From positions 1 to 64,000 of the IMG/VR virus record IMGVR_UViG_3300050343_000216: a stretch of 64,000 nucleotides of DNA, one strand, 5' to 3'. The notes beneath the pieces are model-generated. The model did not search any database and was not told where the DNA came from. It saw nothing but the letters and a program-made list of their open reading frames with translations. The number at the start of each line of letters is the position of its first letter. The first letter of the stretch is position 1. The DNA is from a virus. Of the stretch, positions 1 through 64,000 are shown one piece after another. The position numbers and the translations under genes were made by a program.

Positions 1-379
1 TTTCTTCATCGACCACGGCTATATTGACGTAGAAGAAAATGTGGAATAAAATAGTAAATTGGTGGTTGACACTAATAAAAGAAGAGTTTGAACTTACAGT
101 ATATTTTCTAGGTAAAATAGTAGAAGATGATAACGGAACAAAGAAATAACTACAGACCCTCAAACTTACCGTTGTAAAGCAATTAAAAAACTAACACCAA
201 CTCATATGATATTTATTGACCTCGATGGGCGAAAGCACGAGGTTAAAGTCGTTAATCCAGTAGGATATGAGCTAACAAAGATTTATTAGAGTCCGATCTC
301 TATAACTCGGTAACTAAGAACAGAGAATGCCGAAAGGGTTTCATAGTTGCGTACCGAATGGGCGCATAGGAGAAACAAA

Positions 380-799
380 ATGACAAAGCAAATGAACATT
401 AGTGATTTTCACAAATTCTTTTTAGGGTTCGATCGTATTGACCCTGATTTCTTTTCAAATGCCCCTATGACAGGGTATCCTCGATATAACGTATTGAAAG
501 TAGGAACAGAAGGCTATCGTGTAGAAGTCGCTGTACCTGGCTGGGAAAAGGACGATATCGAGATTACATTTGATAAGAATGAACTTCGTATTGAAGGTGT
601 AGCAAAGCAAGAAGTTTCAGACGAAGAAGAGTTTGTATATAAAGGTTTGAGTGGTAAAACTTTTACCAGAGTATTTAAAGTAGGATCAAACATTAAACTT
701 GATACTGCATACATGAAGAACGGACTTCTGTGTGTAGAGCTATATCAAGAGGTGCCCGAGGAGTCGAAGGCAAAGGTGGTAGAAATACATGATGCCTGA
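380..799 (+). CDS. hsp20: Small heat-shock protein (Hsp20/IbpA family)
   Basis: Alpha-crystallin motifs YPRYNV, YRVEVAVPGW, F.R.F, NGLL. ATG at 380 follows an AGGAGA RBS; the ORF track starts at 347. Confidence 0.93.
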   Translation: MTKQMNISDFHKFFLGFDRIDPDFFSNAPMTGYPRYNVLKVGTEGYRVEVAVPGWEKDDIEITFDKNELRIEGVAKQEVSDEEEFVYKGLSGKTFTRVFKVGSNIKLDTAYMKNGLLCVELYQEVPEESKAKVVEIHDA

Positions 800-899
800 G
801 ACCAAAAAACTCTTTCGACCTTTAAATACTTATGGAATCTATCTATTAAGTCTGTGGACGACCTGCACGTTAGTATTGTGCGTGGCATCCCTAGTATGA
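792..899 (+). CDS. Micro-ORF (35 aa) with one hydrophobic segment
   Basis: Read manually as MPETKKLFRPLNTYGIYLLSLWTTCTLVLCVASLV; overlaps the hsp20 stop and ends just before a terminator. Confidence 0.45.
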   Translation: MPETKKLFRPLNTYGIYLLSLWTTCTLVLCVASLV

Positions 900-906
900 C
901 TAGTCC

Positions 907-935
907 CTGCCCGAAGGAAACTTTGGGCAGTTTTT
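907..935 (+). terminator. Rho-independent terminator
   Basis: CTGCCCGAAG-GAAA-CTTTGGGCAG followed by TTTTT. Confidence 0.8.
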
Positions 936-945
936 AGGAACATAA

Positions 946-1338
946 ATGCCCTATTTAATTATTTTAATGCTTGTAGGTTCAATGGGCGGTGGAGCATTGT
1001 GGTACTATAAAGATACCCAAAGCACTATCGCAACACTACGAGATAACAATAGTAAACTTATGATGGTTGCAGAAACAAATCAAGAAACCATCAATTCAAT
1101 GGCTCGTGATTATCAATTAGCTCAAGAAAATATGTTAGTATTACAAGAAAGAGCTAAAGAAGCTGAAGAGTACCAAGATGAGTTAGCTTCTAAATTACGC
1201 CGTCACGACCTTACAGCCCTGACCTTGCAAAAACCAGGTCTTATCGAAAAGAGAGTTAATAATGCTACAGCTAAAATCTTTGATCAGCTCGAAGCCGATT
1301 CTGGCAAGCAGCCTACTATTACCGATAGCCCTAAGTAG
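946..1338 (+). CDS. Putative inner-membrane spanin (Rz-like)
   Basis: N-terminal TM helix, then a coiled coil with KPGLIEKRVN; overlaps a downstream lipoprotein gene. Confidence 0.7.
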   Translation: MPYLIILMLVGSMGGGALWYYKDTQSTIATLRDNNSKLMMVAETNQETINSMARDYQLAQENMLVLQERAKEAEEYQDELASKLRRHDLTALTLQKPGLIEKRVNNATAKIFDQLEADSGKQPTITDSPK

Positions 1339-1708
1339 TGGCTGTGCAAGTATTGAACCAGAAGTAGTTGTAAAGACGGATTATGTTGTAAAAGACATTC
1401 CGATACAACCACAACCAAAACCCCTTAATCTACATAGGGTTAAGTTCTATGCTGTAACACCTGAGAATATCGACGACTTTCTATTAAAGTTCGAGGAAGA
1501 AGCAGGTGTTAATGTATTCTTTGCTTTAAGTGTACCAGACTATGAGAATATGTCACTAAACGTAGCAGAGTTACGAAGATACATCAACCAACAAAAAGCA
1601 GTAATTTTATACTATGAAGACAGTATAAATACAATGATTCGAGAGACTCCAGAGGATAGTGAAGAAGTAGTCCAAGAAGGAACTCTCAATAAGCTATTAG
1701 AGTGGTAA
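1262..1708 (+). CDS. Putative outer-membrane spanin lipoprotein (Rz1-like)
   Basis: Lipobox LSSGC, Pro-rich segment, overlap with the i-spanin. Confidence 0.7.
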   Translation: MLQLKSLISSKPILASSLLLPIALSSGCASIEPEVVVKTDYVVKDIPIQPQPKPLNLHRVKFYAVTPENIDDFLLKFEEEAGVNVFFALSVPDYENMSLNVAELRRYINQQKAVILYYEDSINTMIRETPEDSEEVVQEGTLNKLLEW

Positions 1709-1712
1709 TACT

Positions 1713-1802
1713 ATGGAACTGATTGGAATTTTATGTATAATGATGTTGCCTCTTATAGCAGGTGGGATAACTTTTATATTAAGTGCAAAGGTAACAGAAT
1801 GA
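1713..1802 (+). CDS. Micro-ORF (29 aa) single-TM peptide
   Basis: MELIGILCIMMLPLIAGGITFILSAKVTE; ATGA overlap with the next micro-ORF. Confidence 0.5.
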   Translation: MELIGILCIMMLPLIAGGITFILSAKVTE

Positions 1803-1891
1803 CAGTGGCAGATGGTTTTTTAATTTTTTGGATGGTAATAGTACCAATTATGATGGCAGCAATGGCATATGGCGACAGAAAACCATCTTAA
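1799..1891 (+). CDS. Micro-ORF (30 aa) single-TM peptide
   Basis: MTVADGFLIFWMVIVPIMMAAMAYGDRKPS; translationally coupled to the previous ORF. Confidence 0.5.
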   Translation: MTVADGFLIFWMVIVPIMMAAMAYGDRKPS

Positions 1892-2024
1892 GGAGGTAGA
1901 TAAAACGTACCTCCAACATTTGTTAGGGGCCTGGAAAGTAGCATTTATACTACTTGTACACGGGCTTCTACCAAATGTATGGACTCATACAGCCAGTGAG
2001 ATGCTTAATGATGACACAGACTGA
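1869..2024 (+). CDS. Small His-containing membrane protein, DUF6356-like (51 aa)
   Basis: MATENHLKEVDKTYLQHLLGAWKVAFILLVHGLLPNVWTHTASEMLNDDTD; pattern HL..V..TY.QH...H..LP...TAS. Missed by the ORF track. Confidence 0.6.
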   Translation: MATENHLKEVDKTYLQHLLGAWKVAFILLVHGLLPNVWTHTASEMLNDDTD

Positions 2025-2589
2025 CTACTTTGCAAAGTCTATGACAAAGTTCTTTCGTTTCTTTGCAGATACATTCTTCGCAAAACGATACGGACATAGA
2101 GCAGTTGTTCTAGAAACAGTAGCAGGCGTTCCGGGAATGATAGCAGGAATGTTAGTGCATTTAAAAAGTTTAAGAACACATAAGAGAGGCTATGGGCCTA
2201 TCATACGAAGACTACTTGCAGAAGCAGAAAATGAGCGTATGCACCTTATGTTTTTTATCGAGATCGTAGAACCCAGCAAGCTGGAGCGGGGTCTCATCAT
2301 ACTGGCACAATTTTTATTCTGGCACTTTTACTTAGTAATGTATCTAATCTCTCCTCGCACAGCTCATATGATGACACATTATTTTGAGGAGGAAGCAGTA
2401 AAAAGTTACACAGAGTATTTAAGTTTAATAGAAAGTGGGCAAATTGAAAATGTCCCTGCACCAACTCTAGCCATAGAATACTACGGACTAGATGCAGATG
2501 CAAACCTATCTACTATGATAGAACGTATTCGCGCTGATGAAGCACATCACAGCAAAGTAAATTTGGAGTATGCCAATGTACTCAGATAA
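2008..2589 (+). CDS. aox: Alternative oxidase (ubiquinol oxidase, di-iron carboxylate)
   Basis: All four AOX iron-binding motifs: LETVA, NERMHL, FEEEA, RADEAHH. Likely start ATG 2008/2011. Confidence 0.95.
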   Translation: MMTQTDYFAKSMTKFFRFFADTFFAKRYGHRAVVLETVAGVPGMIAGMLVHLKSLRTHKRGYGPIIRRLLAEAENERMHLMFFIEIVEPSKLERGLIILAQFLFWHFYLVMYLISPRTAHMMTHYFEEEAVKSYTEYLSLIESGQIENVPAPTLAIEYYGLDADANLSTMIERIRADEAHHSKVNLEYANVLR

Positions 2590-2977
2590 GGTACTAGATC
2601 ATTATGAAAATCCCAGGAATGTCGGAAAACTTGACAAAAATGATGAAGATGTCGGAACGGGCCTCACAGGTGCTCCAGCATGTGGAGATGTCATGCAACT
2701 TCAAATCAGAGTATCGCCCGACGGAGTTATTGAAGATGCTAAATTCAAGACTTACGGATGCGGCAGTGCTATTGCTTCTTCATCACTACTCACTGAATGG
2801 GTTCGAGGAAAGTCCCTTGACGAGGCAGGAGAAATCAGCAATGTCCAAATTGCTCAAGAACTATCACTCCCGCCTGTAAAGATACATTGTAGCGTGCTGG
2901 CCGAAGACGCGATTAAAGCCGCAATTGCGGACTATAGGAGTAAACATGAAAGGAACTACTATGAAAAACAGAACTAA
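2570..2977 (+). CDS. iscU: Fe-S cluster scaffold IscU
   Basis: YSDKVLDHYENPRNVG, GAPACGDVM, FKTYGCGSAIAS, LPPVKIHCS: three Cys ligands plus the HscA-binding LPPVK motif. Confidence 0.97.
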   Translation: MPMYSDKVLDHYENPRNVGKLDKNDEDVGTGLTGAPACGDVMQLQIRVSPDGVIEDAKFKTYGCGSAIASSSLLTEWVRGKSLDEAGEISNVQIAQELSLPPVKIHCSVLAEDAIKAAIADYRSKHERNYYEKQN

Positions 2978-3686
2978 ACTCGGCGCTCTTGCGCTGTCCA
3001 CCGCTCTCGCCTGTGCGTTCGCATCGACCGCTCATGCAGGGGAATGGTCCGCAAATGCTTCGATGACCAGTAATTACATCTGGCGAGGGCTTACACAGAC
3101 AGAAAATGAAGCAGCCGTGCAGGGCGGTATTGATTACGCCTCGGACAGCGGCTTTTACATTGGCACCTGGGCTTCCAATGTGAACTATGGCCCGTCCGAT
3201 GTTTACTCTTACGAGCACGACGTATACGCAGGGTTTGCTTTTGATACCGGCGCGGTTAGCTGGGATGTGGGTTACCTCTATTACAACTACGACAAAGAAG
3301 CCAACTTCGACTTTGGCGAGGTTTATGTGGGCGCGGGTATTGGTGATTTCAGTGCAAAGTTTAACGTGCTGGCCAATACCGAAGCAGACGAGGCTGAGGG
3401 GCAGGATTTTGGGTTCGGCGAAGCCTATTACCTCTCATTGGACTATGGTTTTGAAGTCGGCGACGGTGTCGGTATTGGCCTGCACGTAGGACATCACGAT
3501 GGCGATTTTGCTGAAGCTTTTAACGGCAATGCTGAGGGTTATTACGATTACAACGTAACGGTCTCAAAGGGCGGCTTCACTTTTATGATTTCCGATACTG
3601 ATGTAAAAGGTGGAGCTGCAGAGGGTGGATACGACAACGATCAGATCAAATTTGTCGTCTCATACGCTGTTGATATCGCGCTCTGA
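2961..3686 (+). CDS. TorF-family (TIGR02001-like) putative outer-membrane porin
   Basis: Signal peptide ending AHA; SNYIWRGLTQT..AVQGGIDY..SGFYIGTWASNV; alternating beta strands; visibly higher GC than its neighbours. Confidence 0.85.
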   Translation: MKNRTKLGALALSTALACAFASTAHAGEWSANASMTSNYIWRGLTQTENEAAVQGGIDYASDSGFYIGTWASNVNYGPSDVYSYEHDVYAGFAFDTGAVSWDVGYLYYNYDKEANFDFGEVYVGAGIGDFSAKFNVLANTEADEAEGQDFGFGEAYYLSLDYGFEVGDGVGIGLHVGHHDGDFAEAFNGNAEGYYDYNVTVSKGGFTFMISDTDVKGGAAEGGYDNDQIKFVVSYAVDIAL

Positions 3687-3730
3687 AGGTGTGCGGTGAG
3701 AGCTTTAATATATAAGGCTAGGAAGATAGA

Positions 3731-4171
3731 ATGAATCGTGAAAGATTGTATGAAGAAATTAAAGCAGATGAAGGAGAAGTTCTTGAAATTTATAACGACC
3801 ACTTGGGCTACCCTACTTTCGGTGTCGGACACTTGGTCACGACAGAAGATGAAGAGCATGGAAAGCCTACCGGCACTCCCATTACGGCACAACGATCCAG
3901 GGAGTGCTTCGATAACGATGTTGTCACTGCCATTAAGGACTGCGAACGATTATACGGACAATGGCACAATTGGCCGGAAGAGGTGCAATTAGTAGTAGTA
4001 AATATGGCATTTAATCTGGGCGCTACGCGTCTTGCAAAATTTGTGAATTTTAAAAATATGCTGTCTCAAGGAAAGTGGAAAGAGGCAGCAGTAGAAGGTC
4101 GAGACTCTTTATGGTATCGACAAGTTACAAACCGAGCCGAGCGGCTCATGCGGAGATTAGAAGAAGTTTAG
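3731..4171 (+). CDS. Endolysin, T4-lysozyme-like (GH24)
   Basis: DEG...IYNDHLGYPTFGVGHL; NMAFNLG; DSLWYRQVTNRAERL. Confidence 0.9.
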   Translation: MNRERLYEEIKADEGEVLEIYNDHLGYPTFGVGHLVTTEDEEHGKPTGTPITAQRSRECFDNDVVTAIKDCERLYGQWHNWPEEVQLVVVNMAFNLGATRLAKFVNFKNMLSQGKWKEAAVEGRDSLWYRQVTNRAERLMRRLEEV

Positions 4172-4188
4172 TCTCCTTAGGAGAGAGA

Positions 4189-4593
4189 ATGAAGTATTTA
4201 CTAGGTCTGTTGGCTATTCTACCTATTTGTGTAGCTGCAGGAACTGTAATTAATTATGATGACGGCTCTACTTTAACACTTGAAGATAGCGAAAAGATTC
4301 ATGTAACAAAAGATACGCTATACCGTCAACAGAACTATAACAACGGAAGGACTATTCAATTCAAAGTATTCCCTGAAACTACTCGACGGGATTATGTAGA
4401 AATTGATAACGGTACAGATGACGACATGACCGTTGGTTCTCACGAATGGTGTAAAGCCTATGTACCTTGGTCAGAGGGTCTAACGTTTACTCAAGTCGCT
4501 TGGCAACGAGCCTGTGATACTAACAATAACGGCGTTTATGGCTGTGGGGACACAGGATACGATGCCTCTGATGATGCAGGAGTCTGCAACTAA
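4189..4593 (+). CDS. Exported protein of unknown function
   Basis: Signal peptide MKYLLGLLAILPICVAA after AGGAGAG; C-terminal Cys and a DTNNNG Ca-binding-like motif. Confidence 0.7.
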   Translation: MKYLLGLLAILPICVAAGTVINYDDGSTLTLEDSEKIHVTKDTLYRQQNYNNGRTIQFKVFPETTRRDYVEIDNGTDDDMTVGSHEWCKAYVPWSEGLTFTQVAWQRACDTNNNGVYGCGDTGYDASDDAGVCN

Positions 4594-4594
4594 T

Positions 4595-4795
4595 ATGAAA
4601 GATTACATGGTTACTTTCGAAAAAAATGGATATAAAAAATATACAAGATTCAGTGAGTTTGATAGCGCAATAAATTTTGCAGAGCACATGGCAATAGTTT
4701 ATCATTCATCTGTAGAGGTACGAACGTACACTACTGATGAACTTGTACATAGTGTAGACGCTAAAATAACTCTTGACAAAGAGCTTGTAGTTTAG
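4595..4795 (+). CDS. Hypothetical protein
   Basis: ATG immediately after the upstream stop; ORF in the track. Confidence 0.55.
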   Translation: MKDYMVTFEKNGYKKYTRFSEFDSAINFAEHMAIVYHSSVEVRTYTTDELVHSVDAKITLDKELVV

Positions 4796-4801
4796 TATAA
4801 T
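4773..4801 (+). promoter_or_regulatory. Sigma70 promoter
   Basis: TTGACA-17 bp-TATAAT preceded by AAAATAACTC. Confidence 0.88.
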
Positions 4802-4823
4802 ATATAAAATTTTCGGAGTAACC

Positions 4824-5420
4824 ATGAATTTATTTTACCTTGACGAAAATCTCGACAAGTGTGCAGAAGCCCATGTCGATAAACATATTGTAAAAATGCC
4901 TTTGGAAGTTGCACAGATACTATGTACTTGTATCTGGATAGACAATCTCCTGGGGTTTGTTCCTCGCGCTCTTACCAAAGAAGAGAATGCTATCCTGAAT
5001 GAAGCCAAAGCTCCAGAGAAGCCTCTTAAACCTGAAGAGCGTACTGTTACTCCGTACCTGCCGATGATGTACAATCATCCTTGCACAATTTGGGCGAGAA
5101 GCTCACTCGATAATTTCGAGTGGACTCATTGTTATGGAAACGCACTTGGAGAAGAATACAGATATAGATATGGAAAACAACACAAATCAGTTACAGTTAT
5201 CAATGAATTACCCGAGCCAAAGCATTTTGAACGAGTGGGGTTCACCACGTTCGGACTTGCGATGCCTGAAATCCTCAAAGACTATGACAACCCTATACAG
5301 TCTTATCGTGACTACTATCATCTCGATAAGGCTACTTTTGCCGCTTGGTCTCACAGACCAGCTCCCAGTTGGTGGGATGAGTCTCTTGCTGACTATGAAC
5401 AGAGGATCACAGCGAAATGA
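4824..5420 (+). CDS. Pyrimidine-dimer DNA glycosylase/endonuclease V-like protein
   Basis: MNLFYLD...HVDKHIVKMPLEVAQILCT; NHPCTIWAR; EYRYRYGKQHKS; SYRDYY. Confidence 0.8.
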   Translation: MNLFYLDENLDKCAEAHVDKHIVKMPLEVAQILCTCIWIDNLLGFVPRALTKEENAILNEAKAPEKPLKPEERTVTPYLPMMYNHPCTIWARSSLDNFEWTHCYGNALGEEYRYRYGKQHKSVTVINELPEPKHFERVGFTTFGLAMPEILKDYDNPIQSYRDYYHLDKATFAAWSHRPAPSWWDESLADYEQRITAK

Positions 5421-5578
5421 GCGATGATGTATGCCCAAAGTGTGGTGAGTTTCTAACAGGAGATGGGTATAGTAATGGAGATCCTGTACGATGCCCTAAC
5501 GCTTTAGAAGAAGATTGGTGGTATAGTGAACCAGATAGTGGGCCTTGGTACTGTAATTTTGAAGAGGAAGAAGAATGA
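5417..5578 (+). CDS. Small Cys-rich acidic protein (53 aa)
   Basis: MSDDVCPKCGEFLTGDGYSNGDPVRCPNALEEDWWYSEPDSGPWYCNFEEEEE; ATGA overlaps on both sides. Confidence 0.65.
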   Translation: MSDDVCPKCGEFLTGDGYSNGDPVRCPNALEEDWWYSEPDSGPWYCNFEEEEE

Positions 5579-5925
5579 CAGATAGTGTAAACAAGCCTCC
5601 GCATTATACAGCACACCCAAGCGGAGTAGAGTGTATACAAATTACAGAGCACATGAACTTCTGCCTGGGTAACGCTACAAAGTATATATGGCGAGCAGGA
5701 CTTAAACAGAATGAAGTAGAAGACCTAAAGAAAGCTGTGTGGTATATTAACAGAGAAATAGAGAGGATTGAGAATGGTCAAGAAGAGAGACTACGAGAAC
5801 CTAAGCCCCGAGAACGTACAGAAAGTGAAAGACCTTCTAAACCCTTCGGACGGATCGAAGGCGATAACAAAGAAAGAGGCTTGCGGAATCCTGAATATTT
5901 CGTACAATACAGCGAGACTCTCTAA
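5575..5925 (+). CDS. DUF3310 family protein (T7 gp1.7 nucleotide kinase-like)
   Basis: DSVNKPPHY, ECIQI, FCLGNATKYIWRAGLK, EDLKKAVWYI. Confidence 0.85.
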   Translation: MTDSVNKPPHYTAHPSGVECIQITEHMNFCLGNATKYIWRAGLKQNEVEDLKKAVWYINREIERIENGQEERLREPKPRERTESERPSKPFGRIEGDNKERGLRNPEYFVQYSETL

Positions 5926-6484
5926 GATTATAGAGGACTATGATGAAAGAACCGCATATGTACAACTACGAAAATCTCAAAATAGAGGTAAAGGCGCCAG
6001 CGAAATGGAAATCGCAGAGGTCATTCGAGATTACTTATCGGGGGATTCAATTGCAGCCATCGCCAAGTCTTTATACAGATCCTCCGGATTTGTCAAATCC
6101 ATTGTGGAAAGAGTCGGTATCCCTAGTCGAGGCGTATCTAAAGAAGAACGGACTGAAGTAGGATACCTACCTGAAGAGTGTATAGCAGAAGATTTCAAAG
6201 TTGGACAAATTGTATGGTCTGCTAGGCATCATGCTCCTGCAGAAATTTGTCAAGAGCTTTCAATACACTATCAAGCAGAACGTGCTGGGTTTAAAGATAC
6301 AAACTATGAAAAGAAGTATGGTGCAAAATGCTATACAATATGGGTAAGAGAGCCTTTCGATACTGACAGAGAGTTCTGGATTAGTGGTATAGAGACTGGA
6401 GGATTCTTTGCAAGTTCTCTAGCGTATGACCTGGGTTCCCTAGAGCATTTAGAAAAATACGGAGTTGACTTCTCACGTTTATAA
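5774..6484 (+). CDS. T5 D2-like DNA-binding protein
   Basis: ITKKEACGILNISYNTARL HTH-like segment; position upstream of D3, ligase and D5 as in T5. Confidence 0.7.
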   Translation: MVKKRDYENLSPENVQKVKDLLNPSDGSKAITKKEACGILNISYNTARLSKIIEDYDERTAYVQLRKSQNRGKGASEMEIAEVIRDYLSGDSIAAIAKSLYRSSGFVKSIVERVGIPSRGVSKEERTEVGYLPEECIAEDFKVGQIVWSARHHAPAEICQELSIHYQAERAGFKDTNYEKKYGAKCYTIWVREPFDTDREFWISGIETGGFFASSLAYDLGSLEHLEKYGVDFSRL

Positions 6485-6493
6485 AAATATTTC

Positions 6494-6522
6494 TTGACAA
6501 CTTCCTTATATTGAAGTATAAT
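6494..6522 (+). promoter_or_regulatory. Sigma70 promoter
   Basis: TTGACA-17-TATAAT preceded by AAAAATATTTC. Confidence 0.88.
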
Positions 6523-6547
6523 ATAATTTCAAAAGTGAGGGAACCAA

Positions 6548-6993
6548 TGGGCGACCGATTTTATCAACAACAACTTAACCGCTTGGGTACTTGCCCAGGT
6601 TCAAAACAACCAAAGAGGAAACGAAGAATGGCATGGGATGACGACAAGAAGGCTCAGGCAGTATCAATGTATGAAGAGCAAGAGCCTACCCCCGAAACTA
6701 GCATGGAGATTGTCAAAGCAATCGCAGAAGACCTAGAAGAATCTCCAAATGGCGTTCGTATGATTCTTACCAAAGCTGGCGTATACGTTAAGAAAACCCC
6801 TGCAGCCGGTGGAGCTACTAAAGCTGCTGGCGGTACTGGAGGCGGTCGAGTATCAAAAGCTGCTGCTCAAGAAGCCTTGATTGCTGCACTCTCAGACGCT
6901 GGACAAGAAGTAGACGAAGACGTAGTTTCAAAACTAACTGGTAAAGCCGCTCAATACTTTACTGGAGTTATTGGTAACGTAGCCAGTAACTAA
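6548..6993 (+). CDS. T5 D3-like protein
   Basis: MAWDDDKK...ETSMEIVKAIAE...SPNGVRMILTKAGVYVKK. Start is approximate: near 6548 or at 6628. Confidence 0.7.
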
Positions 6994-7006
6994 TTAATTT
7001 TTACTT

Positions 7007-7035
7007 AAACCACTCTCTTAGCGGAGAGTGGTTTT
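7007..7035 (+). terminator. Rho-independent terminator
   Basis: AAACCACTCTC-loop-GAGAGTGGTTTT after D3. Confidence 0.8.
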
Positions 7036-7109
7036 CTGCTATCTGGAAAAAGAACCTTAGAGTTCGGCAAAGTAAAAAATTTTACTGACCTGCTACCTAA
7101 GGAGTACTT

Positions 7110-7376
7110 GTGAAAAAAGAAGATCTAGCAGACCTTGTAAAGGATTGCGGTGACGCAATAATTACTTATCGGAGTGAAAACTCAAATAAGTTAAAGTATA
7201 ATGTATGTACCCTGGATTTTTCCACTCCGTATATACAAGACAAGAAGAACAGAGCCAAAGAATCTGATAGCACTTTGCTATTATTTTGCTGGGATACTGA
7301 TTCTTATCGTCTACTAAAACCAGAGAATGTTACTAGTGTAATACCTCTTGCTTCCGTTTTGCAGAATGAGAGGTAG
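7110..7376 (+). CDS. Small protein, possible SH3/WYL_2-like fold
   Basis: GTG start after AAGGAG; the FCWDTDSYR..K.ENV motif resembles DUF2693/WYL_2. Confidence 0.6.
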   Translation: MKKEDLADLVKDCGDAIITYRSENSNKLKYNVCTLDFSTPYIQDKKNRAKESDSTLLLFCWDTDSYRLLKPENVTSVIPLASVLQNER

Positions 7377-7381
7377 TATCT

Positions 7382-7684
7382 ATGTTACTACATGAAGCTC
7401 CAGAAATGTATGAAAAAGTCATTCACTACGATGAAGACAAAGAAGTACAAGTACGGCTCACTGTAAGTGCCTTTAGGGGTGTAGAATATTTACATCTTCG
7501 TAAATACTATTTAGATTTTAACGAAGAATGGAAACCTACACCAGAAGGAGTAGCTATGCCACTAGACTTCAACAACTCTAGGGAACTATTTGTTGGTCTA
7601 ACTGAAATACTATCTCTAGCTGAGAGCAAAGAGATAATAGAAGAGCAGTTCCAGGACCTGATAGATAACCTTTACTTAAAATAG
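7382..7684 (+). CDS. PC4/transcriptional coactivator p15-like ssDNA-binding protein
   Basis: VSAFRGVEYLHLRKYY...EWKPTPEGVAM. Confidence 0.8.
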   Translation: MLLHEAPEMYEKVIHYDEDKEVQVRLTVSAFRGVEYLHLRKYYLDFNEEWKPTPEGVAMPLDFNNSRELFVGLTEILSLAESKEIIEEQFQDLIDNLYLK

Positions 7685-7687
7685 TTC

Positions 7688-7716
7688 TTGACAATTTCCT
7701 AAAACTTTAGTATAAT
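7688..7716 (+). promoter_or_regulatory. Sigma70 promoter
   Basis: TTGACA-17-TATAAT preceded by AAAATAGTTC. Confidence 0.88.
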
Positions 7717-7740
7717 ATCTTTTCAAATTTGGGAGATAGT

Positions 7741-8664
7741 ATGCGTGAATTTCTTGAAAAAGCGAGTATTGCTTACTTCTCGGGGTATCCTATAATCTCC
7801 GACAGTGAGTTTGATGCGTTAGTAAAAAAGTATAACTACGATCAAGTGGGCTATCAGGTAACTGATGGAGTTCCACATATGTATCGTATGTACTCTTTAC
7901 AAAAGTTTTTCAATCTTGCAGAAGCTCCTACTAACTTAACGGACTATGTAGTTAGCCCTAAGTTAGACGGTGCCGCAGTGTCTTTACTATATGTAAATGG
8001 TCACTTGGCACTTGGATTGACTCGTGGGGACGGTAATCTTGGCCGAGAGATTACCGACAAACTCGAAACACTAGTCCCTCGTACTATTCCCTTGAAGGGA
8101 GAAGTACAGATTACTGGTGAAGTAGTTTGCCCCTCGAATGTCACCAATGCGAGAAATGTCGCAGCGGGGTCACTTAATCTCAAGGATCTGGCCGAGTTTC
8201 GTACTCGACCACTGACTTTTGTGGCCTATGATATGCAGGGTGTTCGTCACTCTACATATACTGAGACACTTTCTTTCTTGGCCCAGGAAGGATTTAACAC
8301 AGTAGATACCTTCGACTACAGTAACTATCCTACGGATGGTATTGTATATCGTATAGACTGTACTAATTCCTTCAATAAACTGGGACATACAGCCCACCAT
8401 CCTCGTGGCGCTTTTGCTCTCAAAGAGCAGAAGGAGGGTATGTATACAGAATTGCTCGATGTTGTGTGGCAAGTTGGTAAATCTGGGGTAGTCAGCCCAG
8501 TAGCCATACTTGATCCTGTCGAAGTGGAAGGCGCTCTTGTGAGCAGGGCTACTCTACACAACATTGAGTACATTCGCTCCTTAGAACTAGAAATTGGTTG
8601 CACTGTAGAAGTTATTCGTAGTGGAGAAATTATCCCTCGAATTTTACGACGTGTTGACCTTTGA
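7741..8664 (+). CDS. ligA: NAD-dependent DNA ligase, subunit A (adenylation and OB domains)
   Basis: KLDG active site, TRGDG, RN.AAGSL, DGIV, VGKSG, RATLHN, RSGEIIPRI. Confidence 0.93.
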   Translation: MREFLEKASIAYFSGYPIISDSEFDALVKKYNYDQVGYQVTDGVPHMYRMYSLQKFFNLAEAPTNLTDYVVSPKLDGAAVSLLYVNGHLALGLTRGDGNLGREITDKLETLVPRTIPLKGEVQITGEVVCPSNVTNARNVAAGSLNLKDLAEFRTRPLTFVAYDMQGVRHSTYTETLSFLAQEGFNTVDTFDYSNYPTDGIVYRIDCTNSFNKLGHTAHHPRGAFALKEQKEGMYTELLDVVWQVGKSGVVSPVAILDPVEVEGALVSRATLHNIEYIRSLELEIGCTVEVIRSGEIIPRILRRVDL

Positions 8665-8675
8665 AAAAATAGTTC

Positions 8676-8704
8676 TTGACTTTTACCTCACTTTTTCGTA
8701 TAAT
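8676..8704 (+). promoter_or_regulatory. Sigma70 promoter
   Basis: TTGACT-17-TATAAT preceded by AAAAATAGTTC. Confidence 0.85.
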
Positions 8705-8730
8705 ATATTTTACTTTTTCGGAGAATCAAA

Positions 8731-9486
8731 ATGCTGCGAGCGATCATGCCTCCTACAGACTGCCCGTCCTGCGGGTCAGAACTGGAGTGGCTGAATCAAC
8801 TTCTATATTGTAAGAGTACCATTTGTGGCGCTCAGAAGCAAAAGAAGATAGAGCACTTTGCAAAAACTCTGAAAATTAAGGGCTTAGGCCCTGCGGCTGT
8901 AGAAAAGCTGGGTATTCAAGACTTCGATGAAGTATACACTCTCGACGTAGAGTATATGACTTCAGCTTTAAGTTCTGAAAAAATTGCACTCAAGTTGAAA
9001 AGTGAGATAGACAATTCAAAGTCTGCCCCACTTGACTTAGTGTTGCCCGCTTTTGGTATTCCATTAATCGGAAAAACGGCAACGAAGAAGCTGTCTGAGA
9101 CTGTTAAAAATATTAGTGAAATAAATACAGACACTTGTATGCGTGCCGGATTAGGCCCAAAAGCGACCGAGAATCTTATGTCCTGGCTTATGGATGAGTT
9201 CTACACTTTCTACGATGGGTACTTACCTTTTAATTTTAAATTTGCATTTGTGGAAAAAGTAGAAATTAAAGGAGTAGTTTGCATTAGTGGACGTTTGAAG
9301 AGTTTCAAAACGAAAGCTGACGCTAACGAAACTTTGTCAAGCCTGGGCTATGAAGTAAAGTCTAGTCTTACAAAAGACGTAACGATTCTTGTGAATGAAA
9401 GCGGTATTGAATCGTCAAAAACTAAACAGGCCAGAGAATCTGGCATAAAAATTATTACGGATTTAAAATCCTATTTGGAGAACTAA
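8731..9486 (+). CDS. ligB: NAD-dependent DNA ligase, subunit B (Zn finger, HhH, BRCT)
   Basis: CPSCGS...C...C; IKGLGP and GIPLIG HhH motifs; C-terminal BRCT; split ligase as in T5. Confidence 0.9.
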   Translation: MLRAIMPPTDCPSCGSELEWLNQLLYCKSTICGAQKQKKIEHFAKTLKIKGLGPAAVEKLGIQDFDEVYTLDVEYMTSALSSEKIALKLKSEIDNSKSAPLDLVLPAFGIPLIGKTATKKLSETVKNISEINTDTCMRAGLGPKATENLMSWLMDEFYTFYDGYLPFNFKFAFVEKVEIKGVVCISGRLKSFKTKADANETLSSLGYEVKSSLTKDVTILVNESGIESSKTKQARESGIKIITDLKSYLEN

Positions 9487-9488
9487 GT

Positions 9489-10214
9489 ATGGCACTTCCT
9501 AAGTGGACTGATGAGCGTACAGCTCAACTAACAGCTTTCGTCGGTGACGAGAGCCCTGTTTCACAAAACACTGTTGCAGAAGCAGCAGACAACCTCGAAA
9601 CTTCTACTCGTTCTGTCTCTAGCAAATTGCGAAAGATGGGCTACGACGTAGAGCTGGCTTCTGCTCGAGCTTCGCGTGCTTTTAGCGAAGATCAAGAAGC
9701 TACTCTTGCTGCTTTTGTTTCTGACAACAGTGGTGATTACACCTATGCTCAAATTGCTGAGCATTTTGAAGACGGCGCTTTTTCAGCGAAGTCAATCCAG
9801 GGCAAGATTTTGTCTATGGAACTAACCGATCATGTCAAGCCTGCTCCTAAGGTTGAGACTGTTCGTACCTATTCCCCTGAAGAGGAAGCTACGTTTATCG
9901 CTATGGTAAGCGACGGTGCGTTTGTCGAAGCTATTGCAGAAGCCCTTGATCGTTCTGTAAACTCTGTTCGTGGTAAGGCTCTTAGCCTGCTTCGCTCAGG
10001 TGAAATCGACGCTATTCCACGTCAAGAGCACACCAAAGGTGGAGCTAAGGAAGATCCCTTGGCAGACCTCGGTGATGTGTCTGGAATGACTGTCGAAGAG
10101 ATCGCAGAGGCAATCGGCAAGACTGCTCGCGGTGTTAAGACTATGCTGACTCGTCGAGGCATTTCTGCTTCCGACTATGACGGTGCTGCAAAGAAAGAAA
10201 AGGCTGCTAGCTAA
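9489..10214 (+). CDS. T5 D5-like DNA-binding protein
   Basis: Repeated HTH segments (RSVSSKLRKMG, SVRGKALSL, TARGVKTMLTRRG); follows ligase B. Confidence 0.8.
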   Translation: MALPKWTDERTAQLTAFVGDESPVSQNTVAEAADNLETSTRSVSSKLRKMGYDVELASARASRAFSEDQEATLAAFVSDNSGDYTYAQIAEHFEDGAFSAKSIQGKILSMELTDHVKPAPKVETVRTYSPEEEATFIAMVSDGAFVEAIAEALDRSVNSVRGKALSLLRSGEIDAIPRQEHTKGGAKEDPLADLGDVSGMTVEEIAEAIGKTARGVKTMLTRRGISASDYDGAAKKEKAAS

Positions 10215-10229
10215 GTAGACTTTCTTTTG

Positions 10230-10266
10230 AGCAACCGTAGCGGGTGCGTTGCGGTTGCTTTTTTTA
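10230..10266 (+). terminator. Rho-independent terminator
   Basis: AGCAACCGTAGCG-GGTG-CGTTGCGGTTGCT followed by a T run. Confidence 0.85.
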
Positions 10267-10284
10267 TGTATTCGGGGAACTTAA

Positions 10285-11637
10285 TTGAATATTGCTTCTG
10301 CATTAATCAAACAGATTGTTACGCTTCAGGATGCTGATACCTGGAGTTATCTGCGTAAGCATTATTTACCCAACGAATATCACACTATTTTTAGTATCAT
10401 TGATGGACACTCACAGAAGTACCATTCCGTACCTACGTTCGAAGAACTAAAGTACGAGATACGAGATAGTGCTACACAAGAAAAACTCCTTGCTATCGAA
10501 GCAATGGAAGTTGAAGCAGAGCCTTCTATGCTGCTTCAGTATCTCAAGAATGAGTTTACTCAGAAAGAGATTCTTTCTTCTCTTGAGACTTATATTGACC
10601 ACTCCATATCTTTTGAAGATGCGGAAGAGTCAGTATCCCATCTGCACCAGATTGTTCTAGACATAGAAGATAAAGTAGAGCTAGAACAGCCGCAGGAAAG
10701 TATGCAACGTATTTCCCTGTTCCCAGCAGAAGAGGAATTGGACAAGTACCTGCCCCTCGGGCTTAATGCTGCGTTTGACGAAGAGTTCAAGTTCTCTCCC
10801 CGAGATTTGATTCTTGTTGGAGGCAAACGAGGGTCAGGTAAGTCCATAACGTGCTGTAACATTGCAAACACTGTTTACGAAACTGGAAAGTCGGCAATCT
10901 ATTTCACTATTGAGATGGATAGTCGAGAGATTTTACAAAGATGTTGTTCTATCTCTACTGGAGTTTCCCACGAGAAAATACGAAAGAGAAATCTTAGTAT
11001 GATTGAGTGGGAAAAAGTTGCGGCTTGGTGGGCAAGTCGTTTTGTAGAGGGCGATGATAAATACTTAGAGTACAAAGAGCACAGAGACTTCGATCGTCTA
11101 CACTACGAGCTAAAGACTAGCTGTGAGCTTCTCCCGACTCAACAGCTAGATGTAGTCTATGATGCTTCTCTTACTCTATCAAAGATCAGAGCCGAATTAG
11201 ATAAAAAGATCAAGAGCGCAATGAATGTTGGTGTAGTTATTGTTGACTATATTAACCAAGTAAAACGTTCCAATCTTCCATCACGCGCAGGTCAGTATGA
11301 CTGGACTGAGCAGATCGAAGTAAGTAAAGCATTGAAATCAATGGCTCAGGAGTATGAAGTACCCGTTTATAGCCCGTATCAAATAGATGCCACAGGGGAA
11401 GCTCGCTTCGCCAAAGGTATTCTCGATGCAGCGGATGCTGCGTTCACAATTGATACTTGGAAAACAGAGGATGCCATTATGACATTTAACTGTACAAAGA
11501 TGAGAAGTGGTAAGATGGGAACCTTCACTTCTTTTATGGACTGGGATACTCTAAAAATCGGCCCTGAGTCAGCACTTACACCAGATGAAAGGGAGGAAGA
11601 CGCCCACAAAACTGGTGAAGAAATAAACGACATCTAA
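10285..11637 (+). CDS. dnaB: Replicative DnaB-like helicase
   Basis: Walker A GGKRGSGKS; FTIEM; VIVDYINQ; SPYQ. Confidence 0.9.
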   Translation: MNIASALIKQIVTLQDADTWSYLRKHYLPNEYHTIFSIIDGHSQKYHSVPTFEELKYEIRDSATQEKLLAIEAMEVEAEPSMLLQYLKNEFTQKEILSSLETYIDHSISFEDAEESVSHLHQIVLDIEDKVELEQPQESMQRISLFPAEEELDKYLPLGLNAAFDEEFKFSPRDLILVGGKRGSGKSITCCNIANTVYETGKSAIYFTIEMDSREILQRCCSISTGVSHEKIRKRNLSMIEWEKVAAWWASRFVEGDDKYLEYKEHRDFDRLHYELKTSCELLPTQQLDVVYDASLTLSKIRAELDKKIKSAMNVGVVIVDYINQVKRSNLPSRAGQYDWTEQIEVSKALKSMAQEYEVPVYSPYQIDATGEARFAKGILDAADAAFTIDTWKTEDAIMTFNCTKMRSGKMGTFTSFMDWDTLKIGPESALTPDEREEDAHKTGEEINDI

Positions 11638-11646
11638 AAATAGTTC

Positions 11647-11675
11647 TTGACACTCCTGCTGATTTTTGGTATAAT
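11647..11675 (+). promoter_or_regulatory. Sigma70 promoter
   Basis: TTGACA-17-TATAAT preceded by AAAAATAGTTC. Confidence 0.88.
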
Positions 11676-11702
11676 ATATCTTCTATTGGCAGGAGTTTTT
11701 TT

Positions 11703-11999
11703 ATGGGAGTCATACATGGATCAATGCGTCACACTGTCTCAGGCAGAAAAAAGAAAGTTACTAGAAGAAAGACTGTACCTCACAAGACTGGGCATATCAC
11801 TAACGTTAGCAGACTTGCGTACCGGAGAAGTACCCCCGAATACGTTTCTGTGGCAGAAACAACTGGAGTTGCCGCTAGAGTGGAAGCGCCACGTTACACG
11901 GGAACCCTTGTTAAAGGTATCGGAACCATGCACAAGTCAAACGCAATCCCAATCATTGACGAAGAACAAATGAAAGATTTAGCGAGGATGAGGAGATGA
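11703..11999 (+). CDS. Basic hypothetical phage protein
   Basis: AGGAG RBS; C-terminal GIGTMHKSNAIPI motif. Confidence 0.7.
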   Translation: MGVIHGSMRHTVSGRKKKVTRRKTVPHKTGHITNVSRLAYRRSTPEYVSVAETTGVAARVEAPRYTGTLVKGIGTMHKSNAIPIIDEEQMKDLARMRR

Positions 12000-12331
12000 A
12001 AACAGTAGGATTTTGGGTATATGATTTATACAAGTTTTTCTTCGACCTAAAGATTAATCCGTTACGTCATATACCAAATGCATTTACGCAGTTTATTTTA
12101 ATGTTTTATTTATCTGTTATGTGGACTGCCGTGTTTACAATATATGCGGGTCAGACTATATATTTCGGATTAGGAAGTACAGCAGCACATCTACTTGTAG
12201 TAGGTGCTTTTTTTGTTACAGCACTTATATTCGAAGATGCAGAAAAGAATGGTCATCTATGGGTAAAAAGAGATAAGACTCTTAAAGTGGAAGATCGTAG
12301 ATGTGTGTGGGACTTGGAGAAGGAAGGATGA
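11996..12331 (+). CDS. Hypothetical membrane protein (2 TM)
   Basis: NPLRHIP motif followed by two hydrophobic segments; ATGA overlap. Confidence 0.7.
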   Translation: MKTVGFWVYDLYKFFFDLKINPLRHIPNAFTQFILMFYLSVMWTAVFTIYAGQTIYFGLGSTAAHLLVVGAFFVTALIFEDAEKNGHLWVKRDKTLKVEDRRCVWDLEKEG

Positions 12332-12597
12332 GTCTTTCTCCCAGGGTAGAAGTAAAAGTTGGCCCTTTATTTGATATACTAGAAGGAGCAATGGCTGAGG
12401 AAAATATAGACTTAGCAAAAACAATGATTGATCGTATTAGTATATATTTTCATCTACTAGACGATGAGCATGTAGACTATTATCAGGCGTGCCAGCACGC
12501 TATTGAAGATGACACCGTTCATTATTTTTCAAAAGAAGATGATTATAATGAACCTACCGAATATGATGAATGGCAAGATTTTGATCAGGGCTGCTAG
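12328..12597 (+). CDS. Acidic hypothetical protein
   Basis: Coupled start; acidic C-terminus EPTEYDEWQDFDQGC. Confidence 0.6.
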   Translation: MSLSPRVEVKVGPLFDILEGAMAEENIDLAKTMIDRISIYFHLLDDEHVDYYQACQHAIEDDTVHYFSKEDDYNEPTEYDEWQDFDQGC

Positions 12598-13424
12598 TGA
12601 ACGTAGAAGAATTATTACAATCTAAACAAGTTGAGTATATACCGAAGGGCAAAGACTATGTAGTATCGTGTCTAAGTCCTGAGCATGATGATACTAATCC
12701 CAGTATGAGAGTAGATCAAATTACTGGGATCTTTCACTGTTTCTCTTGTGGTTACAAGGGGAATTTGTTTGTGCATTTTGGAGAAAGGGCAAGTTTTCTA
12801 CACTTACGCAGGGAACTTCTAAAGAAAAAAATTCGTGAAAAGAGAGCTGAAAGTGTGGGCTTGCCCTTTCCTCAAAGTGCATTACCTTATGTAGGAAACT
12901 GGAGAAATATAAAGCCAGAGACTTATCGTAAGTTTGAAGTTTTTCAGGATCATGACGCCTTTGTTGGTAGAATAGTATTTCCTGTTCGTGATATTTCTGG
13001 AAAAATTGTAGCATTTAATGCAAGACATATGACAGGAGGTACTCCAAAGTACCTTATTAGCCCTCCTGGGGCACGAATGCCTCTGTATCCTGCTAAAGTA
13101 GAGCCGATACAGGGCAGTGTTATTCTCGTAGAAGGAATCTACGATATGGTAAATCTGCATGATAAAGGGTTAACAAATGCAGTATGTTGTTTTGGCACAA
13201 GGAATATTAATGAAGATAAGCTATCTATTCTTAGACTACAAGGAGTAGAGCGCGCAGTGATCTTCTTTGACGGTGATGAAGCAGGACAGTCCGCCGCTGT
13301 AAATGTAAAGGATATGTGTGAGCGAATAGACTTACTAACAGTAAATGTAAATATTCCTGATACAGACCCAGGAGGACTAACAGAAGCACAGGTAGATAAA
13401 CTAAAGAAAAAACTATACGCATAG
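12597..13424 (+). CDS. DNA primase (CHC2 Zn finger and TOPRIM)
   Basis: CLSPEHDDTNPS...FHCFSCG; VEGIYD; FDGDEAG; DPG. Confidence 0.92.
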   Translation: MNVEELLQSKQVEYIPKGKDYVVSCLSPEHDDTNPSMRVDQITGIFHCFSCGYKGNLFVHFGERASFLHLRRELLKKKIREKRAESVGLPFPQSALPYVGNWRNIKPETYRKFEVFQDHDAFVGRIVFPVRDISGKIVAFNARHMTGGTPKYLISPPGARMPLYPAKVEPIQGSVILVEGIYDMVNLHDKGLTNAVCCFGTRNINEDKLSILRLQGVERAVIFFDGDEAGQSAAVNVKDMCERIDLLTVNVNIPDTDPGGLTEAQVDKLKKKLYA

Positions 13425-13434
13425 GAGTATGTAC

Positions 13435-15717
13435 ATGACGAGCCCAAGGGTTGCTCTAATAGAAACCAAACCAAGCAGAACCAACTTTAAAACAGAATTT
13501 GACCACGCTTTTGACTTTGACCAGTATCAGTTATGTTCTGATCCTACTCTTAAAAAAGTACTCAAGCGAGACTGCGATATTCAGATATGAACCCAGACTG
13601 TATGACTGGATTATTCTTAGTAGGCTCTGACGCTATGAAGTATTACACTAAAATTACTTCTGTTACAGAGTACTCAGGCAAAAAAGTAGAAAGCAAGTAC
13701 TTACCTAGTAATCAATCCAGCTATGCTGGCATTTAAGCCAGAAGCTAAAGAATACTTGGGAGTCTTCAAAAGAAAGTATTCATTGGGTACATCAAAGGCG
13801 AAATCGAAGAGGTAGTATTATAGATGATAGTATTGCATTCGGTATTCAAGATACGGAGGAAGCAAATGAATTTATTCGGGCTGCAATCGCAGACATGAAT
13901 GTAAGTATATTGCATTCGATTCTGAGACTACTGGACTCTACCCTCGTGATGGGTATATGCTTGGTATCTCTTTCTTATGAATAAAAGGCGCTTACATTGA
14001 TACAGATTGTTTTGATGCGAGAACTGAACAACTGCTACAACAATTGTTTGATGAAAAGACAGTAGTATTTCACAATGCAAAGTTTGATATGGCATTCTTT
14101 GAGTACCACTTTAACTTTAAGTTTCCAAACTTTGAAGACACCATGTTGCTCCATTACCTCATAGACGAGAATCCTGGAGGGCACGGTCTCAAAGCAGTTA
14201 CTTTCTTTAAAGTTTACTCCTTATGGAGATTACGAAAAGCCAATGTATGATTGGATTGACCAGTACAGAAAAGAAACTGGGTATTTTGAAGGGAGACTTT
14301 CAATGGGAGTCAATTCCTTTTGATGTAATGAAAACATATGCAGCTATGGATGCTTTATGTACTTTTTCTTAATTTACGAGAAGTTTGTAAAAATCAAGCA
14401 AAACAAAAACTGGCTTGGGTATACGATAATATTCTTATTCCAGGAACTAGATTTCTAACAGATACACAAGATAATGGTGTGCCTTTCGATAGAATACGTT
14501 TTAAAAGTCTCAAGTGCTAATGCAGCATGATATCGATGAAGCTATTGAAACTATATGAAAATCGAAAAATACGGAAGTTTGAAGAGATAAAAATGGAAGG
14601 ACTTTTAATCCGAATAGTACTGTGCAACTTCGTAAGCTTGTTATTTGATATGCTTCGGACTTCAACCTACTGGCAAAAAGACAGGTACAGGTGCAGACTC
14701 TACAGATGCGGAAGTGCTGAAAGAGCTCTCAGTTCAGAATGTACCGAAACTCATTCTGGATATTCGTCAAAAATCTAAGATTAAGAATACTTATCTTGAT
14801 AAGATTATACCTCAACTGGATCGAGATTCTAGCGTTTAAGGACAAACTTTAATCTGCATGGTACTACTTCTGGACGTCTTATCTAGTGGTAAGTTAAATA
14901 TGCAGCAGTTGCCTCGAGAGACAATCCTATTGTAAAAGGATGTATTAAAGCAGCAGAAGGTCATAAAATTGTTGCAATGGATTTAACTACAGCAGAGGTA
15001 TATGTTGCTGCAAAACTTGCGAACGATGAAGCACTGATGAATGTATTTCGTAGCGGTGGTAACTTTCACAGTACGATTGCGAACAACAGTATTCAAACTT
15101 CCTTGCGATGTAGAGAGAAGTCGCAGAGCTATACTCCGACACAACGTCAAGCTGCAAAAGCAGTAACATTTGGTATTATGTATGGCGCTGGGCCGAAAAG
15201 ATTAGTGAACAAGTTACTAAAGATTCTGGAACCTACTTTAGCCAGCAAGAGGCAAAAGAAGTTATTGATGACTATTTTAAGTCTTTCCACAAACTAAAAA
15301 GTGGATTGATGATAATCAGAAGTTTATTGAACAAAATGGGTTTATATATAGTTTCTTTGGCCGTAAAAGGAGATTACCTAATGTTCAAAGACCGACGCAG
15401 GCATCAAGAGTCATAGCATTCGTTCTGGTCTTAATTTTTTGGTTCAGTCTGCTGCTTCTGATATCAACCTTCTAGGAGCTATTGATATGGGAGAGTTTAT
15501 AAAGTCTCAAGGCATGAAGGCAAGAATCTTTGCACTTGTACATGACTCAATCCTTGCAGAAGTACCAGACGACGAGATAGACTTTTATTCAGAAGTTTTG
15601 GAAAAGTTTATACAATTAGACAGAGGAATCTCTATATCAGGCGCTCCAGTAGGGTGTGACTTTGAAGTTGGAGAGGACTACTCTATGGGTAAGTTTGAAA
15701 AAATGTATGAACAGTGA
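13435..15717 (+). CDS. pol: T5-like family A DNA polymerase, broken by many indels (probably sequence errors)
   Basis: Fragments show FDSETTGL (ExoI), HNAKFD, GTTSGR, DLTTAEV (motif A), RQAAKAVTFGIMYG (motif B) and VHDS (motif C); T5-like N-terminus. Confidence 0.9.
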
Positions 15718-16211
15718 TAATTACGTACAGAGAAATAAAGAAAATCAAGTTTCCAGTCTTTATTCTCCCCAATAGTAATTGGGAGAGTGTAGATGGTATA
15801 TTATTTCTAGATAATGAAGTAGTTGACGATAAAAATATGCCCGGACTAAGTCTGGGTATACGTCGATTACAAACCCCTTTTACAGAGCTGTTAGCCCTTA
15901 AACACTCTATAGATTCGCTAATTGGAATATTAAAGCAGACGAATAAAAAATGTTTCATTGATAGTAATGGTACTCCTTTTATTTATCAAAAAACAATTAA
16001 TGCTGCATTAAAATATTATAAAATACGAAAGATAGAGTTAAAGGGAGTAGCTTCTGTTATATGGTTAAAGGATATTAATTTTCCTTTTACCGTACCAAGA
16101 CCTCCTGCTCAAGAAATGACTTGGGCAGGAGTCTTACACATCGGCGGATTGCCTTGGTTATTATATGAGTACTCCGAAGAAAAACTAAAGGACACTCGAA
16201 GAAAAGTATAA
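15714..16211 (+). CDS. Conserved T5-like hypothetical protein downstream of pol
   Basis: Intact ORF; DDKN.PG.SLG.RRL motif; T5 synteny. Confidence 0.7.
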   Translation: MIITYREIKKIKFPVFILPNSNWESVDGILFLDNEVVDDKNMPGLSLGIRRLQTPFTELLALKHSIDSLIGILKQTNKKCFIDSNGTPFIYQKTINAALKYYKIRKIELKGVASVIWLKDINFPFTVPRPPAQEMTWAGVLHIGGLPWLLYEYSEEKLKDTRRKV

Positions 16212-16217
16212 AATTAT

Positions 16218-16877
16218 ATGGCTAGAAAAAGAAAGACTCTTGCGGGAGCAAACTTAGATTTACAAGAGATCGAACCACTTACTAAAAATCAAGTAGTGGC
16301 TTTCGAAAGTACTAAAAACCTAATGCTGCACGGAGTAGCAGGAACTGGAAAAACGTTTATATCTTCTTACTTAGCGTTCGATGATATGACCAAAGGTTTA
16401 TACGAAAAACTAGTAATTATAAGAAGTGCTGTACCTACTAGGGACATAGGATTCTTACCTGGAAATGAAAAAGAGAAGGCTTCAGTCTATGAAGAACCTT
16501 ACAAAGATATTTGTATCGAACTTTTCCAGCGAGGAGACGCATACGAGATACTCAAAACAAAAGGATTAGTACATTTTATGACTACTTCTTTTATTCGTGG
16601 AGTTACATTGCGAAATGCAATAATTCTAATTGATGAGTGTCAAAACATGAGTTTTCACGAACTAGACTCTATTATCACTAGAATGGGTCAAGGGTGTAGA
16701 GTTATCTTTTGTGGTGACTTTCGCCAAGCAGATTTAGCAAAAAATGGTTTGAAAGACTTTGTACGAGTCTTGAAAGCTATGGACGTATTTGATTTTATTG
16801 ACTTCGATATAAAAGATATTGTACGAAGTGAGTTTGTCAAACAATATATAACCGCAAAAACAGATTTAGGATTATGA
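16218..16877 (+). CDS. phoH: PhoH family ATPase
   Basis: GVAGTGKT, IGFLPG, FIRGVTL, DECQN, GDFRQAD, DIVRS. Confidence 0.95.
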   Translation: MARKRKTLAGANLDLQEIEPLTKNQVVAFESTKNLMLHGVAGTGKTFISSYLAFDDMTKGLYEKLVIIRSAVPTRDIGFLPGNEKEKASVYEEPYKDICIELFQRGDAYEILKTKGLVHFMTTSFIRGVTLRNAIILIDECQNMSFHELDSIITRMGQGCRVIFCGDFRQADLAKNGLKDFVRVLKAMDVFDFIDFDIKDIVRSEFVKQYITAKTDLGL

Positions 16878-16938
16878 AATTTAGTCAAAGATTGGATATA
16901 GCAATTATACTGTTATTACTAGTATATGTTATCATATT

Positions 16939-18004
16939 ATGAAAGCTGTAATAAGTAACAGGATTTATTTAGAAGTAACGAGAGAATATAAAGAGTTTTT
17001 AAGTAAAGAACTCACATACAAAATTCCCTCGCCTAACCCTAAAGATCCACCTATTGTTATTAAAAATATGGCACGAGTTCGAGAGGACTTGGTTACTATT
17101 CCTATTGGAAGAGTAGATTTAATCCCAGATGATTATGAAGTTGTCGATAGACGAATAAACAAGCCTGAAGAGTTTCCAGAATTTAAGTTTGAATTACGAC
17201 AAAGCCAACAGGATGTTTATAACGAGCTTGAAGACAACTGCATAATAAACGCATGGGTAAGTTGGGGTAAGACTTTTACGGGGTTGGCGATAGCCGGAAA
17301 ACTCGGACAAAAAACACTTGTAATTGTGCACACAGTTCCTTTACGGAATCAGTGGGCAAAAGAAGTGGAGAAAGTCTATGGAATTACACCAGGCATCATA
17401 GGCAGCGGAAAGTTTGATCTTGACGCTCCTATTGTGATTGGGAATACCCAGAGTTTATACCGTAATATTCAGAAGATTAGAAAAGAATTTGGAACAATTA
17501 TATTGGATGAAATGCATCATGTGAGTAGTCCAACTTTTTCCAAAGTTATCGACACAAACTATGCACGCTATAAGATCGGACTGTCAGGAACGATAGAAAG
17601 AAAAGATGGCAAGCATGTAGTATTTCGGGACTATTTTGGCAGTAAGGTATTTAAACCGCCAAAAGAAAACTTTATGACGCCAAAAGTAGATATTGTAAAG
17701 TCCGAAATACGATTTATGGACGGAGCAAGAATACCTTGGGCAAATCGTGTAACAGCTCTAGCGAACAACGAAGAGTACCGTCACACAGTAGCGATGCTTG
17801 CAGCATTTTACGCCGCTCAAGGGCATAAGGTGTTGGTAGTATCTGATCGAGTGCACTTTCTACAACACTGTGCTGAATTGGTCGGAGAAAAAGCAATTTG
17901 TGTTACGGGTGAGGTTCCGCATGAGCAAAGAGAAACGCTTATAGATGAGATAAATCATGGCACAAAAGAAATTTTATTCGGAACTCAAGCAATATTTAGT
18001 GAAG
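16939..18004 (+). CDS. T5 D10-like SF2 helicase, C-terminus missing
   Basis: WGKT, DEMHH, GLSGT. The sequence runs from GTQAIFSE directly into the next gene, and motif VI is absent. Confidence 0.85.
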
Positions 18005-18012
18005 AAAACAAA

Positions 18013-18607
18013 ATGGCATTAAGCTTTAACAAATCAAAGGGTTCCGCTCAAAAATCAAGTTCGTCTCGTAGGCGACATTCTCGCTCGATACGTTATTGGA
18101 TTAAAGGTGAGAATGATAAGAACATTCCTTTGGAGTGTCTTTCTTTTGACCGTAACAAAGAAGAGCTTTTAACAATCTAGAGAAAGATTGGGTTCGTGAA
18201 TACTATCCCGATCTTAAGTGTGGCTGGAGCTACGCTATGCAGTGCATTGACAATGGCGAAGTAAAAGTTGTAAACCTCAAGAAGAAGTTGTGGGAGCAAA
18301 TCTTACTGCTGCAGAAGATTTAGGCGATCCTACTGATCCTGAAACAGGCTGGGATGTTATGTTCAAGCGTGTAAAGACTGGCCCTCTGCCCTACAATGTA
18401 GAGTATCAGTTACAAGTATTAAAGTGCAAGCCTCGTGCTTTAGACGATGACGAGAGCTGCTGTTGCAGAAGCTCTGAAGTCTATGGATGATGTTATGCCT
18501 CGTCCTACTCCAGATGCTCAAAAAGAGCTTCTTGATCGTGTTCGTGAAGAGATACGGGTGAAATTGACGATTGACGAAAGCATTGAAGATGAGTTCAAGA
18601 TTCATGA
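18013..18607 (+). CDS. T5 D11-like ssDNA-binding protein (frameshifted)
   Basis: MALSFNKSKG; WIKGENDKNIPLECLSFDR; DLGDPTDPETGWDV.FKRVKTGP; acidic tail. Confidence 0.75.
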
Positions 18608-19571
18608 TTTTATTTACGGCAGACTGGCACATAAAGCTAGGACAAAAGAATGTCCACGAGAGTGGGCATTAAACCGTACAATGCGTTATTTTTTGAGCAG
18701 ATACATACTCTCTCGAAAAGCAGTGCAATATGCACATTATTGGTGGAGATCTTTTTGACCGTCTGCCGAACATGGAAGAGTTGGAGCTTTACTTTTCGTT
18801 TATTCGGAAGTAAAGATTCCAACTATTATCTATGACGGTAATCATGAAGCTACAAAGAAAGAACAAAACTTTTTTACTCAGTTAAAGCAAGTTTCTAGAG
18901 ATATTAACCCTTTAGTACATATAGTAGATATTTCGTATATAGATAAAGACTTAGGGTTTGGTATATTGCCCTATGCAGATCTTACATAGAAAGGATAGTA
19001 TTGAAAGTTTGAATAAAAGCAAGCCTTTGTTTACTCATGTTCGAGGAGAGATACCTCCCTCATGTAAAGCCAGAGGTAGACTTAGACAGATTTGAGGATT
19101 TTCCAGTAGTATTTGCAGGTGATCTACATGCTCATAGCAATACTCAAAGAAATATTGTATACCCAGGTAGTCCTATGACAACTTCGTTTCATAGAAAAGA
19201 AGTCTCAGACAGGGTACCTTTTAATTAATCCAACTGATTGGAGCTTGGATGTGGGATGCTTTTGAACTTGCCCCAGCTTATACGAAAAACTGTTCAATCT
19301 CCAGAAGATATGATTCCTACAGATTATCATCATACTATCTATGAGATAGAAGGTGATATACAAGAGCTGGCAAATGTAGAAGAACTCAGAATTACTGGAT
19401 AAAAAAGTAATAAAACGAAAGTCAGAAGCAACTCTTAGTAATGGATAAAGAGATGACATTCAAGAAGAGCTAGTAGAGTACTTAACCTATATCTTAGAAT
19501 ACCAGAAGTACAAATACCAGAATATAGTAGGGACTATTTAATGATTACGCTCAAAAATTGAAATGGAGTAA
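18604..19571 (+). CDS. T5 D12-like SbcD/Mre11 nuclease (frameshifted)
   Basis: MILFTADWHIKLG, GGDLFD, GNHE, AGDLHAH, YPGSP. Confidence 0.85.
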
Positions 19572-21018
19572 CTGTTTTAGCTACGGGCCCGATAATGAGC
19601 TGGATTTAAGAGTAATACAGTAACTCAAATAATTGGTACTAACGGTATGGGGAAGTCCTCCATACCGTTAATTATTGAAGAAGTTTTTACAACAAGAACT
19701 CAAAAGGTATTAAAAAAGCAGATATACCAAACCGGTATGTAAATAATGGATATAATATCACCTAGAGTTTACAAAAGACGGAAATAAATATGAGTTATTA
19801 TTGATAGAAAGTCTAATATTAAAGTGCAGATTAGAGAAGAATGGAGAAGATATCTCTAGTCATACAGCGACAAATACTTATAAAACTTGCAAGAATTATT
19901 GGTATTGACTTCAAAACCTTCTCTCAGTTAGTATATCAAAATACAAATGCAAGTTTACAGTTTCTTAACTGCTACAGATACTAACAGTAAAAAGTTTCTG
20001 ATAGATCTTGTTGCACTTAGATGCTTATGTAAATTTATTTGAAGTATTTAAAGAGGCTTCTCAAAAGAGTCTTCTCGTTGAATTGCTGCGTAATACGTTC
20101 GGAAATTGCAACTATTGAAAAGTGGTTGTCAAACGATAACAAATTGAAAGATACTCCATACTTCCTCTGTTGGATTTAGAAATCGATACGGAAGAAGATG
20201 AGAAGTCTTTCCGTTCTTTATCAGTAGAAATTAAAAATATCTCCGAAAAAAATAAAAAAATTATACAAAATAATCAGTAGCAAAGAGACTGGGAGGAGCT
20301 TTACAGAAGCATTAATAGAGATCTGCCAATGGCCAGCTTGGATAAAGGAGAGCTCGAAGAGCGCCTGGCAGGAGTACGAGCTGAGTTGGTTTCGATGCAA
20401 AAGTCTGTGGCGGAAGCAGCAGCGGAAAATGAAAGAAGAACGAAGCAAAACACAAGAATCCAAGTAATACAAGAACAAACAGATAGTTTTATTTCACAGT
20501 TAGAAGAAGCACAAGAGTCTTTAGATAAAGTAGAAAGTGTATATTCTAACTTGGAAGTGTTAAAGAAAGCATTTAGCACAAACGGCTTAATTGCTTACAA
20601 GATCGAAAATCTAGTAAAGGAACTCGAAGAATTAGTAAACACTTATCTTGGAGAACTTTCAGACGGGCGTTTTACCCTTGAATTTGTTGTAAGTAATGAT
20701 AAGCTAAACGTGCAAATAACAGACAATGGAAACATTGTCGATATTCTTGCTCTTTCTTCTGGAGAGTTGGCAAGAGTAAACACCGCTACTCTTATAGCTA
20801 TTCGTAAGCTAATGAGTAGTATTTCTAAGTCACGAATCAATATTCTTTTCTTAGATGAAGTCATAAACGTACTCGATGAGACAGGTAGAGAAAAGCTAGT
20901 AGAAGTTTTACTAGGCGAAGAGAATCTAAATACCTATGTAGTCAGTCACGGTTGGACTCATCCTTTGCTTGAGAAGATTGAAGTAGTAAAGCGAGAAAAT
21001 GTGGTTGAGATAGATTAG
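19541..21018 (+). CDS. T5 D13-like SbcC/Rad50 ATPase (frameshifted, apparent internal deletion)
   Basis: GTNGMGKSS Walker A; LSSGE signature; LFLDE Walker B; VSH. Confidence 0.85.
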
Positions 21019-21445
21019 AGCAAAAGGTGCTAGAGGTGAGTATCTAGTAAGAGATATGTTACGAGAGAGCACCGACTGGTTTCAGTTTGAGAGAGTGCCT
21101 AATCTCAGGAGCTCTTGAATACTTAAAAGGGGACTTATATGTACCTCATGAGAAAGAATAGATTTTGTATAGAAGTAAAAAACTATGAAAGTCTCCTCTT
21201 CAGATAAAATATTTACAGCAAAAAAGACAAATAATCTAATAACTTGGTGGAAAAAACTTATTACAACAAGCAAAGGCGGAATCAAGAGCCCTTATTATTT
21301 TTCAAGTATAATCGATCCCCAGTATTTGTAGTTACAAATCTAGCCTGAAGATACATCTTGTAAATAGTGGATGTTATACAATTTTTAGACTGTTATGTAT
21401 TACTAGCAGAAGACTTGGTTAAAGAATGAAAAGTGGAGTTTTTAA
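21001..21445 (+). CDS. T5 D14-like resolvase/endonuclease (frameshifted)
   Basis: RAKGARGE, KGDLY, IEVKNY fragments (PD-(D/E)xK-like). Confidence 0.7.
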
Positions 21446-22273
21446 ATGGCATTTAATTTAACAGAAAGAAATTATAAATCCAAGTGTCCCAAACCACTCT
21501 TATAGTAGATGCTTTAAACCTAGCGTTTCGATGGAAGCATCAAGGACGTACAGATTTTCGATATGACTATCAACGAACTGTAGAGTCCTTAGCAAAATCT
21601 TATGATTGTAAGAAATTATTATTACAGCAGACTGGGGCTCTTCTTCTTATAGAAAAGGCATAAGCCCTGAATATAAACAGAATAGAAAAGAAAAGTTCGC
21701 AGACCAACAGAAGAAGAAAAATTGCTTTTGAAGAGTTCTTTGAAGAGTATGAAGCCTCCCTAGAAGTACTAGAAGAAGAAGGATACCCCATACTTAGATA
21801 TAAGGAGTAGAGGCAGACGATATTGCAGCACACTTAGTAAAAGAAAAGAAAAGTATGGATTAGAGTATATTTGGCTTATTTCTAGTGACCGAGACTGGGA
21901 TCTTACTTAATACAAGAAAATGTAGGCCGATTTTCTTATGTAACGAGGAAGGAAGTTACGCTTAGATAACTGGTCAGACACACTATGAATGTTACTCCAG
22001 AAGAGTATATATCTTTAAAATGTCTTACAGGAGATAAAGGAGATAATGTTCCAGGTATTCCTGGTATTGGCCCAAAAAGAGCGTAGATTTAATTAAACAG
22101 TATGGAGATGCGTTGATATTTATGATGCTTGCCCATACCTAGCAAGTATAAGTATATTCAAGCGTTGAATGAAAATGCAGAACAGATACTTACAGAACTA
22201 CGAATTGATGGATTTAATAACATATTGTGATGATGCAATAGGAGCTGATAATATTCAGATATAAGGAGATTAA
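21446..22273 (+). CDS. T5 D15-like 5'-3' flap exonuclease (frameshifted)
   Basis: VDALNLAFRW, YKQNR, EADDIAA, SSDRDW, GDKGDNVPGIPGIG. Confidence 0.85.
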
Positions 22274-24034
22274 ATGCAGAAATTAGATTATAAAAGAGAT
22301 CGCTATCTATCAGAGTTTAGTATAAAAACTCTACAAGATAGATATTTGTAGACGGGGAAGGTTCCCCACAGAAGCCTTTGCAAGAGCAGCAAAAGCTTTT
22401 GCAGATGATGATGCACACGCACAAAGATTATATGACTATGCTAGTAAGCTATGGTTTATGTTTTCTACTCCTATTTTCTCGAATGGTGGAACTAACTCGT
22501 GGCCTACCTATTAGTTGTTTTCTTAACTATGTAGATGATAGCAGAGAAGGTATTACAGCCACTACACAGAAAATGCTTTTCTTTCTTCTGTTGGGGGGGG
22601 TCGGTGGATGTTGGCGATATACGTTCGGAGTGTAGGCTCGAAAACGAGCAATGGCTCCGAAAGTACTGGAGTAATTCCTTTCTGAAAGTAGTAGATGCAG
22701 AGATGCTTGCATTCTCTCAGGGTGTAACTCGAAGAGGAAGCTATGCAGCATATCTTGATATGATCTCATCCCGAAATTGAAGAGTTTTTGGATGTTCGTA
22801 AGCCTACTGGTGGAGATATTAATCGAAAAGTCTACTAATCTTCATCATGGCGTTGTTATTTCAGATGATTTTATGGAACTTATTGAAAACGCAACAAAGA
22901 TAGAAGGATTTGATGATAGTTGGGATCTTATTGATCCGCACTCAGGAGAAGTTAACTAAAACTGTATCAGCAAAAACACTTTGGGTAAAACTTATACAAA
23001 ATCGTGTTGAAACTGGCGAACCTTACATTATGTTTAAAGATACTGTACAAGAAGCTCTACCTGAGTGTCAAAAAGACCTAGGCTTACAAGTACATCACTC
23101 TAATCTTATGTAGTGAGATTACTCTTCCTACAGACAAAGACCGAACAGCAGTATGTTGTTTATCTAGTGTAAATTTAGAAGAGTATGATGAGTGGAAAAA
23201 TGATGATACATTTTATTCCTGATCTAGTTCGAATGCTTGACAATGTATTACTCATTTTATTAACAACGCTCCAGATGAGCTTCAGAAAGCTAGTTATAGT
23301 GCAGATGAGAGAAAGAAGTATTGGCTTAGGTGCAATGGGGTTTCATGCCTACTTACAACGACACAACATTCCGTTTGAATCGGCAATGGCGAAAGGACGA
23401 AATATGGCTATGTTCTGGCACATTAAATCGGAGGCAGAAACTGCAACTCGACAGCTTGCTGGAGCGAGGAGAATGCCCTGATGCAGAAGGTATGGTATGC
23501 GTAACGCTCATCTGTTGGCTGTTGCTCCTAATGCTTCTTCTAGTATTATCTGTGGCAACACTAGTCCTAGTATTGAGCCTTACCGTGCTAATGCATACAC
23601 AAAAAACTAAAAGCGGTCCTCTTTACAAAAGAACGAGTATCTTGGAAGATATTCTCCGAGATCTAGGTATGGATACTGATGAAGTATGGAAGAGTATTGT
23701 TACAAACGGCGGATCAGTACAACATCTTAGATTTCCTAGATGATTGGACAAAAGATGTATTTAAAACAGCAGTAGAGATTGACCAGAGATGGGTTATTGA
23801 ATGGCAGCAGATAGACAAGAACATATTTGCCAAAGTCAGTCTTTAAATGTCTTTTTCCCAGCAAATGTATCAAAGCAAGAACTTCACGCTATTCATATGA
23901 TGGCCTGGAAAAAGAAAGTAAAAACTTTATACTATCTACGAAGCGAAGCGTATAAGAGAGCAGAAACAGTATCGGACGAAGCACTACGACAGCGTATTTT
24001 TGATTCTATATGACGAAATGAATGTCTAGCTTGT
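22274..24034 (+). CDS. nrdA: Ribonucleotide reductase class Ia alpha subunit (frameshifted)
   Basis: PISCFL, VETGEPY, VCCLSSVN, RSIGLGAMG, APNASSS, QSQSLN, KTLYYLRS, terminal CLAC. Confidence 0.9.
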
Positions 24035-24039
24035 TAGAA

Positions 24040-24228
24040 ATTTGGTAGAAATTTATGGACAGATGGATGTTTCTGTGAAAAAGCAGTAGACCTATGCAGA
24101 GAGTTATGGACTATACATTATATTGACGCTTTCAAGCAACTTGAATTTTATTACAAAACCGTTCCTCAAATAAGGTGAAGTATGGGTCGGAGGATAAGCG
24201 ACTTCGAAGAAGTTGGAGAGCTTTTAAT
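24040..24228 (+). CDS. Probable glutaredoxin (degraded or frameshifted)
   Basis: Fragments VEIYG, FCEKA, TVPQI, VGG between nrdA and nrdB. Confidence 0.5.
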
Positions 24229-25176
24229 GAATCTTCTCACTGAAAGAGCTATAAACCTTTCAACTACCCTTGGGCTTTTGAGCACTATAAGTCTCAACAG
24301 CATATGCATTGGCTTCCTGATGAAGTCAATCTTGCGGATGATTTGAAAGATTATCGAGAAAAACTGACTGAGGAATAAAAAACTTATTTCAGATTTTTCG
24401 ATTTCTTTACACAGGCTGATGTAGATGTATGTTGTGGGTATGCAAAGCACTATCTTCCTACATTTAAGCAACCAGAAGTACGAATGATGCTTTCTGCTTT
24501 TGCTGCAATGGAAGCAGTGCATCAGGAAGCATATTCGTTACTTACTAGAAACTCTTGGGTTTGGAGATGATGAGTATCAAAAGTTCTTGAACACAAAGCA
24601 ATGATGGATAAGCATGAACACTTATCTAACTTTGGTATGGATACTCCAATGGACATTGCAAAGACAATGGCGATTTACTCTGGATTTACAGAAGGAGTAC
24701 AGTTGTTTAGTAGTTTTGCTATTTTGCTTAACTTCCCTCGACATAACTTAATGAAAGGGTATGGGACAGATTGTTACATGGTCTATTCGTGATGAAACAT
24801 TGCACGTTGAAGGCATGTCTCAACTATTCCGAACTTTTATTCAAGAAAATCCAGAGTTATGGAATGATGATCTAAAGTATGAAATTTATTGTGCTGCAGA
24901 GCGTACAGTAGAGCTAGAAGATGCTTTTATTGACTTGTGTTTTGAAGGTGCAGAAGTACCTGATCTAACAGCAGAAGAAGTAAAAGAGTATATTCGATAT
25001 ATTGCAGATCGCGACTTCTAGGTCTAGGAATGAAGAAAATTTTTCAAGTGAAGAAAATCCTTTACCTTGGCTAGACTATATGTTAAACGCAGTAGAGCAC
25101 ACTAACTTTTTTGAAAACCGTGCCACCGAGTATGCTCGCGCTAGTACTACGGGTAACTGGCAAGACATTTTTAAAT
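24227..25176 (+). CDS. nrdB: Ribonucleotide reductase class Ia beta subunit (frameshifted)
   Basis: FRFFTQADVDV, EAVHQEAY, EGVQLFSSF, RDETLH, NFFENRATEY. Confidence 0.9.
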
Positions 25177-26254
25177 ATGTACCCGCGCCTATTTCCCACC
25201 ATAAACTTGAAACAGATTGACTCAGATGGTTAAAGTAATTTATACCTCCATATCCTCCGTTATGAGTAGTTCCTCCTATATTGTAAGGAAGTCCCATCAG
25301 CAAAAGATAATTACCGGACATGTTGCCCTTGCCGGTTAGAGTTATGCGATAAGACACATAAATAATATTGCCAACTTTTCTATATAACCCTAATTGAGAA
25401 GAATATGTTTGTGACATTGGGGTAGATTGACCATATCCCTGCAAGTACGGCGTCCACGTTCCTTCTTCGTAATCGTCTAAAGCATTAGCGGCGGCTGTAT
25501 CACCGTTAAAGGTGATGCCGCCACCAGACAAAATACGCATTTTTTCTCCGGCATCGACCCTAAACTGAATGGTAGATGCTGTACCAGAGTTGGCTTCGTC
25601 GGACGCAATAATTAGATCGTCGTAGCCTGTGATTCCAATAAAGTTGTTTTGGAGATTGCTTGAGTCTCCATCAAAGCGAACCTTGGCAGTGCCACCTGTC
25701 CCTATCATGCTTAAAAGCTCTGACGGGCTGGCATTGTTAATGCCCACCTTTTCTGCGGAGCTAATCGTAATCGCAGTAGACGTAGCATTATCGTCAATAC
25801 CAGTTGATGTTAGATTGCCAATAGTGATTGCATTTGTAGTAGTTGCGCCCGCACCAGTTACTGCGGCGAGTGTAGGAGTAGCAGTTGTAACCGTAGCAAA
25901 TGAAAGAGTTCCCGAACCATTTGTAGTTAGTGCCTGACCATTGCTGCCATCAGAAACATTAAGTTCTGTAATTCCTACACTGTTTGCTTCCGGAGACGCA
26001 GAGCTGAAAGTTCTAGCAATATACATCACATAGCAAGAATCTGTTGACGCAATGGCTTCGGTAAACGTAATTGTGGCACCCGAAGCCGAATACGCAGTGG
26101 TAGGCTCCTGTCGAACATTATTTACAAAAACTGCAAGATCGTTTGCGCTTCCTACAGAATGCGTCAGCGTGTAAGCCGTTGAGCCGTCACCTGTAATCGT
26201 CTGCTTTGCAACACTTGCAAATTCTTGTACTGGTTCTACTCCTAAGAATGGCAT
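25177..26254 (-). CDS. Modular tail fibre protein; native C-terminus lost at the junction with nrdB
   Basis: VFVNNVRQEP module, GIDDNATSTAITI, KVGI shaft unit, FNGDTAAANALDDYEEGTWTP tip. The last ~33 codons of the track ORF (to 25076) are antisense nrdB. Confidence 0.75.
25461..25513 (-). repeat. TFNGDTAAANALDDYEEG repeat; 46/53 identical to 58141-58193
   Basis: Manual alignment; differences are synonymous. A partial third copy lies near 27786. Confidence 0.85.
25784..25804 (-). repeat. GIDDNA junction repeat, left array; 21 bp identical to 28232-28252
   Basis: AGCATTATCGTCAATACCAGT. Confidence 0.85.
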
Positions 26255-27357
26255 TATTTAGTCTCCAGTGCTGTGAGTCGAGCTTCTAGTTCTTTAACAG
26301 CATTGATTAGTACAGCCGACAATCTTGAGTAATCAACGGTTTTGTAAACAGTTTCTTCATCATTTGTTAATAAGGGCATAGTCATATCGTGTACGATTTC
26401 AGGCATAACTGTTTCAACTTCTTGAGCAATTACACCGTAATCAGTTTGATCTTTTCTCGACCCTTTATTCCATTTATACGTTACTCCGCGTAAGCCTTTT
26501 ACCTTATCAAGTGCACCTGTAACTGTTTGTATATTGTCCTTGAATCTTTCGTCTGAAACAGAGCTTGAGTTGGCAGTTACGCTTCCAGCAACATGAAGAT
26601 TATTCGTAGCAAGCAACATATAGTCAGTGCCCCCTGAATTCCATTTGAAATTGGCCCCTCCATATTGCCTAAACATAGTACCAGCAGCGCCCTGCTGTAC
26701 CATTTCACCGTAGTACGACGAGTTGTAAGCAACGCGGACAGCTCGCTTGTTTTCATCGCTTGAGCTTTCAGCGTGAAGAGCTGTTGTAGGGCTTGTAGTG
26801 CCAATACCTACCTTACCGCTGTCGTTGATACGTATACGTTCTGAGGTGCCGTTTCCTCTTATCTTAAAATGGCTAGCGCCAGTACCGCCCTGGTCAAAGG
26901 TAAGAGTTAAGTTTTGACCATTCTGTCCTCCTGTTGCGATTCTGTGAAATGAAGCTGTGCCGTTATCGTCACGAAGCTCAATATTCGTTGAGCCAGCGCT
27001 TCTTATCGTCAAATTGGTTCCGGGAGTGGTAGTGCCAATGCCTACGTTGCCAGCACCATCAAGAGTTATCCTATTTGCGCTATCTGTAAAATCATATAAA
27101 TGAAATTTATCGGCGCTACTATCAACATACCAAGCATAGGAACCCTGATTATTTGTTGCTTTAAAAGCGGCAAGGCCTGTTGTACTCTCTATCTCTACTC
27201 TTGCGTCTGCTGTTGTATAAACATGGAGTTTTTCTTGAGGGCTAGAAGCACCAACGCCTACTTTTTCACCAGAATCAATAGTAATCGCAGTAGCATCAGC
27301 ACTACTGTTAATAGCAGGTATGCCAATAAAGTTTGCTAAATTTCTTGCCTTTGACAT
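26254..27357 (-). CDS. Tail fibre protein with C-terminal intramolecular chaperone (peptidase S74)
   Basis: Three KVG(V/I)G..(S/T)P shaft repeats; SDERFKDNI, GVIAQEVE, VDYSRL, terminal coiled coil. Confidence 0.85.
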   Translation of the reverse strand: MSKARNLANFIGIPAINSSADATAITIDSGEKVGVGASSPQEKLHVYTTADARVEIESTTGLAAFKATNNQGSYAWYVDSSADKFHLYDFTDSANRITLDGAGNVGIGTTTPGTNLTIRSAGSTNIELRDDNGTASFHRIATGGQNGQNLTLTFDQGGTGASHFKIRGNGTSERIRINDSGKVGIGTTSPTTALHAESSSDENKRAVRVAYNSSYYGEMVQQGAAGTMFRQYGGANFKWNSGGTDYMLLATNNLHVAGSVTANSSSVSDERFKDNIQTVTGALDKVKGLRGVTYKWNKGSRKDQTDYGVIAQEVETVMPEIVHDMTMPLLTNDEETVYKTVDYSRLSAVLINAVKELEARLTALETK

Positions 27358-27394
27358 ATTTTATTCCTTAAGTGCTGTTTCTTGGTTTGGGTAA

Positions 27395-28411
27395 TTAAGC
27401 GGTTTTGTAAGTGGCACTCATATAAAGGTTTGTGCCGCCTGTGCCTAGATTGTTAGGGTAAATAGATTCGGAGTTGTTTCGACGGCCCGTGTTATACAAA
27501 TAGACGGCTGTCATTCCAGTGCCAGTTGAGCCAGCAGTGGCCCAAACACTGCTATAGCCGTAACAATATCCAATAGTAATGCTTTGATAAGCTGAGCCGT
27601 GGCAAGTAAAAGGAAGACTGCCGACAAGCAAATATCCACCCGCTGACCCAATAGACATTGAGCTAGTGTCTAATCGACAGCTAACAGTAACGAGGTCACC
27701 AATTTTTGTGTAATGTCCGACTCGAAAGCCGTAGCTAAGTGATCCAAAACTGCCAGAAGTGGGGATATACGTTGGCGTCCATGTGCCTTCTTCGTAGTCA
27801 TCAAGAAGCTCAGAAGTCATACCAGATGCATTAGAGTTGGCAGAAAAATCTATTCCTTTTCCACTTGCCATTTTTAGACCATCAGAGGTCACACGAGCAA
27901 TTTCTGTAGGCGTAACCTGAGTGCCTACTGAGGCTGTAGCGGCGGCGTCAACGTAAAAGTAAATAGCTCCGTTTCTTAAACCTATAAGCGTTTTCGCAAA
28001 AGATGTCCCTACTGACGAATGATCCCCGTTTGTTCCGCTGCCATATTGATAACCATTAGCCAGCATTAAGCCGGCACTATTATTCTGTCTATACATATTG
28101 GCGTAACTAACTGAGCTACCTTCTGTGAAACCAATATTTTTTCCTGCGGCAACACCAAGTCCAGAAGCAGAAAGGGAAGTATTGCCGACTATCACATTTT
28201 CGCTACTATCAATCGTAATTGCCGTAGCATCAGCATTATCGTCAATACCAGTCGAGGTAAATCCGGTCAAAGTTCCGACAGAAGTAATATTTGGTTGAGC
28301 CGCAGTTGTTAATGTGCCCGCTACTCCCGAATTTGTAACTGTCAGTTTCGTAGAGGTAGCACTATCATCGATACCAATAGAAAAATCATTTTTTACCCGA
28401 GAGCGAGTCAT
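27395..28411 (-). CDS. Modular tail fibre protein
   Basis: AAQPNITSVGTL, GIDDNADATAITIDSSE, LDDYEEGTWTP, YTKIGDLV tip domain. Confidence 0.8.
   Translation of the reverse strand: MTRSRVKNDFSIGIDDSATSTKLTVTNSGVAGTLTTAAQPNITSVGTLTGFTSTGIDDNADATAITIDSSENVIVGNTSLSASGLGVAAGKNIGFTEGSSVSYANMYRQNNSAGLMLANGYQYGSGTNGDHSSVGTSFAKTLIGLRNGAIYFYVDAAATASVGTQVTPTEIARVTSDGLKMASGKGIDFSANSNASGMTSELLDDYEEGTWTPTYIPTSGSFGSLSYGFRVGHYTKIGDLVTVSCRLDTSSMSIGSAGGYLLVGSLPFTCHGSAYQSITIGYCYGYSSVWATAGSTGTGMTAVYLYNTGRRNNSESIYPNNLGTGGTNLYMSATYKTA
28232..28252 (-). repeat. GIDDNA junction repeat, left array
   Basis: Identical to 25784-25804. Confidence 0.85.
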
Positions 28412-28746
28412 TAAGTGATCTCCATTAAACCTGCAACAGCATCAATTGCATTTGCTGTTCCTGCTTTAATCTTTAAAATATCTCCTGTTTCTAAAATATA
28501 TTTCTGCCCTTGCAGCACTTCTAACGTTGTATTTCCAGGTATACTCACACTTTCCAACAACTGAAATGTCGCCGCGCTTGCAGAAGCATCTGTGAATTGA
28601 ACTTGTACGGTAACTGAATTGCCAGTTTTATTTGCTAGTGCAACTCCAAGAAGTACCGAAGTCGTAGAGGACGGCGCAGTATAAAGTGTACCGTATGATG
28701 AGTTACTTGCATTTGCAAGCGCCGCATTTTTAAAAGTATTTGCCAT
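28411..28746 (-). CDS. Small fibre-associated structural protein
   Basis: MANTFKN...LYTAP...KYILETGD; follows a gene ending in AIALG. Confidence 0.65.
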   Translation of the reverse strand: MANTFKNAALANASNSSYGTLYTAPSSTTSVLLGVALANKTGNSVTVQVQFTDASASAATFQLLESVSIPGNTTLEVLQGQKYILETGDILKIKAGTANAIDAVAGLMEIT

Positions 28747-28750
28747 AATT

Positions 28751-29707
28751 TTATCCTAAAGCGATTGCCAGAGCCGTTGCATCGTCTACGGTTGCATATC
28801 CTGGAGCCGAGATATTAATTTTTCGGCCTAAATCGATAATATAGTCTACTACATCTCCGGTTACAAGTGCAGGACTAAATGTAATTGTAGAACCCGAAAT
28901 AGTAAAAGAGTCTCCAGGCTCTTGAGTAATTCCATTCACAGAAACAACTAAAGCATTTTGGTGTGATGGAGTATATGCACTACTGCTCTCTGTTAAAGCG
29001 TATGCTGCTTGTCCATTAACAGTACTAATTGCATCCAGTTTTGTTGGGTTATGAACACTTGCAAGAGAGCTTATTGTAACAATTCTAACTTCGTCTGATG
29101 CTGTAACTCCGGAGCTAAATACGACCGAAGTACCGTTTGTAGCAGTATAATCTACTCCATCATCTTGCAGTACTCCGTTGAGGAATACCATAATAGAGCC
29201 AACTTCATATAGTAAAGTTGCAGAGTTAGAGTCGGAGCCAGTAAAAGTAGTTTGATTTGCAGTTGCAGTATACTCAAACTCCGTCATACCGGCGTCTGTA
29301 TACTGGAAAACACTAGAAGCGGAAGCCCCGCTTATTGTAATTGTTTTTGTAGCGCCAGTACCAGATGCAACAACCCCTGCTCCTACAAAATTTAGGGTAG
29401 TGCCTGCTGTCGATAAAGAGCTGCCTTCATCTTGTATAGTTAGTGAGCCGCCCCCGCTTTGAGCGACCCAATCATAATCTGAACCAGTCCAAGAGAGTAC
29501 TTCATTAGCATTTGCAGTGCTTCTGTTTAAATGAGCATCTACATTTGTATTGCCATAGCTGCTAGAACCTCCTCCAATTGATTTTATAGTACCGCCGTCA
29601 TTAATATATAAAAGTTGACCAGCAGTATCAATGGCGATCTCGCCATTTACAATATCACTTGTAGAAGGTGTAGAAGTACCTCTTTTTGGCTTGATTATAA
29701 GCGACAC
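28751..29707 (-). CDS. Fibre/adaptor protein
   Basis: N-terminal KRGT..P...NGEIAID (Mtd_N-like); two V..NG..Q beta modules; C-terminal ALAIALG. Confidence 0.7.
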   Translation of the reverse strand: MSLIIKPKRGTSTPSTSDIVNGEIAIDTAGQLLYINDGGTIKSIGGGSSSYGNTNVDAHLNRSTANANEVLSWTGSDYDWVAQSGGGSLTIQDEGSSLSTAGTTLNFVGAGVVASGTGATKTITISGASASSVFQYTDAGMTEFEYTATANQTTFTGSDSNSATLLYEVGSIMVFLNGVLQDDGVDYTATNGTSVVFSSGVTASDEVRIVTISSLASVHNPTKLDAISTVNGQAAYALTESSSAYTPSHQNALVVSVNGITQEPGDSFTISGSTITFSPALVTGDVVDYIIDLGRKINISAPGYATVDDATALAIALG

Positions 29708-29721
29708 AAAAAACTCCTAAA

Positions 29722-31218
29722 TTAGAACGTGCCGCCGTCAAGTGTTGTTGTCCAAGAGGCAGACCCTGAAGTGCCCATAGTAAGGAAAGCACCGTTAGAA
29801 CTTGGTTTTACAAGTCGAGTATATCCACCGTTTGATGCAGCACCAATAAGAAGATCCCCTACTGCAGTTGCTGAAATGCCCTTAATTCGCAGGCTAGTTC
29901 CATCCGCCAGTAAAGTAATATTATCGTCATTTACGGCAAGAGTAGTTCCACTCTGGGAAATACCATCGCCCGCAGTAATTGACCCCGCTCCGGAGAATTG
30001 AGCGACTGTAAGATCTGTGCTACCAAGAGTAGGAGTACCATTATGAGTAAATACAAAGCCGCTATCTGAGTTTGTAGTTCCTTCTTCTACGAAAGTAAAG
30101 GTACCTCCAGTAAGTTCTGCTGCTACATTTGCATCTGCCGAACGAGCAGGAGAAGCTCCCGCCGTATAAATACCGTTTTCACTTGCATCCGTCTGATTTT
30201 TTACAAGTACACGATCGCCGTCTGCAAGAGTTACACCATCAAGTGTATCGTTTACATTCAGAGCTGTAGCAATTGTAATATTTGCAGTGGTAGCAACTCG
30301 TACAGAAGCTTTAACCTCTAGACCTGTTTTAACAGCATCTACATATGCTTTTGTGGCAGCGTCTTGAGCGCCTGTTGGATCCGCAACACTTGTAATTCTT
30401 GAAGAGCTCATATCAATCGTAGAAGAGCCCGCAGGATTAAAGGTTATATTACCACTCGCAGTAGTAACTGTTCCGGAAAGAACAGGAGCGGTAAGAGTCT
30501 TGTTCGTAAGAGTTTCCGCACCATCTTGGCTAGTAAGAATTGTACCTGTGGCAGGAAGCGTTAGAGTATTTGAAGCACCTGAGGAGTGTGGAGCAGACTG
30601 CAGAGTCTGTGCATGAGCATTTGTAGATCCACAATAAAATAGAATTTTAGAGTCTGATCCACCATTTTTAAGATCAATAACTCCATTGCTAATTTTTACA
30701 CCACCACTTGAAGTGCTATTATTTCCATCAATATAAACTGCGTCATCTGCATATACATCTTTTGCAAATTTAATCTTTTCTGCAGAGTTAGTAGTATCAA
30801 GAGTAATATAATTATTTGAACCTTCAGAAATTGTAAAAGAGGTTGCAGACCCGTCAAGAATCTTAAACTCAATCGCACCTCCAGTAGAAAAATCAATACT
30901 ACCGGTAGTAGGATCGATAATTAAATCGCCACTTCCAGTAGAAATTGTATTACCGTTAAGAGTAATATTGTCAACAAGCCACTCATTAACTTTCTTATTT
31001 GAGTCAACTTGTACTAACTTACTCGCTTCAACAGTTCCCGCTGCTGCAGGAAATAGACCAACATACTGGTTACCTCCAATTATAGTTACAGCATTTGAAT
31101 TTGCAGGATCTCCGATATAGAGTTTGCCATCCCCTCCAGTAAACGCTAATTCACCGGCATTTAGAGTGCCAGGAGCGGTGCTTCCAGTACTTCTTTTGAT
31201 TTTAATAATTTGAGCCAT
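29722..31218 (-). CDS. Tail fibre/shaft protein
   Basis: N-terminal IKRSTG...GELAF; DAATKAYVD; GDRVLVKNQT...NGIY; C-terminal TLDGGTF. Confidence 0.8.
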   Translation of the reverse strand: MAQIIKIKRSTGSTAPGTLNAGELAFTGGDGKLYIGDPANSNAVTIIGGNQYVGLFPAAAGTVEASKLVQVDSNKKVNEWLVDNITLNGNTISTGSGDLIIDPTTGSIDFSTGGAIEFKILDGSATSFTISEGSNNYITLDTTNSAEKIKFAKDVYADDAVYIDGNNSTSSGGVKISNGVIDLKNGGSDSKILFYCGSTNAHAQTLQSAPHSSGASNTLTLPATGTILTSQDGAETLTNKTLTAPVLSGTVTTASGNITFNPAGSSTIDMSSSRITSVADPTGAQDAATKAYVDAVKTGLEVKASVRVATTANITIATALNVNDTLDGVTLADGDRVLVKNQTDASENGIYTAGASPARSADANVAAELTGGTFTFVEEGTTNSDSGFVFTHNGTPTLGSTDLTVAQFSGAGSITAGDGISQSGTTLAVNDDNITLLADGTSLRIKGISATAVGDLLIGAASNGGYTRLVKPSSNGAFLTMGTSGSASWTTTLDGGTF

Positions 31219-31238
31219 TTATAGTCTCCAAATAAGCC

Positions 31239-31658
31239 TTAAAAGGCTCCGCCGTCAAGTGTATCCGAATCCGGTGAGATGTTTCCTACTATTATAGGAA
31301 CCCACTCAAAGACTCCGCTACTCGTTTCACGGTATACTTTTAATTGATTGTCATCGATATCATACCACGTATCTCCCTCTTCTATGAAACTGCCAGAAGG
31401 GGTTGAGTCACTTCGAAAATTTTGATCTGCAAGCTGCTTTAGAGCAACATCTAAAAATCCTGCAGAAATTGTATTGTATGCACCTACTGACACACTAGAT
31501 GCGTCAATTACACCTGGAACTGCAGTAGGAATAGCAAGAGTATAGGCTTCGATAGTAGTAACATCATCTGTAAGATCGATAGAAATTTGATCCCCTGTTA
31601 CTGTAATATCAGAAACACTTTCTGTTACTTCAATTACTGTAGAAGCAGTTGTGGACAC
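31239..31658 (-). CDS. Fibre adaptor protein
   Basis: EGDTWYD..NQLKVY...W; C-terminal TLDGGAF. Confidence 0.65.
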   Translation of the reverse strand: MSTTASTVIEVTESVSDITVTGDQISIDLTDDVTTIEAYTLAIPTAVPGVIDASSVSVGAYNTISAGFLDVALKQLADQNFRSDSTPSGSFIEEGDTWYDIDDNQLKVYRETSSGVFEWVPIIVGNISPDSDTLDGGAF

Positions 31659-32029
31659 TATCGAGTCACCTCAGGATTAATTGTTGCAGTCCCTTGAATA
31701 ATTCTCTTTACTACTGCGTCACTATTTGTAAAAATTTCTACATCATATACGTATTGTCCTGCGGCAATATTTTTAGACCCATCTCTTGCAGTCCCACCAG
31801 AATCCGTCCAGTTACTATTTGGAAGTTCGACTTTAAGAGAGCCCGCAGAAGCGTTTGTTACTGTAACTTTAAGATAGCCTGCAATCGTAGTAGACGTATG
31901 AGACGAGCGCAGTTGTCCGCGACCTGAGTAATTACTCAGATTTTTAGCAGTTCCCGATTCTTTGATTACTAAGTCAATAGCAAAGTCGGAACCTTGGTCA
32001 ATGAATAAGTTGTAAGTCGCTGCGCTCAT
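31658..32029 (-). CDS. Fibre-attachment/collar protein (BppU N-terminal-like)
   Basis: YNLFIDQGSDF...GQYVYDVEI...RIIQG...PEVTR; first gene after its own promoter. Confidence 0.7.
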   Translation of the reverse strand: MSAATYNLFIDQGSDFAIDLVIKESGTAKNLSNYSGRGQLRSSHTSTTIAGYLKVTVTNASAGSLKVELPNSNWTDSGGTARDGSKNIAAGQYVYDVEIFTNSDAVVKRIIQGTATINPEVTR

Positions 32030-32049
32030 TAAAGTTCTCCTATGATGAA

Positions 32050-32078
32050 ATTATAACAAAGAGGACATTTTATGTCAA
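32050..32078 (-). promoter_or_regulatory. Sigma70 promoter for the fibre operon
   Basis: Minus strand TTGACA-17-TATAAT with an A-rich upstream element. Confidence 0.85.
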
Positions 32079-32096
32079 GTTTTATTTTTTTGGTGG

Positions 32097-35000
32097 TTAT
32101 AGCTTACCAATTCGTACTCTTTCAGCACTACCATCATAAATTCTTATTGAGTTAGAGCTAGTAGTAGTATCAAGCACAATAGAATTTGAGGGCTGATATT
32201 GAGCAGTATTCGTGCTATTAGTAAATTTTAAAGTTCCGCTTGTAAGAACAATCTTACCTGCACTAACATCAGTAGCACTTAAACTATCTCCTCCGATTCC
32301 TGTTACTGATCCTGTTTGACCATTTATGCTTTGTACCGGAGCAAGTCCCGGAGCCTGCGCTTGAATTGCCGCAGTAACTTGAGCTTGAGTATTAAAGGTA
32401 CTATTTGCTTGAGTAGTAGTATATACTCCTAACCCCGCGGGGGTTATCTGGGTATATTTATTAGCAACTGTTACTGCTTGCTGCTGTATTTGGGTAGTAG
32501 TTCCTGAGGATGTCTGTGCTCCTACTTGGGAAGCATTCAAAGAGATTCTTTGAGCTTGTATAGTACCAGTTGTAATATTTGCACCATTTATCTGAGTAGA
32601 TCCTTGCTGTTGCAAATCAGTAAATGTAACAAGTCCAGTAAATCCTACGCCATTATATGTATCCTGTCCAAAACTTAAACTTCCTTGGTCAGACTGTTGA
32701 CCACTTGCATCCCGAGTAGTATCTCCAGCAGGAGCACCATCTGCATTTCTTGCTTCTGCTGCATTCCAACTAGCATACCAATATTGATTAGTGGCTCCCG
32801 CAGTAAAAGTTGGGGCCGTTTCTGCCCATTGCCCTTGTAATCCTACAAAAGCCTGCTGTGTAAAACTATAGTCTTGGGCAGTAGGAACTTGAGGCTTAGT
32901 AGTAGTTGCTTGTTGAAAGTACACATAGCCAGTTTTTTGTCGAAGGCCAATAAGTCCGTCTCCTCCTACCTCTCCGAAACTGGCTGTAAGAATTGGGCCG
33001 TCCCAAGCAGTATCTCCAGAAGTAGTTCCTAGATTAACTGTAGTTTCTGCTCCTGAAGGAATCACTACCTTACTTACTTTCCATAGGTATCGATTCGTTG
33101 CAGTTACACTTGAAGCCACATTTGACCAACTATTTAAAGACTCGCCTGAAGTTGCTGCAATATTCCCTGATGCAAAAGTATAAGTTACTTCTGGACGTGA
33201 AGAAGGGGCTGAAGCACTCGATGTTAATAAGAACATTTCTATTGTAGAAGCCGCATCTCTGCCTGCAATTGATTTTGTTAAAGTTTGTTGAGCTTCAACA
33301 GTTTCTAGTCCCTCCGATGTTTGTACTTTTACTGTATAAGTAATTACTTCAACATCATCAGTAGGATTGCCAGAAGCATGAGAACTATTAATTGCAGTAT
33401 GAGCACCTATAGTAAGTCTACTATTGTCATTATTTGTGGGAGGAGAAATTGTAAGGTCTCCTCCGGCATTTGCAGCACTTACTATATACCACTGCCCGGG
33501 GGTTAAGCCTGAGTCCCCACCACTTCTTCCATATGCATTATTATTCCCCACATACGTAGCACGCGTGCCTCCTTGAAGAACTTCGAAAAATGAACCACTA
33601 CCGAGTATAAGGCCTGTAGTACCTGTTCCTACATTTCCATTTTTATCTGTGGCATAAGTATGAGCAGAGTTAGCTATATGCACTACTACTCCTCCCGTAC
33701 CGCTTTTAACGCCTACGAGTGAAATACTGTCTGTACCTTCAATAGTTGTAGGAGCTGTTCCGCTACTCCAACTAGAGGGCTTTTCTCCTACTTCTATTTG
33801 AAGATTAACAGGCCAATCGCTCTGGTCAAAAGTAGCTGAAGGAGTATATTTATAAGGTAATAAATATCCCAATCCAGGCACTTGATTGCCGCCTCCATCA
33901 AAAGTATCAGTCCAGTTTTGTACGACTGTACTAGTTCCTCCTACTGTTTTTGTAAGTTTGAAAATTGGAGTTGTAAAATTAAGGTACGCAAGATTAAAAT
34001 ATATTTTATCGTCTGCACTAAGTCCCCAATTAGATCTTGCATAATCATTAAAATGAGGACTTGCCCCATTTGCATTATATAGAATAGTATAATCTTCAGC
34101 CATTAGTCTTACTGATTTTCCAGATAATCCTATTGAACCATCTTTTGTTTTAAAAATTCTAAGTGTTTTTGTTATACTCTTGGCAGAGTTGTTAGGGTCA
34201 TTCTTTTCTCTTACTTCAACAGTAAACTCTAAAGTTGCACCATTATTCCAAGCAATAGCAGAATTGTTATGAATTTGTTTAATAAATCTACCATCAGTAC
34301 CAGTGACAAAACTACTATCTGCACTTCCGGAAGTAGAAGCAAAGCCTGTACCTGTAATTTTAAACTCGGGTAGAGTGAAGTTCAGTCCTGTTGCAGTAAT
34401 AGTAATACTACTATATGTAGGAGTATATTGAGTTTCATCACTTTTATATTGAAGAGAGGAAATATTAGTATCTACTACAAGATCTCTTGGTTTAGTAAGA
34501 TCCGGGTCTAAAACTAAAAAGCTTTGATAAGCTCCAGTGGCTCCATTAAGACTTCCTGCAAGAAAATCATTTGAAAAATCAGGAGAAAGAGAATCTTTAT
34601 AGAAAGTTTTATTCGAAACAGCAATATCAAATACTCTATCGATATATAATACTGTGTCACTTTCTACATATGCAATTTTTGCAGCTCTTTCTCTTTGGTT
34701 GGCTGGACCTGAATCTACCTCAAATTTTAAAACATTTGTCAAAGCATAGGCGGACCCTGTGAATGAAGTATTTACTCCAGTTACTTTATTTGAACCCGCC
34801 GGAATACTAATAGTACCATTTACTTGACTCCAGATACTTGGATTTGAGTAAATAGCACTTCCTCCGCCCGCTACTGCAGCCGCATTTAAGTCTATCTTAG
34901 ACTGTTCAATTTCGTCATACCAATAGTCAATATCTAAATCTTCATCGAACTTATAGTTTGCAAGTTTAACAGTGCTACTATAGTAATCTACAAATACATA

Positions 35001-38000
35001 TGCTGTTTTGGAGTTATCCTTTAAGGGTTTATAATCTATAGGCCAAGTAGAAAAAGCTCTTGAACTAGAAGAGTCATCTGTATAGGCATAGAAATAAACA
35101 GGAGAGTTCTCAAATTGAAAATTATAAGTTGGAGTACTCGTATCGTGTGTTATAGCCACAGGAGCACTTACATAGCCACCTTTTACTAATCCATAAATTC
35201 GAGCAAAGTTTCCTCCAAAAATATCTTCTATAATGACTTCTGCTGATACTGCTGCCGATTTTTTTCCGTCCTCAGTAATTGATTTAACTCTAAATGTATA
35301 CTGACCGTCCGGAACATTATCAAAAGAATAAGAAGTAGTAGGAGTTAAATTACTAGACGGGTATCCTGGAATATTTGATTCAAACTCATACTGAGTTATA
35401 TACTCTGCAAAAGTTTCTGTAATTGCAGGCGGATCCCAAACTACTATAATCTCCTCCCCTGGGATATTAAACTTAGGGGTTCTTAGCACACGGATATTTT
35501 TAGGTGCAGGTATTTTAGACCCTGGAGTTATAGGAGGCCGTACAGGATCATCTATAGCGAGAGTGAAATTATTATCAACAGCATCAAACTTACTTTCATA
35601 GTACTCGACTGCAGTAATTCCAAAAGTATTGTCATTCTCTATAGAAATTGCTAAAATTTTGTACTCTTTTGGGGATACTGCAGATTCTACGGAGTCCTTT
35701 ATGCCCCAGATATTTCCTAGCTCTATAGGTGCGCTTGCGTAGGGAAGAGTCACTGTAATTTTATTAGTACTTGAATCAACCGCAGTAATAACGCAATCAT
35801 GTACTACACTTTCTTTACCATATTGAAGAGAGAGCATATTTCCGGAATCATCATATGCATTGTTTATTTTACTTAAAATTTCAGTCTCGGTTCCAGTAAA
35901 AGATACTGAAGTTCCATCTTCATCAGGAGCAGCAGATACTACATCTCCTCTAGTGTAAGCGGTACTCCCAATCGTGGCAGATGCTTGGCCCAAGACAACT
36001 TTATCATCAATAATTAAAGTAGAAAGTAAATCATCGGTAGTAGGATATGATCCCGTTGCACCGCTCTGCGCATTTCTATCTAGGGTTAGCTCCATGCTAG
36101 TTGAGCTAAGACTATTTACTCCTGTAATTCTTCCGCTTGCTCGGTAGTTAAAGTCATGATTATCCTGAATAGTAATTATATCTCCAGGAGCTAAAAATGC
36201 TGCATTTATTGCACTTTTAAAAGATACAAGTTCAGTTTGATTAATTGCAGTCCATAATTTCCATCGGCCATAGCGAACTGCTTGACCCTCTGAAGTACAC
36301 CCGAATGCATTAGCATTTTCTTTAATAATCTTACCTGTTCGAATAATATTTTCGCGATCTTCAACAATGACAGGTTCAAGTTTATAATCAGTTTTAGGAT
36401 TATTCCAAGAAACAATTACTTGATTTGCTCTAGTTTTTGACCCTGTACTTTGGTACTCGAAAGCGCCCTCTATAACATTACTTCGATTAAAAGCATACAC
36501 AGGGGACTTCTTTTCATCCATAATTGGAACTAGCTTTCCGTCCATCCAATATAGCATACCTCTAAATATAGTTGACATATCTTTAAGAACTTTAAAAACA
36601 TCTGCTGCTTTTTGAAAATAAAGATTTGCTCTAAATCTAGGCTCTAATCCGCCCTTACCATCAGGAACTAACTCATCTGAATACCTTGCAATTCTATATA
36701 AAGAATAAATGTCAATATCCACATTTCGAGCTGTTGCGGGATCTTCTTTAAGGAATTCTCCTATACCATAGCGATTATTTGTAAGAATATCATAGAAAAT
36801 CCAAGCAGGATTATCTGTATATACCTTTCCCTCTCGAAAAGTTCCATTAAATAACTCATCGTATAAATCGTCAACATTTTTATAAGAACCATCAGTATTT
36901 AATCCCAGCTCTTCTCTTGTAGTATAGTTGTGAGGAACTTTTACTTTAAGACCAAAACAGTCATAGGTTCTTGAAGGGGTATTTGGAAATTGTTTGGAAT
37001 TAAAGGTTACATTTGCTACGGCAGTATAAGGAAAGTTTAATTTTTCTTTTATTACTCCAAACGCAGTTTCAATACCCCCGGACTGAACTGCTTGCCACTT
37101 ATCTACGTCAGAGCCTCTCCAAGTAAGATCAGGATAGGTATGCCCTCGACCTGTTTGAGTATCTGTGAAATTTTCACTTTCTGTGATTCGTGTAATTTCT
37201 AATTTGAATCCTGCAAAAGGCTGGAATGGTTCCAGATTAATAGAGTGAGTGAAGTTTACAGCACTTGTATACTTTCCTCCGTGCTTAAATAAACCTCTAC
37301 CTGCCGCTACCTTAGACGACCAGTTACTATAGTTAGTTGCTTGACTTAAATTACTAATTAAATTACTTGTAATTCTTCCATTACCGGAAAGGAATCCTTG
37401 ACTTTCCCACCCATAGCCATTTCCTTGAGTATTTGTTTGAATAAAAAGTTCTATAACATAGCCCGCACCTGCATCCTCTTTTGTTCCTTTTTCTGTATTT
37501 GTTAGATATAGTCCCCCGGGATACTTAAAATTTAGTTGAACTAAATCTATTTCTCCAGAATTGGGGTTAGCTTCAATAATACTTGCAGTAGTGCCTATAT
37601 TAAGTGTAGTAACATTTGCAACTGAAAGAGTAGTTGTACTTGAGCCGACTCCTTGTAAAGTTTCAATTGGATTTTGATCCATTGTACCAGGTCTAAATTG
37701 GTATCCAGAAGAATCATATTTACGATTATAGGGATTATTTCCGTCAGAGTTACTAACCGGAGCAGAAATGCTAAAAGATTTATTGGAAAAAGTTAAGGGA
37801 AGATTACTATCTAAAGTAATAGATCCACTGGAAGAAATTGAAGAAATTCCTTTTGTTAAACTAATATTTAGCACTAGATCGGCCGTTTCTAACCAATCCA
37901 ATTGGTCAAGTCCAAATACTCTATTTACATATATTTTTACGGTATTATTAGTTTGATTAACTTCTTCTACCCAGCCAGCAATTTCTCTATCATCATCTCC

Positions 38001-38555
38001 TGTAATTACTGCCCAGCCTTTTCCGTCTTGAAGGGCTCGCTCCTGAAACCACCCATTAGACCTGTTAGCCTGACCATATGCAATAGCTGTCGGCAAATCA
38101 GTTCCTGTATATGTTAATTGAATCAAAATACCTGTAGGAATAGCTCCCACTGTATCATAAGCAGCACTAACTCCTGCTGTACTATTATGAGTAAGCTCAG
38201 AGGACGTTTTATTATATAAATCATGAATAAGTATAAATTGAGTATCTACAACTCCTGGGTCATAGGAGTAAGAATTGTCTTCCCAATCCTTAACAGTAAT
38301 AGTAGTTGTACCAGAAGTTCCAGATATAGTTTCGCCTCCAACAGGAACATAGCCAACTTCATTATCTTCAAAAATTGCATCATTATTCAGAAAAACACTT
38401 TTTCCGCCTTTCGCAAGTCCTAAAATTGGCCCTTCTGATATAATATCTGTAATCGATATTACTTGTTCAGTACTCCCATACACAACATTATTCAGAGCAT
38501 TATTTTTAGGAAATGCTGAACGTCTATCTGCTCCTGTTATTGATTTAGATGCCAT
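32097..38555 (-). CDS. Central tail tip/host-specificity protein (lambda gpJ-like), 2152 aa
   Basis: DIISEGPI.GL, YPGGL, TDNPAWIFYD.LTNNRYG, EPRF, AFGCTSEGQA.R.GRW, FN3 domain, long variable C-terminus. Confidence 0.9.
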   Translation of the reverse strand: MASKSITGADRRSAFPKNNALNNVVYGSTEQVISITDIISEGPILGLAKGGKSVFLNNDAIFEDNEVGYVPVGGETISGTSGTTTITVKDWEDNSYSYDPGVVDTQFILIHDLYNKTSSELTHNSTAGVSAAYDTVGAIPTGILIQLTYTGTDLPTAIAYGQANRSNGWFQERALQDGKGWAVITGDDDREIAGWVEEVNQTNNTVKIYVNRVFGLDQLDWLETADLVLNISLTKGISSISSSGSITLDSNLPLTFSNKSFSISAPVSNSDGNNPYNRKYDSSGYQFRPGTMDQNPIETLQGVGSSTTTLSVANVTTLNIGTTASIIEANPNSGEIDLVQLNFKYPGGLYLTNTEKGTKEDAGAGYVIELFIQTNTQGNGYGWESQGFLSGNGRITSNLISNLSQATNYSNWSSKVAAGRGLFKHGGKYTSAVNFTHSINLEPFQPFAGFKLEITRITESENFTDTQTGRGHTYPDLTWRGSDVDKWQAVQSGGIETAFGVIKEKLNFPYTAVANVTFNSKQFPNTPSRTYDCFGLKVKVPHNYTTREELGLNTDGSYKNVDDLYDELFNGTFREGKVYTDNPAWIFYDILTNNRYGIGEFLKEDPATARNVDIDIYSLYRIARYSDELVPDGKGGLEPRFRANLYFQKAADVFKVLKDMSTIFRGMLYWMDGKLVPIMDEKKSPVYAFNRSNVIEGAFEYQSTGSKTRANQVIVSWNNPKTDYKLEPVIVEDRENIIRTGKIIKENANAFGCTSEGQAVRYGRWKLWTAINQTELVSFKSAINAAFLAPGDIITIQDNHDFNYRASGRITGVNSLSSTSMELTLDRNAQSGATGSYPTTDDLLSTLIIDDKVVLGQASATIGSTAYTRGDVVSAAPDEDGTSVSFTGTETEILSKINNAYDDSGNMLSLQYGKESVVHDCVITAVDSSTNKITVTLPYASAPIELGNIWGIKDSVESAVSPKEYKILAISIENDNTFGITAVEYYESKFDAVDNNFTLAIDDPVRPPITPGSKIPAPKNIRVLRTPKFNIPGEEIIVVWDPPAITETFAEYITQYEFESNIPGYPSSNLTPTTSYSFDNVPDGQYTFRVKSITEDGKKSAAVSAEVIIEDIFGGNFARIYGLVKGGYVSAPVAITHDTSTPTYNFQFENSPVYFYAYTDDSSSSRAFSTWPIDYKPLKDNSKTAYVFVDYYSSTVKLANYKFDEDLDIDYWYDEIEQSKIDLNAAAVAGGGSAIYSNPSIWSQVNGTISIPAGSNKVTGVNTSFTGSAYALTNVLKFEVDSGPANQRERAAKIAYVESDTVLYIDRVFDIAVSNKTFYKDSLSPDFSNDFLAGSLNGATGAYQSFLVLDPDLTKPRDLVVDTNISSLQYKSDETQYTPTYSSITITATGLNFTLPEFKITGTGFASTSGSADSSFVTGTDGRFIKQIHNNSAIAWNNGATLEFTVEVREKNDPNNSAKSITKTLRIFKTKDGSIGLSGKSVRLMAEDYTILYNANGASPHFNDYARSNWGLSADDKIYFNLAYLNFTTPIFKLTKTVGGTSTVVQNWTDTFDGGGNQVPGLGYLLPYKYTPSATFDQSDWPVNLQIEVGEKPSSWSSGTAPTTIEGTDSISLVGVKSGTGGVVVHIANSAHTYATDKNGNVGTGTTGLILGSGSFFEVLQGGTRATYVGNNNAYGRSGGDSGLTPGQWYIVSAANAGGDLTISPPTNNDNSRLTIGAHTAINSSHASGNPTDDVEVITYTVKVQTSEGLETVEAQQTLTKSIAGRDAASTIEMFLLTSSASAPSSRPEVTYTFASGNIAATSGESLNSWSNVASSVTATNRYLWKVSKVVIPSGAETTVNLGTTSGDTAWDGPILTASFGEVGGDGLIGLRQKTGYVYFQQATTTKPQVPTAQDYSFTQQAFVGLQGQWAETAPTFTAGATNQYWYASWNAAEARNADGAPAGDTTRDASGQQSDQGSLSFGQDTYNGVGFTGLVTFTDLQQQGSTQINGANITTGTIQAQRISLNASQVGAQTSSGTTTQIQQQAVTVANKYTQITPAGLGVYTTTQANSTFNTQAQVTAAIQAQAPGLAPVQSINGQTGSVTGIGGDSLSATDVSAGKIVLTSGTLKFTNSTNTAQYQPSNSIVLDTTTSSNSIRIYDGSAERVRIGKL

Positions 38556-38573
38556 TAAAAATTACTCCTATAC

Positions 38574-39308
38574 CTACTTATTGGAAGGATTTGAGCCCTG
38601 ACCCGACCATCCGTCCCCTTGACCCCTGCCGGGTATAAAGGTACCATTTGAACCATATGTTGCACTAGCCCCCGCGATTTCAAAACTTACGGGCATGCCC
38701 GGCACCCTAAGCCTACCATATAAAACCGGCACAGGGTCTCCTTCAATAATATTTTGCTCTGCCCCATTAAATAAGTAAGACTGCTCTTGGTCACCGTCTG
38801 TAGAGGGATCCGGAGCCATCATCTGTGTAATTCCAGCTATTGCTAAATTAGTCGCCATTCCTAGAGCAGCTGTAGCAGCAACCTGGGCAAGCGTTCCCGC
38901 CTGTCCCGCAAGTACAGTTCCAAGGGTATGTGAAACCGTAGGAGCGTATCCTCCTACAGCTTGCCCAGTATATGTAAGCATGCCTGGGACATAGATTGCT
39001 ACAACTACTAAAGCTATCGCTGCAAGAATTTTTGCAGGACCACTTTTAGCTCCGGCAGGAATAGGAGTTACTATAATATCTCCCTCTTTTAACTCTAAGA
39101 GCAACTCCCGAGGATCTTCAAGTTCATTTCCAGCTACATCAATATGAAATCCTATGCCTTCTTCTTGTTTTTCTAAAATATATTGTTTAAAGTTTGGAAA
39201 GTTCCCATTGAGGCACTGAAAAACTTCTGCTACGGTTTCTGCTTTCATGTGTATATGAGGAATAAACTTATCCCCCAACTCTCCTTCAAAATATACATTA
39301 CGCATCAT
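38574..39308 (-). CDS. Tail assembly protein (lambda gpI-like)
   Basis: Ubiquitin-like N-terminus GELG.KF; SYLFNGAEQNIIEGDPVPVLYGRL. Confidence 0.85.
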   Translation of the reverse strand: MMRNVYFEGELGDKFIPHIHMKAETVAEVFQCLNGNFPNFKQYILEKQEEGIGFHIDVAGNELEDPRELLLELKEGDIIVTPIPAGAKSGPAKILAAIALVVVAIYVPGMLTYTGQAVGGYAPTVSHTLGTVLAGQAGTLAQVAATAALGMATNLAIAGITQMMAPDPSTDGDQEQSYLFNGAEQNIIEGDPVPVLYGRLRVPGMPVSFEIAGASATYGSNGTFIPGRGQGDGWSGQGSNPSNK

Positions 39309-40002
39309 ATCTATAAGCCTTGTCTAAATAGTGTATCCAAAAAGGATACAAGTTTTCTCTGCATGAAAGTCTTTGTTCTGCATGGTGATAAAAAGTATCA
39401 TTCCCTAAAAATACTCCGCAATGGTTAGTAATATCTGATCTAACCTTGAAAGTAATTACATCATTTTTTTGTAGATCTTTAAGAGGGACTTCACTGCACC
39501 CCCAATCTTTTATAAGCTCTGGTCGAAAATAATCTAAACCTTTCTTAAACCAATTATCTTCGAATAAAACTCTAGGAGGGATTACTATACCTTGTTCAAT
39601 TAAATAATCCCTTGCGGCTTCAAAACAGTCTCTAACTCCAAACTTATACTCTCTGCCATATAAATCTGTTAAATCTTTTTTTGGCTGTACTACATTTAGG
39701 TCCATATCCGGATATGAAAAAATATAGTAAGGAATACCTAAACTATTACAGTACGAAATATCGCTTTCACTTGCTTCAGAGGTACCGTCTGGGTGACTAT
39801 GTACAATACCAATAATATCCGAAGTTCTATGTATCTTTAAATACTCAGTAGAATCTAAAATAAACTCTTCGTCTACCTCTGCCACATTTGTACATGGAAA
39901 CCATTTTCGTTTACCTTTTTGTACTGCTACTATTCCACACCCTTCTTTTGGGTACTCTGCTTCAAAATGCTCTTTTATTTCTTGAAAAAAGTTTTGTATC
40001 AT
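39298..40002 (-). CDS. Tail tip protein K-like (JAB/MPN and NlpC/P60)
   Basis: YPKEGCG, VHSHPD...S.SD; FGVRDCF; NHCGVF. Confidence 0.9.
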   Translation of the reverse strand: MIQNFFQEIKEHFEAEYPKEGCGIVAVQKGKRKWFPCTNVAEVDEEFILDSTEYLKIHRTSDIIGIVHSHPDGTSEASESDISYCNSLGIPYYIFSYPDMDLNVVQPKKDLTDLYGREYKFGVRDCFEAARDYLIEQGIVIPPRVLFEDNWFKKGLDYFRPELIKDWGCSEVPLKDLQKNDVITFKVRSDITNHCGVFLGNDTFYHHAEQRLSCRENLYPFWIHYLDKAYRYDA

Positions 40003-41117
40003 CTAAACTTACGTGTTCCTGGGAACCCTCCAAAAGGTAGGGATACTTCTGTATCAAAGGTATCAGACTTGGAATAACCATGTGTAGTATTTGAAGAACT
40101 ATTGTGAAAGATTCCTTGATACCTTGCTTTACAAGAAGAAAGAAGTTTTCCACATACATCAGCTCGCATCCAATACTTAGAAGTAGCAGAAGGAGCAGTA
40201 CTCGCACTAGAAATATGTGCTCTTGAGATTCTCCACACTTCATTTGAATGAAATACATAAGAACTCTTTCTTAAATCAACAGTATCTAAACTATAATTAC
40301 CATTACTGGCCCATATAGTATATCGTCTGCAAATTTTCCAATAAATACTTCCTTCGTATGGAGTTTTATTTGTACTATCTACATTTGCTTGCCAAGTTAA
40401 TCCTTCATGAGTAACAAAAGCTCCTGTAGTATATGCTGTGCTGCTCGACCATGCGTTTGCTGAAATCAAATCAGTTTTAATTAAAGGTTCGTCATCTATA
40501 GTAAAAAATAAGAAAGGATTATTACTGCCCTGTATTTTTTTAGACTTCCAGTAGCAGGCACTTCTAACGTCTGTATTTGAAGAGGTCCACTGCTTATATA
40601 CCCAAGGGCAGTATTTTCCTGTAACCGGGCGAGAAGGCACTCGCGCTCCTGCTAAGTCAAAGGGCGAAGATAACTCTAGTTGAATCATTAATGAATTTTT
40701 GGAGGAGATTCTATCAATAACATATACTGCACTGGGAAATTCATATTCTGTGCCAGTTTGATCTACATATTTTGATAAAGTCTGCCGCCTTGTTAGTCTT
40801 TCTCCAATTAAATCTTCTATATCAAAATCTGTTATGCCCAACTCACTATTAATTGTAGTATCGGATTTTAATACGGATTCTACGTTAGGAATTGTGACAC
40901 TCGGTCTTGCCATGGCACCATCTCCGCCAATATCAATACCCTCAATAATCATTGGAAAAGGCACATAATTATTTCCGCCAAATTCTATATTATTTTCTGT
41001 ATTTTCTGCATGTAGATACAGAGTTGAGCTTCCGACTGTAATTTCAAATAAGCTAACAAGAGCTTCATCTGAAGCCATTACTAAGTCATTTGCTTCTTTT
41101 GCTATTACATCACTCAT
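39999..41117 (-). CDS. Minor tail protein L-like, with Fe-S cysteines and inserted carbohydrate-binding-like repeats
   Basis: YCPWVY, SACYW, DVCGKLLSSCKARY, LPFGGFPG; insert AWSSSTAYTTGAFVTHEGLTWQA. Confidence 0.85.
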   Translation of the reverse strand: MSDVIAKEANDLVMASDEALVSLFEITVGSSTLYLHAENTENNIEFGGNNYVPFPMIIEGIDIGGDGAMARPSVTIPNVESVLKSDTTINSELGITDFDIEDLIGERLTRRQTLSKYVDQTGTEYEFPSAVYVIDRISSKNSLMIQLELSSPFDLAGARVPSRPVTGKYCPWVYKQWTSSNTDVRSACYWKSKKIQGSNNPFLFFTIDDEPLIKTDLISANAWSSSTAYTTGAFVTHEGLTWQANVDSTNKTPYEGSIYWKICRRYTIWASNGNYSLDTVDLRKSSYVFHSNEVWRISRAHISSASTAPSATSKYWMRADVCGKLLSSCKARYQGIFHNSSSNTTHGYSKSDTFDTEVSLPFGGFPGTRKFR

Positions 41118-41515
41118 GCTTCATAAACTCTTCTAAATTGAGAGGATAAACTATAGACTTCATCATTAGTGTAAGAAATACTGTAACTATCGCAGACTAC
41201 TTTTACTGTATCTTCTCCAATATGAAAAGTAAAAGAACTAGGCTGCTGATCATCTAAAAAATCAGCGATTGTATCTATTTCTGCTTTTGGTCTGTTTCTA
41301 AAAGAAACGTCATAAGTTTCCTCTATATTATTTATACCGTCTAAAATTCTTTGCTCGTAACCATCACCGAACTTAGCCGAAAGAACTCTCCTAGAAGTTG
41401 TTCTCCCTACTCCTTTATCAAGAACGGCATTACTAGTATTACTTGAGCCGCTTGAGTATCCGCTCGAAAGACTATTTGCTGTGACTGTTTTTATTACAAT
41501 TTTAAAGTCTGCCAT
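41114..41515 (-). CDS. Distal tail protein (lambda gpM-like)
   Basis: AKFGDGYEQRILDGINN...FRRVYE. Confidence 0.85.
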   Translation of the reverse strand: MADFKIVIKTVTANSLSSGYSSGSSNTSNAVLDKGVGRTTSRRVLSAKFGDGYEQRILDGINNIEETYDVSFRNRPKAEIDTIADFLDDQQPSSFTFHIGEDTVKVVCDSYSISYTNDEVYSLSSQFRRVYEA

Positions 41516-44500
41516 TATGCTGTACCATACGGATTAAGTATTCCGCCCGCTCTCTTTTGATTTTGAAGCTCTTTTTGAACCGCAGCTGCAATTAAGTTTC
41601 CAATATCAGCACCCTGCTGACCACTAGATGCTGTGTTTTGCTGAGCATTTCCATCGTTATCAATAGCAACGTTTACAGTAACATTATTTTGTTGTCCCAT
41701 ACCATTCATACTTACAGGAATTGATTTACCGTCAGGAAGAGGTACAATTGCTTCATTATGTCGACCCTCTCCTACAAGACCAACAGTAGGTTGAGTTGCA
41801 ATTCCACCCTTGGCATACGCTGCCGAACGGAAACCTCCTTTTGCGATTCCACCGTTTGCGAAAAATAATGTTGCAAGTGTTCCAAAAATACCTCCGGCAC
41901 CTCCGCCGCCCGTGCCTCCGAAAAGACTGCCAGCTAAGGAGGAAAAAATATCTTTAAATATATTACCTCCCGACATAAATACGGTTCCTAATTTTTCTAC
42001 AAATCCTCCCTCTGCATTTTTATCAAAAATATCGCTTAAGGAGCCTAAAAAGTTAGTTACACTTCCTCCCACTTTTTGTTTAGTTACAGTTTCCCCCATC
42101 TTTTCGCCTTGTCCCATCGTAGATGTGGTCGAACTGCTACTTTTGCCGAAAAGTTTTTCCATTATTCCTATTGATTGAGTTCCTTCCGCTGTCTTGCCTG
42201 AAGTACTTGAATTTCCTCCAGAAATAAGATCTGTTGAAGTAGTAGTTCCTGCAGTTTTACCTGCCATACCCTCTGTATGGCCTTCTTTTATTTTTTGCTT
42301 AACTACTTCGGCTCCTTCTACATGAGCCTTTTTTATACGACCAGATGCAGAATCTCCAAAAATAGCTGTAGATATTTTTTCAGAAATATTTTTTGCCAGA
42401 GTTTGCGCTACAGCCTCTAAAGTAGTTTTTGCAATTTGTGCAACTGCCTCTCTAAAGCTTCCCTGTTTCCCAGTTATTAAATCTGTTAATCCACCAGTTA
42501 CGCCACTCTCAAAAGCGCCTTTTGCAGCCATCTCCATTTCATGGAGCATTGTAAGTTGTTCTTCTAAAATTCCTTTCTTTTGTCCTAGTAAATCTAGCTC
42601 ATCCCCTAATAACGTCAGAGTATTTAACTGTGCTGGAGTAGCCCCCTCAGCTTGCTTTGCAATTAGACCTCTTAAATTCTGCTGCTCGTTTAACTTATTG
42701 TTTATATTGAGCTGAAGAGAATCAATTGCTTGCTGTTGCTTTAGTCTTTCTTGTTGCAAAGGAGTTGCTTTCAGGAGAGCATCATTATACTTCATTTCTA
42801 AAGCAGTCTTTGCTCGAACTGCTTTGAATTCTGTGTCTCTCATATCTATTAAGAGCTTTCTTAACTTAATTGATCTGTCTAGTTCGTTTGCCTCTTTTTC
42901 GCTCATCTCTACAACAGTTTGTGAAGCTTTAACAGTAGCGTCAATAGAAGAAATTAAACCATCATATTTAGTTTGTTGTTGAAGGCCCCCCATAAATGAA
43001 AGTTCTATTTCTTGTTGATTTTTTAAAGCATTAGTAAATAACTTTGCAGAATTGCCTGCTTCTTGTGCACGACTTATAAACTGTAATAAGAGTTCAATTT
43101 GTTTTTCGGTTGTAAACTCATCAATATTACTACCAATTTTTCCCGCTTGGCTTGCGAGTTCAGTTCCTATACTTCCGAGAGCAGCTTCGGAGCCTTTAAA
43201 TATGTCAAAGTATAAATTTGCCGTCTTCTGTGCCTCTCCTCTTAATTCATCATTAGTACTAGTAAGTCCTGCTTTTAAACTATTTATATCTACATTAGCT
43301 AAAACGTTACCTGCAAAAGCTGCCCCGGCTGCACCCTCTGCCATTGGCTTTTTTGCCATTTCTGCAAGTTCTTCATTGACTCCTGCCAGTCTGTCTTTTA
43401 ATGCATCTATTTTTTTAACCTCTTCTTCTTTTATTAATTCTAGCTTTTTTTGTTCTGCTGTTTTAAAGAAATCCATAACCAGTTTAACACCTTCGGATAA
43501 AAGTTGTACAACAAGTACTAAGATCCCTACCCATCCCAGTAGTGATAAAGCTCTGTTTGCAAAGGTTACAAAGCCGGCGGTCATAACCTTCATTGTTGCT
43601 ATAGCACCTGCATAGCCTGATTGCATTTTCTTCCAAATAACAGTAGTACCTGAGCTAAATACTTTCCAATCTAATAACATAAGTTTTGAAGTTTTTTTGT
43701 TATCAGCAAGCATCAACTTTAAATTTTTTGCTAAGCTAGCTCGCTGTTTATCATTTAAAGCCTTATAAGCTTTGCCTTCATTCTCAATTTGTTTAATCAT
43801 TGCTTTGGCTTGTCTAGATGACGGCATTACTCCTTGCTGGAGCCTCTCTAGCCCCGAGCCTTTTCTAGCTTTTAATCCTTTAGTCGTTTGCTGAGCATTT
43901 TTCAAAGCTTGTCCTGCAACATCTTGCTGAGCTTTTACAACTCTTCGTAGTTCAATTACTTGTCTTTTATACGCAAAAGAAGCTGCATTTGCAGCGTCTG
44001 TTGAAGTTTTTGCTGCTATACTTGCTGCAGTTCCCATGTCGCTAAGACCTGGGATTATCATTTTAATAATAGGGGCTGCTAAAAGTCCTAATGCAATGGC
44101 TAAAGCTGCAATATTTTCTGTAAAGAAATCAAATACAGGCCCTACAACGTTTGCTAAGCCCTCTTTAAAAGGTTTTAAAAGATTATTTTCAAATGCTATC
44201 CCTAACTTTGCTACAGAATTTCCTAGTTTTTCTTGCCCAGTAAGAACCGAGGAATACTTTTGTTCTGCTTGGTCTAATACGTCATTTGCAACTGCTTGGC
44301 TTTTCTCAAATTGAGTGAGTAACTTAACGTCTTTTCCTATAGCATCTGCATATTTTTTACTAGCTGTTTCTAACCGTAGAATAATACCTAGTTCGTCAAG
44401 AAGTTCTGGCTCTGCTTTTGTAACACCTCGAACAAGACGATTAAAAGAGTCTGTAACATCCCTTCCTAAAATTGCAGAAGTATCTTTAGCGGCTGTTCCT

Positions 44501-44967
44501 AGCCTTTTTAATTGATCAGTACTAAGCCCTGCTGCAAGACCTATTGCGGAGGCCTGTGCTGCATCACTAAATCCTATTTGAGAATTTGTAGCTTCTACTA
44601 TATCATTACTTAGAGTTTTTATTGCTACACCGGTACTTTTTGCATAAGCTGCTTGACCTTGTGCCAATACAGAAAAATCTGCAGCAGACTTAAAAAAGCT
44701 AAATGCTGCGGTGATTGCAAATACCTGAGCGGCAAGAGTCGCATAAGCAGGTACAAGACCTCCAGAGATGCCCTGAGCCATTTTAGAAAAGTTTTTGGTT
44801 CCATTTGCAGAAGTTTGTGCGGCACCTTTGAGATTTCGATCAGCGGTACGGGCAGATTTTCCCGTGTTATCTAATGCGGCCCCTAGCTTATTAGCTTCGA
44901 CGGCTACACGTTTTGTAGTGCCTTTATCATCTATAACTACGTCAATAAAAACTTTATTGTTTGCCAT
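41515..44967 (-). CDS. Tape measure protein
   Basis: 1150 aa, helical and Ala-rich; GVTKAEPELLDELGI; TM segments; C-terminal GEGRHNEAIVPL. Confidence 0.92.
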   Translation of the reverse strand: MANNKVFIDVVIDDKGTTKRVAVEANKLGAALDNTGKSARTADRNLKGAAQTSANGTKNFSKMAQGISGGLVPAYATLAAQVFAITAAFSFFKSAADFSVLAQGQAAYAKSTGVAIKTLSNDIVEATNSQIGFSDAAQASAIGLAAGLSTDQLKRLGTAAKDTSAILGRDVTDSFNRLVRGVTKAEPELLDELGIILRLETASKKYADAIGKDVKLLTQFEKSQAVANDVLDQAEQKYSSVLTGQEKLGNSVAKLGIAFENNLLKPFKEGLANVVGPVFDFFTENIAALAIALGLLAAPIIKMIIPGLSDMGTAASIAAKTSTDAANAASFAYKRQVIELRRVVKAQQDVAGQALKNAQQTTKGLKARKGSGLERLQQGVMPSSRQAKAMIKQIENEGKAYKALNDKQRASLAKNLKLMLADNKKTSKLMLLDWKVFSSGTTVIWKKMQSGYAGAIATMKVMTAGFVTFANRALSLLGWVGILVLVVQLLSEGVKLVMDFFKTAEQKKLELIKEEEVKKIDALKDRLAGVNEELAEMAKKPMAEGAAGAAFAGNVLANVDINSLKAGLTSTNDELRGEAQKTANLYFDIFKGSEAALGSIGTELASQAGKIGSNIDEFTTEKQIELLLQFISRAQEAGNSAKLFTNALKNQQEIELSFMGGLQQQTKYDGLISSIDATVKASQTVVEMSEKEANELDRSIKLRKLLIDMRDTEFKAVRAKTALEMKYNDALLKATPLQQERLKQQQAIDSLQLNINNKLNEQQNLRGLIAKQAEGATPAQLNTLTLLGDELDLLGQKKGILEEQLTMLHEMEMAAKGAFESGVTGGLTDLITGKQGSFREAVAQIAKTTLEAVAQTLAKNISEKISTAIFGDSASGRIKKAHVEGAEVVKQKIKEGHTEGMAGKTAGTTTSTDLISGGNSSTSGKTAEGTQSIGIMEKLFGKSSSSTTSTMGQGEKMGETVTKQKVGGSVTNFLGSLSDIFDKNAEGGFVEKLGTVFMSGGNIFKDIFSSLAGSLFGGTGGGGAGGIFGTLATLFFANGGIAKGGFRSAAYAKGGIATQPTVGLVGEGRHNEAIVPLPDGKSIPVSMNGMGQQNNVTVNVAIDNDGNAQQNTASSGQQGADIGNLIAAAVQKELQNQKRAGGILNPYGTA

Positions 44968-45404
44968 TAGCCGCGCACGTTATGGGTGTACTTATTTCCA
45001 CCTCCTGCAGACTTTGCTTTTCGCTCTTCTGCTTTACGTTTTTTCTCTGATTCTTCTGCTTTATATGAGACTATAATATTTTCATATAATTTCATAAAAA
45101 ATAACGTTTCTTTTTTATTTTCTATTTCATACAATTCGAAAAGTTGATTACATTGCGTCCAATCTTTTCCTAAATATGTGCCTGACATTCCATCCCAGTT
45201 GTCTGACAAAAAGCTGAATATAAAAAATGCCACTTGAACCTCCTCGGGAAAATCCGAAGAATCGAGCGGCATTTTTGCTGGGTCTGGTTCTTGTCCTAAT
45301 TGCTCACAGATAAGTAAGTATTTATCTACATCAATCTGCGAACTATCTCTTACAAAGCGTTCAAGTAATCTTTTTACTTCAATTACTTGTTGCTGGTAAA
45401 ATTT
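44967..45404 (-). CDS. Tail assembly chaperone, -1 frameshift extension (gpT-like part)
   Basis: The -1 frame is open from the slippery site through FYQQQVIEV...DPAKMPLDSSDF to the stop at 44967. Confidence 0.75.
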   Translation of the reverse strand, partial: KFYQQQVIEVKRLLERFVRDSSQIDVDKYLLICEQLGQEPDPAKMPLDSSDFPEEVQVAFFIFSFLSDNWDGMSGTYLGKDWTQCNQLFELYEIENKKETLFFMKLYENIIVSYKAEESEKKRKAEERKAKSAGGGNKYTHNVRG

Positions 45405-45816
45405 TCGAGGTCACCTACTGTTTCCGTTACCCAAGTATCAAAATCATTTGCATTCTTCATAAGAAGCTCTGCATTTTCTTGAGTAAATGGCAATGTACCT
45501 TCAGGATCAAGTTCAGAAATATCAACCAAAAGAAGCTCTTCTAAGTATCGAAGTTTCAGCCCTTTCCATCCTTTAATTACAGCTTTACAGTACTCTACTA
45601 AGAAACTTCTCTTCATCCAGCTCTTCTTCTGGTTGGCGAGTCTTTTTATCAAACTTTAGTAGTAATACACTTCTTACGTAAGTTTTAACAGCTCTTCTCT
45701 TGCTAGAGTAGCACAGATCAACTGTCATATCCTGCATAGCCTGGAAAATCAAGTAGTTACAGTCTTACTTGGAGTCATTAGACTCGCGAAAGAGATAGGG
45801 TTTCTGAATCACTCAT
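45383..45816 (-). CDS. Tail assembly chaperone (gpG-like); 5' part frameshifted
   Basis: Located between the tail tube and TMP; IKGWKGLK...FDTWV...DLENF. Start approximate. Confidence 0.75.
45398..45404 (-). other. Programmed -1 ribosomal frameshift heptamer A AAT TTT
   Basis: X XXY YYZ in frame, four codons before the chaperone stop. Confidence 0.75.
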
Positions 45817-45858
45817 GCTAAAAAATCCTTATAAAATTGTTGTTCATTTAATACACAT

Positions 45859-45887
45859 ATTATATCGAAGCACAGGAAAAATGTCAA
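45859..45887 (-). promoter_or_regulatory. Sigma70 promoter
   Basis: Minus strand AAAAATACTTC-TTGACA-17-TATAAT. Confidence 0.85.
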
Positions 45888-45911
45888 GAAGTATTTTTAA
45901 CACCTGGAAAT

Positions 45912-45935
45912 AAAAAACCCGCCGAAGCGGGTTTT
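45912..45935 (-). terminator. Rho-independent terminator after the major tail gene
   Basis: AAAACCCGC-TTCG-GCGGGTTTTTT on the minus strand, with one mismatch. Confidence 0.85.
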
Positions 45936-45955
45936 GGTGAAGCTTATTATAATTA

Positions 45956-47561
45956 TTAAGCAGAGACTCCGAATACTTCCAGATTGAATTCGTCAGCAGT
46001 ATCGAAATCATTGGTATATGCACCAAAGTTAGTCTCGAGTGAAATAACATCTTCAATATTGTGACTAGGTACATCAATGTGTACTTTCGGGAAGTTGAAG
46101 TTAACTCGCGGCTGTCCTGAAGTTACGCCCCCGACTTTAAAGGTTACGTCAAAGTCGTTTACAACTTTTGTAAGACCCTTATCTGCATCTACAAGGTCTG
46201 CAAAGAAGTCGGAAGAAGCACCAGTATTACCAGTGGCGTCATCAAATACAAGATAACAAGTAAAGTTTCCACCAATAGCTCGAGCTCCAGTTACACCCTC
46301 AACTGGCTTATTAATTGTACCAAGTTCTTCAGGTACCAAGTAGGTAACATTATTTGAAATAGTAATGTTTCCGCCAGTTAGCGTAAAGTTATAGATACCA
46401 GTATCTACGACCCCAGAATCAGCAGTGTGAGTACCGGCACCCGCAAGTGCAGAGCCCGCCTGCAGTTGCTGAAACTGTAAAGGTTGTAGTGCTAGGCACG
46501 GTCTTAACAAAGAGCGTAGTATTCCAGCTACTTGCATTTGTAAGTCCTGCTACACTTGAGATTTTAATTGTATCACCAACTTTTAGACCATGAGCAGTTG
46601 TTCCAGTAGTTACAACTCCTGGGCTTGCGGTGGTAATAGCGCTAATAGAAACTCGCTTACCTTCCATAACGTCAGGGTTTTGACCACGTACTTCAAGTTG
46701 AGTCAAACGATTACGAATAAAGTTACCCGTAGACGTTACACCCGTTGTGATCGCTGTTCGGAAAGCATCGTGAGTAGGAGTTAAACCACCACCATTATCA
46801 GCATCAATAGGTACCGAGAGACGGAAGTCATTACCGCTATCAAGATACACAAGATTCTGCGCTACTGAAGGAGCAGCAGCTCCTACGCTTACTTTTCCTG
46901 CAGTCTGCAAGTCTGTTACTTCTTTTGCGAAACCTGACCAGTTTGCAGTTGCAATACCATCCAGGTCAAAGTCAATAGAACACTCATTTACAATCGCACT
47001 AGAGAGCTTATATACCATTGGGTTAGTAGTATCTGTTTCAAATACGAAGTAAAGAGTAAGCTTTGGAAGAGTAGATCTGTTAGACTCATTAAAGTTCAAA
47101 AGACCCCCAGTACCTGCAGAAGGAAGAGTTGCCCCTGCCTCATCATGTACAAGACCTCCAGTAACCGCTCTATCGCTAGAGTTACGAGTATAATCACCAG
47201 TACCTGTTGGACCTGCTGCGGTAACTCCGGATCCTGAGAACTCATCTGCGCCCGCCATTGCTGCCCAAAGAACTTGGTCAACAAGGTGCATTTTGCTTGA
47301 GCCGTGGTCGGTTGGACGCATGTAAGTGCTAAAAGACCATTCTGCAGGAGCCAAGGAGTCTGTAAAGAGACGTCGACCTCGACGGCTCACACCCGCAGTA
47401 CTTTCCATTTCATTTAGACCAATTTCTGTCTGATTTGTACTCTGAGAGAAACTGAATCCGTCCAATACTGGCACTTCCCACAAACCTTGGAAAGCTCCGT
47501 TATTAGCTGTTAGCTCGACATAAAGTTTCGAGTCGCGGCTAAAATAAAGTTTATCTGCCAT
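45956..47561 (-). CDS. Major tail tube protein (T5 pb6-like), one apparent indel near 46455
   Basis: VLDGFSFSQ, LAPAEWSFSTY, FDLDGIAT..WSG; the second frame continues LTGGNITISNNVTYL.PEELG. Confidence 0.85.
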
Positions 47562-47621
47562 AGATTATCTCCTATGTCTTGAAAAGGCCTGGACGTGAAC
47601 GTTTGTTCGTGCCAGCATTTT

Positions 47622-48083
47622 CTAGTATCGAACCTCTATAAGAATTTCTCCAACTCCTAAAGGTTCTAATACACCTTCATCAGTATCTATACTAATGATT
47701 GTGATTTGTTGAGTGTACTGCTCTAGACCCATTCTATCGTAGTACACGAATCTACTATTTTCTTCTAAAACTGTTTCGACGTCTTCAAGTAATTCATCAA
47801 GTGCATCTACTGCATCTTCTTGATTTACATAACATCGAATTGTAAGATTAAAAACGATCTTTGTACTGATCCGCCTTGATACTCTCTGTTTCTGATCCTG
47901 CATTTAAGTGCATTGCAGGAAACTCTTCAACTTCGTCCCAAAACTTTAGCCGAGGACTTACTTCTGCAACTGCAGTATGATAAATACCGCGACCATCAAT
48001 ACCTTCAATTTTATCTGCTAAGAGCTCTTGTAATAGCAGACCTACGGCTAGTATACTGTCTATGTGCCTGCTTTTTCTGCCAC
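47622..48083 (-). CDS. Tail terminator protein (T5 p142-like), frameshifted
   Basis: LLEDVETVLE; IDTDEGVLEPLGVGEILIEVRY; position. Confidence 0.7.
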
Positions 48084-49436
48084 TTATACTCTCCTAGTAT
48101 AAAATCTTCCTAGTGCCATTTCTGCTGCTATTTCTCTAATAGAGCTATCAATAATCTTCTAGGGTCTCTACTAGTGGTTGCCCAAGGGCTTTTACCCCTT
48201 CCTACCTCAAAAACTTGATATGGATCTTTATCATAAGTATAACCGAAACTTGGGAACCCTCTTTTAGTTTGACTTACATCAGTAAGCTTTACACTATTTG
48301 CAAATCTTCCTGTTCTATTTTCTAATCCCGGCGATCTCATGTTCTTTTCAATAGTTTCAGGAAGTTTTCGATTAATCATTGCCATTATGGAAAACATGCT
48401 GCGTCTGTTATTTTTTTCAAATGCTGGAGTTTTAACTGCTGTCTTATCTTTAAATGCAGCACCTGCAGTCACTATATTGGCTTTCTTTTTCCCTTTTCCT
48501 GAGCTTTTTTGATCTTTAATCTTTTGGTCTTTAATACTTGATCGTATATTTTTATTTCTTTTTGTAACTAATGAAAATTCATTTAGGATTATTTTTTTGG
48601 ACTTAGACACTTTAGAGTCAGAACCCTCTTGGTTAGCCCAAAAATTTGTCCCAAAAGACTCTACTATAACTTTTAAGTCTTTGTTTATATTCTCTATTAA
48701 GGCTTTTTCTTTTGATCCGCCTTTCTGTCTATTAAGAAATTTACTTTCTAAAGCCACCGATATAATATCAATGTTTTTTTCCAGGATTTTTAGTTATTAC
48801 AAAGTCTGTTTGGTCTGATAGCTCTCCAATTAACTTTTGTACTTCTGGATTTTTTTGAGCTGAAGACCATTCAAATAGTGTTTTATTTACTTCTCTAGCT
48901 CGCTGCTCAGAGATACTGTACCCTTCTTCATGTCCAATATCAAGAAAGCTAGAATTTATTTGTTCGATCTCTTTTGATCTTCTTCCGCCCTTATTAAGTT
49001 TTGTAATTTGGGCTCTTAATTTTCTTAAAAGAGGTCTTTGCCGTACTTGTTTTACTGCCCGAAATCTATTAAATACATTGACTGTTCCGGCTTTTTTAGC
49101 TCCTATAGTAAAAGTAAACCTTCGAGCATCTCCTTTGAGGTTTGATACCATTGTTTTCTTTGCTTCTGTATTAAAATTTTTAAAATCTTGATACATTCCT
49201 GAACACATCTTTGGAACTTCAGTTTCAATAATATCAATAATACTCTGTGGAAGGTTCCCCGGTTTATAGCCCCCTCTTTTTTCCATTTCTCTTTTTATTT
49301 GAGTCATGATTCTTTGTTGACTAACTAAAATATTATGAACTTTTTTGTCTGAAGTTATCTTCCTATAAGAATTTGAAGTTTGCTCCATCAACTCTTGTAT
49401 TTTTTTAACTGTTGCCTGTAAATCTCTCTTAGCCAT
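48084..49436 (-). CDS. Neck/tail completion protein (T5 p143-like), frameshifted
   Basis: Two track ORFs (48768-49436 and 48128-48757); LENRTGRFA.SV, YTY..DPYQVFE, RDPR. Confidence 0.65.
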
Positions 49437-50026
49437 TAAAAGTTTTTATAAAGATCAAGTACCCGTTTTATGTGATCTGGAAATGCCACATTATTACGCT
49501 GACTTGTGCTTGCTTGATTCTGAATACTAGCGCCTGCAATTGAGCGTCGCTCTTTGTGTTCATCCTTCAAGTAGTAAGTAATCAAATCAAAAACTGCAAG
49601 TCTTAAATCTGCTGGAAGACTTGCGTATCCTGCTTTATAAGTTACACGAACTGCACCTGGGCCACGAGCCCAATTCTTATAAGTAGTGCCCCCAGTAGTA
49701 CGAATAAGGCTGTCTGTCGCACTATCTAAATAATACTCATAACTTGTTGTGGTCAAAGTAATGTAAGAAGAATCATAAGTTTCTCGCTCTTCTACGGATA
49801 CGATACTATTTACCGGGCTTTCTGTAAGCTGTATAAGATGCGTACCCCAGTTTACATTAATAGTATCTACTTTATTTGTACTGTAATAATCTACAAAACT
49901 GTTTGCACAATAAGTCTTTACTAATTGGCTCACCGACGGAATAATAAAATTAAGCTGCGCATCACTTTTAGGGGTGGTAACCCCTTCTGCGGCTTTATAG
50001 TCTATAAGTGTAACTAAATCTGTCAT
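49436..50026 (-). CDS. Head-tail connector/head completion protein
   Basis: LVKTYC, VTYKAGY..LPADL.LA, FPDHIKRVLDLY. Confidence 0.85.
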   Translation of the reverse strand: MTDLVTLIDYKAAEGVTTPKSDAQLNFIIPSVSQLVKTYCANSFVDYYSTNKVDTINVNWGTHLIQLTESPVNSIVSVEERETYDSSYITLTTTSYEYYLDSATDSLIRTTGGTTYKNWARGPGAVRVTYKAGYASLPADLRLAVFDLITYYLKDEHKERRSIAGASIQNQASTSQRNNVAFPDHIKRVLDLYKNF

Positions 50027-50040
50027 AAGCTAATTAGTAA

Positions 50041-50069
50041 AAACTTGGGGAGGCGAACCTCCCCAGTTT
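50041..50069 (-). terminator. Terminator after the capsid gene
   Basis: GGGGAGG-TTCG-CCTCCCC hairpin followed by a T run on the minus strand. Confidence 0.8.
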
Positions 50070-50082
50070 ATGTTACTTGTTA

Positions 50083-51457
50083 TTAAGCAACAAAGTCGAT
50101 CTTAACTGAAGGCTCGGCACCGGTAGCACCGGCAACGATCTCTTCAAAACCGAGAGACTGTGAAGCAACCAGCACGCGACGCTGATTCATAACTTCGTAG
50201 TCTTGCTCTACTGATACACCACGGAGTCGTGGTACAACGTAGTTGCGAGTATTAACTGCGAATGCCGCAGGAATACCAGCCGCTTCTGCTGGGAACTCTT
50301 CAGATACGATTACGGGTGAACCGTATACCGCACCGATAGTACCAACAACACGTGCTGCGAGGTCTGAACCTACTTCATCCAGAGTCTGGAAGTTAGCATC
50401 GTTCAGCAGGTCAAAATAGCTATTCTGGCTTACGATATACGCGATATCAGAAGGCATCAAGCCATACTTGCCCATTTGCTCACGAGCAGCAAGAAGCTTA
50501 GCAGAAGTCAAACGCTCTGCATCAGAGATGTCAAGAGTGTCTGAGTTAGCAGCTGCGTAGCCGTCAAGACCAGTGATTGAACCTGAACCATTGATGATTG
50601 CATCTTCTACTGCGCGACCGTGTGCACGAGCAACTGACTCAACAAGCATAGGCATCAAGTTAATGAGTACTTGCTCGTCTACGTCGTTGTCCATAAACGT
50701 ACTAGAAATCAGACGGTATGCATTCAGAGTTACCTGCTTTGCATTGTACTGATTATTAGTAATTTCTACACGGTTTTCCAAGTTACCGCCAGTTGCTGCG
50801 CTTGCAAATGCAGCCTTACCAGCATCAGTCTGGATCGGCAGTACAGTTGCGCCACCGTTGACAGGAATCTCACGGAACAAACGAGCTACTTTCAGCTCAT
50901 GCATGATTTCCTTCTCGATGGGAAGCAACTTCCTGATCGATATCAGCAGCGTTTGCAGCATAGTTAATACCAGCCTTCTCTTGAATGTCACGTGCAAAGT
51001 CAGTTTCCCAACCTTTACGAGTCATAACACCCAGCATGTGAGCGGCCATAAAGTCTGTGCCCCACTTAGAAATGTCTGATTTTTCTGCACGGTCAGCGAA
51101 TACACGCTTAGACTCACGCATTTTAGAGATTTCATCAGACTTCTCTTCGAGGTCCTTCTTGTACTGGGCAAGAGTCTCTTCCATGTTCGCATTGCGATCA
51201 TTCAACTCTTTTTGTACGTCAGCCAGCAACTTCTCAGTACCAGACTCGATACCGGTGCGGATGCTGTGCTTAACTTCTTCTTCCTGCTGAGCTTTAGCTT
51301 CGGCGTGTGCCTCTGCTTTCTCAGTAGCTTCTTGAACTGCCTTTTCTTCGGCAGCCTTTGACTCAGCTTGCTTCATTGCGATCTTAGCAGCAGTTTCCTC
51401 TGCTACTTTCTTCGCAAAAGCTTCCAAGTCGACTTCGGGAGTAATTACTTCCGACAT
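50083..51457 (-). CDS. Major capsid protein (HK97 fold, T5-like, with N-terminal scaffold domain), one apparent indel near 50920
   Basis: Coiled-coil delta domain, then IEKEI..ELKVARLFREI, LNAYRL, GAVYGSPVIVS. Confidence 0.9.
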
Positions 51458-52065
51458 ATTGATCTCCTTTTAGCGGATTTTTCCGCTTCGTCCGGTGTTT
51501 CACTAGCTACCGATGAATTTTCATCCTTAGCCAGAGACTGACCGGCTAGATCTACACGATTGGTGAAAGTTTTTTTGAATTCATTATACTCCTCAATAGA
51601 GTCAAATGACTTCGCCAGAGAAAAAGTAGCTGCTTGATTACAAGGTACGGATACAACCGATACCTCAAACAACTCAGCGTCCTTAATCTTTAATCCGTCA
51701 GTTTCCGATAGGTAATCAGCATCCTTGACTCGGAAACCAACAGAAAATGCTCCAAGAATGCCTTCTTTTACAAGCTGCGCAACATGATCGGGCGCAGATT
51801 TAGAAATTTTTGCCTTTAGTTCAAGACCGTTTTCAGTGACTTTAAGTCCTGTCGCGCGTCCAATAGGCTTGTTATAATCATGATTAAAAAGAATAATAGG
51901 ATTCTTTTCAAAGTTATTCAGACCGCCTTTAGTCCACGCTAGTGCGTCAATCACATCACCAGCACGATCAAAATCACTCGTACTAGCCATGCCACAGATG
52001 TGAACTCCTCCGTCATCTTCGTCTAAAGCCTTGAAGGTAGAGGTAAGATTAAAAATCTTTTCCAT
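51445..52065 (-). CDS. Prohead protease (HK97 family)
   Basis: DRAGD, NPIILFNH, FSVGF, EVSVVSVPCNQ. Confidence 0.92.
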   Translation of the reverse strand: MEKIFNLTSTFKALDEDDGGVHICGMASTSDFDRAGDVIDALAWTKGGLNNFEKNPIILFNHDYNKPIGRATGLKVTENGLELKAKISKSAPDHVAQLVKEGILGAFSVGFRVKDADYLSETDGLKIKDAELFEVSVVSVPCNQAATFSLAKSFDSIEEYNEFKKTFTNRVDLAGQSLAKDENSSVASETPDEAEKSAKRRSICRK

Positions 52066-52306
52066 TAGTCTTGGCGTGAAGCTGTTTCCACGCATCAGGA
52101 TAATCATTTTCCATAATAGCAACAAGTCGTGACCAATTACCAAAGTAATTATCTACTTGTCCTATTCGAAGAGGCACATCTGACTGCTTGCTATATTCTA
52201 GTCGAGTGAAAAGTTTACCTTTTTCCATCATATACATCACAAGAGCGTCTAATGCTGCTTTTCGTCCTCTAATCCTCACTGTCTTCTCCTTCTGGGGGTC
52301 TACCAC
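52049..52306 (-). CDS. Hypothetical protein
   Basis: ORF between portal and protease; YFGNW motif. Confidence 0.55.
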   Translation of the reverse strand: MVDPQKEKTVRIRGRKAALDALVMYMMEKGKLFTRLEYSKQSDVPLRIGQVDNYFGNWSRLVAIMENDYPDAWKQLHAKTNGKDF

Positions 52307-53465
52307 CTTCGTCTGGATTTACTGCGCTTCCTGCAATATTTGCAGGTACTCGCAACTCATCATGTCCTTCTACTAGGTCAAATCCAAGAGCCTCTCGTGC
52401 TTCATTTGGAGAAATAATCCCAGTATTTACTAACGCAGAATAATACTGCGATTGATCTCGTAATTCTGGCTGTAGTGCTGGGATATCTGTAATATCTTCT
52501 TTGCACTTAAATCCAAAGTGTCTTTCCATTGCAAAGTTAATTTTTCGCACAATGGGAAGAATTGTCTCAAGGTAGTACATTCGCATATTTGGTCGAATGT
52601 TTGCATTGTTACCTGAGTCCAAAAGCATTGGAGGTATTCCAAGTGCTTTTAAAATAATTTTTTCGTTTTCTGCAATTGCACTCTGAAAGTCTAGTTCTTT
52701 AAAATTAACATTTGATACTGAATCTATCTCAATACCTCCGTCCAAAATAAGAGGACGTCTACCACCTGCATCTGGTCTATAACGAGCTGACCAAGATTGA
52801 ATCATTCTTTCTTTAATCTTTTCAGATAGAGTATTTGGTGATTTTAGTACAAGACCTGGAACAGCTCCATTCTTAAAGAAGTTATCCTGGAAGTCCCGCA
52901 TACTTCTCATTAGTACCATCGTTCTGAGTGCGGGCTTTAGGCGTGAAACACCTCGATAGATAGAATAGAAAGAGTTATCCTTAATGTGAATAATTTCACT
53001 TGGCTTATAGTCTACTTTCTCATTAAAACTGAATCTTTCAATATAAGTAGTGTCACTTGCATGAATAGTTACTTTGTTTGCGGGAAGATGGTACATATGT
53101 ACACCATCGAAATAAATAAAAATGTTACCATCTAATAGATAGTCTGTAATCAAGTTACGACGGAAAGTGCTAATATCTTGAAAAGGGTTGGGCTCTTTGT
53201 TTAGTAATAGTTCTACACGAGAACGCTTAATACCTTTTATGACACTAGACATACCTTGAACTTGTCCGCCGACGGCAATAGGAATCTCCGATGCATCGTC
53301 AACGATTAAATTTACGCCTCGATTAACAATTTCGAGGTCTTCATAAGCTCTCTCGTAGTTTACTACCTTTTCTCGAGAAGGCTCTGTTTTATGGTCATAA
53401 TAAGGTTGAGCAGGATTTAATTTTTCCTCCATATCCTTATTTTGCCAAAAGTTATACCAAGCCAT
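52269..53465 (-). CDS. Portal protein (HK97 family)
   Basis: LLDGN, IIHIK, FFKNGAVPGLVL, ALGIPP, ISPNEAR. Confidence 0.93.
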   Translation of the reverse strand: MAWYNFWQNKDMEEKLNPAQPYYDHKTEPSREKVVNYERAYEDLEIVNRGVNLIVDDASEIPIAVGGQVQGMSSVIKGIKRSRVELLLNKEPNPFQDISTFRRNLITDYLLDGNIFIYFDGVHMYHLPANKVTIHASDTTYIERFSFNEKVDYKPSEIIHIKDNSFYSIYRGVSRLKPALRTMVLMRSMRDFQDNFFKNGAVPGLVLKSPNTLSEKIKERMIQSWSARYRPDAGGRRPLILDGGIEIDSVSNVNFKELDFQSAIAENEKIILKALGIPPMLLDSGNNANIRPNMRMYYLETILPIVRKINFAMERHFGFKCKEDITDIPALQPELRDQSQYYSALVNTGIISPNEAREALGFDLVEGHDELRVPANIAGSAVNPDEGGRPPEGEDSED

Positions 53466-53817
53466 GCTTTCCTCTTTGTATCTCTACCCAACGTTTTTGT
53501 TTAGGCGCTGAGTGTAATGTTGGGTTTCGCCCGTATATTGAGTGCAATTTTAAGTGGTGAGCGTGGCACAAAGTAACAGTATAATCATACAACTCTTCAA
53601 TATGTTCATTAATAAATTCATCTCTAAAATTTCGAATATCCTCCATCATATAGTTTTGCTCTTTAACCCACTTCTGAAGTAGAGGACTTAAACTATAGTA
53701 ATGGTGAAAATCAAGCTCAGTGTCTGCCCCGCATATGTAGCACTCGGAGGCTTTTTCATACCTTGATTTTGCTTTATCTCGTATATACTTTACGGGATCT
53801 CGTTTTAGCTCTGCCAT
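53452..53817 (-). CDS. HNH-type (T5-like nicking) endonuclease
   Basis: CYICG...LDFHH...TLCHAHHLKLH; lies between terL and portal as in T5. Confidence 0.8.
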   Translation of the reverse strand: MAELKRDPVKYIRDKAKSRYEKASECYICGADTELDFHHYYSLSPLLQKWVKEQNYMMEDIRNFRDEFINEHIEELYDYTVTLCHAHHLKLHSIYGRNPTLHSAPKQKRWVEIQRGKHGLV

Positions 53818-53846
53818 CTTTGAATCTATTACTTTTTAATAACGAA

Positions 53847-53875
53847 ATTATATCGTGAGGAAACTAAATTGTCAA
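53847..53875 (-). promoter_or_regulatory. Sigma70 promoter for the head operon
   Basis: Minus strand TTGACA-17-TATAAT with an A-rich upstream element. Confidence 0.85.
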
Positions 53876-53897
53876 CTACTTTTTTTCTTAGGTCTTT

Positions 53898-55202
53898 TTA
53901 AAAACCTGTAGACGAAGTTTCAAATGAATAAACTGCATATCGTAAAGCATCGGCCATGTGTGACGCCATATTATGTTTTGGCTTTTCTCTGGCCAAGTTA
54001 GGGTTTGAGTCCCACTGATATTGATCTAACGCTGATAAACTATGTAGACATTTCTGGTCTATAATTAAATTATCATTATCAACAATAGCAGCCACATGAG
54101 CAATGCCGTCCAGTACAGACTTTTTGGCATTTGTGGTAGTAATATCATAGTTCTGAGCAAAGTCAAATCTAGTTTGTTGAGCTGCTGAATCAATGAAGAT
54201 ATAATCAATATCCCACTTTTCCATAAGTCTACTAATTTCAACAGCATGCTGCTCTGTGGTTTTTTCAGCATCTAAGTATTCGTCGAGGATGTAGTATTTT
54301 TGGTCTGCCCAGTCATATGCCAAAACGCAAAAGGCAGTGGGATCTCTATACCCCACATCAAGACCTGCGAATATATCCATTTTTGAAACATCGAATTCTT
54401 CCAAGTTCTCAATACAGGTTTCGTGATTAAAGTTCCAAATTTGTCCCTCATAGGTGTTAAAGTCTGCTTCATACTCTTGTTTAAACTCTGCTTCTGACAT
54501 ACTTTTTCTAGCTTCTGAAACGTCACTCTCAGACATCCTAGGGTTATCTTTATAGGTTGCACGTATAGATGCCCATTCAGGAAACTCATCAGTAAATCCT
54601 CTATTAAAAAATTCAGCAAACCAGTTACTCTTTCCTCTAGGAGTAGAAATAAACAGAGCTTTAGAATTATCTTTGTCTAGGGTGGGGCGCAGTGCAACAT
54701 TAAAAGCCTCTTTACCATCTGCAAGTGCTGCCTCATCAAATATAATAAGATCATAGCTACGCCCTACACAAGAGTCTACTTGATTAATTGAACCCATTCT
54801 TATTGTAGAACCGTTTGTTAGTTCAATTACTTTATCTTTAGCATTATCTTTTGCTACTTCAAGATCAAAGTGCTTAATTAATTGTCTTTGTAAGTCGAAA
54901 GAAATCTGAGACAAGGCATAGTTCGGAGACATAATTAAAATGTGAGAACCTGGGACTAGCGATACTAGCTGCCCAATAATATTTGCGATATAAGTTTTGC
55001 CCTGTCTTCTTGAAATTGCTGCAGTTACAAAACGGTACTTATTATTGTTTATCGCATTTATGATCGCCATTTGAGACGGAAGAGGTGTAACGCCGAGTAA
55101 ATCCAAGTATGGATCTACTGGAAGCTTGAGAAACCTCGTCTCAGATTGAAATTCAACAAGTCGCTCGGAGACTAAGTCTCTCCTACTTATTTCTATTGTC
55201 AT
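53898..55202 (-). CDS. terL: Terminase large subunit
   Basis: SRRQGKT, IIFDEAA, ISTPRG, GLDVGYRD, HMADALRY. Confidence 0.95.
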   Translation of the reverse strand: MTIEISRRDLVSERLVEFQSETRFLKLPVDPYLDLLGVTPLPSQMAIINAINNNKYRFVTAAISRRQGKTYIANIIGQLVSLVPGSHILIMSPNYALSQISFDLQRQLIKHFDLEVAKDNAKDKVIELTNGSTIRMGSINQVDSCVGRSYDLIIFDEAALADGKEAFNVALRPTLDKDNSKALFISTPRGKSNWFAEFFNRGFTDEFPEWASIRATYKDNPRMSESDVSEARKSMSEAEFKQEYEADFNTYEGQIWNFNHETCIENLEEFDVSKMDIFAGLDVGYRDPTAFCVLAYDWADQKYYILDEYLDAEKTTEQHAVEISRLMEKWDIDYIFIDSAAQQTRFDFAQNYDITTTNAKKSVLDGIAHVAAIVDNDNLIIDQKCLHSLSALDQYQWDSNPNLAREKPKHNMASHMADALRYAVYSFETSSTGF

Positions 55203-55217
55203 GTTATTATTATGCCT

Positions 55218-55784
55218 TTAATCGTTTTTTCTATGTCCATTCCAAGCTGCAAATCCTGCGACTCGAAGAGCCCAGTATGCTAAGTAGTTTAACAGCTTAA
55301 AACCATTTACTTCAATACAAATATCACGGAAAAGTTTATCCATCCACTTTTGGTCTTTCTTGCCGATATCTGTTCCATCTTTTTTCATAAGGGTAGCATA
55401 TTTATAGCCATAGTCGTGAACAAGACCGCCCATAAGTAATACACCGGTAGGAGACAACCACATAGCAAGAAATTTAGGGACAGACGCACCATCAAACTGG
55501 AATCCTTTGGGAATAACATACTCTTCCACTCCTAGTGTAAAATGAAAATCATCACAGATTTCCCATTGACGAACACCTAACATCCACATCCATATTGCTT
55601 TCCAAAATCCTTTATCTTTTGTCTGAATTGCCAGAGGCTTCATATGAGGCATTTCATCATAATAAAAACCTACTCTATCTTCTCCTTGTCCGTCAAAAAT
55701 ACTGGCTACGAAGCCTATAAGAATAAGACTAATTACAATAGTCCACTGCCAAAAGTTTACTGCAAGATCAAGTAAAAAGTCCAC
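55218..55784 (-). CDS. DUF1353 family protein with N-terminal TM
   Basis: IPKGFQFDGASVP...LVHDYGY...D.LF. Confidence 0.8.
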   Translation of the reverse strand: MDFLLDLAVNFWQWTIVISLILIGFVASIFDGQGEDRVGFYYDEMPHMKPLAIQTKDKGFWKAIWMWMLGVRQWEICDDFHFTLGVEEYVIPKGFQFDGASVPKFLAMWLSPTGVLLMGGLVHDYGYKYATLMKKDGTDIGKKDQKWMDKLFRDICIEVNGFKLLNYLAYWALRVAGFAAWNGHRKND

Positions 55785-56093
55785 TTATTTTCCTTTTTGG
55801 TACGCTTGTGCTCCAAAGAACGCTGCTACCAAGCCTGCAACCGCTACAAAGTAAGTCGGTGCCATATCTCCTAAAATATTTGATGCTTTTTCTAAACCAG
55901 CAAGATCAGTAAGAACAACCATGGCGGGATACAACAACATACCAGCAAGAGAGAACCATGCCATATTTCGTTGTGCATCTCGCATTGCGTCCGCATCTTC
56001 TAGCTCCTTTCGCTTAAACTCCATGTACATTGCTTTTTCTTCGTCGTCTACTTTACCATCGCCATTAGTATCTGCTGGATGAAATTCACTCAT
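55785..56093 (-). CDS. Holin-like membrane protein with EF-hand-like N-terminus
   Basis: DTNGDGKVD; two TM segments; basic C-terminus. Confidence 0.6.
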   Translation of the reverse strand: MSEFHPADTNGDGKVDDEEKAMYMEFKRKELEDADAMRDAQRNMAWFSLAGMLLYPAMVVLTDLAGLEKASNILGDMAPTYFVAVAGLVAAFFGAQAYQKGK

Positions 56094-56398
56094 TACCACT
56101 TCACCTTATCGGCCCAATAAGCTGCGCTCATTTTGCCCTTTGCAATGTTTTTACGGTGCCGTGCTTTGAAAGATGCACGCTTACGCTTCATTGCCTCTGA
56201 TTCTCCTGCTTTAGGCTTGCCAGCAGTTTTTGCTCCTTGCTGCCCAAAACGAATAGTCTTAACTTTGGTGCCAACTTTTGCCACTACAATATGTGACTTT
56301 TTTGAGTGCCCGGGAGTACGCTTTGGCTTATTAAACCCCGATACCCCAGCACGTTTTAATCTTGAATCGCGCTTTTTACCTTTTCTTTTTACCGCCAC
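56093..56398 (-). CDS. Highly basic small protein
   Basis: K/R-rich; KTIRFGQQG, RASFKARH, SAAYWADKVKW. Confidence 0.75.
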   Translation of the reverse strand: MAVKRKGKKRDSRLKRAGVSGFNKPKRTPGHSKKSHIVVAKVGTKVKTIRFGQQGAKTAGKPKAGESEAMKRKRASFKARHRKNIAKGKMSAAYWADKVKW

Positions 56399-56666
56399 GC
56401 TTCATTCTCCTCTTCGACTTTGTAAAAGTTTTAACCATAGTCGGCTTACCCCCTGGGTTACCTGCAGCTCTTTTGCGTCGTATTGCAGATCGTCTTTCTG
56501 CAGGTGTCATACTAGCAGCTTTTGAGGCTGGAACACACTTTGGATATTTACCTTTTTTAGACGTCTTACGCCCACAAGGCATATACCCCCCGCCCTTTTT
56601 GGGGCGGGAGATATCTACCCAGCTTTCTTTAAACCACTTGGTTAAACCACCCTTCGGCTTTGCCAT
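56376..56666 (-). CDS. Highly basic small protein (DUF5872-like)
   Basis: GLTKWFKESWVD, PCGR, YPKCVP. Confidence 0.75.
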   Translation of the reverse strand: MAKPKGGLTKWFKESWVDISRPKKGGGYMPCGRKTSKKGKYPKCVPASKAASMTPAERRSAIRRKRAAGNPGGKPTMVKTFTKSKRRMKRGGKKKR

Positions 56667-56752
56667 TAGATTTTGTCCATAATGGGCTTACCAAATTTAA
56701 CCCAACCCCAGTGAGCTGCCATACCTACTGCAATTCCAAGAATAAAGTCCAT
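56666..56752 (-). CDS. Micro-ORF (28 aa) hydrophobic peptide
   Basis: MDFILGIAVGMAAHWGWVKFGKPIMDKI; TAATG overlaps on both sides. Confidence 0.55.
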   Translation of the reverse strand: MDFILGIAVGMAAHWGWVKFGKPIMDKI

Positions 56753-56916
56753 TACTTTTTTCCTCGCTTTTTCTTCAAAATTGCTTTTTGAAGAGCCATT
56801 GGCAGTTTCTTCTGCTTTGCGGTTAAACCCATGGACTTTTTCTTCTTTCCACCCTTTTTTGCTGCTTTAGAAGGACGCCCTCTTTTTTTACCGTAAGTTC
56901 CTTTACCTGCTGGCAT
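56752..56916 (-). CDS. Protamine-like basic peptide (54 aa)
   Basis: MPAGKGTYGKKRGRPSKAAKKGGKKKKSMGLTAKQKKLPMALQKAILKKKRGKK; about 40% K/R and no D/E; coupled. Confidence 0.65.
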   Translation of the reverse strand: MPAGKGTYGKKRGRPSKAAKKGGKKKKSMGLTAKQKKLPMALQKAILKKKRGKK

Positions 56917-57101
56917 TATTTACTCCCCATGCGGTACTTACCGCCTTTGGCTTTGTAAGTTTTTACAAGCCATCCATTTGCGTAAGCTGAAGGATATACT
57001 GCAAACTTACGCTTCGCTTGAGCTTTTACTCTTGCGTAAAGCTTTTTGTTTGTGGGAACTGGCTTCTTTTTTGCTGCTTTTCTACGCCGCCTTGCTGCCA
57101 T
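56916..57101 (-). CDS. Highly basic small protein
   Basis: PTNKKLYARVKAQAKRKF.VYPSAYANGWLVKTYK.KGGKY. Confidence 0.75.
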   Translation of the reverse strand: MAARRRRKAAKKKPVPTNKKLYARVKAQAKRKFAVYPSAYANGWLVKTYKAKGGKYRMGSK

Positions 57102-57111
57102 TTACAGTCTC

Positions 57112-57429
57112 TTAAGCTGCCCAAGGCTGCCCTGACCCCGTTGTTGGAGTGATTTTTTCTGTAAGTTGAGCATCAAGACTTGCTTCAAGACGAGTGACTT
57201 CATCACTGCCAAGTGCCGCTTTTGCCCAAGCAATTGCATCTGCTTGAGTAACCTTTGCCCATTCGATGAAAGTATCTCCAGGATCTGCTAGTCCAACAGT
57301 TCCGTATACTTCAACTACATCGTCTCCTTGAGTTTTTGTAACTCTCCAATGAACCGTTCCGACAACGTTTGTTTTGCCTCCGGAAGAGACGGCGTAATCA
57401 AGAGCTGCTACTGTCCATACGTGTGACAT
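57112..57429 (-). CDS. Fibre-associated hypothetical protein
   Basis: VGTVHW, AIAWAKAALG, terminal PW. Confidence 0.65.
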   Translation of the reverse strand: MSHVWTVAALDYAVSSGGKTNVVGTVHWRVTKTQGDDVVEVYGTVGLADPGDTFIEWAKVTQADAIAWAKAALGSDEVTRLEASLDAQLTEKITPTTGSGQPWAA

Positions 57430-57432
57430 ACT

Positions 57433-57690
57433 TTATTCTCCTGGTTTATTTGCTTCTAAATGTGCCTTATAAGCATTAACAACTGTTTCAGTGTGTACTG
57501 CTGCGCAAATCCCTTTTACTTCTGCACTTTCACTTGAAGTGTCCGCACCTGGGTCAATTACGCGCCTATGAAAAGACCGTGAAATTTCTTTATCGTCCTT
57601 TAAAATAACTGTTGCAGTTCGTACTTGTACGTGCTTGAACTGTCCTACAACTTCGATTTTATCTTCTTCTGTTTTTTCTGTTAAAGACAT
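57433..57690 (-). CDS. Fibre-associated small protein (possible chaperone)
   Basis: DKIEVVG..KHVQVRTATVI...EISRSFHR; AGGAG RBS upstream of ATG 57690. Confidence 0.65.
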   Translation of the reverse strand: MSLTEKTEEDKIEVVGQFKHVQVRTATVILKDDKEISRSFHRRVIDPGADTSSESAEVKGICAAVHTETVVNAYKAHLEANKPGE

Positions 57691-57734
57691 TGTCTTTCTC
57701 CTTTTGTCCGCCCCAATCTCCGAGTGGGGTAATT

Positions 57735-58580
57735 TTAGTGTGCAGCTGTGTACCAAATTGTACCGGCTATTCTTCCAGTTGCATTTGATGGTAATGTCGT
57801 ATGCCCATGGTTATGGGCACCACTCCACTTATACATTGTCATATATGAGTTGCCATTGCTTATCCAACCAGTAGTAAGTCCATTACCGCTTAGACTAGAA
57901 TCAAAAACCCAGGGTGTCCATGAACCCATTTGATATCTTTGTGTTCCAGTAGAATCGGTTCCTAATGACGATGCTGAAGCAGCTGCAAAGGGTAAAGTTA
58001 TAAATGTAGCTCCAGATTGATTAGAATTTGCGCTCAAAGTCATATCAACCCATACCATCACTATCCTGCCTATTTTTGTATATACACCTTGCCTAGAAGT
58101 ATATGTCTGAGTACCATTTCCATAAGTTGGGCTATATGTACCTTCTTCGTAATCATCAAGAGCATTTGCGGCGGCTGTGTCGCCGTTGAAGGTTAGGCCG
58201 TTAGCCGTTACGCGCATACGTTCTGTGTCATCAACATCAAGCCTAATATAACTACCAGCACCGCTATTACCTTTGTCAGCAGAAATAGCAAGAGCAGTGC
58301 CATCGCCTGCTGGGAAAATGCGGTGGTAAACACCGTTATAAGTACCTGCGTCAGTAATAAGCCTTATAGCGGGCTGGGGGCCAGAGCCTGACAGTGTTAC
58401 TAGGTCTGCTGGATTAGTAGTGCCCACACCCACATATTCACTAGAATTAATCGTGATTGCAGTCGCATCAGCATTGTCATCAATACCAGTCGAACTAAAG
58501 TTTGTTAAAGGATAGCTAAGATCCGCAGCAACAACAGTGTTTGCCGGAATTGCTAAACTATTAAGTTTTGTGATCGCCAT
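57735..58580 (-). CDS. Modular tail fibre protein
   Basis: YPLTNFSSTGIDDNADATAITI; VGVGTTNP; FNGDTAAANALDDYEEGT; YTKIGRIV. Confidence 0.8.
   Translation of the reverse strand: MAITKLNSLAIPANTVVAADLSYPLTNFSSTGIDDNADATAITINSSEYVGVGTTNPADLVTLSGSGPQPAIRLITDAGTYNGVYHRIFPAGDGTALAISADKGNSGAGSYIRLDVDDTERMRVTANGLTFNGDTAAANALDDYEEGTYSPTYGNGTQTYTSRQGVYTKIGRIVMVWVDMTLSANSNQSGATFITLPFAAASASSLGTDSTGTQRYQMGSWTPWVFDSSLSGNGLTTGWISNGNSYMTMYKWSGAHNHGHTTLPSNATGRIAGTIWYTAAH
58459..58490 (-). repeat. GIDDNA junction repeat, right array; 32 bp identical to 63804-63835
   Basis: + strand GCAGTCGCATCAGCATTGTCATCAATACCAGT at both sites. Confidence 0.9.
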
Positions 58581-58602
58581 TACTTATTTCCTTAATACCT
58601 TT

Positions 58603-59139
58603 TTATAAAGGCGTGGGCCAGTCACTAATAGGAGCCTTTTTAGGATTCTTTTCATCGCCGGTATCATAAAGAGCCATAAACTCAGTAAGATTTGAGCAAG
58701 CCTTAATTGAAGTCTCAATTTTATTTGAAGCAGTACGAACTGCTGCACGATAAGTTGAAACATCTGAAGGAACATTATAATCTGAGACTTCTGCCGCTTT
58801 TACTACCATCCAATCAGTTTCAGAAAGCAAATCATTTGCTTGCGCTTTCGCAGTATTAATTGCTTCTGATTTGAGTCCAAGAGTAACGACTTGCTTTCCA
58901 TCAGGGCCCATCAAAGCCTTTCCATCTTCATCCACTTCATTTTTATCGTCGAGAGCTTTCTCAACCCCTGCTGACCAATAAAAATGTGAATCGAAGGGAG
59001 CAGGATCATCTTCCCACTTCAACCCCGCATCTGTTTTTTCTTTATCTGACCAACTCATCCAGTTTGTAGGATGTGTTACGCCATTTGAATCTACCCAAGA
59101 TCTTCCTGGGCGAATTACATTTTTTTCATATAAATACAT
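58603..59139 (-). CDS. Tail fibre assembly/chaperone-like protein
   Basis: HPTNW, LGLKS, LLSETDWMVVK, YRAAVR, DWP. Confidence 0.7.
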   Translation of the reverse strand: MYLYEKNVIRPGRSWVDSNGVTHPTNWMSWSDKEKTDAGLKWEDDPAPFDSHFYWSAGVEKALDDKNEVDEDGKALMGPDGKQVVTLGLKSEAINTAKAQANDLLSETDWMVVKAAEVSDYNVPSDVSTYRAAVRTASNKIETSIKACSNLTEFMALYDTGDEKNPKKAPISDWPTPL

Positions 59140-59150
59140 TAAATTTCTCC

Positions 59151-61565
59151 TTACCTTGCGTTGGCGTATTTTTGGGGCATCTCTGCGAATGCTATGTAAA
59201 TGTAAGTGCCAGCAGATGCGTTTTGGTCTAGCCATCCTGATCCACCTTTACGTAGCTTGAATCCATTTGAAAGCATATCCCAGCGGATATAATTTGCGTT
59301 TTCAGCGTAGTTTTCGTTAGCATATATAGTTGCGGCGGCAACATTGTGAGGATCACGTTTGTTGTCTAACAAGACCCAGTTATTCCCTGCGTCCGTTCTT
59401 TTAACCATCACAAACGCTGGCCTAAACCCTGTGTAAATAAACAAGCCGTCATCAACTCCGTTGCCTGTGTAGCTACCGAACTTGCTGAATCCTTCAACGC
59501 TGTGGAAGCAGTAGGCCACCTGATTCGTACCGCCTGTAAAGGGGACATTGCTAAAAACTGAACTTGTTGGTGCTGTATAGCCGCTATCTGCTTTTGCATT
59601 TGTGTTGTTAAGCTGAAAGTAATCCAGCGACCCATCTATTACAGTTGTGCCCGTCCACCAATAGCCACCGCTTGATAAGTTCCGACTCTTTTGAATTACA
59701 AGTTGGGGCGTTGAAGATAAGCCGTGTCCAACAGTGCCAGCACTTGATCCGTTGTATGCAACAATACTAAACCCAGCATCAGTATTAGCAGACACGGTGG
59801 ACGTAATAGTGCCGTCACTGTTGCTTACGCCTGAACCGCCAGCTTTTAGCGCCCATGCCACATAAGTCTCGTTGTTTGTATTTAAACTATAAGAACTTGA
59901 ACTAGAGTAGGGGGCATCAATAGTGTTGTTGCTGTTCATGTTGAAGTCACCAAAACTATATTCTGCAATGGTGACGTTAGTGTTTAATCCAACGTCACCG
60001 CGCAACCTGTCAAATATTGTATGATTTGTTGAACTGCTACTGCGGTTTTTCATCCAAACAAAATCTACATCTAACCCTACATTAACGCTTTGGGTGTCCC
60101 CATTAGAACTGCCATTACCCGTGTACAACGCAGTATTAAAATGATCTTGTGGGCTGTTGTTTACAGCAGGGTTAAACGCCGCTACTGGAGCAGGCAGGTT
60201 AGCCGTACATAAGGCTAGGTAGCCTGCTGGTGGTGCGTAGTAGAAGTCACCAAGTCCGTTGGCGTCTGTGTTGCCTTGTGCTGTTTTGTTCCCAGCAAAA
60301 TCAGAGGCTTGACCAAAATTAACTACGCCTGTTACACCGTAATCTCCAACAAGAAACCACAAAGTACCGTCACTTGGAAGGGCAATTGTTGCTCCATTAC
60401 CTGTTTGAAGTGTTCCGTTTTTAGTAAATGTTAATTGGTTATTATCCCTATCAACGAGAGCCTGAATAACTGTTCCAGATGGAACTGTAATTGACCCTTG
60501 CCTTCCACCGTTTTCAACAAAAGTTTGTCCATAACCGGCTGCATCGTTTATTCCATAAAAACCCCTACCGGAAGTAACCAAATGGGTATGTAAATAAGGA
60601 AAAGCCGCTGTGCTTATAACCCCAATCGTGTTGTAATTTGAATTTGTTGGCGTTGTGCTAAACCAGCATTCAATAATATATTTGCCCGTTGAAGGTATAG
60701 CGATGGTTGCCTGCCCATATTTATATGCATTACTTATAGTCCATTTAAGGTCTCCTTCAGACATTGTTGCTTTATTCGTCTCAATAGAATTCAACGTAGC
60801 AAAGTTATTCGTCGGGCTATCAAGCATCCAAGACACTGCCGCTACGCCTACGCTTGTCCAGTTGTTTCCTTGACCTGAAGCGTCGATAGGATTAGTCGCT
60901 CTGGTAGCGAAATCTAAGTAGTAATCGTGACTGCCATAACTGCCTGCGTACTTCTTAGGAATCCATGTGTCTGCCTTGGTTTCGCCAAAGCTGGTGGGCG
61001 CTAATTGGGATCCGCTAATGTAATTAACTTCAGTTATGTAAAAGTTAGAATAGACGTTTTGGTTGTAGGCGTTTCTACCGATATCCTGCACTTCGGTAGT
61101 TCCAATGCGACTACCCAATCCTTGGGCTGGATACTGAGCAGAAGCAAAGGAAGTTTCTTGCTCGCCATTGACGTATATTTTAATTCTGTTGGATGCCGTT
61201 CCTTGAGTGGAGTCATATGCCACAACAATGTGATACCAAGCGGCTGGATCGCGGAACTGCTTGGAGGTGATTACTTGAATTTCTGTACTACCGTTCCACT
61301 GGTACACGTTTAGTCTTTGGTTTGTGCTATCAAAATAAATAAGAAATTCTCTAGTACTCGCAACGCCTGCACTCAGTAAGTACCCTCCGGTGGTTACGCC
61401 CCAATTTTTTACCCAAGCACTCCATGTAAATGTATCCGCATTACTGCTAGACGAGGGTGTTCTTGTGTAAAGCGTGCCGTTATTTAGGCGCGCACAGTTA
61501 CCTATCTCATGCGGATAAAAGTACGGTGAGTACATCCATTGCTGTGAACCGAAGGGACCTGACAT
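59151..61565 (-). CDS. Large virion protein with LamG/ConA-like and SPRY-like domains (putative adhesin)
   Basis: FRDPAAWYHIVVAYDSTQ (LamG); DSPTNNFAT; NFGQ...PPAGYLALCTANL; repeats ending YIYIAFAE. Confidence 0.8.
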   Translation of the reverse strand: MSGPFGSQQWMYSPYFYPHEIGNCARLNNGTLYTRTPSSSSNADTFTWSAWVKNWGVTTGGYLLSAGVASTREFLIYFDSTNQRLNVYQWNGSTEIQVITSKQFRDPAAWYHIVVAYDSTQGTASNRIKIYVNGEQETSFASAQYPAQGLGSRIGTTEVQDIGRNAYNQNVYSNFYITEVNYISGSQLAPTSFGETKADTWIPKKYAGSYGSHDYYLDFATRATNPIDASGQGNNWTSVGVAAVSWMLDSPTNNFATLNSIETNKATMSEGDLKWTISNAYKYGQATIAIPSTGKYIIECWFSTTPTNSNYNTIGVISTAAFPYLHTHLVTSGRGFYGINDAAGYGQTFVENGGRQGSITVPSGTVIQALVDRDNNQLTFTKNGTLQTGNGATIALPSDGTLWFLVGDYGVTGVVNFGQASDFAGNKTAQGNTDANGLGDFYYAPPAGYLALCTANLPAPVAAFNPAVNNSPQDHFNTALYTGNGSSNGDTQSVNVGLDVDFVWMKNRSSSSTNHTIFDRLRGDVGLNTNVTIAEYSFGDFNMNSNNTIDAPYSSSSSYSLNTNNETYVAWALKAGGSGVSNSDGTITSTVSANTDAGFSIVAYNGSSAGTVGHGLSSTPQLVIQKSRNLSSGGYWWTGTTVIDGSLDYFQLNNTNAKADSGYTAPTSSVFSNVPFTGGTNQVAYCFHSVEGFSKFGSYTGNGVDDGLFIYTGFRPAFVMVKRTDAGNNWVLLDNKRDPHNVAAATIYANENYAENANYIRWDMLSNGFKLRKGGSGWLDQNASAGTYIYIAFAEMPQKYANAR

Positions 61566-61574
61566 AGTTTATCC

Positions 61575-61988
61575 TTAACTAAACGCGAGCTGAGGGGCGC
61601 CTAACAAAATACGTCCCGATGCAGCAACAATATAAGGCACAATATCCGTGGTCGATGCGGCAGAAGACAAGGTAAGTCCTGCCCCACCCGTAGTCTCATA
61701 GTCAGTGCCGAGAGACACCGTTCGACTTCCTGTGCCATCCTGAATAAACACGATAAACCCAGACTGGCCTACAGCTTCAGTTGTAGGATTTGCTAACGTA
61801 ACATTACCTGTCAATGTAAGTACAAAGTTTTGATAGGTAGCAAAATCAAGAGTAGTTGAGCCCGAAGCATTCGCAGTTTGAGTAGCTGCAGTTGCACTTT
61901 TACTGATAGAAACAGTACCCGCATCGGCAATAACAAAAGCTGCATTTGCAGTTTTGCTTTGAAGATTTTGTACATTAAGAGTAGACAT
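61575..61988 (-). CDS. Fibre-associated structural protein
   Basis: LTLTGNVTLANPT...GQSG.I..IQDGTGSRT. Confidence 0.7.
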   Translation of the reverse strand: MSTLNVQNLQSKTANAAFVIADAGTVSISKSATAATQTANASGSTTLDFATYQNFVLTLTGNVTLANPTTEAVGQSGFIVFIQDGTGSRTVSLGTDYETTGGAGLTLSSAASTTDIVPYIVAASGRILLGAPQLAFS

Positions 61989-61997
61989 TTTTATTCC

Positions 61998-62546
61998 TTA
62001 AATAATTTTCCATTGCGCCCCGTTTGCTACTGTTACTGCTGAGCCATTAGCGATAGAAATTGGTCCTGTGGACATAGCATTATCAGTTCCAGCAATAGTT
62101 GTATTTGTAGAAACTGTTTGTGCATGAGTTAAAATGGGGGCACTAAGAGAAACTAGCTTGCTACTTGCAATTGTAATTGCTGTAGCCGTAGCATTGTCAT
62201 CAATACCGGTTGAAGAAAAATTGGTTAGTGGGTAACTTAGTTGAGTCTCCCCTACAGTATTATCAGCAGGAGTACCAATACTCAATACATCTCCGAGTAC
62301 TAAAATATAATCAATAGAATCATTCGAAGTTAGTGCACTTGCAAAAACAATTGTGGATCCAGATACTGAATATGCAGTATCGGGCGCCTGGGTAACACCG
62401 TTTAGAGAAACAATAAGATTTCGTGCACTTGCAGGAAAATACGCAGTGCTATTGCGTGTAAGGTTAAAAGTCGCCGTCGCAGAAGTCGTAATACTATCAA
62501 GAAGTATAAAATTTCCTGCTTTTGGCTGTTTACCTATAAATGCCAT
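61998..62546 (-). CDS. Short modular fibre/adaptor protein
   Basis: VSLNGVTQAP module; YPLTNFSSTGIDDNATATAITI; NAMSTGPI...W tail. Confidence 0.75.
   Translation of the reverse strand: MAFIGKQPKAGNFILLDSITTSATATFNLTRNSTAYFPASARNLIVSLNGVTQAPDTAYSVSGSTIVFASALTSNDSIDYILVLGDVLSIGTPADNTVGETQLSYPLTNFSSTGIDDNATATAITIASSKLVSLSAPILTHAQTVSTNTTIAGTDNAMSTGPISIANGSAVTVANGAQWKII
62190..62219 (-). repeat. GIDDNA junction repeat, right array
   Basis: AGCATTGTCATCAATACCGGTTGAAGAAAA. Confidence 0.85.
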
Positions 62547-62560
62547 TATTTAGTCTCCAA

Positions 62561-63925
62561 TCAAATCGCCGCAATAATAAAGGCTAGTAACTCTGAATAA
62601 CGTATACCCATACGGCTTTTTTGTTCGCCAGTTTCCTCATCTTTCCAAGAGTCGTAGGTAAACATTCCATACCGCCCTGCGTCTAAACTTTCGGCTTCAA
62701 ACGCGGCTTTTAAATCTTGGGCGACAATTCCAAAATGGATGCGAGCTACTTCGTCACTATCTGAGTTATTATCTTTTGCCGCCACAGCATCTTTCCATCG
62801 ATATTTACGCAAAAGTCCTTTTGCTGCCACAGCTACACGCTTTTCTGCATCCGTTGGTGCTTCGATATCCTGCTTTTCATTGCGATCTGAAGTGTTTATA
62901 CTCCCCGTACCCGCATAGACAGTGTGGAATCGAGCACTAGTTTGACCTAAGTATACTGCGTTATCTCTTGGTACTCCTAGCTCTTTGCAGGGAAAAACTG
63001 CGTTTGCGCTATCAACAAACCGCAACCCAGCATCCCCTTGCTGTATATAAATACTGTCGCTGTCCTTATCGCCAATAGCCCCTACAGTACTGTTATTTCT
63101 AAGAAAAATAATATGATCGCCGCTATTGGTAAGCCTATTACTCACAATTGTTCTTGCTCCGCTCTTGCAGAAAGACGCGTCCCCTCCCTCATTAATCCGA
63201 ACACCTGTACTACTATTGTTCTCTGCGGTTTTTCCAACTAGCACTGTACCGTTTGAGGTAAGACGCATACGCTCTTGCAAGCCATCACTGTCGAAAGTAT
63301 GAAACTCTATAGCGCCCCCACTAGCGTCTGTATTAAGTCTTGCTCTTACTGTATCTTTACCTTCATAACAAAAATCTAGAGAGGCTTCATAACCGCTCCC
63401 TCCGCCGTTGACAATTTTTACTCGAGAAGAGTGACTACTATTATCTTCTCGTCCAACTAATAAATGGCCGAAATGATTTAGTTGCATATGGTTGTAAAAT
63501 GTAGTATCATCTCTTGTATAAAACTTTAAACAAGCTTCTCGTGCACTAACATCTGTCCAATTACTTCGAATTGCGGAACCGTAAGCTGAAGTGCTTCCTG
63601 AGTAGTATCCACCAAAATTAATTGAAGCATGGTCATCGCCGTCGGCGGGGCTGGCACTGAAATGCAGTAAATCAACTTGAGCGCCCCCGGCTCCTGAGTT
63701 TGTTGATGTAACTCTTATCGCGTCTCCACTTCCATTGATATGTAAAAGAGCTGCGGGAGAAGCGGTACCAATACCTACTTTCTCTGAACTATCAATTGTA
63801 ATAGCAGTCGCATCAGCATTGTCATCAATACCAGTTGAAGAAAAGGTTGTAAGCGGGTAAGTAAGATCCGCGGCAACGATAGTGCCTGCGGGTACACCTA
63901 ATGAGTTGATGGTTGTACGAGCCAT
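62561..63925 (-). CDS. Modular tail fibre protein with peptidase S74 chaperone
   Basis: YPLTTFSSTGIDDNADATAITIDSSEKVGIG; TSDRNEKQDI; HFGIVAQ; GIRYSELLAFI. Confidence 0.85.
   Translation of the reverse strand: MARTTINSLGVPAGTIVAADLTYPLTTFSSTGIDDNADATAITIDSSEKVGIGTASPAALLHINGSGDAIRVTSTNSGAGGAQVDLLHFSASPADGDDHASINFGGYYSGSTSAYGSAIRSNWTDVSAREACLKFYTRDDTTFYNHMQLNHFGHLLVGREDNSSHSSRVKIVNGGGSGYEASLDFCYEGKDTVRARLNTDASGGAIEFHTFDSDGLQERMRLTSNGTVLVGKTAENNSSTGVRINEGGDASFCKSGARTIVSNRLTNSGDHIIFLRNNSTVGAIGDKDSDSIYIQQGDAGLRFVDSANAVFPCKELGVPRDNAVYLGQTSARFHTVYAGTGSINTSDRNEKQDIEAPTDAEKRVAVAAKGLLRKYRWKDAVAAKDNNSDSDEVARIHFGIVAQDLKAAFEAESLDAGRYGMFTYDSWKDEETGEQKSRMGIRYSELLAFIIAAI
63804..63835 (-). repeat. GIDDNA junction repeat, right array
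   Basis: Identical to 58459-58490; 63815-63844 also matches 62190-62219 at 29/30. Confidence 0.9.
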
Positions 63926-64000
63926 TAGATACTTTCTGCCAGCATGAATCCCATAGTTACAACGAGACCCCCTAGAAAAATGATTGCTGCACCTGCTGCA
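63925..64000 (-). CDS. C-terminal fragment of a membrane protein (window edge)
   Basis: AAGAAIIFLGGLVVTMGFMLAESI*; its stop overlaps the next start. Confidence 0.45.
   Translation of the reverse strand, partial: AAGAAIIFLGGLVVTMGFMLAESI

Follow-up and report, generated by a model that had tools for sequence, protein, structure and literature searches.

Host-type iron-cofactor and respiratory genes between the spanin and endolysin genes of an uncultured marine T5-related phage

In the genome of an uncultured marine virus, the spanin gene pair and the endolysin gene are separated by host-type genes encoding an alternative oxidase (AOX), the Fe-S scaffold protein IscU and a putative outer-membrane porin of the TorF family, and the locus raises the question of what such genes are doing among lysis genes. 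The DNA analysed (the window) is a stretch of 64,000 nt from the IMG/VR record IMGVR_UViG_3300050343_000216, a record of 75 kb that is approximately 78% complete. The phage is probably a T5-related siphovirus: its terminase (49%) and ligase A (45%) find their best matches in T5-like phages, and a tail-fibre gene and a DNA-binding gene have other affinities. The window yielded no DNA polymerase ORF, and lysogeny genes were absent from the region studied. The host is probably a member of Luminiphilus/Halieaceae (OM60/NOR5 clade), a call based on the sequence of one captured gene (the host-like part of the TorF tract has ~94-95% DNA identity to genes of Luminiphilus/Halieaceae MAGs) and on the moderate similarity of IscU (80%) and AOX (69-71%). 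We propose that the spanin-endolysin stretch is probably a gene-accretion site for auxiliary metabolic genes or morons, located in an early-type operon of a T5-related phage with Luminiphilus/Halieaceae hosts.

Gene layout and transcription

Every gene of the spanin-to-endolysin list in the first-pass annotation was reproduced by ORF calls and family scans (Table 1), and the tight, mostly overlapping packing was confirmed as well: neighbouring genes overlap by 4-32 nt or stand 4 nt apart, and the sole real gap is that of 44 nt before the endolysin gene (lys). The o-spanin gene overlaps the i-spanin gene by 77 nt; overlapping genes, a transmembrane (TM) i-spanin and a lipobox-containing o-spanin together make up a two-component spanin. 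In relatives, the tm2 position is occupied by TM ORFs with an AWYGDK-like motif at the end. The endolysin is without a signal or SAR segment, and its DEG...ND...PTFG pattern, read by eye, corresponds to the Glu-Asp-Thr triad of T4 lysozyme.

Table 1. Features of the spanin-endolysin stretch and its flanks (window coordinates)
Feature	Position	Strand	Evidence
tm54, 3' end; 54-aa single-TM gene	2..46	+	tblastn: L004 ORF 2592-2756 matches window 2-46 at 93%
Small heat-shock protein (Hsp20/IbpA-like)	347..799	+	PF00011 1.2e-14; phrog_432 2.3e-32
orf789, 36-aa single-TM micro-ORF, overlaps hsp20 stop	789..899	+	45-97% homologues at the same place in relatives
Hairpin + T-run (intrinsic terminator or attenuator) between hsp20 unit and spanins	907..930	+	Scan and folding
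i-spanin (Rz-like)	946..1338	+	phrog_739 6.5e-14; N-terminal TM segment
o-spanin (Rz1-like lipoprotein)	1262..1708	+	phrog_812 3.7e-12; lipobox LSSGC
tm1, 29-aa single-TM protein	1713..1802	+	ORF; 66-90% homologues in distant subgroups
tm2, 30-aa single-TM protein	1799..1891	+	ATGA overlap with tm1
DUF6356 small protein	1869..2024	+	PF19883 4.7e-10, above cut-off
AOX, predicted alternative oxidase (di-iron ubiquinol oxidase type)	2008..2589	+	PF01786 1.2e-65
IscU Fe-S scaffold	2570..2977	+	TIGR01999, above equivalog cut-off
801-nt inserted tract (TorF gene + 54 nt)	2948..3748	+	Comparison with TorF-less sibling L006
TorF/Gcw_chp putative outer-membrane porin; alternative start 2946	2961..3686	+	TIGR02001, 150 bits vs cut-off 47
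lys, GH24 (T4-lysozyme-type) endolysin	3731..4171	+	PF00959 36.9 bits vs 22.3; phrog_7 4.4e-18
Secreted protein, signal-peptide-like N-terminus; lys transcription unit	4189..4593	+	ORF; without family match
Sigma-70 consensus promoter, perfect 12/12; start of following unit	4773..4801	+	Consensus scan

A holin was not identified beside the endolysin, and the lysis cassette (holin, endolysin and spanin) is to that extent incomplete. No holin family match was obtained for tm1, tm2, DUF6356 or tm54, a search of the 75-kb record for the T5-type holin (phrog_860) gave no match, and tm54 has no PHROG or Pfam match. By position and conservation tm54, the first gene of the operon, is the best holin candidate; in every subgroup it follows the divergent promoter region, and it does so even in L062, a contig in which the cargo site is empty.

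Within 946-4171 the consensus scan found no terminator-like site on the + strand and no promoter above 9/12, the two 9/12 matches being at chance level in a sigma-70 scan that would overlook T5-type late promoters; the absence of internal signals of these kinds, noted in the first-pass annotation, thus stands. A perfect sigma-70 promoter is located ~160-190 nt to the left of the window's left end, and the related contig L004 has perfect divergent promoters at 2522-2550(+) and 2478-2450(-). The hairpin at 907-930 (folding energy -20.3 kcal/mol, z = -4.7) lies 16 nt 5' of the i-spanin start, and 8 other relatives have a hairpin with T-run of differing sequence in the corresponding position, indicating a conserved structure. 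RNA-library contigs, which may include DNA and cannot establish a single transcript, cover 303-1425, 1101-2258 and 3540-3951 and bridge several gene junctions. Co-transcription of the host-type genes with the lysis genes, as proposed in the first-pass annotation, is plausible, in that the layout fits one transcript, but it is unproven; its timing "late in infection" is doubtful, since the sole strong upstream promoter is an early-type perfect sigma-70 consensus. The operon would comprise the sigma-70 promoter, tm54, orf83, hsp20, orf789, the hairpin, the spanin genes, the cargo, the endolysin gene and the secreted-protein gene, and would end ahead of the next perfect promoter at 4773. The hairpin would be leaky, and the cargo, having no promoter or terminator of its own, would be expressed by read-through together with the lysis genes.

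Cargo genes in the window and in related contigs

Synteny was compared in 35 related IMG/VR contigs holding both anchors, a set that was not de-replicated, so that its fractions are descriptive only: IscU is present in 31/35, DUF6356 in 30/35, AOX in 12/35 and TorF in 2/35. At the cargo gene boundaries, four contigs carry a cytochrome c gene (PF00034, 1.5e-10), three an IscA-type carrier (PF01521, 4.9e-13; TIGR00049 above cut-off) and one a 2OG-Fe(II) oxygenase (PF13640). In four others the site is empty, the spanin adjoining the endolysin across 65-212 nt, with tm1, tm2 and DUF6356 missing too. The host-type genes are therefore variable among close relatives and have no promoters or terminators of their own, as in auxiliary-gene or moron islands. 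The single module described in the first-pass annotation dissolves on this comparison into a mosaic, built up at a hotspot where each gene was gained or lost independently; random cargo, the outcome that was to speak against it, was not encountered either, as relatives hold the same or thematically related genes. Another variable site is present nearby, at window position 6472.

The DUF6356-IscU pair is the conserved core of the cargo, old and strongly constrained, with AOX of intermediate age and TorF very recent. IscU (TIGR01999, 220.3 bits vs a cut-off of 192.4) is the most conserved gene of the stretch, with 87-97% identity where lys has 74-89%, and 13 phage sequences show no variation at the cluster ligands C38, D40, C64, H106 and C107 or in the LPPVK chaperone motif. 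In related contigs the IscU stop usually touches the endolysin start. DUF6356 has invariant H6, H17 and H31 and an HGLxP motif, and the pair is kept in two contigs (L071/L073) even 7 kb from lys.

AOX (PF01786, 221.6 bits vs a cut-off of 22.7) aligns with the solved mitochondrial (trypanosomal) AOX (E = 4e-36), the motifs LET, NERMH, EEEA and RADEAHH with the six di-iron ligands (E, ExxH, E, ExxH) included. The motifs diagnostic for AOX vs PTOX, ERMHLMT and LEEEA (PASV preprint), read ERMHLMF and FEEEA in this protein, one conservative change each, and the match to the PTOX PHROG is weak (E = 0.0087). The protein is of the AOX type, not PTOX, and a predicted quinol oxidase. AOX is common in marine viral contigs; in a FastTree tree, read without support values, the T5-family copies form one clade and the copy of L041 stands apart. 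AOX is probably a single old gain in the T5-related family, retained in about a third of the contigs.

The TorF gene, judged from sequence comparison, is a very recent capture of a putative host porin ORF. Relative to the ~98-99% identical sibling L006, the 801-nt tract replaces 17 nt, homology stopping at 2947 and resuming at 3749; it consists of the host-derived TorF gene (2951-3694) and 54 nt with a new RBS and the first 6 lys codons. The host RBS and ORF were taken and the host terminator was left behind, and the insert is fused in frame to the IscU tail, of which the last 9 codons run into it, and to the phage lys RBS. The TorF-less junction of L006 recurs in a contig of run X15. TorF is 96% identical in amino acids and 94-95% in nucleotides to the Luminiphilus/Halieaceae MAG genes, and its GC content is 0.50-0.53 vs ~0.34-0.46 in neighbouring windows. 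The TorF junction and the IscU tail are shared by the phage of contig L028, whose lys has 82% identity at the DNA level and 84% at the protein level. The window differs from L004 at 27 positions in 3022-3685, 11 in 5-2947 and none in 3686-5529, and nearly all TorF allele differences fall where two host MAG alleles differ; TorF alleles thus appear to have been exchanged with host alleles.

TorF scores 149.6 bits with TIGR02001 (cut-off 47.15) and 90 bits with PF09694 (cut-off 24). Its predicted structure (pLDDT 81.5) has a signal peptide or N-terminal helix followed by a 12-strand barrel, with Foldseek matches to KdgM, NanC, Tsx and intimin barrels (TM 0.49-0.55), and the modelled outer-membrane beta-barrel fold points to a putative porin. 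To our knowledge, no function of the TorF/Gcw_chp family has been tested. The Pfam entry for PF09694 describes a bacterial protein of unknown function.

Possible roles of the cargo

The assembly itself might have joined host DNA, TorF or the whole host-type block, to phage DNA, as the host-like GC of TorF, its 94-95% DNA identity to host genes and a break inside TorF in the Logan contigs of run X1 could suggest. However, the window's arrangement is shared by IMG/VR contigs from three other samples (L003-L005), and the junctions recur there and in another lineage of phages. Both TorF junctions are also bridged by X1 virome contigs at phage depth (121-131x), and one RNA-library contig bridges the TorF-lys junction. 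The insert is moreover an ORF only, in frame with the IscU tail and the phage lys RBS, and the GC content of AOX and IscU is phage-like, their identity to the host copies not exceeding 71% and 80%, respectively. Independent assemblies thus exclude the host chimera that the first-pass annotation had named as a pitfall, and we give this explanation hardly any weight. As to the accretion site itself, it might be a plain insertion hotspot filled mostly by neutral passengers, with insertions tolerated because the flanking genes are dispensable or robustly expressed; recent arrivals, above all TorF, would then be useless and bound to be lost. TorF is present or absent among ~98-99% identical phages and occurs in just 4 IMG/VR contigs of two phage lineages, site content varies down to empty sites, and a second variable site is close by. 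Yet the cargo theme is narrow (Fe-S, di-iron, haem, Fe(II) oxygenase) and not random, IscU is under strong constraint, and AOX forms one clade retained across subgroups that differ by 16-26% in lys; even TorF has a dN/dS of 0.04-0.09, phage-phage copies included, and was passed between phage lineages with its junction intact. A hotspot of mostly neutral passengers is thus unlikely, but TorF, which is out of keeping with the iron and respiration theme, may be a passenger. TorF could instead be related to a receptor: if the host porin is the phage receptor or needs masking, the phage copy could serve in superinfection exclusion or progeny protection and be kept in step with host alleles by recombination. 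Mature TorF is almost identical to that of the host, with differences concentrated in the signal peptide, the phage alleles differ at host-polymorphic sites with one private change each, and the protein folds like the small specific channels, among them Tsx, itself a phage receptor; phage genes that act on their phage's own receptor have precedents in Llp of T5 and the Lc porin of PA-2. Against this, TorF is missing from most relatives, and assemblers may blend phage and host reads at 95% identity, mimicking mosaic alleles; we consider the receptor role improbable.

The location among lysis genes would be explained if AOX and the small membrane proteins lowered or sensed the proton-motive force, so that respiration set holin triggering and lysis time; modulation of lysis timing by AOX had been raised in the first-pass annotation. 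The cargo is nested between the spanin and endolysin genes and is probably co-expressed with them, AOX is adjoined by three to four conserved micro membrane proteins, several other types of phage with AOX have a spanin or lysozyme gene 5-8 kb away or closer, and the T4-like phage C48C1 has IscU 1.2 kb upstream of its endolysin. Nevertheless, 23 of the 35 related contigs lack AOX and keep the same spanins and endolysin, and four lack all cargo, tm1, tm2 and DUF6356 included. In other phage types AOX is not beside lysis genes, and at most viral loci with AOX the surrounding 8 kb contain none. In the window phage, AOX has no identified holin next to it: the best candidate is 1.7 kb upstream, and the record yielded no T5-type holin. 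The timing role is unsupported on these grounds, and we hold it to be very unlikely. The same very low probability is given to a more elaborate proposal, in which the island would be a respiratory branch run by the phage, with IscU/IscA Fe-S supply feeding AOX and a lipoprotein cytochrome c, and read-through of the conserved attenuator on the spanin/endolysin transcript would tie membrane energisation to lysis time in photoheterotrophic Luminiphilus hosts.

According to the accretion reading, which we prefer, cargo genes would enter as bare ORFs at gene boundaries, without promoter or terminator, and the phage would supply iron-cofactor and respiratory parts that are short-lived or limiting. 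IscU/IscA would build Fe-S clusters, AOX and cytochrome c would sustain quinol oxidation and electron flow, and energy and cofactor supply would thereby persist once host gene expression falls. The lysis genes would be neighbours of the cargo, not its targets. No phage-encoded Fe-S client protein was detected among ten early-region ORFs scanned.

Comparison with known phage systems

The island is a variation on familiar phage auxiliary gene islands. Among 50,697 GenBank phage records there is no T5-like match to AOX or the phage IscU and no full-length T5-like match to TorF, in agreement with the first-pass remark that the arrangement was unfamiliar from described T5-like phages. Cyanophage PTOX, a plastoquinol terminal oxidase believed to provide infected cells with an electron safety valve, is likewise a phage-borne di-iron quinol oxidase of PF01786. 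The enzyme described here is instead of the AOX type: it contains the motifs ERMHL and EEEA and strongly matches structures of mitochondrial AOX. Its gene adjoins that of IscU in a T5-related phage whose host is probably a heterotrophic or photoheterotrophic gammaproteobacterium. The lambdoid morons lambda lom and PA-2 Lc porin encode outer-membrane proteins expressed from prophages; TorF is similarly a host-type outer-membrane beta-barrel gene inside a phage operon, but it has no promoter or terminator of its own and ~95% DNA identity to the host copy. As in the T5 holin-endolysin operon, the lysis genes lie in an early region under strong sigma-70 promoters. The T5 operon, however, consists of two closely spaced genes, for a holin and then an M15 peptidase, and has a promoter and a terminator to itself, whereas in the window phage the endolysin is of the GH24 type, the T5-type holin was not found in the record, and host-type cargo occupies the 2 kb that separate the spanin genes from the endolysin gene.

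Among the GenBank phage records, a close AOX (65%) occurs only in that of phage C48C1 (OQ984149, Kyanoviridae, 156 kb), which also has a close IscU (81.5%). C48C1 differs in being a T4-like myovirus with AOX and IscU 14 kb apart, AOX annotated as hypothetical, and no DUF6356 or TorF. Gammaproteobacterial-type IscU/IscA-like genes of uncultured marine phages have been interpreted as Fe-S auxiliary genes (Nishimura et al. 2017, PMC5332604), in a paper that does not mention an oxidase; in contrast, the IscU gene described here is a fixture of an entire T5-related family, where it has DUF6356 as its partner, runs up to the endolysin start, and neighbours AOX, cytochrome c or TorF.

The block between the spanins and the endolysin

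The record is a 75,299-bp linear IMG/VR contig, estimated to be 78% complete, whose first 64 kb make up the window. By ORF calling and profile scans, every gene that the first-pass annotation had named was found in place, and each matches its family. The genes are joined by overlaps of 4-32 nt or by 4-nt spacing, the sole gap being the 44 nt located 5' of the endolysin gene (lys). The alternative oxidase (AOX) aligns to solved mitochondrial AOX (E = 4e-36) and has every di-iron motif, and by the motif list of the PASV preprint it is of the AOX kind and not of the PTOX kind; the match to the PTOX PHROG is weak. IscU has kept the three Cys, the Asp, the His, and LPPVK. For TorF (Gcw_chp), a putative outer-membrane porin, a signal peptide and a 12-strand barrel are predicted (pLDDT 81.5), with KdgM, NanC, Tsx, and intimin barrels as the nearest folds.

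Genes of the spanin-to-endolysin block (window coordinates)
Feature	Position	Strand	Evidence
i-spanin	946-1338	+	phrog_739
o-spanin	1262-1708	+	phrog_812; lipobox LSSGC
tm1, single-TM micro-ORF	1713-1802	+	ORF
tm2, single-TM micro-ORF	1799-1891	+	ORF
DUF6356	1869-2024	+	PF19883, above cut-off
AOX	2008-2589	+	PF01786, 1.2e-65
IscU	2570-2977	+	TIGR01999, above equivalog cut-off
TorF/Gcw_chp	2961-3686	+	TIGR02001, 150 bits
GH24 lysozyme (lys)	3731-4171	+	profile match

The best matches of the terminase (49%) and ligase A (45%) are found in T5-like phages of 112-122 kb, and it is therefore fair to call the phage T5-related, albeit distantly. The genes downstream of the block are replication genes. 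Only short, distant matches were obtained when nucleotides 1-8000 were searched against GenBank phages, and no Fe-S client protein was detected among ten scanned early-region ORFs.

A chimera of host and phage DNA, which the first-pass annotation had raised as a possible source of the arrangement, is excluded by independent assemblies and we regard it as extremely improbable: contigs from three other samples carry the same arrangement, contigs at 121-131x depth in the virome run X1 bridge both TorF junctions, and TorF is connected to lys by an RNA-library contig of run X16. In run X15, a contig has the TorF-less junction, with precisely the 17 letters of the TorF-less sibling L006. Seawater viromes from many studies (2019-2025) contain the stretch. 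At the single-base level, the window contig may contain indel errors. Near position 136 an A-run is one base short compared with L004, L008, and L031, which splits the 83-aa ORF before hsp20 (orf83) into 39-149 and 206-289, and an extra C follows position 340 in all four runs compared. In the replication region, three stretches of about 2.2 kb each (13400-15700, 18200-20300, and 21000-23300) are devoid of ORFs above ~110 aa, and the window showed no ORF for a DNA polymerase; long genes there may have been broken by such single-base indels.

Cargo at the site in related contigs

A search of IMG/VR with the endolysin yielded 252 relatives, from which 80 loci were kept; the window proteins were placed on these loci by tblastn and the uncovered gaps were read for ORFs. 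The following counts refer to 35 distinct contigs, not de-replicated, that carry lys together with hsp20 or o-spanin as the upstream anchor. Between the anchors, IscU is present in 31 of the 35 contigs, DUF6356 in 30, AOX in 12, TorF in two, and a 2OG-Fe(II) oxygenase (PF13640) in one. A lipoprotein cytochrome c (PF00034) is located between DUF6356 and AOX in four contigs, and an IscA-type carrier (PF01521; TIGR00049 above cut-off) between IscU or TorF and lys in three. The site is empty in four contigs, the spanin adjoining lys at a distance of 65-212 nt; since tm1, tm2, and DUF6356 are missing from these, they are cargo genes and no part of the lysis machinery. Instead of the unrelated random genes that would have counted against the first-pass annotation, the 35 contigs hold a cargo narrow in theme: the site is a hotspot, and it collects proteins of Fe-S assembly as well as di-iron, haem, and Fe(II) enzymes. 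Conservation in the region is highest for IscU (87-97% identity vs 74-89% for lys), whose stop abuts or overlaps the lys start in most contigs; in two loci (L071 and L073) DUF6356 and IscU are adjacent though 7 kb away from lys.

Some variants of the region were also observed. In three contigs (L020 432-1064, L030 1060-1692, and L032 6376-7008) the IscU frame lacks its usual stop and continues to 210 aa, crossing the lys start in another frame. Eight contigs (L015, L028, L029, L032, L036, L044, L049, and L120) have no detectable spanin pair after hsp20. This subgroup (e.g. L028 4826-5610) has instead a 30-aa Cys-rich TM ORF, an M15-like peptidase of ~165 aa, so called because its score is below the Pfam cut-off (21.4 vs 25 bits), and a 47-aa TM/Cys-rich ORF; it would then possess two muralytic enzymes. 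A second variable site lies at window 6472, just 5' of a perfect promoter at 6494, where the TorF-bearing phage contig L003 has ~684 extra bases (4310-4993) and another, L004, diverges at the same point (beyond 9179).

In marine viruses, IscU and A-type carriers have already been described as auxiliary genes (Nishimura et al. 2017, PMC5332604), and IscU of the window is 80% identical to that of a Luminiphilus MAG. Phage AOX has been little described: frequent in marine viral contigs (at least 234 stretches of IMG/VR have a relative, part of them on contigs of 146-250 kb), it was found in one of 50,697 GenBank phage records, that of phage C48C1, where it is annotated as hypothetical, and in the open literature searched it is reported for one cyanophage only. 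Among 201 Halieaceae genomes searched, 17 carry an AOX, with identity not exceeding 71%. The AOX donor could not be named because the best 120 homologues are nearly all unnamed metagenomic proteins, the best named one being a 'Saprospirales' MAG protein (71%). In a midpoint-rooted FastTree phylogeny, read with no use of support values, the T5-family copies form one clade with L041 apart, and copies from small-genome Luminiphilus sit among viral sequences: the AOX of these small-genome, Luminiphilus-like Halieaceae MAGs (L238, L239, and L246-L249) lies inside a mainly viral radiation, away from that of large-genome Halieaceae, which hints at AOX exchange between virus and host. DUF6356 was detected in two of 61 Halieaceae genomes searched, in neither case beside AOX or isc genes, which is uninformative, and no DUF6356 was found directly 5' of AOX in Luminiphilus MAGs.

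TorF and the probable host

The GC content of the TorF region is 0.50-0.53, compared to roughly 0.34-0.46 in neighbouring windows, and its best bacterial matches are in Luminiphilus and Halieaceae MAGs (96% aa and 94-95% nt identity). In the MAGs, TorF is a lone gene with an FKBP isomerase gene on one side and gshA on the other, and we read the GC-rich hairpin and T-run behind it as its terminator. The window is homologous to L006 up to 2947 (99.3%) and again from 3749 (98.4%), with 801 nt in between vs 17 nt in L006. The host-like part (2951-3694) consists of the host RBS, the ORF, and eight further bases, without the terminator. As an effect of the insertion, the RBS that serves lys in L006 now precedes an in-frame upstream ATG of TorF, IscU is extended by nine codons, and lys has acquired a new RBS and the N-terminus MNRERL instead of MNIDKL. 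Because the TorF-bearing contig L028 shares the left junction and IscU tail identically, with a lys of 82% DNA and 84% protein identity, the data point to a single capture, after which recombination between phages spread the gene. TorF thus offers a base-by-base view of a bare host ORF captured into a phage operon and then spreading between phage lineages. With ~95% DNA identity of the captured gene, Luminiphilus/Halieaceae (OM60/NOR5 clade) are the probable hosts, so that a probable host can be named for a large T5-related family of uncultured phages from the sea.

Between the window and L004 there are 27 differences in 3022-3685, 11 in 5-2947, and none in 3686-5529. At the 48 positions that distinguish two host MAG alleles, L154 and L155, the window TorF matches L154 at 26 and L155 at 18, the L004 and L003 alleles match them at 11 and 34, and the L028 allele at 9 and 35, respectively. 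Private changes amount to one each in the window, L004, and L003, and changes common to all phage copies fall almost entirely within the signal peptide; dN/dS is 0.04-0.09. The pattern is consistent with a single capture and, after it, repeated exchange with host alleles, a hint that the phage copy keeps exchanging with host genes. Alternatively, assemblers could have mixed phage and host reads, against which the high depth of both variant paths in X1 argues somewhat. An RNA-library contig of X15 matches TorF at 96% over 3057-3684 and continues with 531 nt that do not resemble the window; probably it represents the TorF transcript of the host itself, and host and phage may therefore co-occur in that sample.

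Expression, function, and known systems

The first-pass annotation had seen no terminator or consensus promoter in the block, and a consensus scan of 946-4171 likewise gave no plus-strand terminator-like site and no promoter above 9/12. L004, which is 99.2% identical to the window over 5-6471 and reaches 2.7 kb further left, contains two divergent, perfect (12/12) sigma-70 promoters, the plus-strand one ~160-190 nt left of window base 1; the next perfect plus-strand promoter is at window 4773. The first gene 3' of the left promoter, tm54 (54 aa, single TM), has only its last 15 codons in the window and is kept in every subgroup, cargo-free contigs included; by its position and this conservation it is the best holin candidate. 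In Pfam and PHROG scans, no holin family match was obtained for tm54, tm1, tm2, DUF6356, orf83, or a secreted protein. From the promoter region of tm54, transcription also runs divergently on the minus strand of L004 (1693-2266), into a MazG-like gene and a gene for a 68-aa protein that by our reading resembles ribosomal protein S21; further left is a 504-aa lipoprotein, by appearance a putative zinc metalloprotease.

After hsp20 and a 36-aa TM ORF there is a hairpin with a T-run (907-930; -20.3 kcal/mol, z = -4.7). It looks functional, since eight other relatives have one in this position, built from other stem sequences. No recognisable promoter lies between it and the i-spanin start 16 nt on, and transcription of the block by read-through would be the simplest reading. 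About 85% of the words sampled from 300-4800 were present in 14 DNA runs, and 16-45% in six RNA-library runs of four studies. RNA-library contigs cross the hairpin (303-1425), run from the spanins to AOX (1101-2258), and join TorF to lys (3540-3951). They are compatible with one transcript and read-through, and are no proof of either, DNA carry-over being possible; the proposed co-transcription of cargo and lysis genes is plausible. Parts of the stretch lack RNA-contig cover in X16 and X17, and RNA contigs end near 880-977 in two studies; as these are assembled contigs, such gaps and ends are no evidence of transcript boundaries.

The arrangement itself is confirmed, and its first interpretation is partly supported, namely for the presence and packing of the genes and not for lysis timing. 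We propose, as a fairly probable joint reading, that genes of iron and respiration have accreted as an island inside an operon that also holds lysis genes, and that the island would be expressed by read-through and may supply cofactors and electron flow during infection. A lysis clock, in which AOX would make the time of lysis depend on respiration, is very unlikely: AOX is dispensable while the lysis genes stay, the four contigs without the whole cargo keep them too, and AOX elsewhere is not tied to lysis genes. A neutral insertion hotspot with passengers would suit TorF best but does not fit IscU or AOX, and we consider it unlikely as an account of the island. That TorF has a receptor-related role, which the allele pattern alone suggests, is quite unlikely. 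Under the accretion-island reading, the coherent cargo (IscU, IscA, AOX, cytochrome c, and 2OG-Fe(II) oxygenase) points to iron and electron flow as a host bottleneck that these phages may relieve.

In phage T5, the holin and lysin genes make up a compact unit that has its own promoter and terminator, whereas no T5-type holin (phrog_860) was found in the 75-kb, ~78% complete record. T5.025/T5.026 were considered as T5 spanins; they match only PHROGs of unknown function, and the idea that T5 also separates lys from spanins was dropped. The T4-like phage C48C1 (L001, L261; OQ984149) carries an unannotated AOX (65%) and IscU (81.5%) at 26279-26830 and 40804-41175, the latter 1.2 kb upstream of a SleB-type endolysin. 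The island is a variant of the auxiliary-gene islands or morons, a kind of feature already known.

What the first reader, a model, noticed from the sequence alone, without database searches (positions are those of the whole stretch)
2008..2589. Phage-encoded true alternative oxidase, not PTOX
Seen: intact LETVA, NERMHL, FEEEA and RADEAHH motifs in a compact protein of about 193 aa with phage-like AT-rich codons. Known: cyanophages carry PTOX, whereas AOX is a cyanide-resistant, haem-free ubiquinol:O2 oxidoreductase found in some marine proteobacteria. Inference: an auxiliary metabolic gene that gives a heterotroph an iron-cheap electron sink during infection. The AT-rich composition suggests long residence in the phage.
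Basis: partly seen in the sequence, partly recalled or inferred. Interest (0 to 1): 0.72.

Follow-up and report, generated by a model that had tools for sequence, protein, structure and literature searches.

The report
Phage-borne respiratory alternative oxidase gene
An uncultured marine T5-like phage carries an intact, conserved gene for a true respiratory alternative oxidase (not the PTOX of cyanophages), joined to an iron-sulfur scaffold gene, which suggests that phages of heterotrophic sea bacteria adjust host respiration much as cyanophages adjust photosynthesis.

Summary
Window 2008-2589 (+) is an intact 193-aa ORF carrying LETVAGVPG, NERMHL, FEEEA and RADEAHH.

It is AOX-type, not PTOX or COQ7:
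- Pfam AOX scores 221 bits, against 40-44 bits for cyanophage PTOX.
- It is 56% identical to a mitochondrial AOX (E 4e-75), but 23% (E 0.2) to P-SSM4 PTOX.
- All six iron ligands and the essential Tyr map onto trypanosome AOX.
- The AlphaFold model overlays that structure (TM 0.9).

The carrier is a real phage. It is an IMG/VR record with terminase, portal, tape measure, spanins and endolysin, and its TerL is 47-49% identical to T5-like phages. The host is probably a marine gammaproteobacterium, possibly Halieaceae.

The gene sits in a DUF6356-AOX-IscU block between the spanin and endolysin genes. That block is conserved in 14 contigs from 13 other samples, with dN/dS 0.03-0.09. The AOX falls in a phage-only clade (100/100) that is at most 71% identical to any cellular AOX.

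IMG/VR holds at least 151 AOX-bearing viral contigs, reflecting several independent captures. RNA-library contigs cover the gene.

No paper found describes AOX in non-cyanophages. This scan has noted phage AOX before on other DNA (34 notes, at least 27 genomes).

The proposed function, a non-pumping quinol oxidase acting as a redox valve, is inferred and untested.

The parts
2008..2589 (+). aox: 193-aa alternative oxidase, a di-iron, AOX-type ubiquinol oxidase. An alternative start at 1975 would give 204 aa.
   Evidence: Pfam AOX 221 bits. 56% identical to C. merolae mitochondrial AOX. E 4e-36 to T. brucei AOX, with all six Fe ligands and Y220 aligned. AF2 model TM 0.9 to 3VV9. dN/dS 0.03-0.09.
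1869..2024 (+). 51-aa DUF6356 membrane micro-protein whose stop overlaps the aox start. It travels with aox only in this phage clade.
   Evidence: Pfam DUF6356 39.9 bits, cut-off 24.4. 63-100% identical copies lie just upstream of aox in L003-L013 and L067. None lies upstream of aox in 80 cellular loci.
2570..2977 (+). iscU: Fe-S cluster assembly scaffold. Its start overlaps the aox stop by 14-20 nt, so translational coupling is likely.
   Evidence: TIGR01999 IscU 220 bits, cut-off 192. Pfam NifU_N. PHROG 8429. The three Cys, the His-Cys pair and LPPVK are visible in the translation. The same overlap with aox is kept in 14 related contigs.
2925..3686 (+). TorF-family outer-membrane porin gene: a GC-rich, recently acquired, variably present insert after iscU. 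It is not part of the conserved aox-iscU core.
   Evidence: TIGR02001 149 bits. GC 0.50 and GC3 0.52, an outlier. Present only in the window, L003, L014 and L067. A TorF-less joint 2947->3749 appears in a contig of run X1. Best named relatives are Halieaceae at 70-78%.
946..1708 (+). Rz-like i-spanin (946-1338) and o-spanin (1262-1708): phage lysis genes flanking the insert on the left.
   Evidence: PHROG 739 and 812, Rz-like spanins.
3731..4171 (+). Phage lysozyme/endolysin flanking the insert on the right.
   Evidence: Pfam Phage_lysozyme. PHROG 7 and 13211. It follows iscU directly in the TorF-less relatives.
347..799 (+). Hsp20 small heat-shock protein, a conserved neighbour in the same phage lineage.
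   Evidence: Pfam HSP20. PHROG 432. Present in relatives at 50-100% identity.

Best explanation
The ORF encodes a functional AOX-type, monotopic di-iron ubiquinol:O2 oxidoreductase. It is carried as an auxiliary metabolic gene by a T5-like siphovirus of a marine gammaproteobacterium, possibly an OM60/NOR5 (Halieaceae) photoheterotroph.

Shown here:
- Family membership, an intact active site and the AOX fold.
- A phage carrier.
- Conservation of the gene in the lineage, and purifying selection on it.

Inferred:
- During infection the enzyme inserts into the cytoplasmic face of the host inner membrane and passes electrons from ubiquinol directly to O2 without pumping protons.
- Quinol oxidation therefore continues whatever the state of the cytochrome bc1/terminal-oxidase branch or the membrane potential. 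NADH and succinate dehydrogenases keep turning over, NAD+ is regenerated for nucleotide and energy metabolism, and over-reduction of the quinone pool and the resulting ROS are limited.
- The translationally coupled IscU supplies Fe-S scaffold capacity for the Fe-S-rich dehydrogenases that feed the pool, or repairs clusters damaged by oxidative stress.
- The phage copy supplements or replaces a host AOX, as cyanophage PTOX and psbA do for photosynthetic electron flow.
For: Identity:
- Pfam AOX 221 bits.
- 52-57% identical to plant and red-algal mitochondrial AOX.
- Trypanosome AOX E 4e-36. E36/E76/H79/E127/E178/H181 and Y134 align to E123/E162/H165/E213/E266/H269 and Y220. R31, L35, A39, E129 and A130 align to the quinol-pocket residues R118, L122, A126, E215 and A216. 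All are invariant in 31 homologues.
- AF2 pLDDT 88.9; TM 0.88-0.90 and rmsd 2.1 A to 3VV9/9KUN.

Phage carrier:
- IMG/VR virus record.
- TerL, portal, major tail protein, tape measure, spanins and endolysin.
- TerL 47-49% identical to T5-like phages.

Selection and conservation:
- The DUF6356-aox-iscU block is kept in 14 contigs from 13 other samples.
- dN/dS 0.03-0.09 at dS up to ~1.1.
- Phage-only clade with 100/100 support.

Link to IscU:
- No IscU lies within 5 kb of aox in any of 80 cellular loci. A second phage group (L040-L045) has a 49%-identical IscU 3.4 kb from its aox.

Host:
- The nearest cellular AOX (64-71%) are in Halieaceae, K189A, Porticoccaceae and SAR86.
- TorF is 70-78% identical to Luminiphilus, HTCC2080 and Congregibacter.

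Expression hint:
- Contigs from marine RNA libraries of three studies cover aox and bridge aox-iscU.
Against: - No enzymatic or infection data exist; every physiological step is inferred.
- RNA-library contigs cannot exclude carried-over DNA and give no strand or timing.
- AOX is a di-iron carboxylate protein and does not itself need IscU, so the pairing could be a shared regulatory or insertion hot spot rather than a functional module.
- The host is not identified. Five AOX-bearing gammaproteobacterial genomes tested have only 35-40% TorF homologues.
- The protein lacks the long N-terminal dimerisation arm of eukaryotic AOX, although all close bacterial homologues also lack it (lengths 187-199 aa).
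- The record has frameshifted PolA and RNR genes, so this particular assembly is imperfect or the genome is partly decayed.
Confidence: 0.7

Rival explanations
1. Iron and haem economy. The phage AOX, with two Fe and no haem or copper, replaces the iron- and haem-expensive bc1/cbb3 branch in iron-limited seawater. Respiration continues when the host can no longer renew its cytochromes.
For: AOX chemistry is established knowledge. A co-encoded IscU points to iron handling. Earlier scan notes report other phage aox genes next to Fe-S or haem genes (unchecked leads). The hosts are oligotrophic marine bacteria.
Against: The likely hosts already encode an AOX, so the phage adds dosage, not a new capability. 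IscU raises Fe-S demand rather than sparing iron. A lytic cycle is short compared with cytochrome turnover. No iron-responsive element was found, and the promoter scan was not above chance.
Confidence: 0.15
2. Protection against respiratory poisons or oxidative stress. A cyanide-, NO- and sulfide-insensitive oxidase keeps respiration going and scavenges O2 when the haem-copper oxidases are inhibited, including by host abortive-infection responses. IscU repairs damaged clusters.
For: Vibrio fischeri AOX relieves NO stress (Dunn 2018, cited in PMC12801897). The neighbours Hsp20 and IscU are stress and repair functions.
Against: There is no evidence for NO or sulfide exposure in the surface-ocean samples holding these phages. 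This reading overlaps heavily with the best explanation and cannot be separated from it by sequence.
Confidence: 0.1
3. Lysis-timing device. The gene sits between the spanin and endolysin genes. AOX diverts electrons from proton-pumping oxidases, lowers the membrane potential late in infection, and so helps trigger the holin.
For: The block lies inside the lysis cassette, at 946-4171. Small membrane ORFs, including DUF6356, precede it.
Against: In other T5-like relatives aox lies next to DnaB, not the lysis genes (L018, L037, L039, L041, L051). In T4-like phage C48C1 it lies between replication genes. The position is therefore lineage-specific.
Confidence: 0.03
4. It is not a working phage gene: a PTOX or COQ7 relative, a decaying passenger, or host DNA joined to a phage contig by mis-assembly.
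For: The record has frameshifted PolA and RNR genes. COQ7 gives a weak sub-threshold Pfam hit of 21.2 bits.
Against: Cyanophage PTOX is 23% identical with E 0.2. The COQ7 fold match has TM 0.44-0.46, against 0.9 for AOX. The same gene order, with phage genes on both sides, occurs in 14 independent contigs. dN/dS is 0.03-0.09. Composition equals that of the phage.
Confidence: 0.02

Closest known systems
Bacterial and mitochondrial alternative oxidase (AOX; Pfam PF01786; structure: Trypanosoma brucei TAO, PDB 3VV9), and in particular the compact ~190-aa AOX of marine Gammaproteobacteria (SAR86, Porticoccaceae/SAR92, Halieaceae, K189A)
   Same: Same family, motifs, iron ligands, quinol-pocket residues and predicted fold. 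It is 64-71% identical to the marine gammaproteobacterial proteins and 52-57% to mitochondrial AOX.
   Different: It is encoded by a phage. It forms a phage-only clade not nested in any sampled cellular family. It is flanked by DUF6356 and a translationally coupled IscU, neither of which accompanies aox in 80 cellular loci. It lacks the N-terminal arm of the eukaryotic enzymes.
Cyanophage and prasinovirus PTOX (plastoquinol terminal oxidase), the known virus-encoded member of the AOX superfamily (e.g. P-SSM4, Syn9; PMC12584671, PMC5332604)
   Same: Both are virus-borne di-iron quinol oxidases, presumed to act as an electron safety valve for an over-reduced quinone pool during infection.
   Different: It belongs to a different subfamily: 23% identity and E 0.2 to P-SSM4 PTOX; Pfam AOX 221 bits against 40-44; a very long branch in the tree. 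The presumed substrate is ubiquinol in a respiratory chain, not plastoquinol in thylakoids. The host is heterotrophic or photoheterotrophic, and the record has no psbA.
Phage C48C1 (OQ984149), the only deposited phage genome in INPHARED with a relative
   Same: It carries an AOX-type gene 64.7% identical to this one, and also lacks psbA.
   Different: It is a T4-like 156-kb myovirus labelled Kyanoviridae. The gene is annotated 'hypothetical protein' and lies after tRNA-Thr, between the sliding-clamp and clamp-loader genes, with no adjacent IscU.
Phage NifU/IscU-like Fe-S assembly genes (PHROG 8429)
   Same: The neighbouring gene matches this known phage auxiliary family.
   Different: Here it is overlapped with, and co-inherited with, an AOX gene.

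Membership tests
Alternative oxidase (AOX subfamily of PF01786) | Match to the family profile above the curated threshold | tested here: met
   221 bits against a cut-off of 22.7; profile positions 19-216 of 216 are covered.
Alternative oxidase (AOX subfamily of PF01786) | Six di-iron ligands (E, ExxH, E, ExxH) plus the essential Tyr (TAO Y220) | tested here: met
   E36, E76, H79, E127, E178, H181 and Y134 align with TAO E123, E162, H165, E213, E266, H269 and Y220. All are invariant in alignment A1. The ligands are also kept in all phage-clade copies; the last motif varies as RADEAHH, RADEQNH or RADEQKH but keeps ExxH.
Alternative oxidase (AOX subfamily of PF01786) | Closer to respiratory AOX than to PTOX | tested here: met
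   56% identity and E 4e-75 to mitochondrial AOX, against 23% and E 0.2 to cyanophage PTOX. No PTOX appears among the 120 best longer homologues. PTOX falls on a branch of length >4 in both trees.
Alternative oxidase (AOX subfamily of PF01786) | Four-helix-bundle di-iron core with amphipathic membrane-binding helices | tested here: met
   AF2 model pLDDT 88.9, six long helices. TM 0.88-0.90 and rmsd ~2.1 A to TAO structures. This is a prediction, not an experiment.
Alternative oxidase (AOX subfamily of PF01786) | Ubiquinol:O2 oxidoreductase activity, cyanide-resistant and SHAM/ascofuranone-sensitive | not testable with these tools
   Needs expression and oxygen-uptake assays.
Plastoquinol terminal oxidase (PTOX) | PTOX-type sequence (as in P-SSM4 and Syn9: LEVIARAP, NETEHL, ...DELxH) and a carrier infecting oxygenic phototrophs | tested here: not met
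   The motifs differ. Pairwise E is 0.2. No psbA/psbD is in the record, while the P-SSM4 control is positive.
COQ7 / other ferritin-like di-iron proteins | Profile match above threshold and matching fold | tested here: not met
   Pfam COQ7 21.2 bits, below the 23.5 cut-off. Foldseek TM is 0.44-0.46 to human COQ7, against 0.9 to AOX.
Phage auxiliary metabolic gene | Lies inside a bona fide phage genome with phage genes on both sides | tested here: met
   Spanins lie upstream and endolysin downstream. TerL, portal, tail and replication genes are in the same record.
Phage auxiliary metabolic gene | Cellular metabolic homologues exist, and the gene is retained under purifying selection in the phage lineage | tested here: met
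   Cellular homologues at 64-71%. 14 syntenic phage contigs. dN/dS 0.03-0.09.
Phage auxiliary metabolic gene | Expressed during infection and changes host metabolism | tested here: inconclusive
   Contigs of marine RNA libraries from three studies cover aox (X1 1101-2258, X4 2230-2484, X3 2479-2899). DNA carry-over cannot be excluded, and no infection system exists.

The most novel reading that the evidence does not exclude
Phage AOX, here hard-wired to IscU, is the respiratory counterpart of cyanophage PTOX and is tailored to photoheterotrophic hosts. The gammaproteobacterial lineages holding the closest AOX genes (OM60/NOR5, SAR92, SAR86) use bacteriochlorophyll or proteorhodopsin (established knowledge). 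Light-driven proton motive force back-pressures the proton-pumping respiratory chain and over-reduces the ubiquinone pool. A non-electrogenic phage oxidase would uncouple carbon oxidation from that back-pressure, letting the infected cell burn substrate for nucleotide synthesis in the light. Repeated independent capture by T5-like, T4-like and other marine phages would make respiratory-chain rewiring a general viral strategy in the surface ocean.
Probability: 0.25. Interest if true: 0.8.

Novelty: new variant of a known kind. Interest (0 to 1): 0.6.

Why it matters
Virus-encoded quinol oxidases are known only as PTOX in viruses of oxygenic phototrophs, where they are a standard example of viral control of photosynthetic electron flow.

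A true respiratory AOX extends that idea to the respiratory chain of heterotrophic and photoheterotrophic bacteria, which process much of the ocean's dissolved organic carbon. The gene is conserved, under purifying selection, probably transcribed, and present on at least 151 IMG/VR contigs of several phage types.

If the enzyme works as inferred, infected cells would respire with a lower ATP yield per O2 consumed. That would change the growth efficiency and oxygen demand attributed to these populations.

The gene is small and easy to test in E. coli, and the probable host group has cultured members.

Tried and rejected
- **PTOX and COQ7 readings:** rejected.
- **Chimeric contig or host DNA:** rejected on synteny in independent assemblies.
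- **Composition as a clock:** AOX GC follows its genome in every group, and a ~40% GC donor cannot be excluded. Composition alone does not date the transfer; I used the tree and dS instead.
- **Promoter/terminator scan of 1-4400:** counts equal to shuffles, so no transcription-unit claim is made beyond the gene overlaps.
- **First tree:** the two OYE-AOX fusion rows were trimmed to their last 200 residues and sit on branches of length ~10. They are uninformative and were left out of the second tree. P0122 (sea anemone) was also dropped as a long branch.
- **Careful tree:** it did not finish and was completed. The bootstrap had not fully settled (correlation 0.986). Deep backbone support is weak, and rooting on the very distant PTOX is unreliable. 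I make no claim about the donor lineage beyond 'marine gammaproteobacterial AOX group, nearest Halieaceae/K189A with weak support'.
- **Host test with TorF:** five AOX-bearing genomes gave only 35-40% homologues. The Halieaceae suggestion rests on the named hits.
- **Literature:** nine full-text searches found no report of AOX in phages of heterotrophs. The Dunn 2023 review of bacterial AOX is not held, so a mention there cannot be excluded.
- **'C48C1' and 'K17893' searches:** irrelevant hits only.
- **Databases without a match:** no tRNAs in the window; no PHROG or NCBIfam family matches the AOX.
Full report
**1. The observation**

Window 2008-2589 (+) is an uninterrupted ORF of 193 codons. 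It matches Pfam AOX (PF01786) at E 1.9e-65, 221 bits against a cut-off of 22.7. The only other hit is a sub-threshold COQ7 match of 21.2 bits against 23.5.

An upstream in-frame ATG at 1975 would give 204 aa, the form called in near-identical database proteins. Homologues of other clades align only from about residue 5, so 2008 or 2011 is the more likely start.

**2. AOX, not PTOX**

I fetched the PTOX genes of Prochlorococcus phage P-SSM4 and Synechococcus phage Syn9 from their deposited genomes.
- They score only 40-44 bits on the same Pfam model.
- Their motifs are different (LEVIARAP, NETEHL, ...DELxH).
- P-SSM4 PTOX aligns to the window protein at 23% identity with a pairwise E of 0.2.

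The window protein is instead close to respiratory AOX.
- It is 56% identical over 189 residues to the mitochondrial AOX of Cyanidioschyzon merolae (E 4e-75).
- It is 52-57% identical to plant mitochondrial AOX. No PTOX appears among the best 120 longer homologues.
- Against the PDB, the only sequence hits are trypanosome AOX (E 4e-36).

Using that alignment and the numbering of chain 3vv9_A, residues map as follows:

| Window protein | TAO | Role |
|---|---|---|
| E36, E76, H79, E127, E178, H181 | E123, E162, H165, E213, E266, H269 | di-iron ligands |
| Y134 | Y220 | essential Tyr |
| R31, L35, A39, E129, A130 | R118, L122, A126, E215, A216 | quinol/inhibitor pocket |

The roles of the TAO residues are from my knowledge of the TAO structure paper; the mapping itself is. 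All these positions are invariant in an alignment of 31 phage, bacterial and eukaryotic homologues.

An AlphaFold2 model (pLDDT 88.9, pTM 0.84) superposes on TAO structures with TM 0.88-0.90 and rmsd about 2.1 A. The next fold, human COQ7, reaches only TM 0.44-0.46.

In maximum-likelihood trees the two PTOX rows sit on a branch longer than 4 substitutions per site, away from everything else.

**3. The carrier is a phage**

The window is the first 64 kb of a 75.3-kb linear IMG/VR virus record with an estimated completeness of 78%.

The minus-strand half encodes large terminase, portal, major tail protein, tape measure and tail fibres. The plus-strand half encodes DnaB helicase, primase, NAD ligase, helicases and PhoH. 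The terminase is 47-49% identical to those of T5-like phages of Pectobacterium, Serratia, Vibrio, Yersinia, Salmonella and Escherichia.

aox lies between an Rz/Rz1 spanin pair (946-1708) and an endolysin (3731-4171), so phage genes flank it on both sides. There is no psbA or psbD.

**4. The local module and its conservation**

The gene order is: Hsp20, spanins, small membrane ORFs, a 51-aa DUF6356 protein, aox, iscU, TorF porin, endolysin.
- The DUF6356 stop overlaps the aox start.
- iscU passes the equivalog threshold (TIGR01999) and has the three Cys, His-Cys and LPPVK. Its start overlaps the aox stop.

A tblastn survey of all fetched loci shows the DUF6356-aox-iscU-endolysin order in 14 IMG/VR contigs from 13 other samples, with AOX identity of 85-100%. 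TorF is present in only four of the contigs, including the window's. TorF is a compositional outlier (GC 0.50, GC3 0.52). A contig of run X1 joins 2947 directly to 3749, which is the TorF-less form. TorF is therefore a recent add-on, and aox-iscU is the conserved core.

Pairwise Nei-Gojobori estimates between the window's aox and its clade members give dN/dS of 0.03-0.09, with dS up to about 1.1. That is strong purifying selection over a long period inside phages.

None of 80 cellular aox loci has an IscU within 5 kb or a DUF6356 gene upstream. A second group of related phages (L040-L045) has a 49%-identical IscU 3.4 kb from its aox. The AOX-IscU association is thus a phage feature, not inherited from the donor.

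**5. Relatives and history**

- The protein database holds thousands of compact (187-199 aa) relatives, mostly from marine metagenomes.
- In species-representative genomes, the best matches (64-71%) are all marine Gammaproteobacteria: SAR86, Porticoccaceae/SAR92, Halieaceae and the K189A clade. The one exception is a 'Saprospirales' MAG contig that is the same 20,286-bp sequence as an IMG/VR viral contig.
- IMG/VR has at least 151 contigs with a relative.
- Some are clearly other T5-like phages with aox beside DnaB. Others carry homologues of the window's spanins and lysozyme.
- The only deposited phage genome with a relative is T4-like phage C48C1. There the gene is labelled hypothetical, and psbA is also absent.

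In the careful tree:
- The window's clade is phage-only with 100/100 support.
- It joins four more viral sequences (90/93).
- It then groups, with weak support, with Halieaceae and K189A sequences.
- The viral label needs 6-8 changes, no bootstrap tree has a single viral origin, and well-supported branches force at least three.

Marine phages have therefore captured, or exchanged, aox several times.

AOX GC equals that of its carrier in every group:

| Group | AOX GC | Flank GC |
|---|---|---|
| Window's phage clade | 0.41 | 0.41 |
| Halieaceae | 0.48 | 0.52 |
| Porticoccaceae | 0.40 | 0.41 |
| SAR86 | 0.34 | 0.34 |

The window's aox is thus fully adapted to phage composition, in contrast to TorF. 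Composition alone cannot date the capture; the phage-only clade and saturated dS do that better.

**6. Host**

Spanins imply a diderm host. The terminase relatives all infect Gammaproteobacteria. The recently acquired TorF has its best named relatives (70-78%) in Luminiphilus syltensis NOR5-1B, HTCC2080, Congregibacter and Halieaceae/Cellvibrionales MAGs. The cellular AOX sequences most similar to the window's (70-71%) are also Halieaceae.

Five AOX-bearing genomes that I tested have only distant TorF homologues. The host assignment to OM60/NOR5-type Halieaceae therefore remains a moderate-confidence inference.

**7. Expression**

Twenty RNA or RNA-labelled runs from 11 marine studies share words with 1700-4200. 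I laid four of them. Contigs from RNA libraries of three studies cover:
- 1101-2258: o-spanin through the first part of aox, 98% identical.
- 2230-2484: inside aox, one mismatch.
- 2479-2899: aox end through iscU, no mismatch.

These are assembled contigs. They show presence in RNA libraries, not strand, level, or freedom from DNA.

**8. Mechanism**

Shown: an intact AOX active site and fold, a phage carrier, and long-term purifying selection.

Inferred from established AOX biochemistry: the enzyme oxidises ubiquinol and reduces O2 to water on the cytoplasmic face of the membrane without translocating protons. It bypasses the bc1 complex and haem-copper oxidases, and it is insensitive to cyanide, NO and sulfide.

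In an infected cell this would have three effects:
- Keep the quinone pool oxidised.
- Keep NADH and succinate dehydrogenases running.
- Limit ROS, at the cost of ATP yield.

IscU would sustain Fe-S clusters in those dehydrogenases. Because the probable hosts already have an AOX, the phage copy most likely maintains or boosts an existing valve. This is the same logic as phage psbA or PTOX.

Variants of the benefit cannot be separated by sequence, and I list them as rivals: iron economy, resistance to inhibitors, and lysis timing. The lysis-timing idea is weakened because aox sits at other genomic positions in other phage lineages.

**9. Novelty**

In the searchable literature, viral 'alternative oxidases' are the PTOX of cyanophages and prasinoviruses (PMC12584671, PMC5332604). 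A recent cyanomyovirus paper uses the label AOX for one gene of a cyanophage (PMC12801897). I found no description of a respiratory AOX in phages of heterotrophs. PHROGs has no family for it. The one deposited phage copy is unannotated.

This scan has noted phage AOX before on other DNA: 34 notes in at least 27 genomes, some next to Fe-S or cytochrome genes. I treat those as leads that agree with my IMG/VR count, not as evidence.

I class the finding as a new variant of a known kind: a virus-borne quinol oxidase of the respiratory subfamily, in heterotroph phages, coupled to IscU.

**10. Caveats**

- Function is untested.
- The host is inferred.
- The deep tree backbone is weak.
- This particular record has PolA and RNR genes broken over several frames. 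That points to assembly errors or decay elsewhere in the contig, although the aox region is reproduced exactly in independent assemblies.

Noticed in passing
window 13500-15700 and 22800-23950: The family-A DNA polymerase and the ribonucleotide reductase large subunit are split over several reading frames with many stops of all three kinds (11 stops inside the best PolA match; six RNR fragments). This suggests frameshift errors in the assembly or decaying genes, not an alternative genetic code.
   Followed up: partly
window 2925-3686: A GC-rich TorF-family porin gene (GC 0.50 against 0.40 for the phage) is present in only 4 of the contigs carrying the conserved aox block. A TorF-less junction (2947->3749) occurs in a contig of run X1. 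Its best named relatives are Halieaceae (Luminiphilus 78%, HTCC2080 76%), which gives a host clue and marks a recent moron.
   Followed up: partly
proteins P0124-P0134, P0149 (marine metagenomes): Fusion proteins of about 585 aa combine an Old Yellow Enzyme / NEM-reductase domain (PF00724) with an AOX domain 55-62% identical to the phage AOX. This could be a self-contained NAD(P)H-to-O2 oxidase. Other fusions also appear, with MsrB (PF01641) and with DUF (PF11697).
   Followed up: no
L083 (PAPS01000029.1) = L015 (IMGVR_UViG_2786546713_000002): The 20,286-bp contig that gives the label 'Saprospirales bacterium oxidase' to an AOX is the same sequence as an IMG/VR viral contig. The Bacteroidota attribution of this AOX is therefore probably a binning artefact.
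   Followed up: partly
L001 / OQ984149.1 26279-26830: Phage C48C1 (156 kb, T4-like, filed under Kyanoviridae) has an AOX-type gene annotated 'hypothetical protein', right after tRNA-Thr and between the sliding-clamp and clamp-loader genes. It lacks psbA/psbD, so it is probably not a cyanophage.
   Followed up: partly
L018, L037, L039, L041, L051; L040-L045; L061, L068, L069, L074, L076, L079: Other T5-like or related marine phage contigs carry aox at different positions: directly after DnaB, 3.4 kb upstream of a 49%-identical IscU, or downstream of a lysozyme-spanin cassette. Their AOX sequences fall in other parts of the tree, near Porticoccaceae or Halieaceae, which indicates separate captures.
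   Followed up: partly
window 16218-16877 and 347-799: PhoH-like ATPase and Hsp20, both common marine-phage auxiliary genes, occur in the same genome as AOX and IscU.
   Followed up: no
window 1713-2024: A chain of overlapping micro-ORFs precedes aox. The last one (51 aa) is a bona fide DUF6356 member and is co-inherited with aox only in this phage clade. Its role is unknown; it could be a membrane partner or a holin-like protein.
   Followed up: partly

What the first reader, a model, noticed from the sequence alone, without database searches (positions are those of the whole stretch)
25177..63925. Candidate mix-and-match fibre system: two arrays of fibre genes sharing a DNA-conserved junction
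Seen: six genes (25177, 26254, 27395, 57735, 61998, 62561) have the layout [variable anchor]-STGIDDNA(D/T)(A/S)TAITI-[variable shaft and tip]; the junction is degenerate in 26254. Anchors and tips occur in different combinations. The near-identical anchor NSL.(I/V)PA.T.VAADL.YPLT.FSS leads to an LDDYEEGT tip in 57735 but to an S74 tip in 62561. The FNGDTAAANALDDYEEGT tip occurs on unrelated anchors in 25177 and 57735. The V.(V/L)N.V.Q.P anchor occurs in 25177 and 61998 with different ends. The junction DNA is 32/32 identical between 58459 and 63804 while the flanking codons differ at many synonymous sites. Inference: the junction is a built-in crossover point for swapping receptor-binding ends without an invertase or reverse transcriptase, giving a large host-range repertoire on top of gpJ.
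Basis: partly seen in the sequence, partly recalled or inferred. Interest (0 to 1): 0.82.

Follow-up and report, generated by a model that had tools for sequence, protein, structure and literature searches.

The report
Swap joints in marine phage fibres
An uncultured marine T5-like phage carries six tail-fibre genes built from interchangeable anchor, shaft and tip blocks joined by a short invariant peptide, and related phages and seawater samples show blocks swapped at that joint; this is a well-supported new example of a known way in which phages rebuild their host-recognition proteins.

Summary
Five fibre genes carry S-TGIDDNA(T/D)(S/A)TAITI exactly ("J1"; 0 matches expected by chance). The sixth gene, 26254-27357, has a degenerate copy, and so does the N-terminus of 27395-28411. 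The 32/32-nt identity is real.

J1 is not special to this genome:
- At least 118 IMG/VR contigs carry it, and 1,191 metagenomic proteins match the junction.
- It sits at residues 17-950 of 280-1,500-aa fibres, behind many unrelated anchors.

Breakpoints pile up at J1. Of 78 in-register internal ends of high-identity DNA matches, 67 fall 42-90 nt after the J1 start, in 3% of the sequence. A metagenomic protein (P0174) has the first 44 residues of gene 57735 (100% identical), then is 96% identical to gene 27395, switching inside J1. Seawater contigs break at J1, at a second joint J2 (LDDYEEGTW) and at stop codons.

Evolutionary mix-and-match at the joint is shown. A built-in switch within one genome is not:
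- All copies are direct repeats.
- Across the virome, synonymous sites in J1 vary freely.
- The 32-nt run is not unusual (3.7% of unrelated pairs).

The principle is known from T-even gp37/gp38 and coliphage tailspikes. This scan found similar fibre joints in other genomes, but not this motif.

The parts
25076..26254 (-). Fibre gene w25076 (392 aa): about 150-aa N-terminal anchor domain (phrog_18673 type), J1, shaft, J2, distal tip
   Evidence: identical to database protein P0265
25763..25807 (-). J1 junction STGIDDNATSTAITI in w25076
25454..25480 (-). J2 junction LDDYEEGTW in w25076
26254..27357 (-). Fibre gene w26254 (367 aa): about 13-aa anchor, degenerate J1, beta-prism-type shaft repeats, Peptidase_S74 chaperone end
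   Evidence: (PF13884, E 5.9e-19)
27277..27318 (-). Degenerate J1 (PAINSSADATAITI) in w26254
27395..28411 (-). Fibre gene w27395 (338 aa): anchor carrying a degenerate J1 copy, then J1, shaft, J2, tip. Its J1-to-end part recurs at 96% identity behind the w57735 anchor in P0174
28337..28381 (-). Second, degenerate J1-like copy (SIGIDDSATSTKLTV) 42 aa upstream of the true J1 of w27395
   Evidence: similar tandem copies occur in L026, L039 and L050
28211..28255 (-). J1 junction STGIDDNADATAITI in w27395
27779..27805 (-). J2 junction LDDYEEGTW in w27395
57735..58580 (-). Fibre gene w57735 (281 aa): 29-aa anchor, J1, shaft (aa 50-128), J2, distal tip (aa 144-281, confidently folded)
   Evidence: the shaft recurs at 92% nt identity in L132
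58449..58493 (-). J1 junction in w57735; 58459-58490 is identical to 63804-63835
58134..58160 (-). J2 junction LDDYEEGTY in w57735. Seawater contigs diverge here (loose ends at 58138; joint 57734->58136)
61998..62546 (-). Short fibre gene w61998 (182 aa): 111-aa anchor domain, J1, short C-terminal end. Relatives keep the anchor (79-96% identity) with longer, different ends
   Evidence: P0281, P0361, L144_10956
62169..62213 (-). J1 junction STGIDDNATATAITI in w61998
62561..63925 (-). Fibre gene w62561 (454 aa): 29-aa anchor, J1, shaft, Peptidase_S74 chaperone end
   Evidence: (PF13884, E 5.3e-08)
63794..63838 (-). J1 junction in w62561. Seawater contigs diverge at 63838, 63815 and 63780
57433..57696 (-). 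Small gene directly downstream of the J2-tip fibre w57735. Homologues (60-70% identity) follow J2-tip fibres in L131, L132 and L152; possible tip-specific helper
   Evidence: function is inferred
58603..59235 (-). Tail-fibre-assembly-like protein, part of a conserved three-gene set
   Evidence: (phrog_4912, weak)
59151..61565 (-). 804-aa LamG + DUF7483 virion protein, itself a mosaic of conserved and variable segments
61575..61988 (-). 137-aa protein whose C-terminal ~96 aa are 78-91% conserved in nearly all relatives (63% over 125 aa in L136) and fused to the ends of larger proteins in some
28411..31218 (-). Three further genes of array 1 without J1: a 111-aa conserved protein, a 318-aa fibre and a 498-aa fibre
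32097..38555 (-). gpJ-like central tail fibre (2,152 aa), heading array 1
   Evidence: phrog_31, E 8.5e-114

Best explanation
The six genes are side or accessory tail fibres of an uncultured marine T5-like siphovirus. Each is a chain of exchangeable blocks:
- an N-terminal anchor, which fits the fibre to this virion;
- J1, the invariant peptide (F/L)(T/S)S-TGIDDNA-x-x-TAITI-D;
- a shaft of NVGIGTxxP...L.V repeats, the trimeric beta-prism type seen in S74 fibres and Bdellovibrio MAT fibres;
- then either J2 (...AANxLDDYEEGTW) plus a compact distal receptor-binding domain, or a tip ending in a self-cleaving S74 chaperone.

J1 and J2 are kept as peptides in thousands of fibre genes of marine phages with unrelated anchors. 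Any two such genes that meet in one cell therefore share an in-frame patch of similar DNA exactly at a boundary where a chimera still folds. Many pairs share a cassette of about 140 nt at about 88% identity, with exact runs of 20-100 nt. Ordinary homologous or short-homology recombination in that patch puts a new shaft or tip on a resident anchor.

Shown: the architecture, the virome-wide spread, the concentration of breakpoints at J1 and J2, and concrete recombinants among this phage's own relatives.

Inferred: that the exchange changes host range; that it happens mainly between co-infecting genomes rather than between the two arrays of one genome; and that the peptide is conserved for a structural reason (the start of the trimeric shaft), with its use as a crossover site a by-product that selection then exploits.
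For: Architecture.

Spread of J1:
- 1,191 proteins match the 66-aa junction at E<=1e-3.
- 18,449 cluster representatives are related to w57735.

Combinatorics: 75 complete genes fall into 44 anchor clusters and 59 downstream clusters, and one anchor cluster is joined to 11 different downstream clusters.

Breakpoints:
- 67 of 78 in-register internal ends of HSPs at >=85% identity lie at +42..+90 nt from the J1 start, a bin holding 3% of the sequence.
- 19 of 24 matches that run from a gene start (or contig edge) through the anchor stop at +44..+85.
- For J2, 30 of 31 internal ends lie within 0..+60 nt.

Relatives of this phage:
- P0174 has the w57735 anchor and J1 at 100% over 44 aa, then w27395 at 96% over 291 aa.
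- P0125 and P0126 combine the w62561 anchor and middle with the w26254 C-terminus; P0132 has a C1q tip; P0146 has a J2 tip.
- About 50 proteins carry the 30-aa anchor with J1 at residue 31 (122 in one) and downstream parts of 170-1,036 aa.
- In L144 the w25076 anchor is 86% identical up to J1 and is then joined directly to J2.

Population data: seawater contigs diverge from the window at 63838, 63815, 63780 and 58488 (J1), at 58138 (J2), and at 57733 and 62559 (stop codons). The 30 letters shown after 63815 are identical to the w25076 J1 codons.

Shaft type: the junction profile matches the repeats of PDB 8OND and 8OJN (PMC10769870).

Precedent for the mechanism: PMC3157838 (citing Tetart 1996, 1998) and PMC10408124.
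Against: - No experiment links any of these fibres to a receptor or a host.
- The DNA of J1 is not specially conserved across the virome, so it cannot be called a dedicated recombination signal.
- Breakpoints would also cluster at a domain boundary if recombination were random and only boundary chimeras survived. The data cannot separate a crossover hot spot from a survivorship hot spot.
- BLAST extends matches through any conserved patch, so the true crossover may lie anywhere within about -70..+90 nt of J1.
- The seawater evidence comes from short-read contigs. The one contig that joins 63803 to 58459 crosses a 32-nt repeat, which a 31-mer assembler can mis-join.
- The monomer AlphaFold model gives J1 a pLDDT of about 50, so its structural role is unproven.
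Confidence: 0.8

Rival explanations
1. Intragenomic cassette system. The two arrays act as a reservoir, and gene conversion or unequal crossover at J1 between paralogues within one replicating phage genome regularly produces progeny with re-paired anchors and tips. This would be a population-level bet-hedging device.
For: - The genome has 5 exact and 2 degenerate J1 copies, whereas 10 of 10 other genomes checked have one.
- Synonymous identity inside J1 is 0.64 against 0.41 expected from codon usage, with no excess in the flanks.
- A contig in run X10 joins 63803 to 58459 across the 32-nt identity, while depth on the two 'parental' continuations is low (1.2-1.3 against 6.5).
- P0174 joins modules that sit in different arrays in this genome.
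- Anchor types of array 2 sit in the array-1 position in L144 and L149.
Against: - All copies are direct repeats, so reciprocal exchange deletes or duplicates 2.4-38 kb, including the head and tail genes.
- Nine of ten pairs share only 8-21 identical nt.
- The within-genome excess is marginal against an empirical null (P=0.017-0.08).
- Runs of 32 nt or more occur in 3.7% of unrelated pairs.
- All six genes are complete ORFs rather than silent cassettes.
- No dedicated recombinase was found in the window.
- The X10 joint can be a 31-mer assembly artefact.
Confidence: 0.12
2. Pure structural conservation. J1 is kept only because it nucleates or caps the trimeric shaft, or docks a common partner. 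The mosaicism reflects ancient domain shuffling by any mechanism, and J1 plays no role as a homology patch.
For: - The peptide is invariant while its codons vary.
- J1 occurs twice in tandem within single proteins (L026, L039, L050, w27395), like a structural repeat.
- Its second half (ITIDxxxNVGIGT) is the general shaft repeat also present in PDB 8OND and 8OJN.
Against: - Many exchanges are recent. Partners are 88-97% identical in DNA right up to J1 and unrelated beyond it.
- 54 gene pairs share only a J1 cassette of about 140 nt at about 88% nt identity, which is enough homology for recombination.
- P0174 switches parents inside J1 with 100% and 96% identity on the two sides.
Confidence: 0.07
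3. Chance or codon bias. The shared motif and the 32-nt identity are coincidental.
For: The 32-nt run alone is not exceptional among J1-bearing genes.
Against: 5 exact motif matches against 0 in 100 shuffles; 12 invariant alignment columns across 99 sequences; the breakpoint enrichment.
Confidence: 0.01

Closest known systems
Motif-mediated exchange in T-even distal tail-fibre and adhesin genes (gp37 conserved motifs, gp38 glycine-rich motifs; Tetart et al. 1996, 1998, as cited in Trojet et al. 2011, PMC3157838)
   Same: Short conserved motifs separate variable segments of host-recognition genes. Natural and laboratory recombinants have crossovers within or near the motifs, giving chimeric adhesins.
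   Different: There is no sequence relationship to gp37 or gp38. J1 lies between the virion anchor and the shaft rather than inside the adhesin tip. It is shared by fibres with many unrelated anchors in uncultured marine phages. Here five to seven copies lie in six separate genes of one siphovirus. No crosses have been done.
Conserved DNA motifs flanking the receptor-binding domain of tailspikes in six lytic coliphage genera (Virol J 2023, PMC10408124)
   Same: A conserved anchor with an exchangeable receptor-binding part; conserved stretches before and after the exchanged part are proposed as recombination hot spots across genera.
   Different: Those motifs are defined as DNA (63-81% identity, 20-95 bp) in 10-20 genes, and the authors saw no correlation with the number of recombination events. 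Here the joint is an invariant peptide found in well over a thousand genes, and breakpoint enrichment is measured.
Bdellovibrio MAT (mosaic adhesive trimer) fibres, S74 and non-S74 (Caulton et al. 2024, PMC10769870; PDB 8OND, 8OJN)
   Same: The shaft repeat is the same (TIDxxGxVGIGTxxPxxxLHV, E 1.8e-4 to the junction profile). There are many paralogues in one genome with mosaic tips, some ending in an S74 chaperone.
   Different: MAT proteins are bacterial surface fibres. The TGIDDNA half of J1 was not matched in them.
Branched multi-receptor-binding-protein sets of Ackermannviridae and similar phages (e.g. PMC11414711; only its abstract, as listed, was read)
   Same: Several receptor-binding proteins are encoded in one genome, and new ones can be acquired without disrupting the receptor-binding complex (abstract of PMC11414711). 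From my own knowledge, the anchors are conserved and the distal parts exchangeable.
   Different: Those are tailspikes with T4 gp10-like docking domains (my own knowledge); none was detected here, and the docking order of the six fibres is unknown.
Programmed tropism switching: diversity-generating retroelements, and Mu Gin / P1 Cin invertible fibre segments (my own knowledge of these systems)
   Same: Alternative receptor-binding ends on a constant N-terminal part.
   Different: No reverse transcriptase, no template repeat, no invertase and no inverted repeats are present (all J1 copies are on one strand).

Membership tests
Motif-mediated modular exchange of fibre genes (T-even gp37/gp38 type mechanism) | Short conserved motifs bound variable segments of the host-recognition gene | tested here: met
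   J1 has 12 invariant columns in 99 sequences, with flanks at 29% mean column identity. J2 has invariant L, D, Y, E and G.
Motif-mediated modular exchange of fibre genes (T-even gp37/gp38 type mechanism) | Natural variants have recombination breakpoints within or next to the motifs | tested here: met
   67 of 78 internal ends lie at +42..+90 nt of J1; 30 of 31 lie at 0..+60 nt of J2; the P0174 switch is inside J1; seawater loose ends.
Motif-mediated modular exchange of fibre genes (T-even gp37/gp38 type mechanism) | Crosses yield chimeras with changed host range | not testable with these tools
   The phage is uncultured and its host unknown.
Motif-mediated modular exchange of fibre genes (T-even gp37/gp38 type mechanism) | Sequence homology to gp37 or gp38 | tested here: not met
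   No gp37 or gp38 family appears in the Pfam hits. PHROG hits to 'long tail fiber distal subunit' families were found only for w26254, one of the two S74-ended fibres. This is a functional analogue, not a family member.
Peptidase_S74 (intramolecular chaperone) fibres | C-terminal PF13884 domain above the gathering score | tested here: met
   w26254 scores 68.6 bits and w62561 33.5 bits against a cut-off of 22. The other four fibres lack the domain.
Beta-prism shaft fibres of the MAT type | Repeats of the (I/V)DxxGNVGIGTxxPxxxLxV type that align to solved beta-prism fibres | tested here: inconclusive
   The profile hits 8OND at E 1.8e-4 and 8OJN at 1.3e-3, over the repeat only. The monomer model of the shaft has low confidence.
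Diversity-generating retroelement | A reverse transcriptase gene near the variable gene | tested here: not met
   PF00078 gives 0 matches in the 75-kb record; the controls were positive. The record is 78% complete.
Invertible fibre segments (Gin/Cin/shufflon) | A site-specific invertase and inverted crossover sites | tested here: not met
   PF00239 gives 0 matches. All J1 copies are in direct orientation. Tyrosine recombinases were not searched.
T5-like siphoviruses | T5-type replication genes plus a siphovirus tail-tip set (tape measure, gpM/L/K/I/J-like proteins) | tested here: inconclusive
   PHROG hits to a D5-like regulator, a split NAD-dependent ligase, a DnaB-like helicase, a primase, an SbcC-like subunit, the tape measure protein and gpJ. 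No phylogeny was done, and megablast found no nucleotide match to cultured phages.

The most novel reading that the evidence does not exclude
J1 and J2 act as a community-wide splice standard. Marine phages with unrelated anchor types, and therefore probably different hosts, keep the same in-frame joints, so that any fibre shaft or tip in the local gene pool can be captured onto any resident anchor. In multi-copy genomes like this one, conversion between paralogues makes each burst a mixture of fibre combinations. If so, the joints are maintained partly for evolvability, and they could be used directly as universal splice sites for re-targeting uncultured-phage fibres.
Probability: 0.2. Interest if true: 0.75.

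Novelty: new member of a known kind. Interest (0 to 1): 0.5.

Why it matters
- It gives a concrete, measurable rule for how host-recognition fibres of abundant uncultured marine phages are rebuilt: anchor | J1 | shaft | J2 | tip, with breakpoints at J1, J2 and the stop codon.
- J1 and J2 lie in stretches with no Pfam match in the fibres scanned. Neither peptide string was found in 8.4 million searched papers. J1 was also absent from cultured-phage records by tblastn and from all but 4 of 185,579 prokaryote genomes. These very common module borders are therefore unannotated.
- Marking the borders would improve annotation of 'hypothetical' virome proteins.
- It would let anchor (phage lineage) and tip (receptor or host) be analysed separately in host prediction.
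- It offers natural splice points for chimeric fibres in laboratory phage-host work.
- The principle itself is not new.

Tried and rejected
- Megablast of 57000-64000 against cultured phages: no match.
- tblastn of a 46-aa J1 segment against cultured phages: no match. BLAST's low-complexity filter was on in this search and may have masked the query. Longer fibre queries hit cultured cyanophages and pelagiphages only in the shaft or tip, not in J1.
- Pfam on the junction alignment: no family.
- Literature search for the peptide strings GIDDNA, TGIDD, DDYEEG and NVGIGT: nothing relevant.
- AlphaFold2 monomer of w57735: the tip is well folded (aa 144-281), but J1 and the anchor have pLDDT about 50, so it gives no structural reading of J1. 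Foldseek matches of the tip (a part of the Det7 tailspike gp208, reovirus sigma1 and adenovirus fibre heads) are weak, with TM-score <=0.54 normalised to the target and <=0.36 to the query, and were not used for function.
The crossover in P0174 is therefore mapped at protein level only.
- DNA-level selection on J1 across the virome was considered and rejected: observed/expected synonymous identity is 1.22 in J1 against 1.17 in the flanks.
- The 32-nt run as evidence of special within-genome homogenisation was rejected.
- DGR and invertase mechanisms were rejected.
- Parts of the window without contig cover in the seawater runs were not interpreted.

Full report
**1. What the window is**

The window is the first 64 kb of a 75,299-bp IMG/VR virus record that CheckV rates 78% complete.
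- The plus-strand left arm carries T5-like replication genes: a D5-like regulator, a split NAD-dependent ligase, a DnaB-like helicase, a primase and an SbcC-like subunit.
- The minus-strand right arm is a siphovirus structural module: terminase, portal, major tail protein, a 1,150-aa tape measure, gpM/L/K/I-like proteins and a 2,152-aa gpJ-like protein.
- Fibre genes lie in two places: downstream of gpJ (25076-31218) and upstream of the terminase (57735-63925).
- Sampled 31-mers of 57000-64000 are found in 20 seawater or viral-metagenome runs from 14 studies. This is a marine phage that recurs in nature.

**2. Checking the observation**

- Five genes contain S-TGIDDNA-(T/D)-(S/A)-TAITI exactly. 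I call this J1. A degenerate back-translation finds these five sites and no others in the record, and none was found in 100 shuffles.
- Gene 26254-27357 has a degenerate copy. Gene 27395-28411 has a second degenerate copy 42 residues upstream of its true J1.
- The anchor and tip combinations are as described.
- The 32-nt identity between 58459-58490 and 63804-63835 is exact.
- The first gene ends at 25076, not 25177. An identical 392-aa protein was among the database proteins fetched here.

**3. Is the DNA identity more than codon bias?**

Against this phage's own codon usage, yes. Codons for identical residues are the same in 64% of pairwise comparisons inside J1, against 41% expected (P<0.0002). 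The flanks show no excess.

Against an empirical null the signal fades:
- Five J1 copies taken from five unrelated viral contigs give 45 +/- 7% (P=0.017).
- Five copies from AT-rich contigs give 51 +/- 9% (P=0.08).
- 3.7% of unrelated gene pairs share an exact run of 32 nt or more at the junction.
- Across 97 non-redundant genes, the ratio of observed to expected synonymous identity is 1.22 in J1 and 1.17 in the flanks. At single positions GAT/GAC and AAT/AAC are close to 50:50.

What is conserved globally is the peptide, not the DNA. Within-genome homogenisation is at best weakly indicated.

**4. J1 is a virome-wide module border**

- A search with the 66-residue junction found 1,191 proteins at E<=1e-3 in one length band. 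Almost all are 'hypothetical' metagenome proteins.
- An exhaustive search with the 281-aa fibre w57735 found 18,449 related cluster representatives.
- J1 lies anywhere from residue 17 to residue 950 of proteins of about 280-1,500 aa. It follows a handful of recurrent pre-junction types (PNITSVGTLTGFTS, GSSAAAGTFTTFTS, ATTTNAVTVGNLTS, GDxIDGGTISNFTS, LSYPLTxFSS) and is usually followed by DSSENVGIGTxSP.
- No Pfam family covers it, and the peptide string was not found in the paper library.
- Cultured-phage records match these fibres only in the shaft or tip.
- Only 4 short contigs, all from marine metagenome-assembled genomes, among the genomes of 185,579 prokaryote species contain it.
- Ten other viral genomes of 26-49 kb that carry J1, six of them at least 90% complete, have one copy each. 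Five exact copies plus two degenerate ones is unusual.

**5. Breakpoints**

I compared the 114 non-redundant J1-bearing coding sequences at the DNA level and kept matches of at least 85% identity over at least 120 nt.
- Of 78 in-register match ends that lie inside both genes, 67 fall 42-90 nt after the J1 start. That bin holds 3% of the sequence.
- 24 matches run from a gene start (or contig edge) through the anchor, and 19 of these stop at +44..+85. One pair, for example, is 95% identical over 1,619 nt up to +44 and unrelated afterwards.
- 54 matches are 'cassette only': about 140 nt from -72 to +69 at about 88% identity, between genes that differ on both sides.
- At protein level, 75 complete genes fall into 44 anchor clusters and 59 downstream clusters. 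One 100-aa anchor is joined to 11 different downstream clusters.
- The same test on the second motif, J2 = L(D/N)DYEEGT(W/Y/F), gives 30 of 31 internal ends within 60 nt of its start.

The fibres are therefore anchor | J1 | shaft | J2 | tip. The shaft of w57735 alone (between J1 and J2) recurs at 92% nt identity inside a different fibre of contig L132.

**6. Relatives of this very phage**

Proteins that are 88-98% identical to the first 60 residues of w62561 continue in different ways:
- a different shaft but the same S74 end (P0124);
- an extra shaft repeat, then the w62561 middle, then the C-terminal ~180 residues of w26254 from the other array (P0125, P0126). Here the switch is at a GK(L/V)GIGTxSP shaft repeat, not at J1;
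- a C1q-type tip (P0132).

A more distant relative, P0146 (83% identical over the same stretch), continues with a J2-type tip.

About 50 proteins carry this 30-aa anchor, with J1 at residue 31 in all but one (residue 122) and downstream parts of 170-1,036 aa.

The cleanest case is P0174, from JGI and ENA metagenomes. Its residues 1-44 are identical to w57735. From the J1 region (residue 25) to the end it is 96% identical (278 of 291) to w27395, which in the window has a different anchor and sits 30 kb away.

Syntenic contigs tell the same story:
- In L144 the w25076 anchor is 86% identical up to '...NLTATGI' and then joins directly to '...NYLNDYEEGTW'. The shaft has been removed between J1 and J2.
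- In L144 a w61998-type gene sits in the array-1 position.
- In L149 a w57735-type anchor gene follows the w28411-like gene.

The two arrays therefore draw on one pool.

**7. Population data**

Contigs of four seawater runs were laid on 56500-64000. They leave the window sequence at these places:
- 63838 and 58488, the first base of J1, with other anchors upstream;
- 63815, inside J1. The next 30 letters are identical to the w25076 codons for TSTAITISSA, and only 6 nt are shared at the switch, so this is not a k-mer artefact;
- 63780, which is +58 from the J1 start;
- 58138, inside J2;
- 57733 and 62559, the stop codons of w57735 and w62561. The alternative end at 62559 reads ...KELEARLTA, like w26254.

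One contig in X10 joins 63803 to 58459 across the 32-nt identity. That gives the w57735 anchor on the w62561 shaft, and the two parental continuations have low depth there. From my own knowledge, Logan assemblies use 31-mers, so a mis-join across a 32-nt repeat cannot be excluded. I count this contig as suggestive only.

**8. Mechanism and its limits**

- All J1 copies are direct repeats. Reciprocal exchange inside one genome would delete or duplicate 2.4-38 kb, so a fast intragenomic switch is unlikely.
- No reverse transcriptase or serine invertase is present.
- The best reading is ordinary homologous or short-homology recombination between different genomes, or between sister copies, at in-frame patches that are conserved because the peptide is needed.
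- The second half of J1 (ITIDxxxNVGIGT) is the first unit of the shaft repeat, which aligns to the trimeric beta-prism fibres of Bdellovibrio (PDB 8OND and 8OJN; PMC10769870).
- J1 also occurs in tandem inside single proteins.
- The monomer AlphaFold model folds the distal tip well but not J1, so the structural role is inferred.
- Whether breakpoints cluster because crossovers occur there or because only boundary chimeras survive cannot be decided from sequence.

**9. Comparison with what is known, and verdict**

Recombination at conserved motifs that swaps adhesin specificity is established for T-even gp37 and gp38 (PMC3157838, citing Tetart 1996 and 1998). It has been proposed for coliphage tailspikes flanked by conserved DNA motifs (PMC10408124).

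The present case has no homology to those genes. It involves a different border (anchor to shaft), is far more widespread, and is documented with quantitative breakpoint enrichment and concrete recombinants.

Earlier notes of this scan report similar 'fibre joints' in other genomes, but none with this motif.

I file it as a new, very clear member of a known kind. Interest is moderate: high for annotation and engineering of marine phage fibres, low for principle.

Noticed in passing
window 59151-61565: The 804-aa LamG + DUF7483 protein is itself a mosaic. The near-identical relative L126 (96.7% over 3.9 kb, with w62561 100% identical) drops to 59% protein identity starting at 60782. Five relatives share the same segment borders (about 60786, 60328, 60108, 59846, 59753, 59519), and seawater contigs break at 60789, 60915 and 59756. 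It may be a second hypervariable receptor-binding protein with conserved and variable segments.
   Followed up: partly
window 61575-61988; L132 4621-6975, L133 5073-6356, L135 5750-6988, L142 5443-6987: The C-terminal ~96 residues of the 137-aa protein are 78-91% conserved in nearly all of the 19 related contigs (63% over 125 aa in L136). In several contigs they form the C-terminal end of much larger proteins (413-785 aa). This looks like another portable module, always directly upstream of the LamG/DUF7483 gene.
   Followed up: partly
window 58603-61988: The three-gene set (137-aa protein, LamG/DUF7483 protein, ~175-aa tail-fibre-assembly-like protein) recurs across the 19 IMG/VR contigs, complete wherever the contig extends far enough (L138 lacks a detectable 137-aa homologue), while the fibre genes around it differ.
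   Followed up: partly
window 57433-57696; L131 6324-6578, L132 3406-3654, L152 9949-10200: A small gene of about 85 aa directly follows J2-tip fibres here and in three relatives (60-70% identity). The J2-tip fibre w27395 has no such gene behind it; downstream of w25076 was not examined.
   Followed up: partly
L144 9949-10929: A natural shaft-less variant: the w25076-type anchor is joined at 'TGI' of J1 straight to '...NYLNDYEEGTW' (J2) and a tip. The shaft is therefore dispensable for an open reading frame.
   Followed up: yes
L026 (7519, 7828), L039 (2454, 2580), L050 (64, 382); window 28337-28381: J1 or J1-like units (TGIDDNATSTALTV) occur twice within single fibre proteins, 42-106 residues apart. 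This suggests J1 is also a structural repeat unit.
   Followed up: no
Genome contigs L384-L387: The exact J1 peptide pattern occurs in only 4 short contigs (2-7 kb) of marine metagenome-assembled genomes among 185,579 prokaryote species, against at least 118 in IMG/VR. The motif is essentially confined to free (probably lytic) marine phages, and these MAG contigs may be mis-binned phage DNA.
   Followed up: no
window 7729-9486: The NAD-dependent DNA ligase is split into two adjacent genes (311 aa and 251 aa) that match the N- and C-terminal halves of the same PHROG family. From my own knowledge, phage T5's ligase is split the same way.
   Followed up: no
window 29722-31218 and 28751-29707: Two further fibre genes without J1 start with the KRSxxxGxxPxxxxLxxGE(L/I)A...G.LY N-terminal motif. 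The same motif heads J1-bearing fibres elsewhere (L031, L049), so this is another anchor type in the same pool.
   Followed up: no
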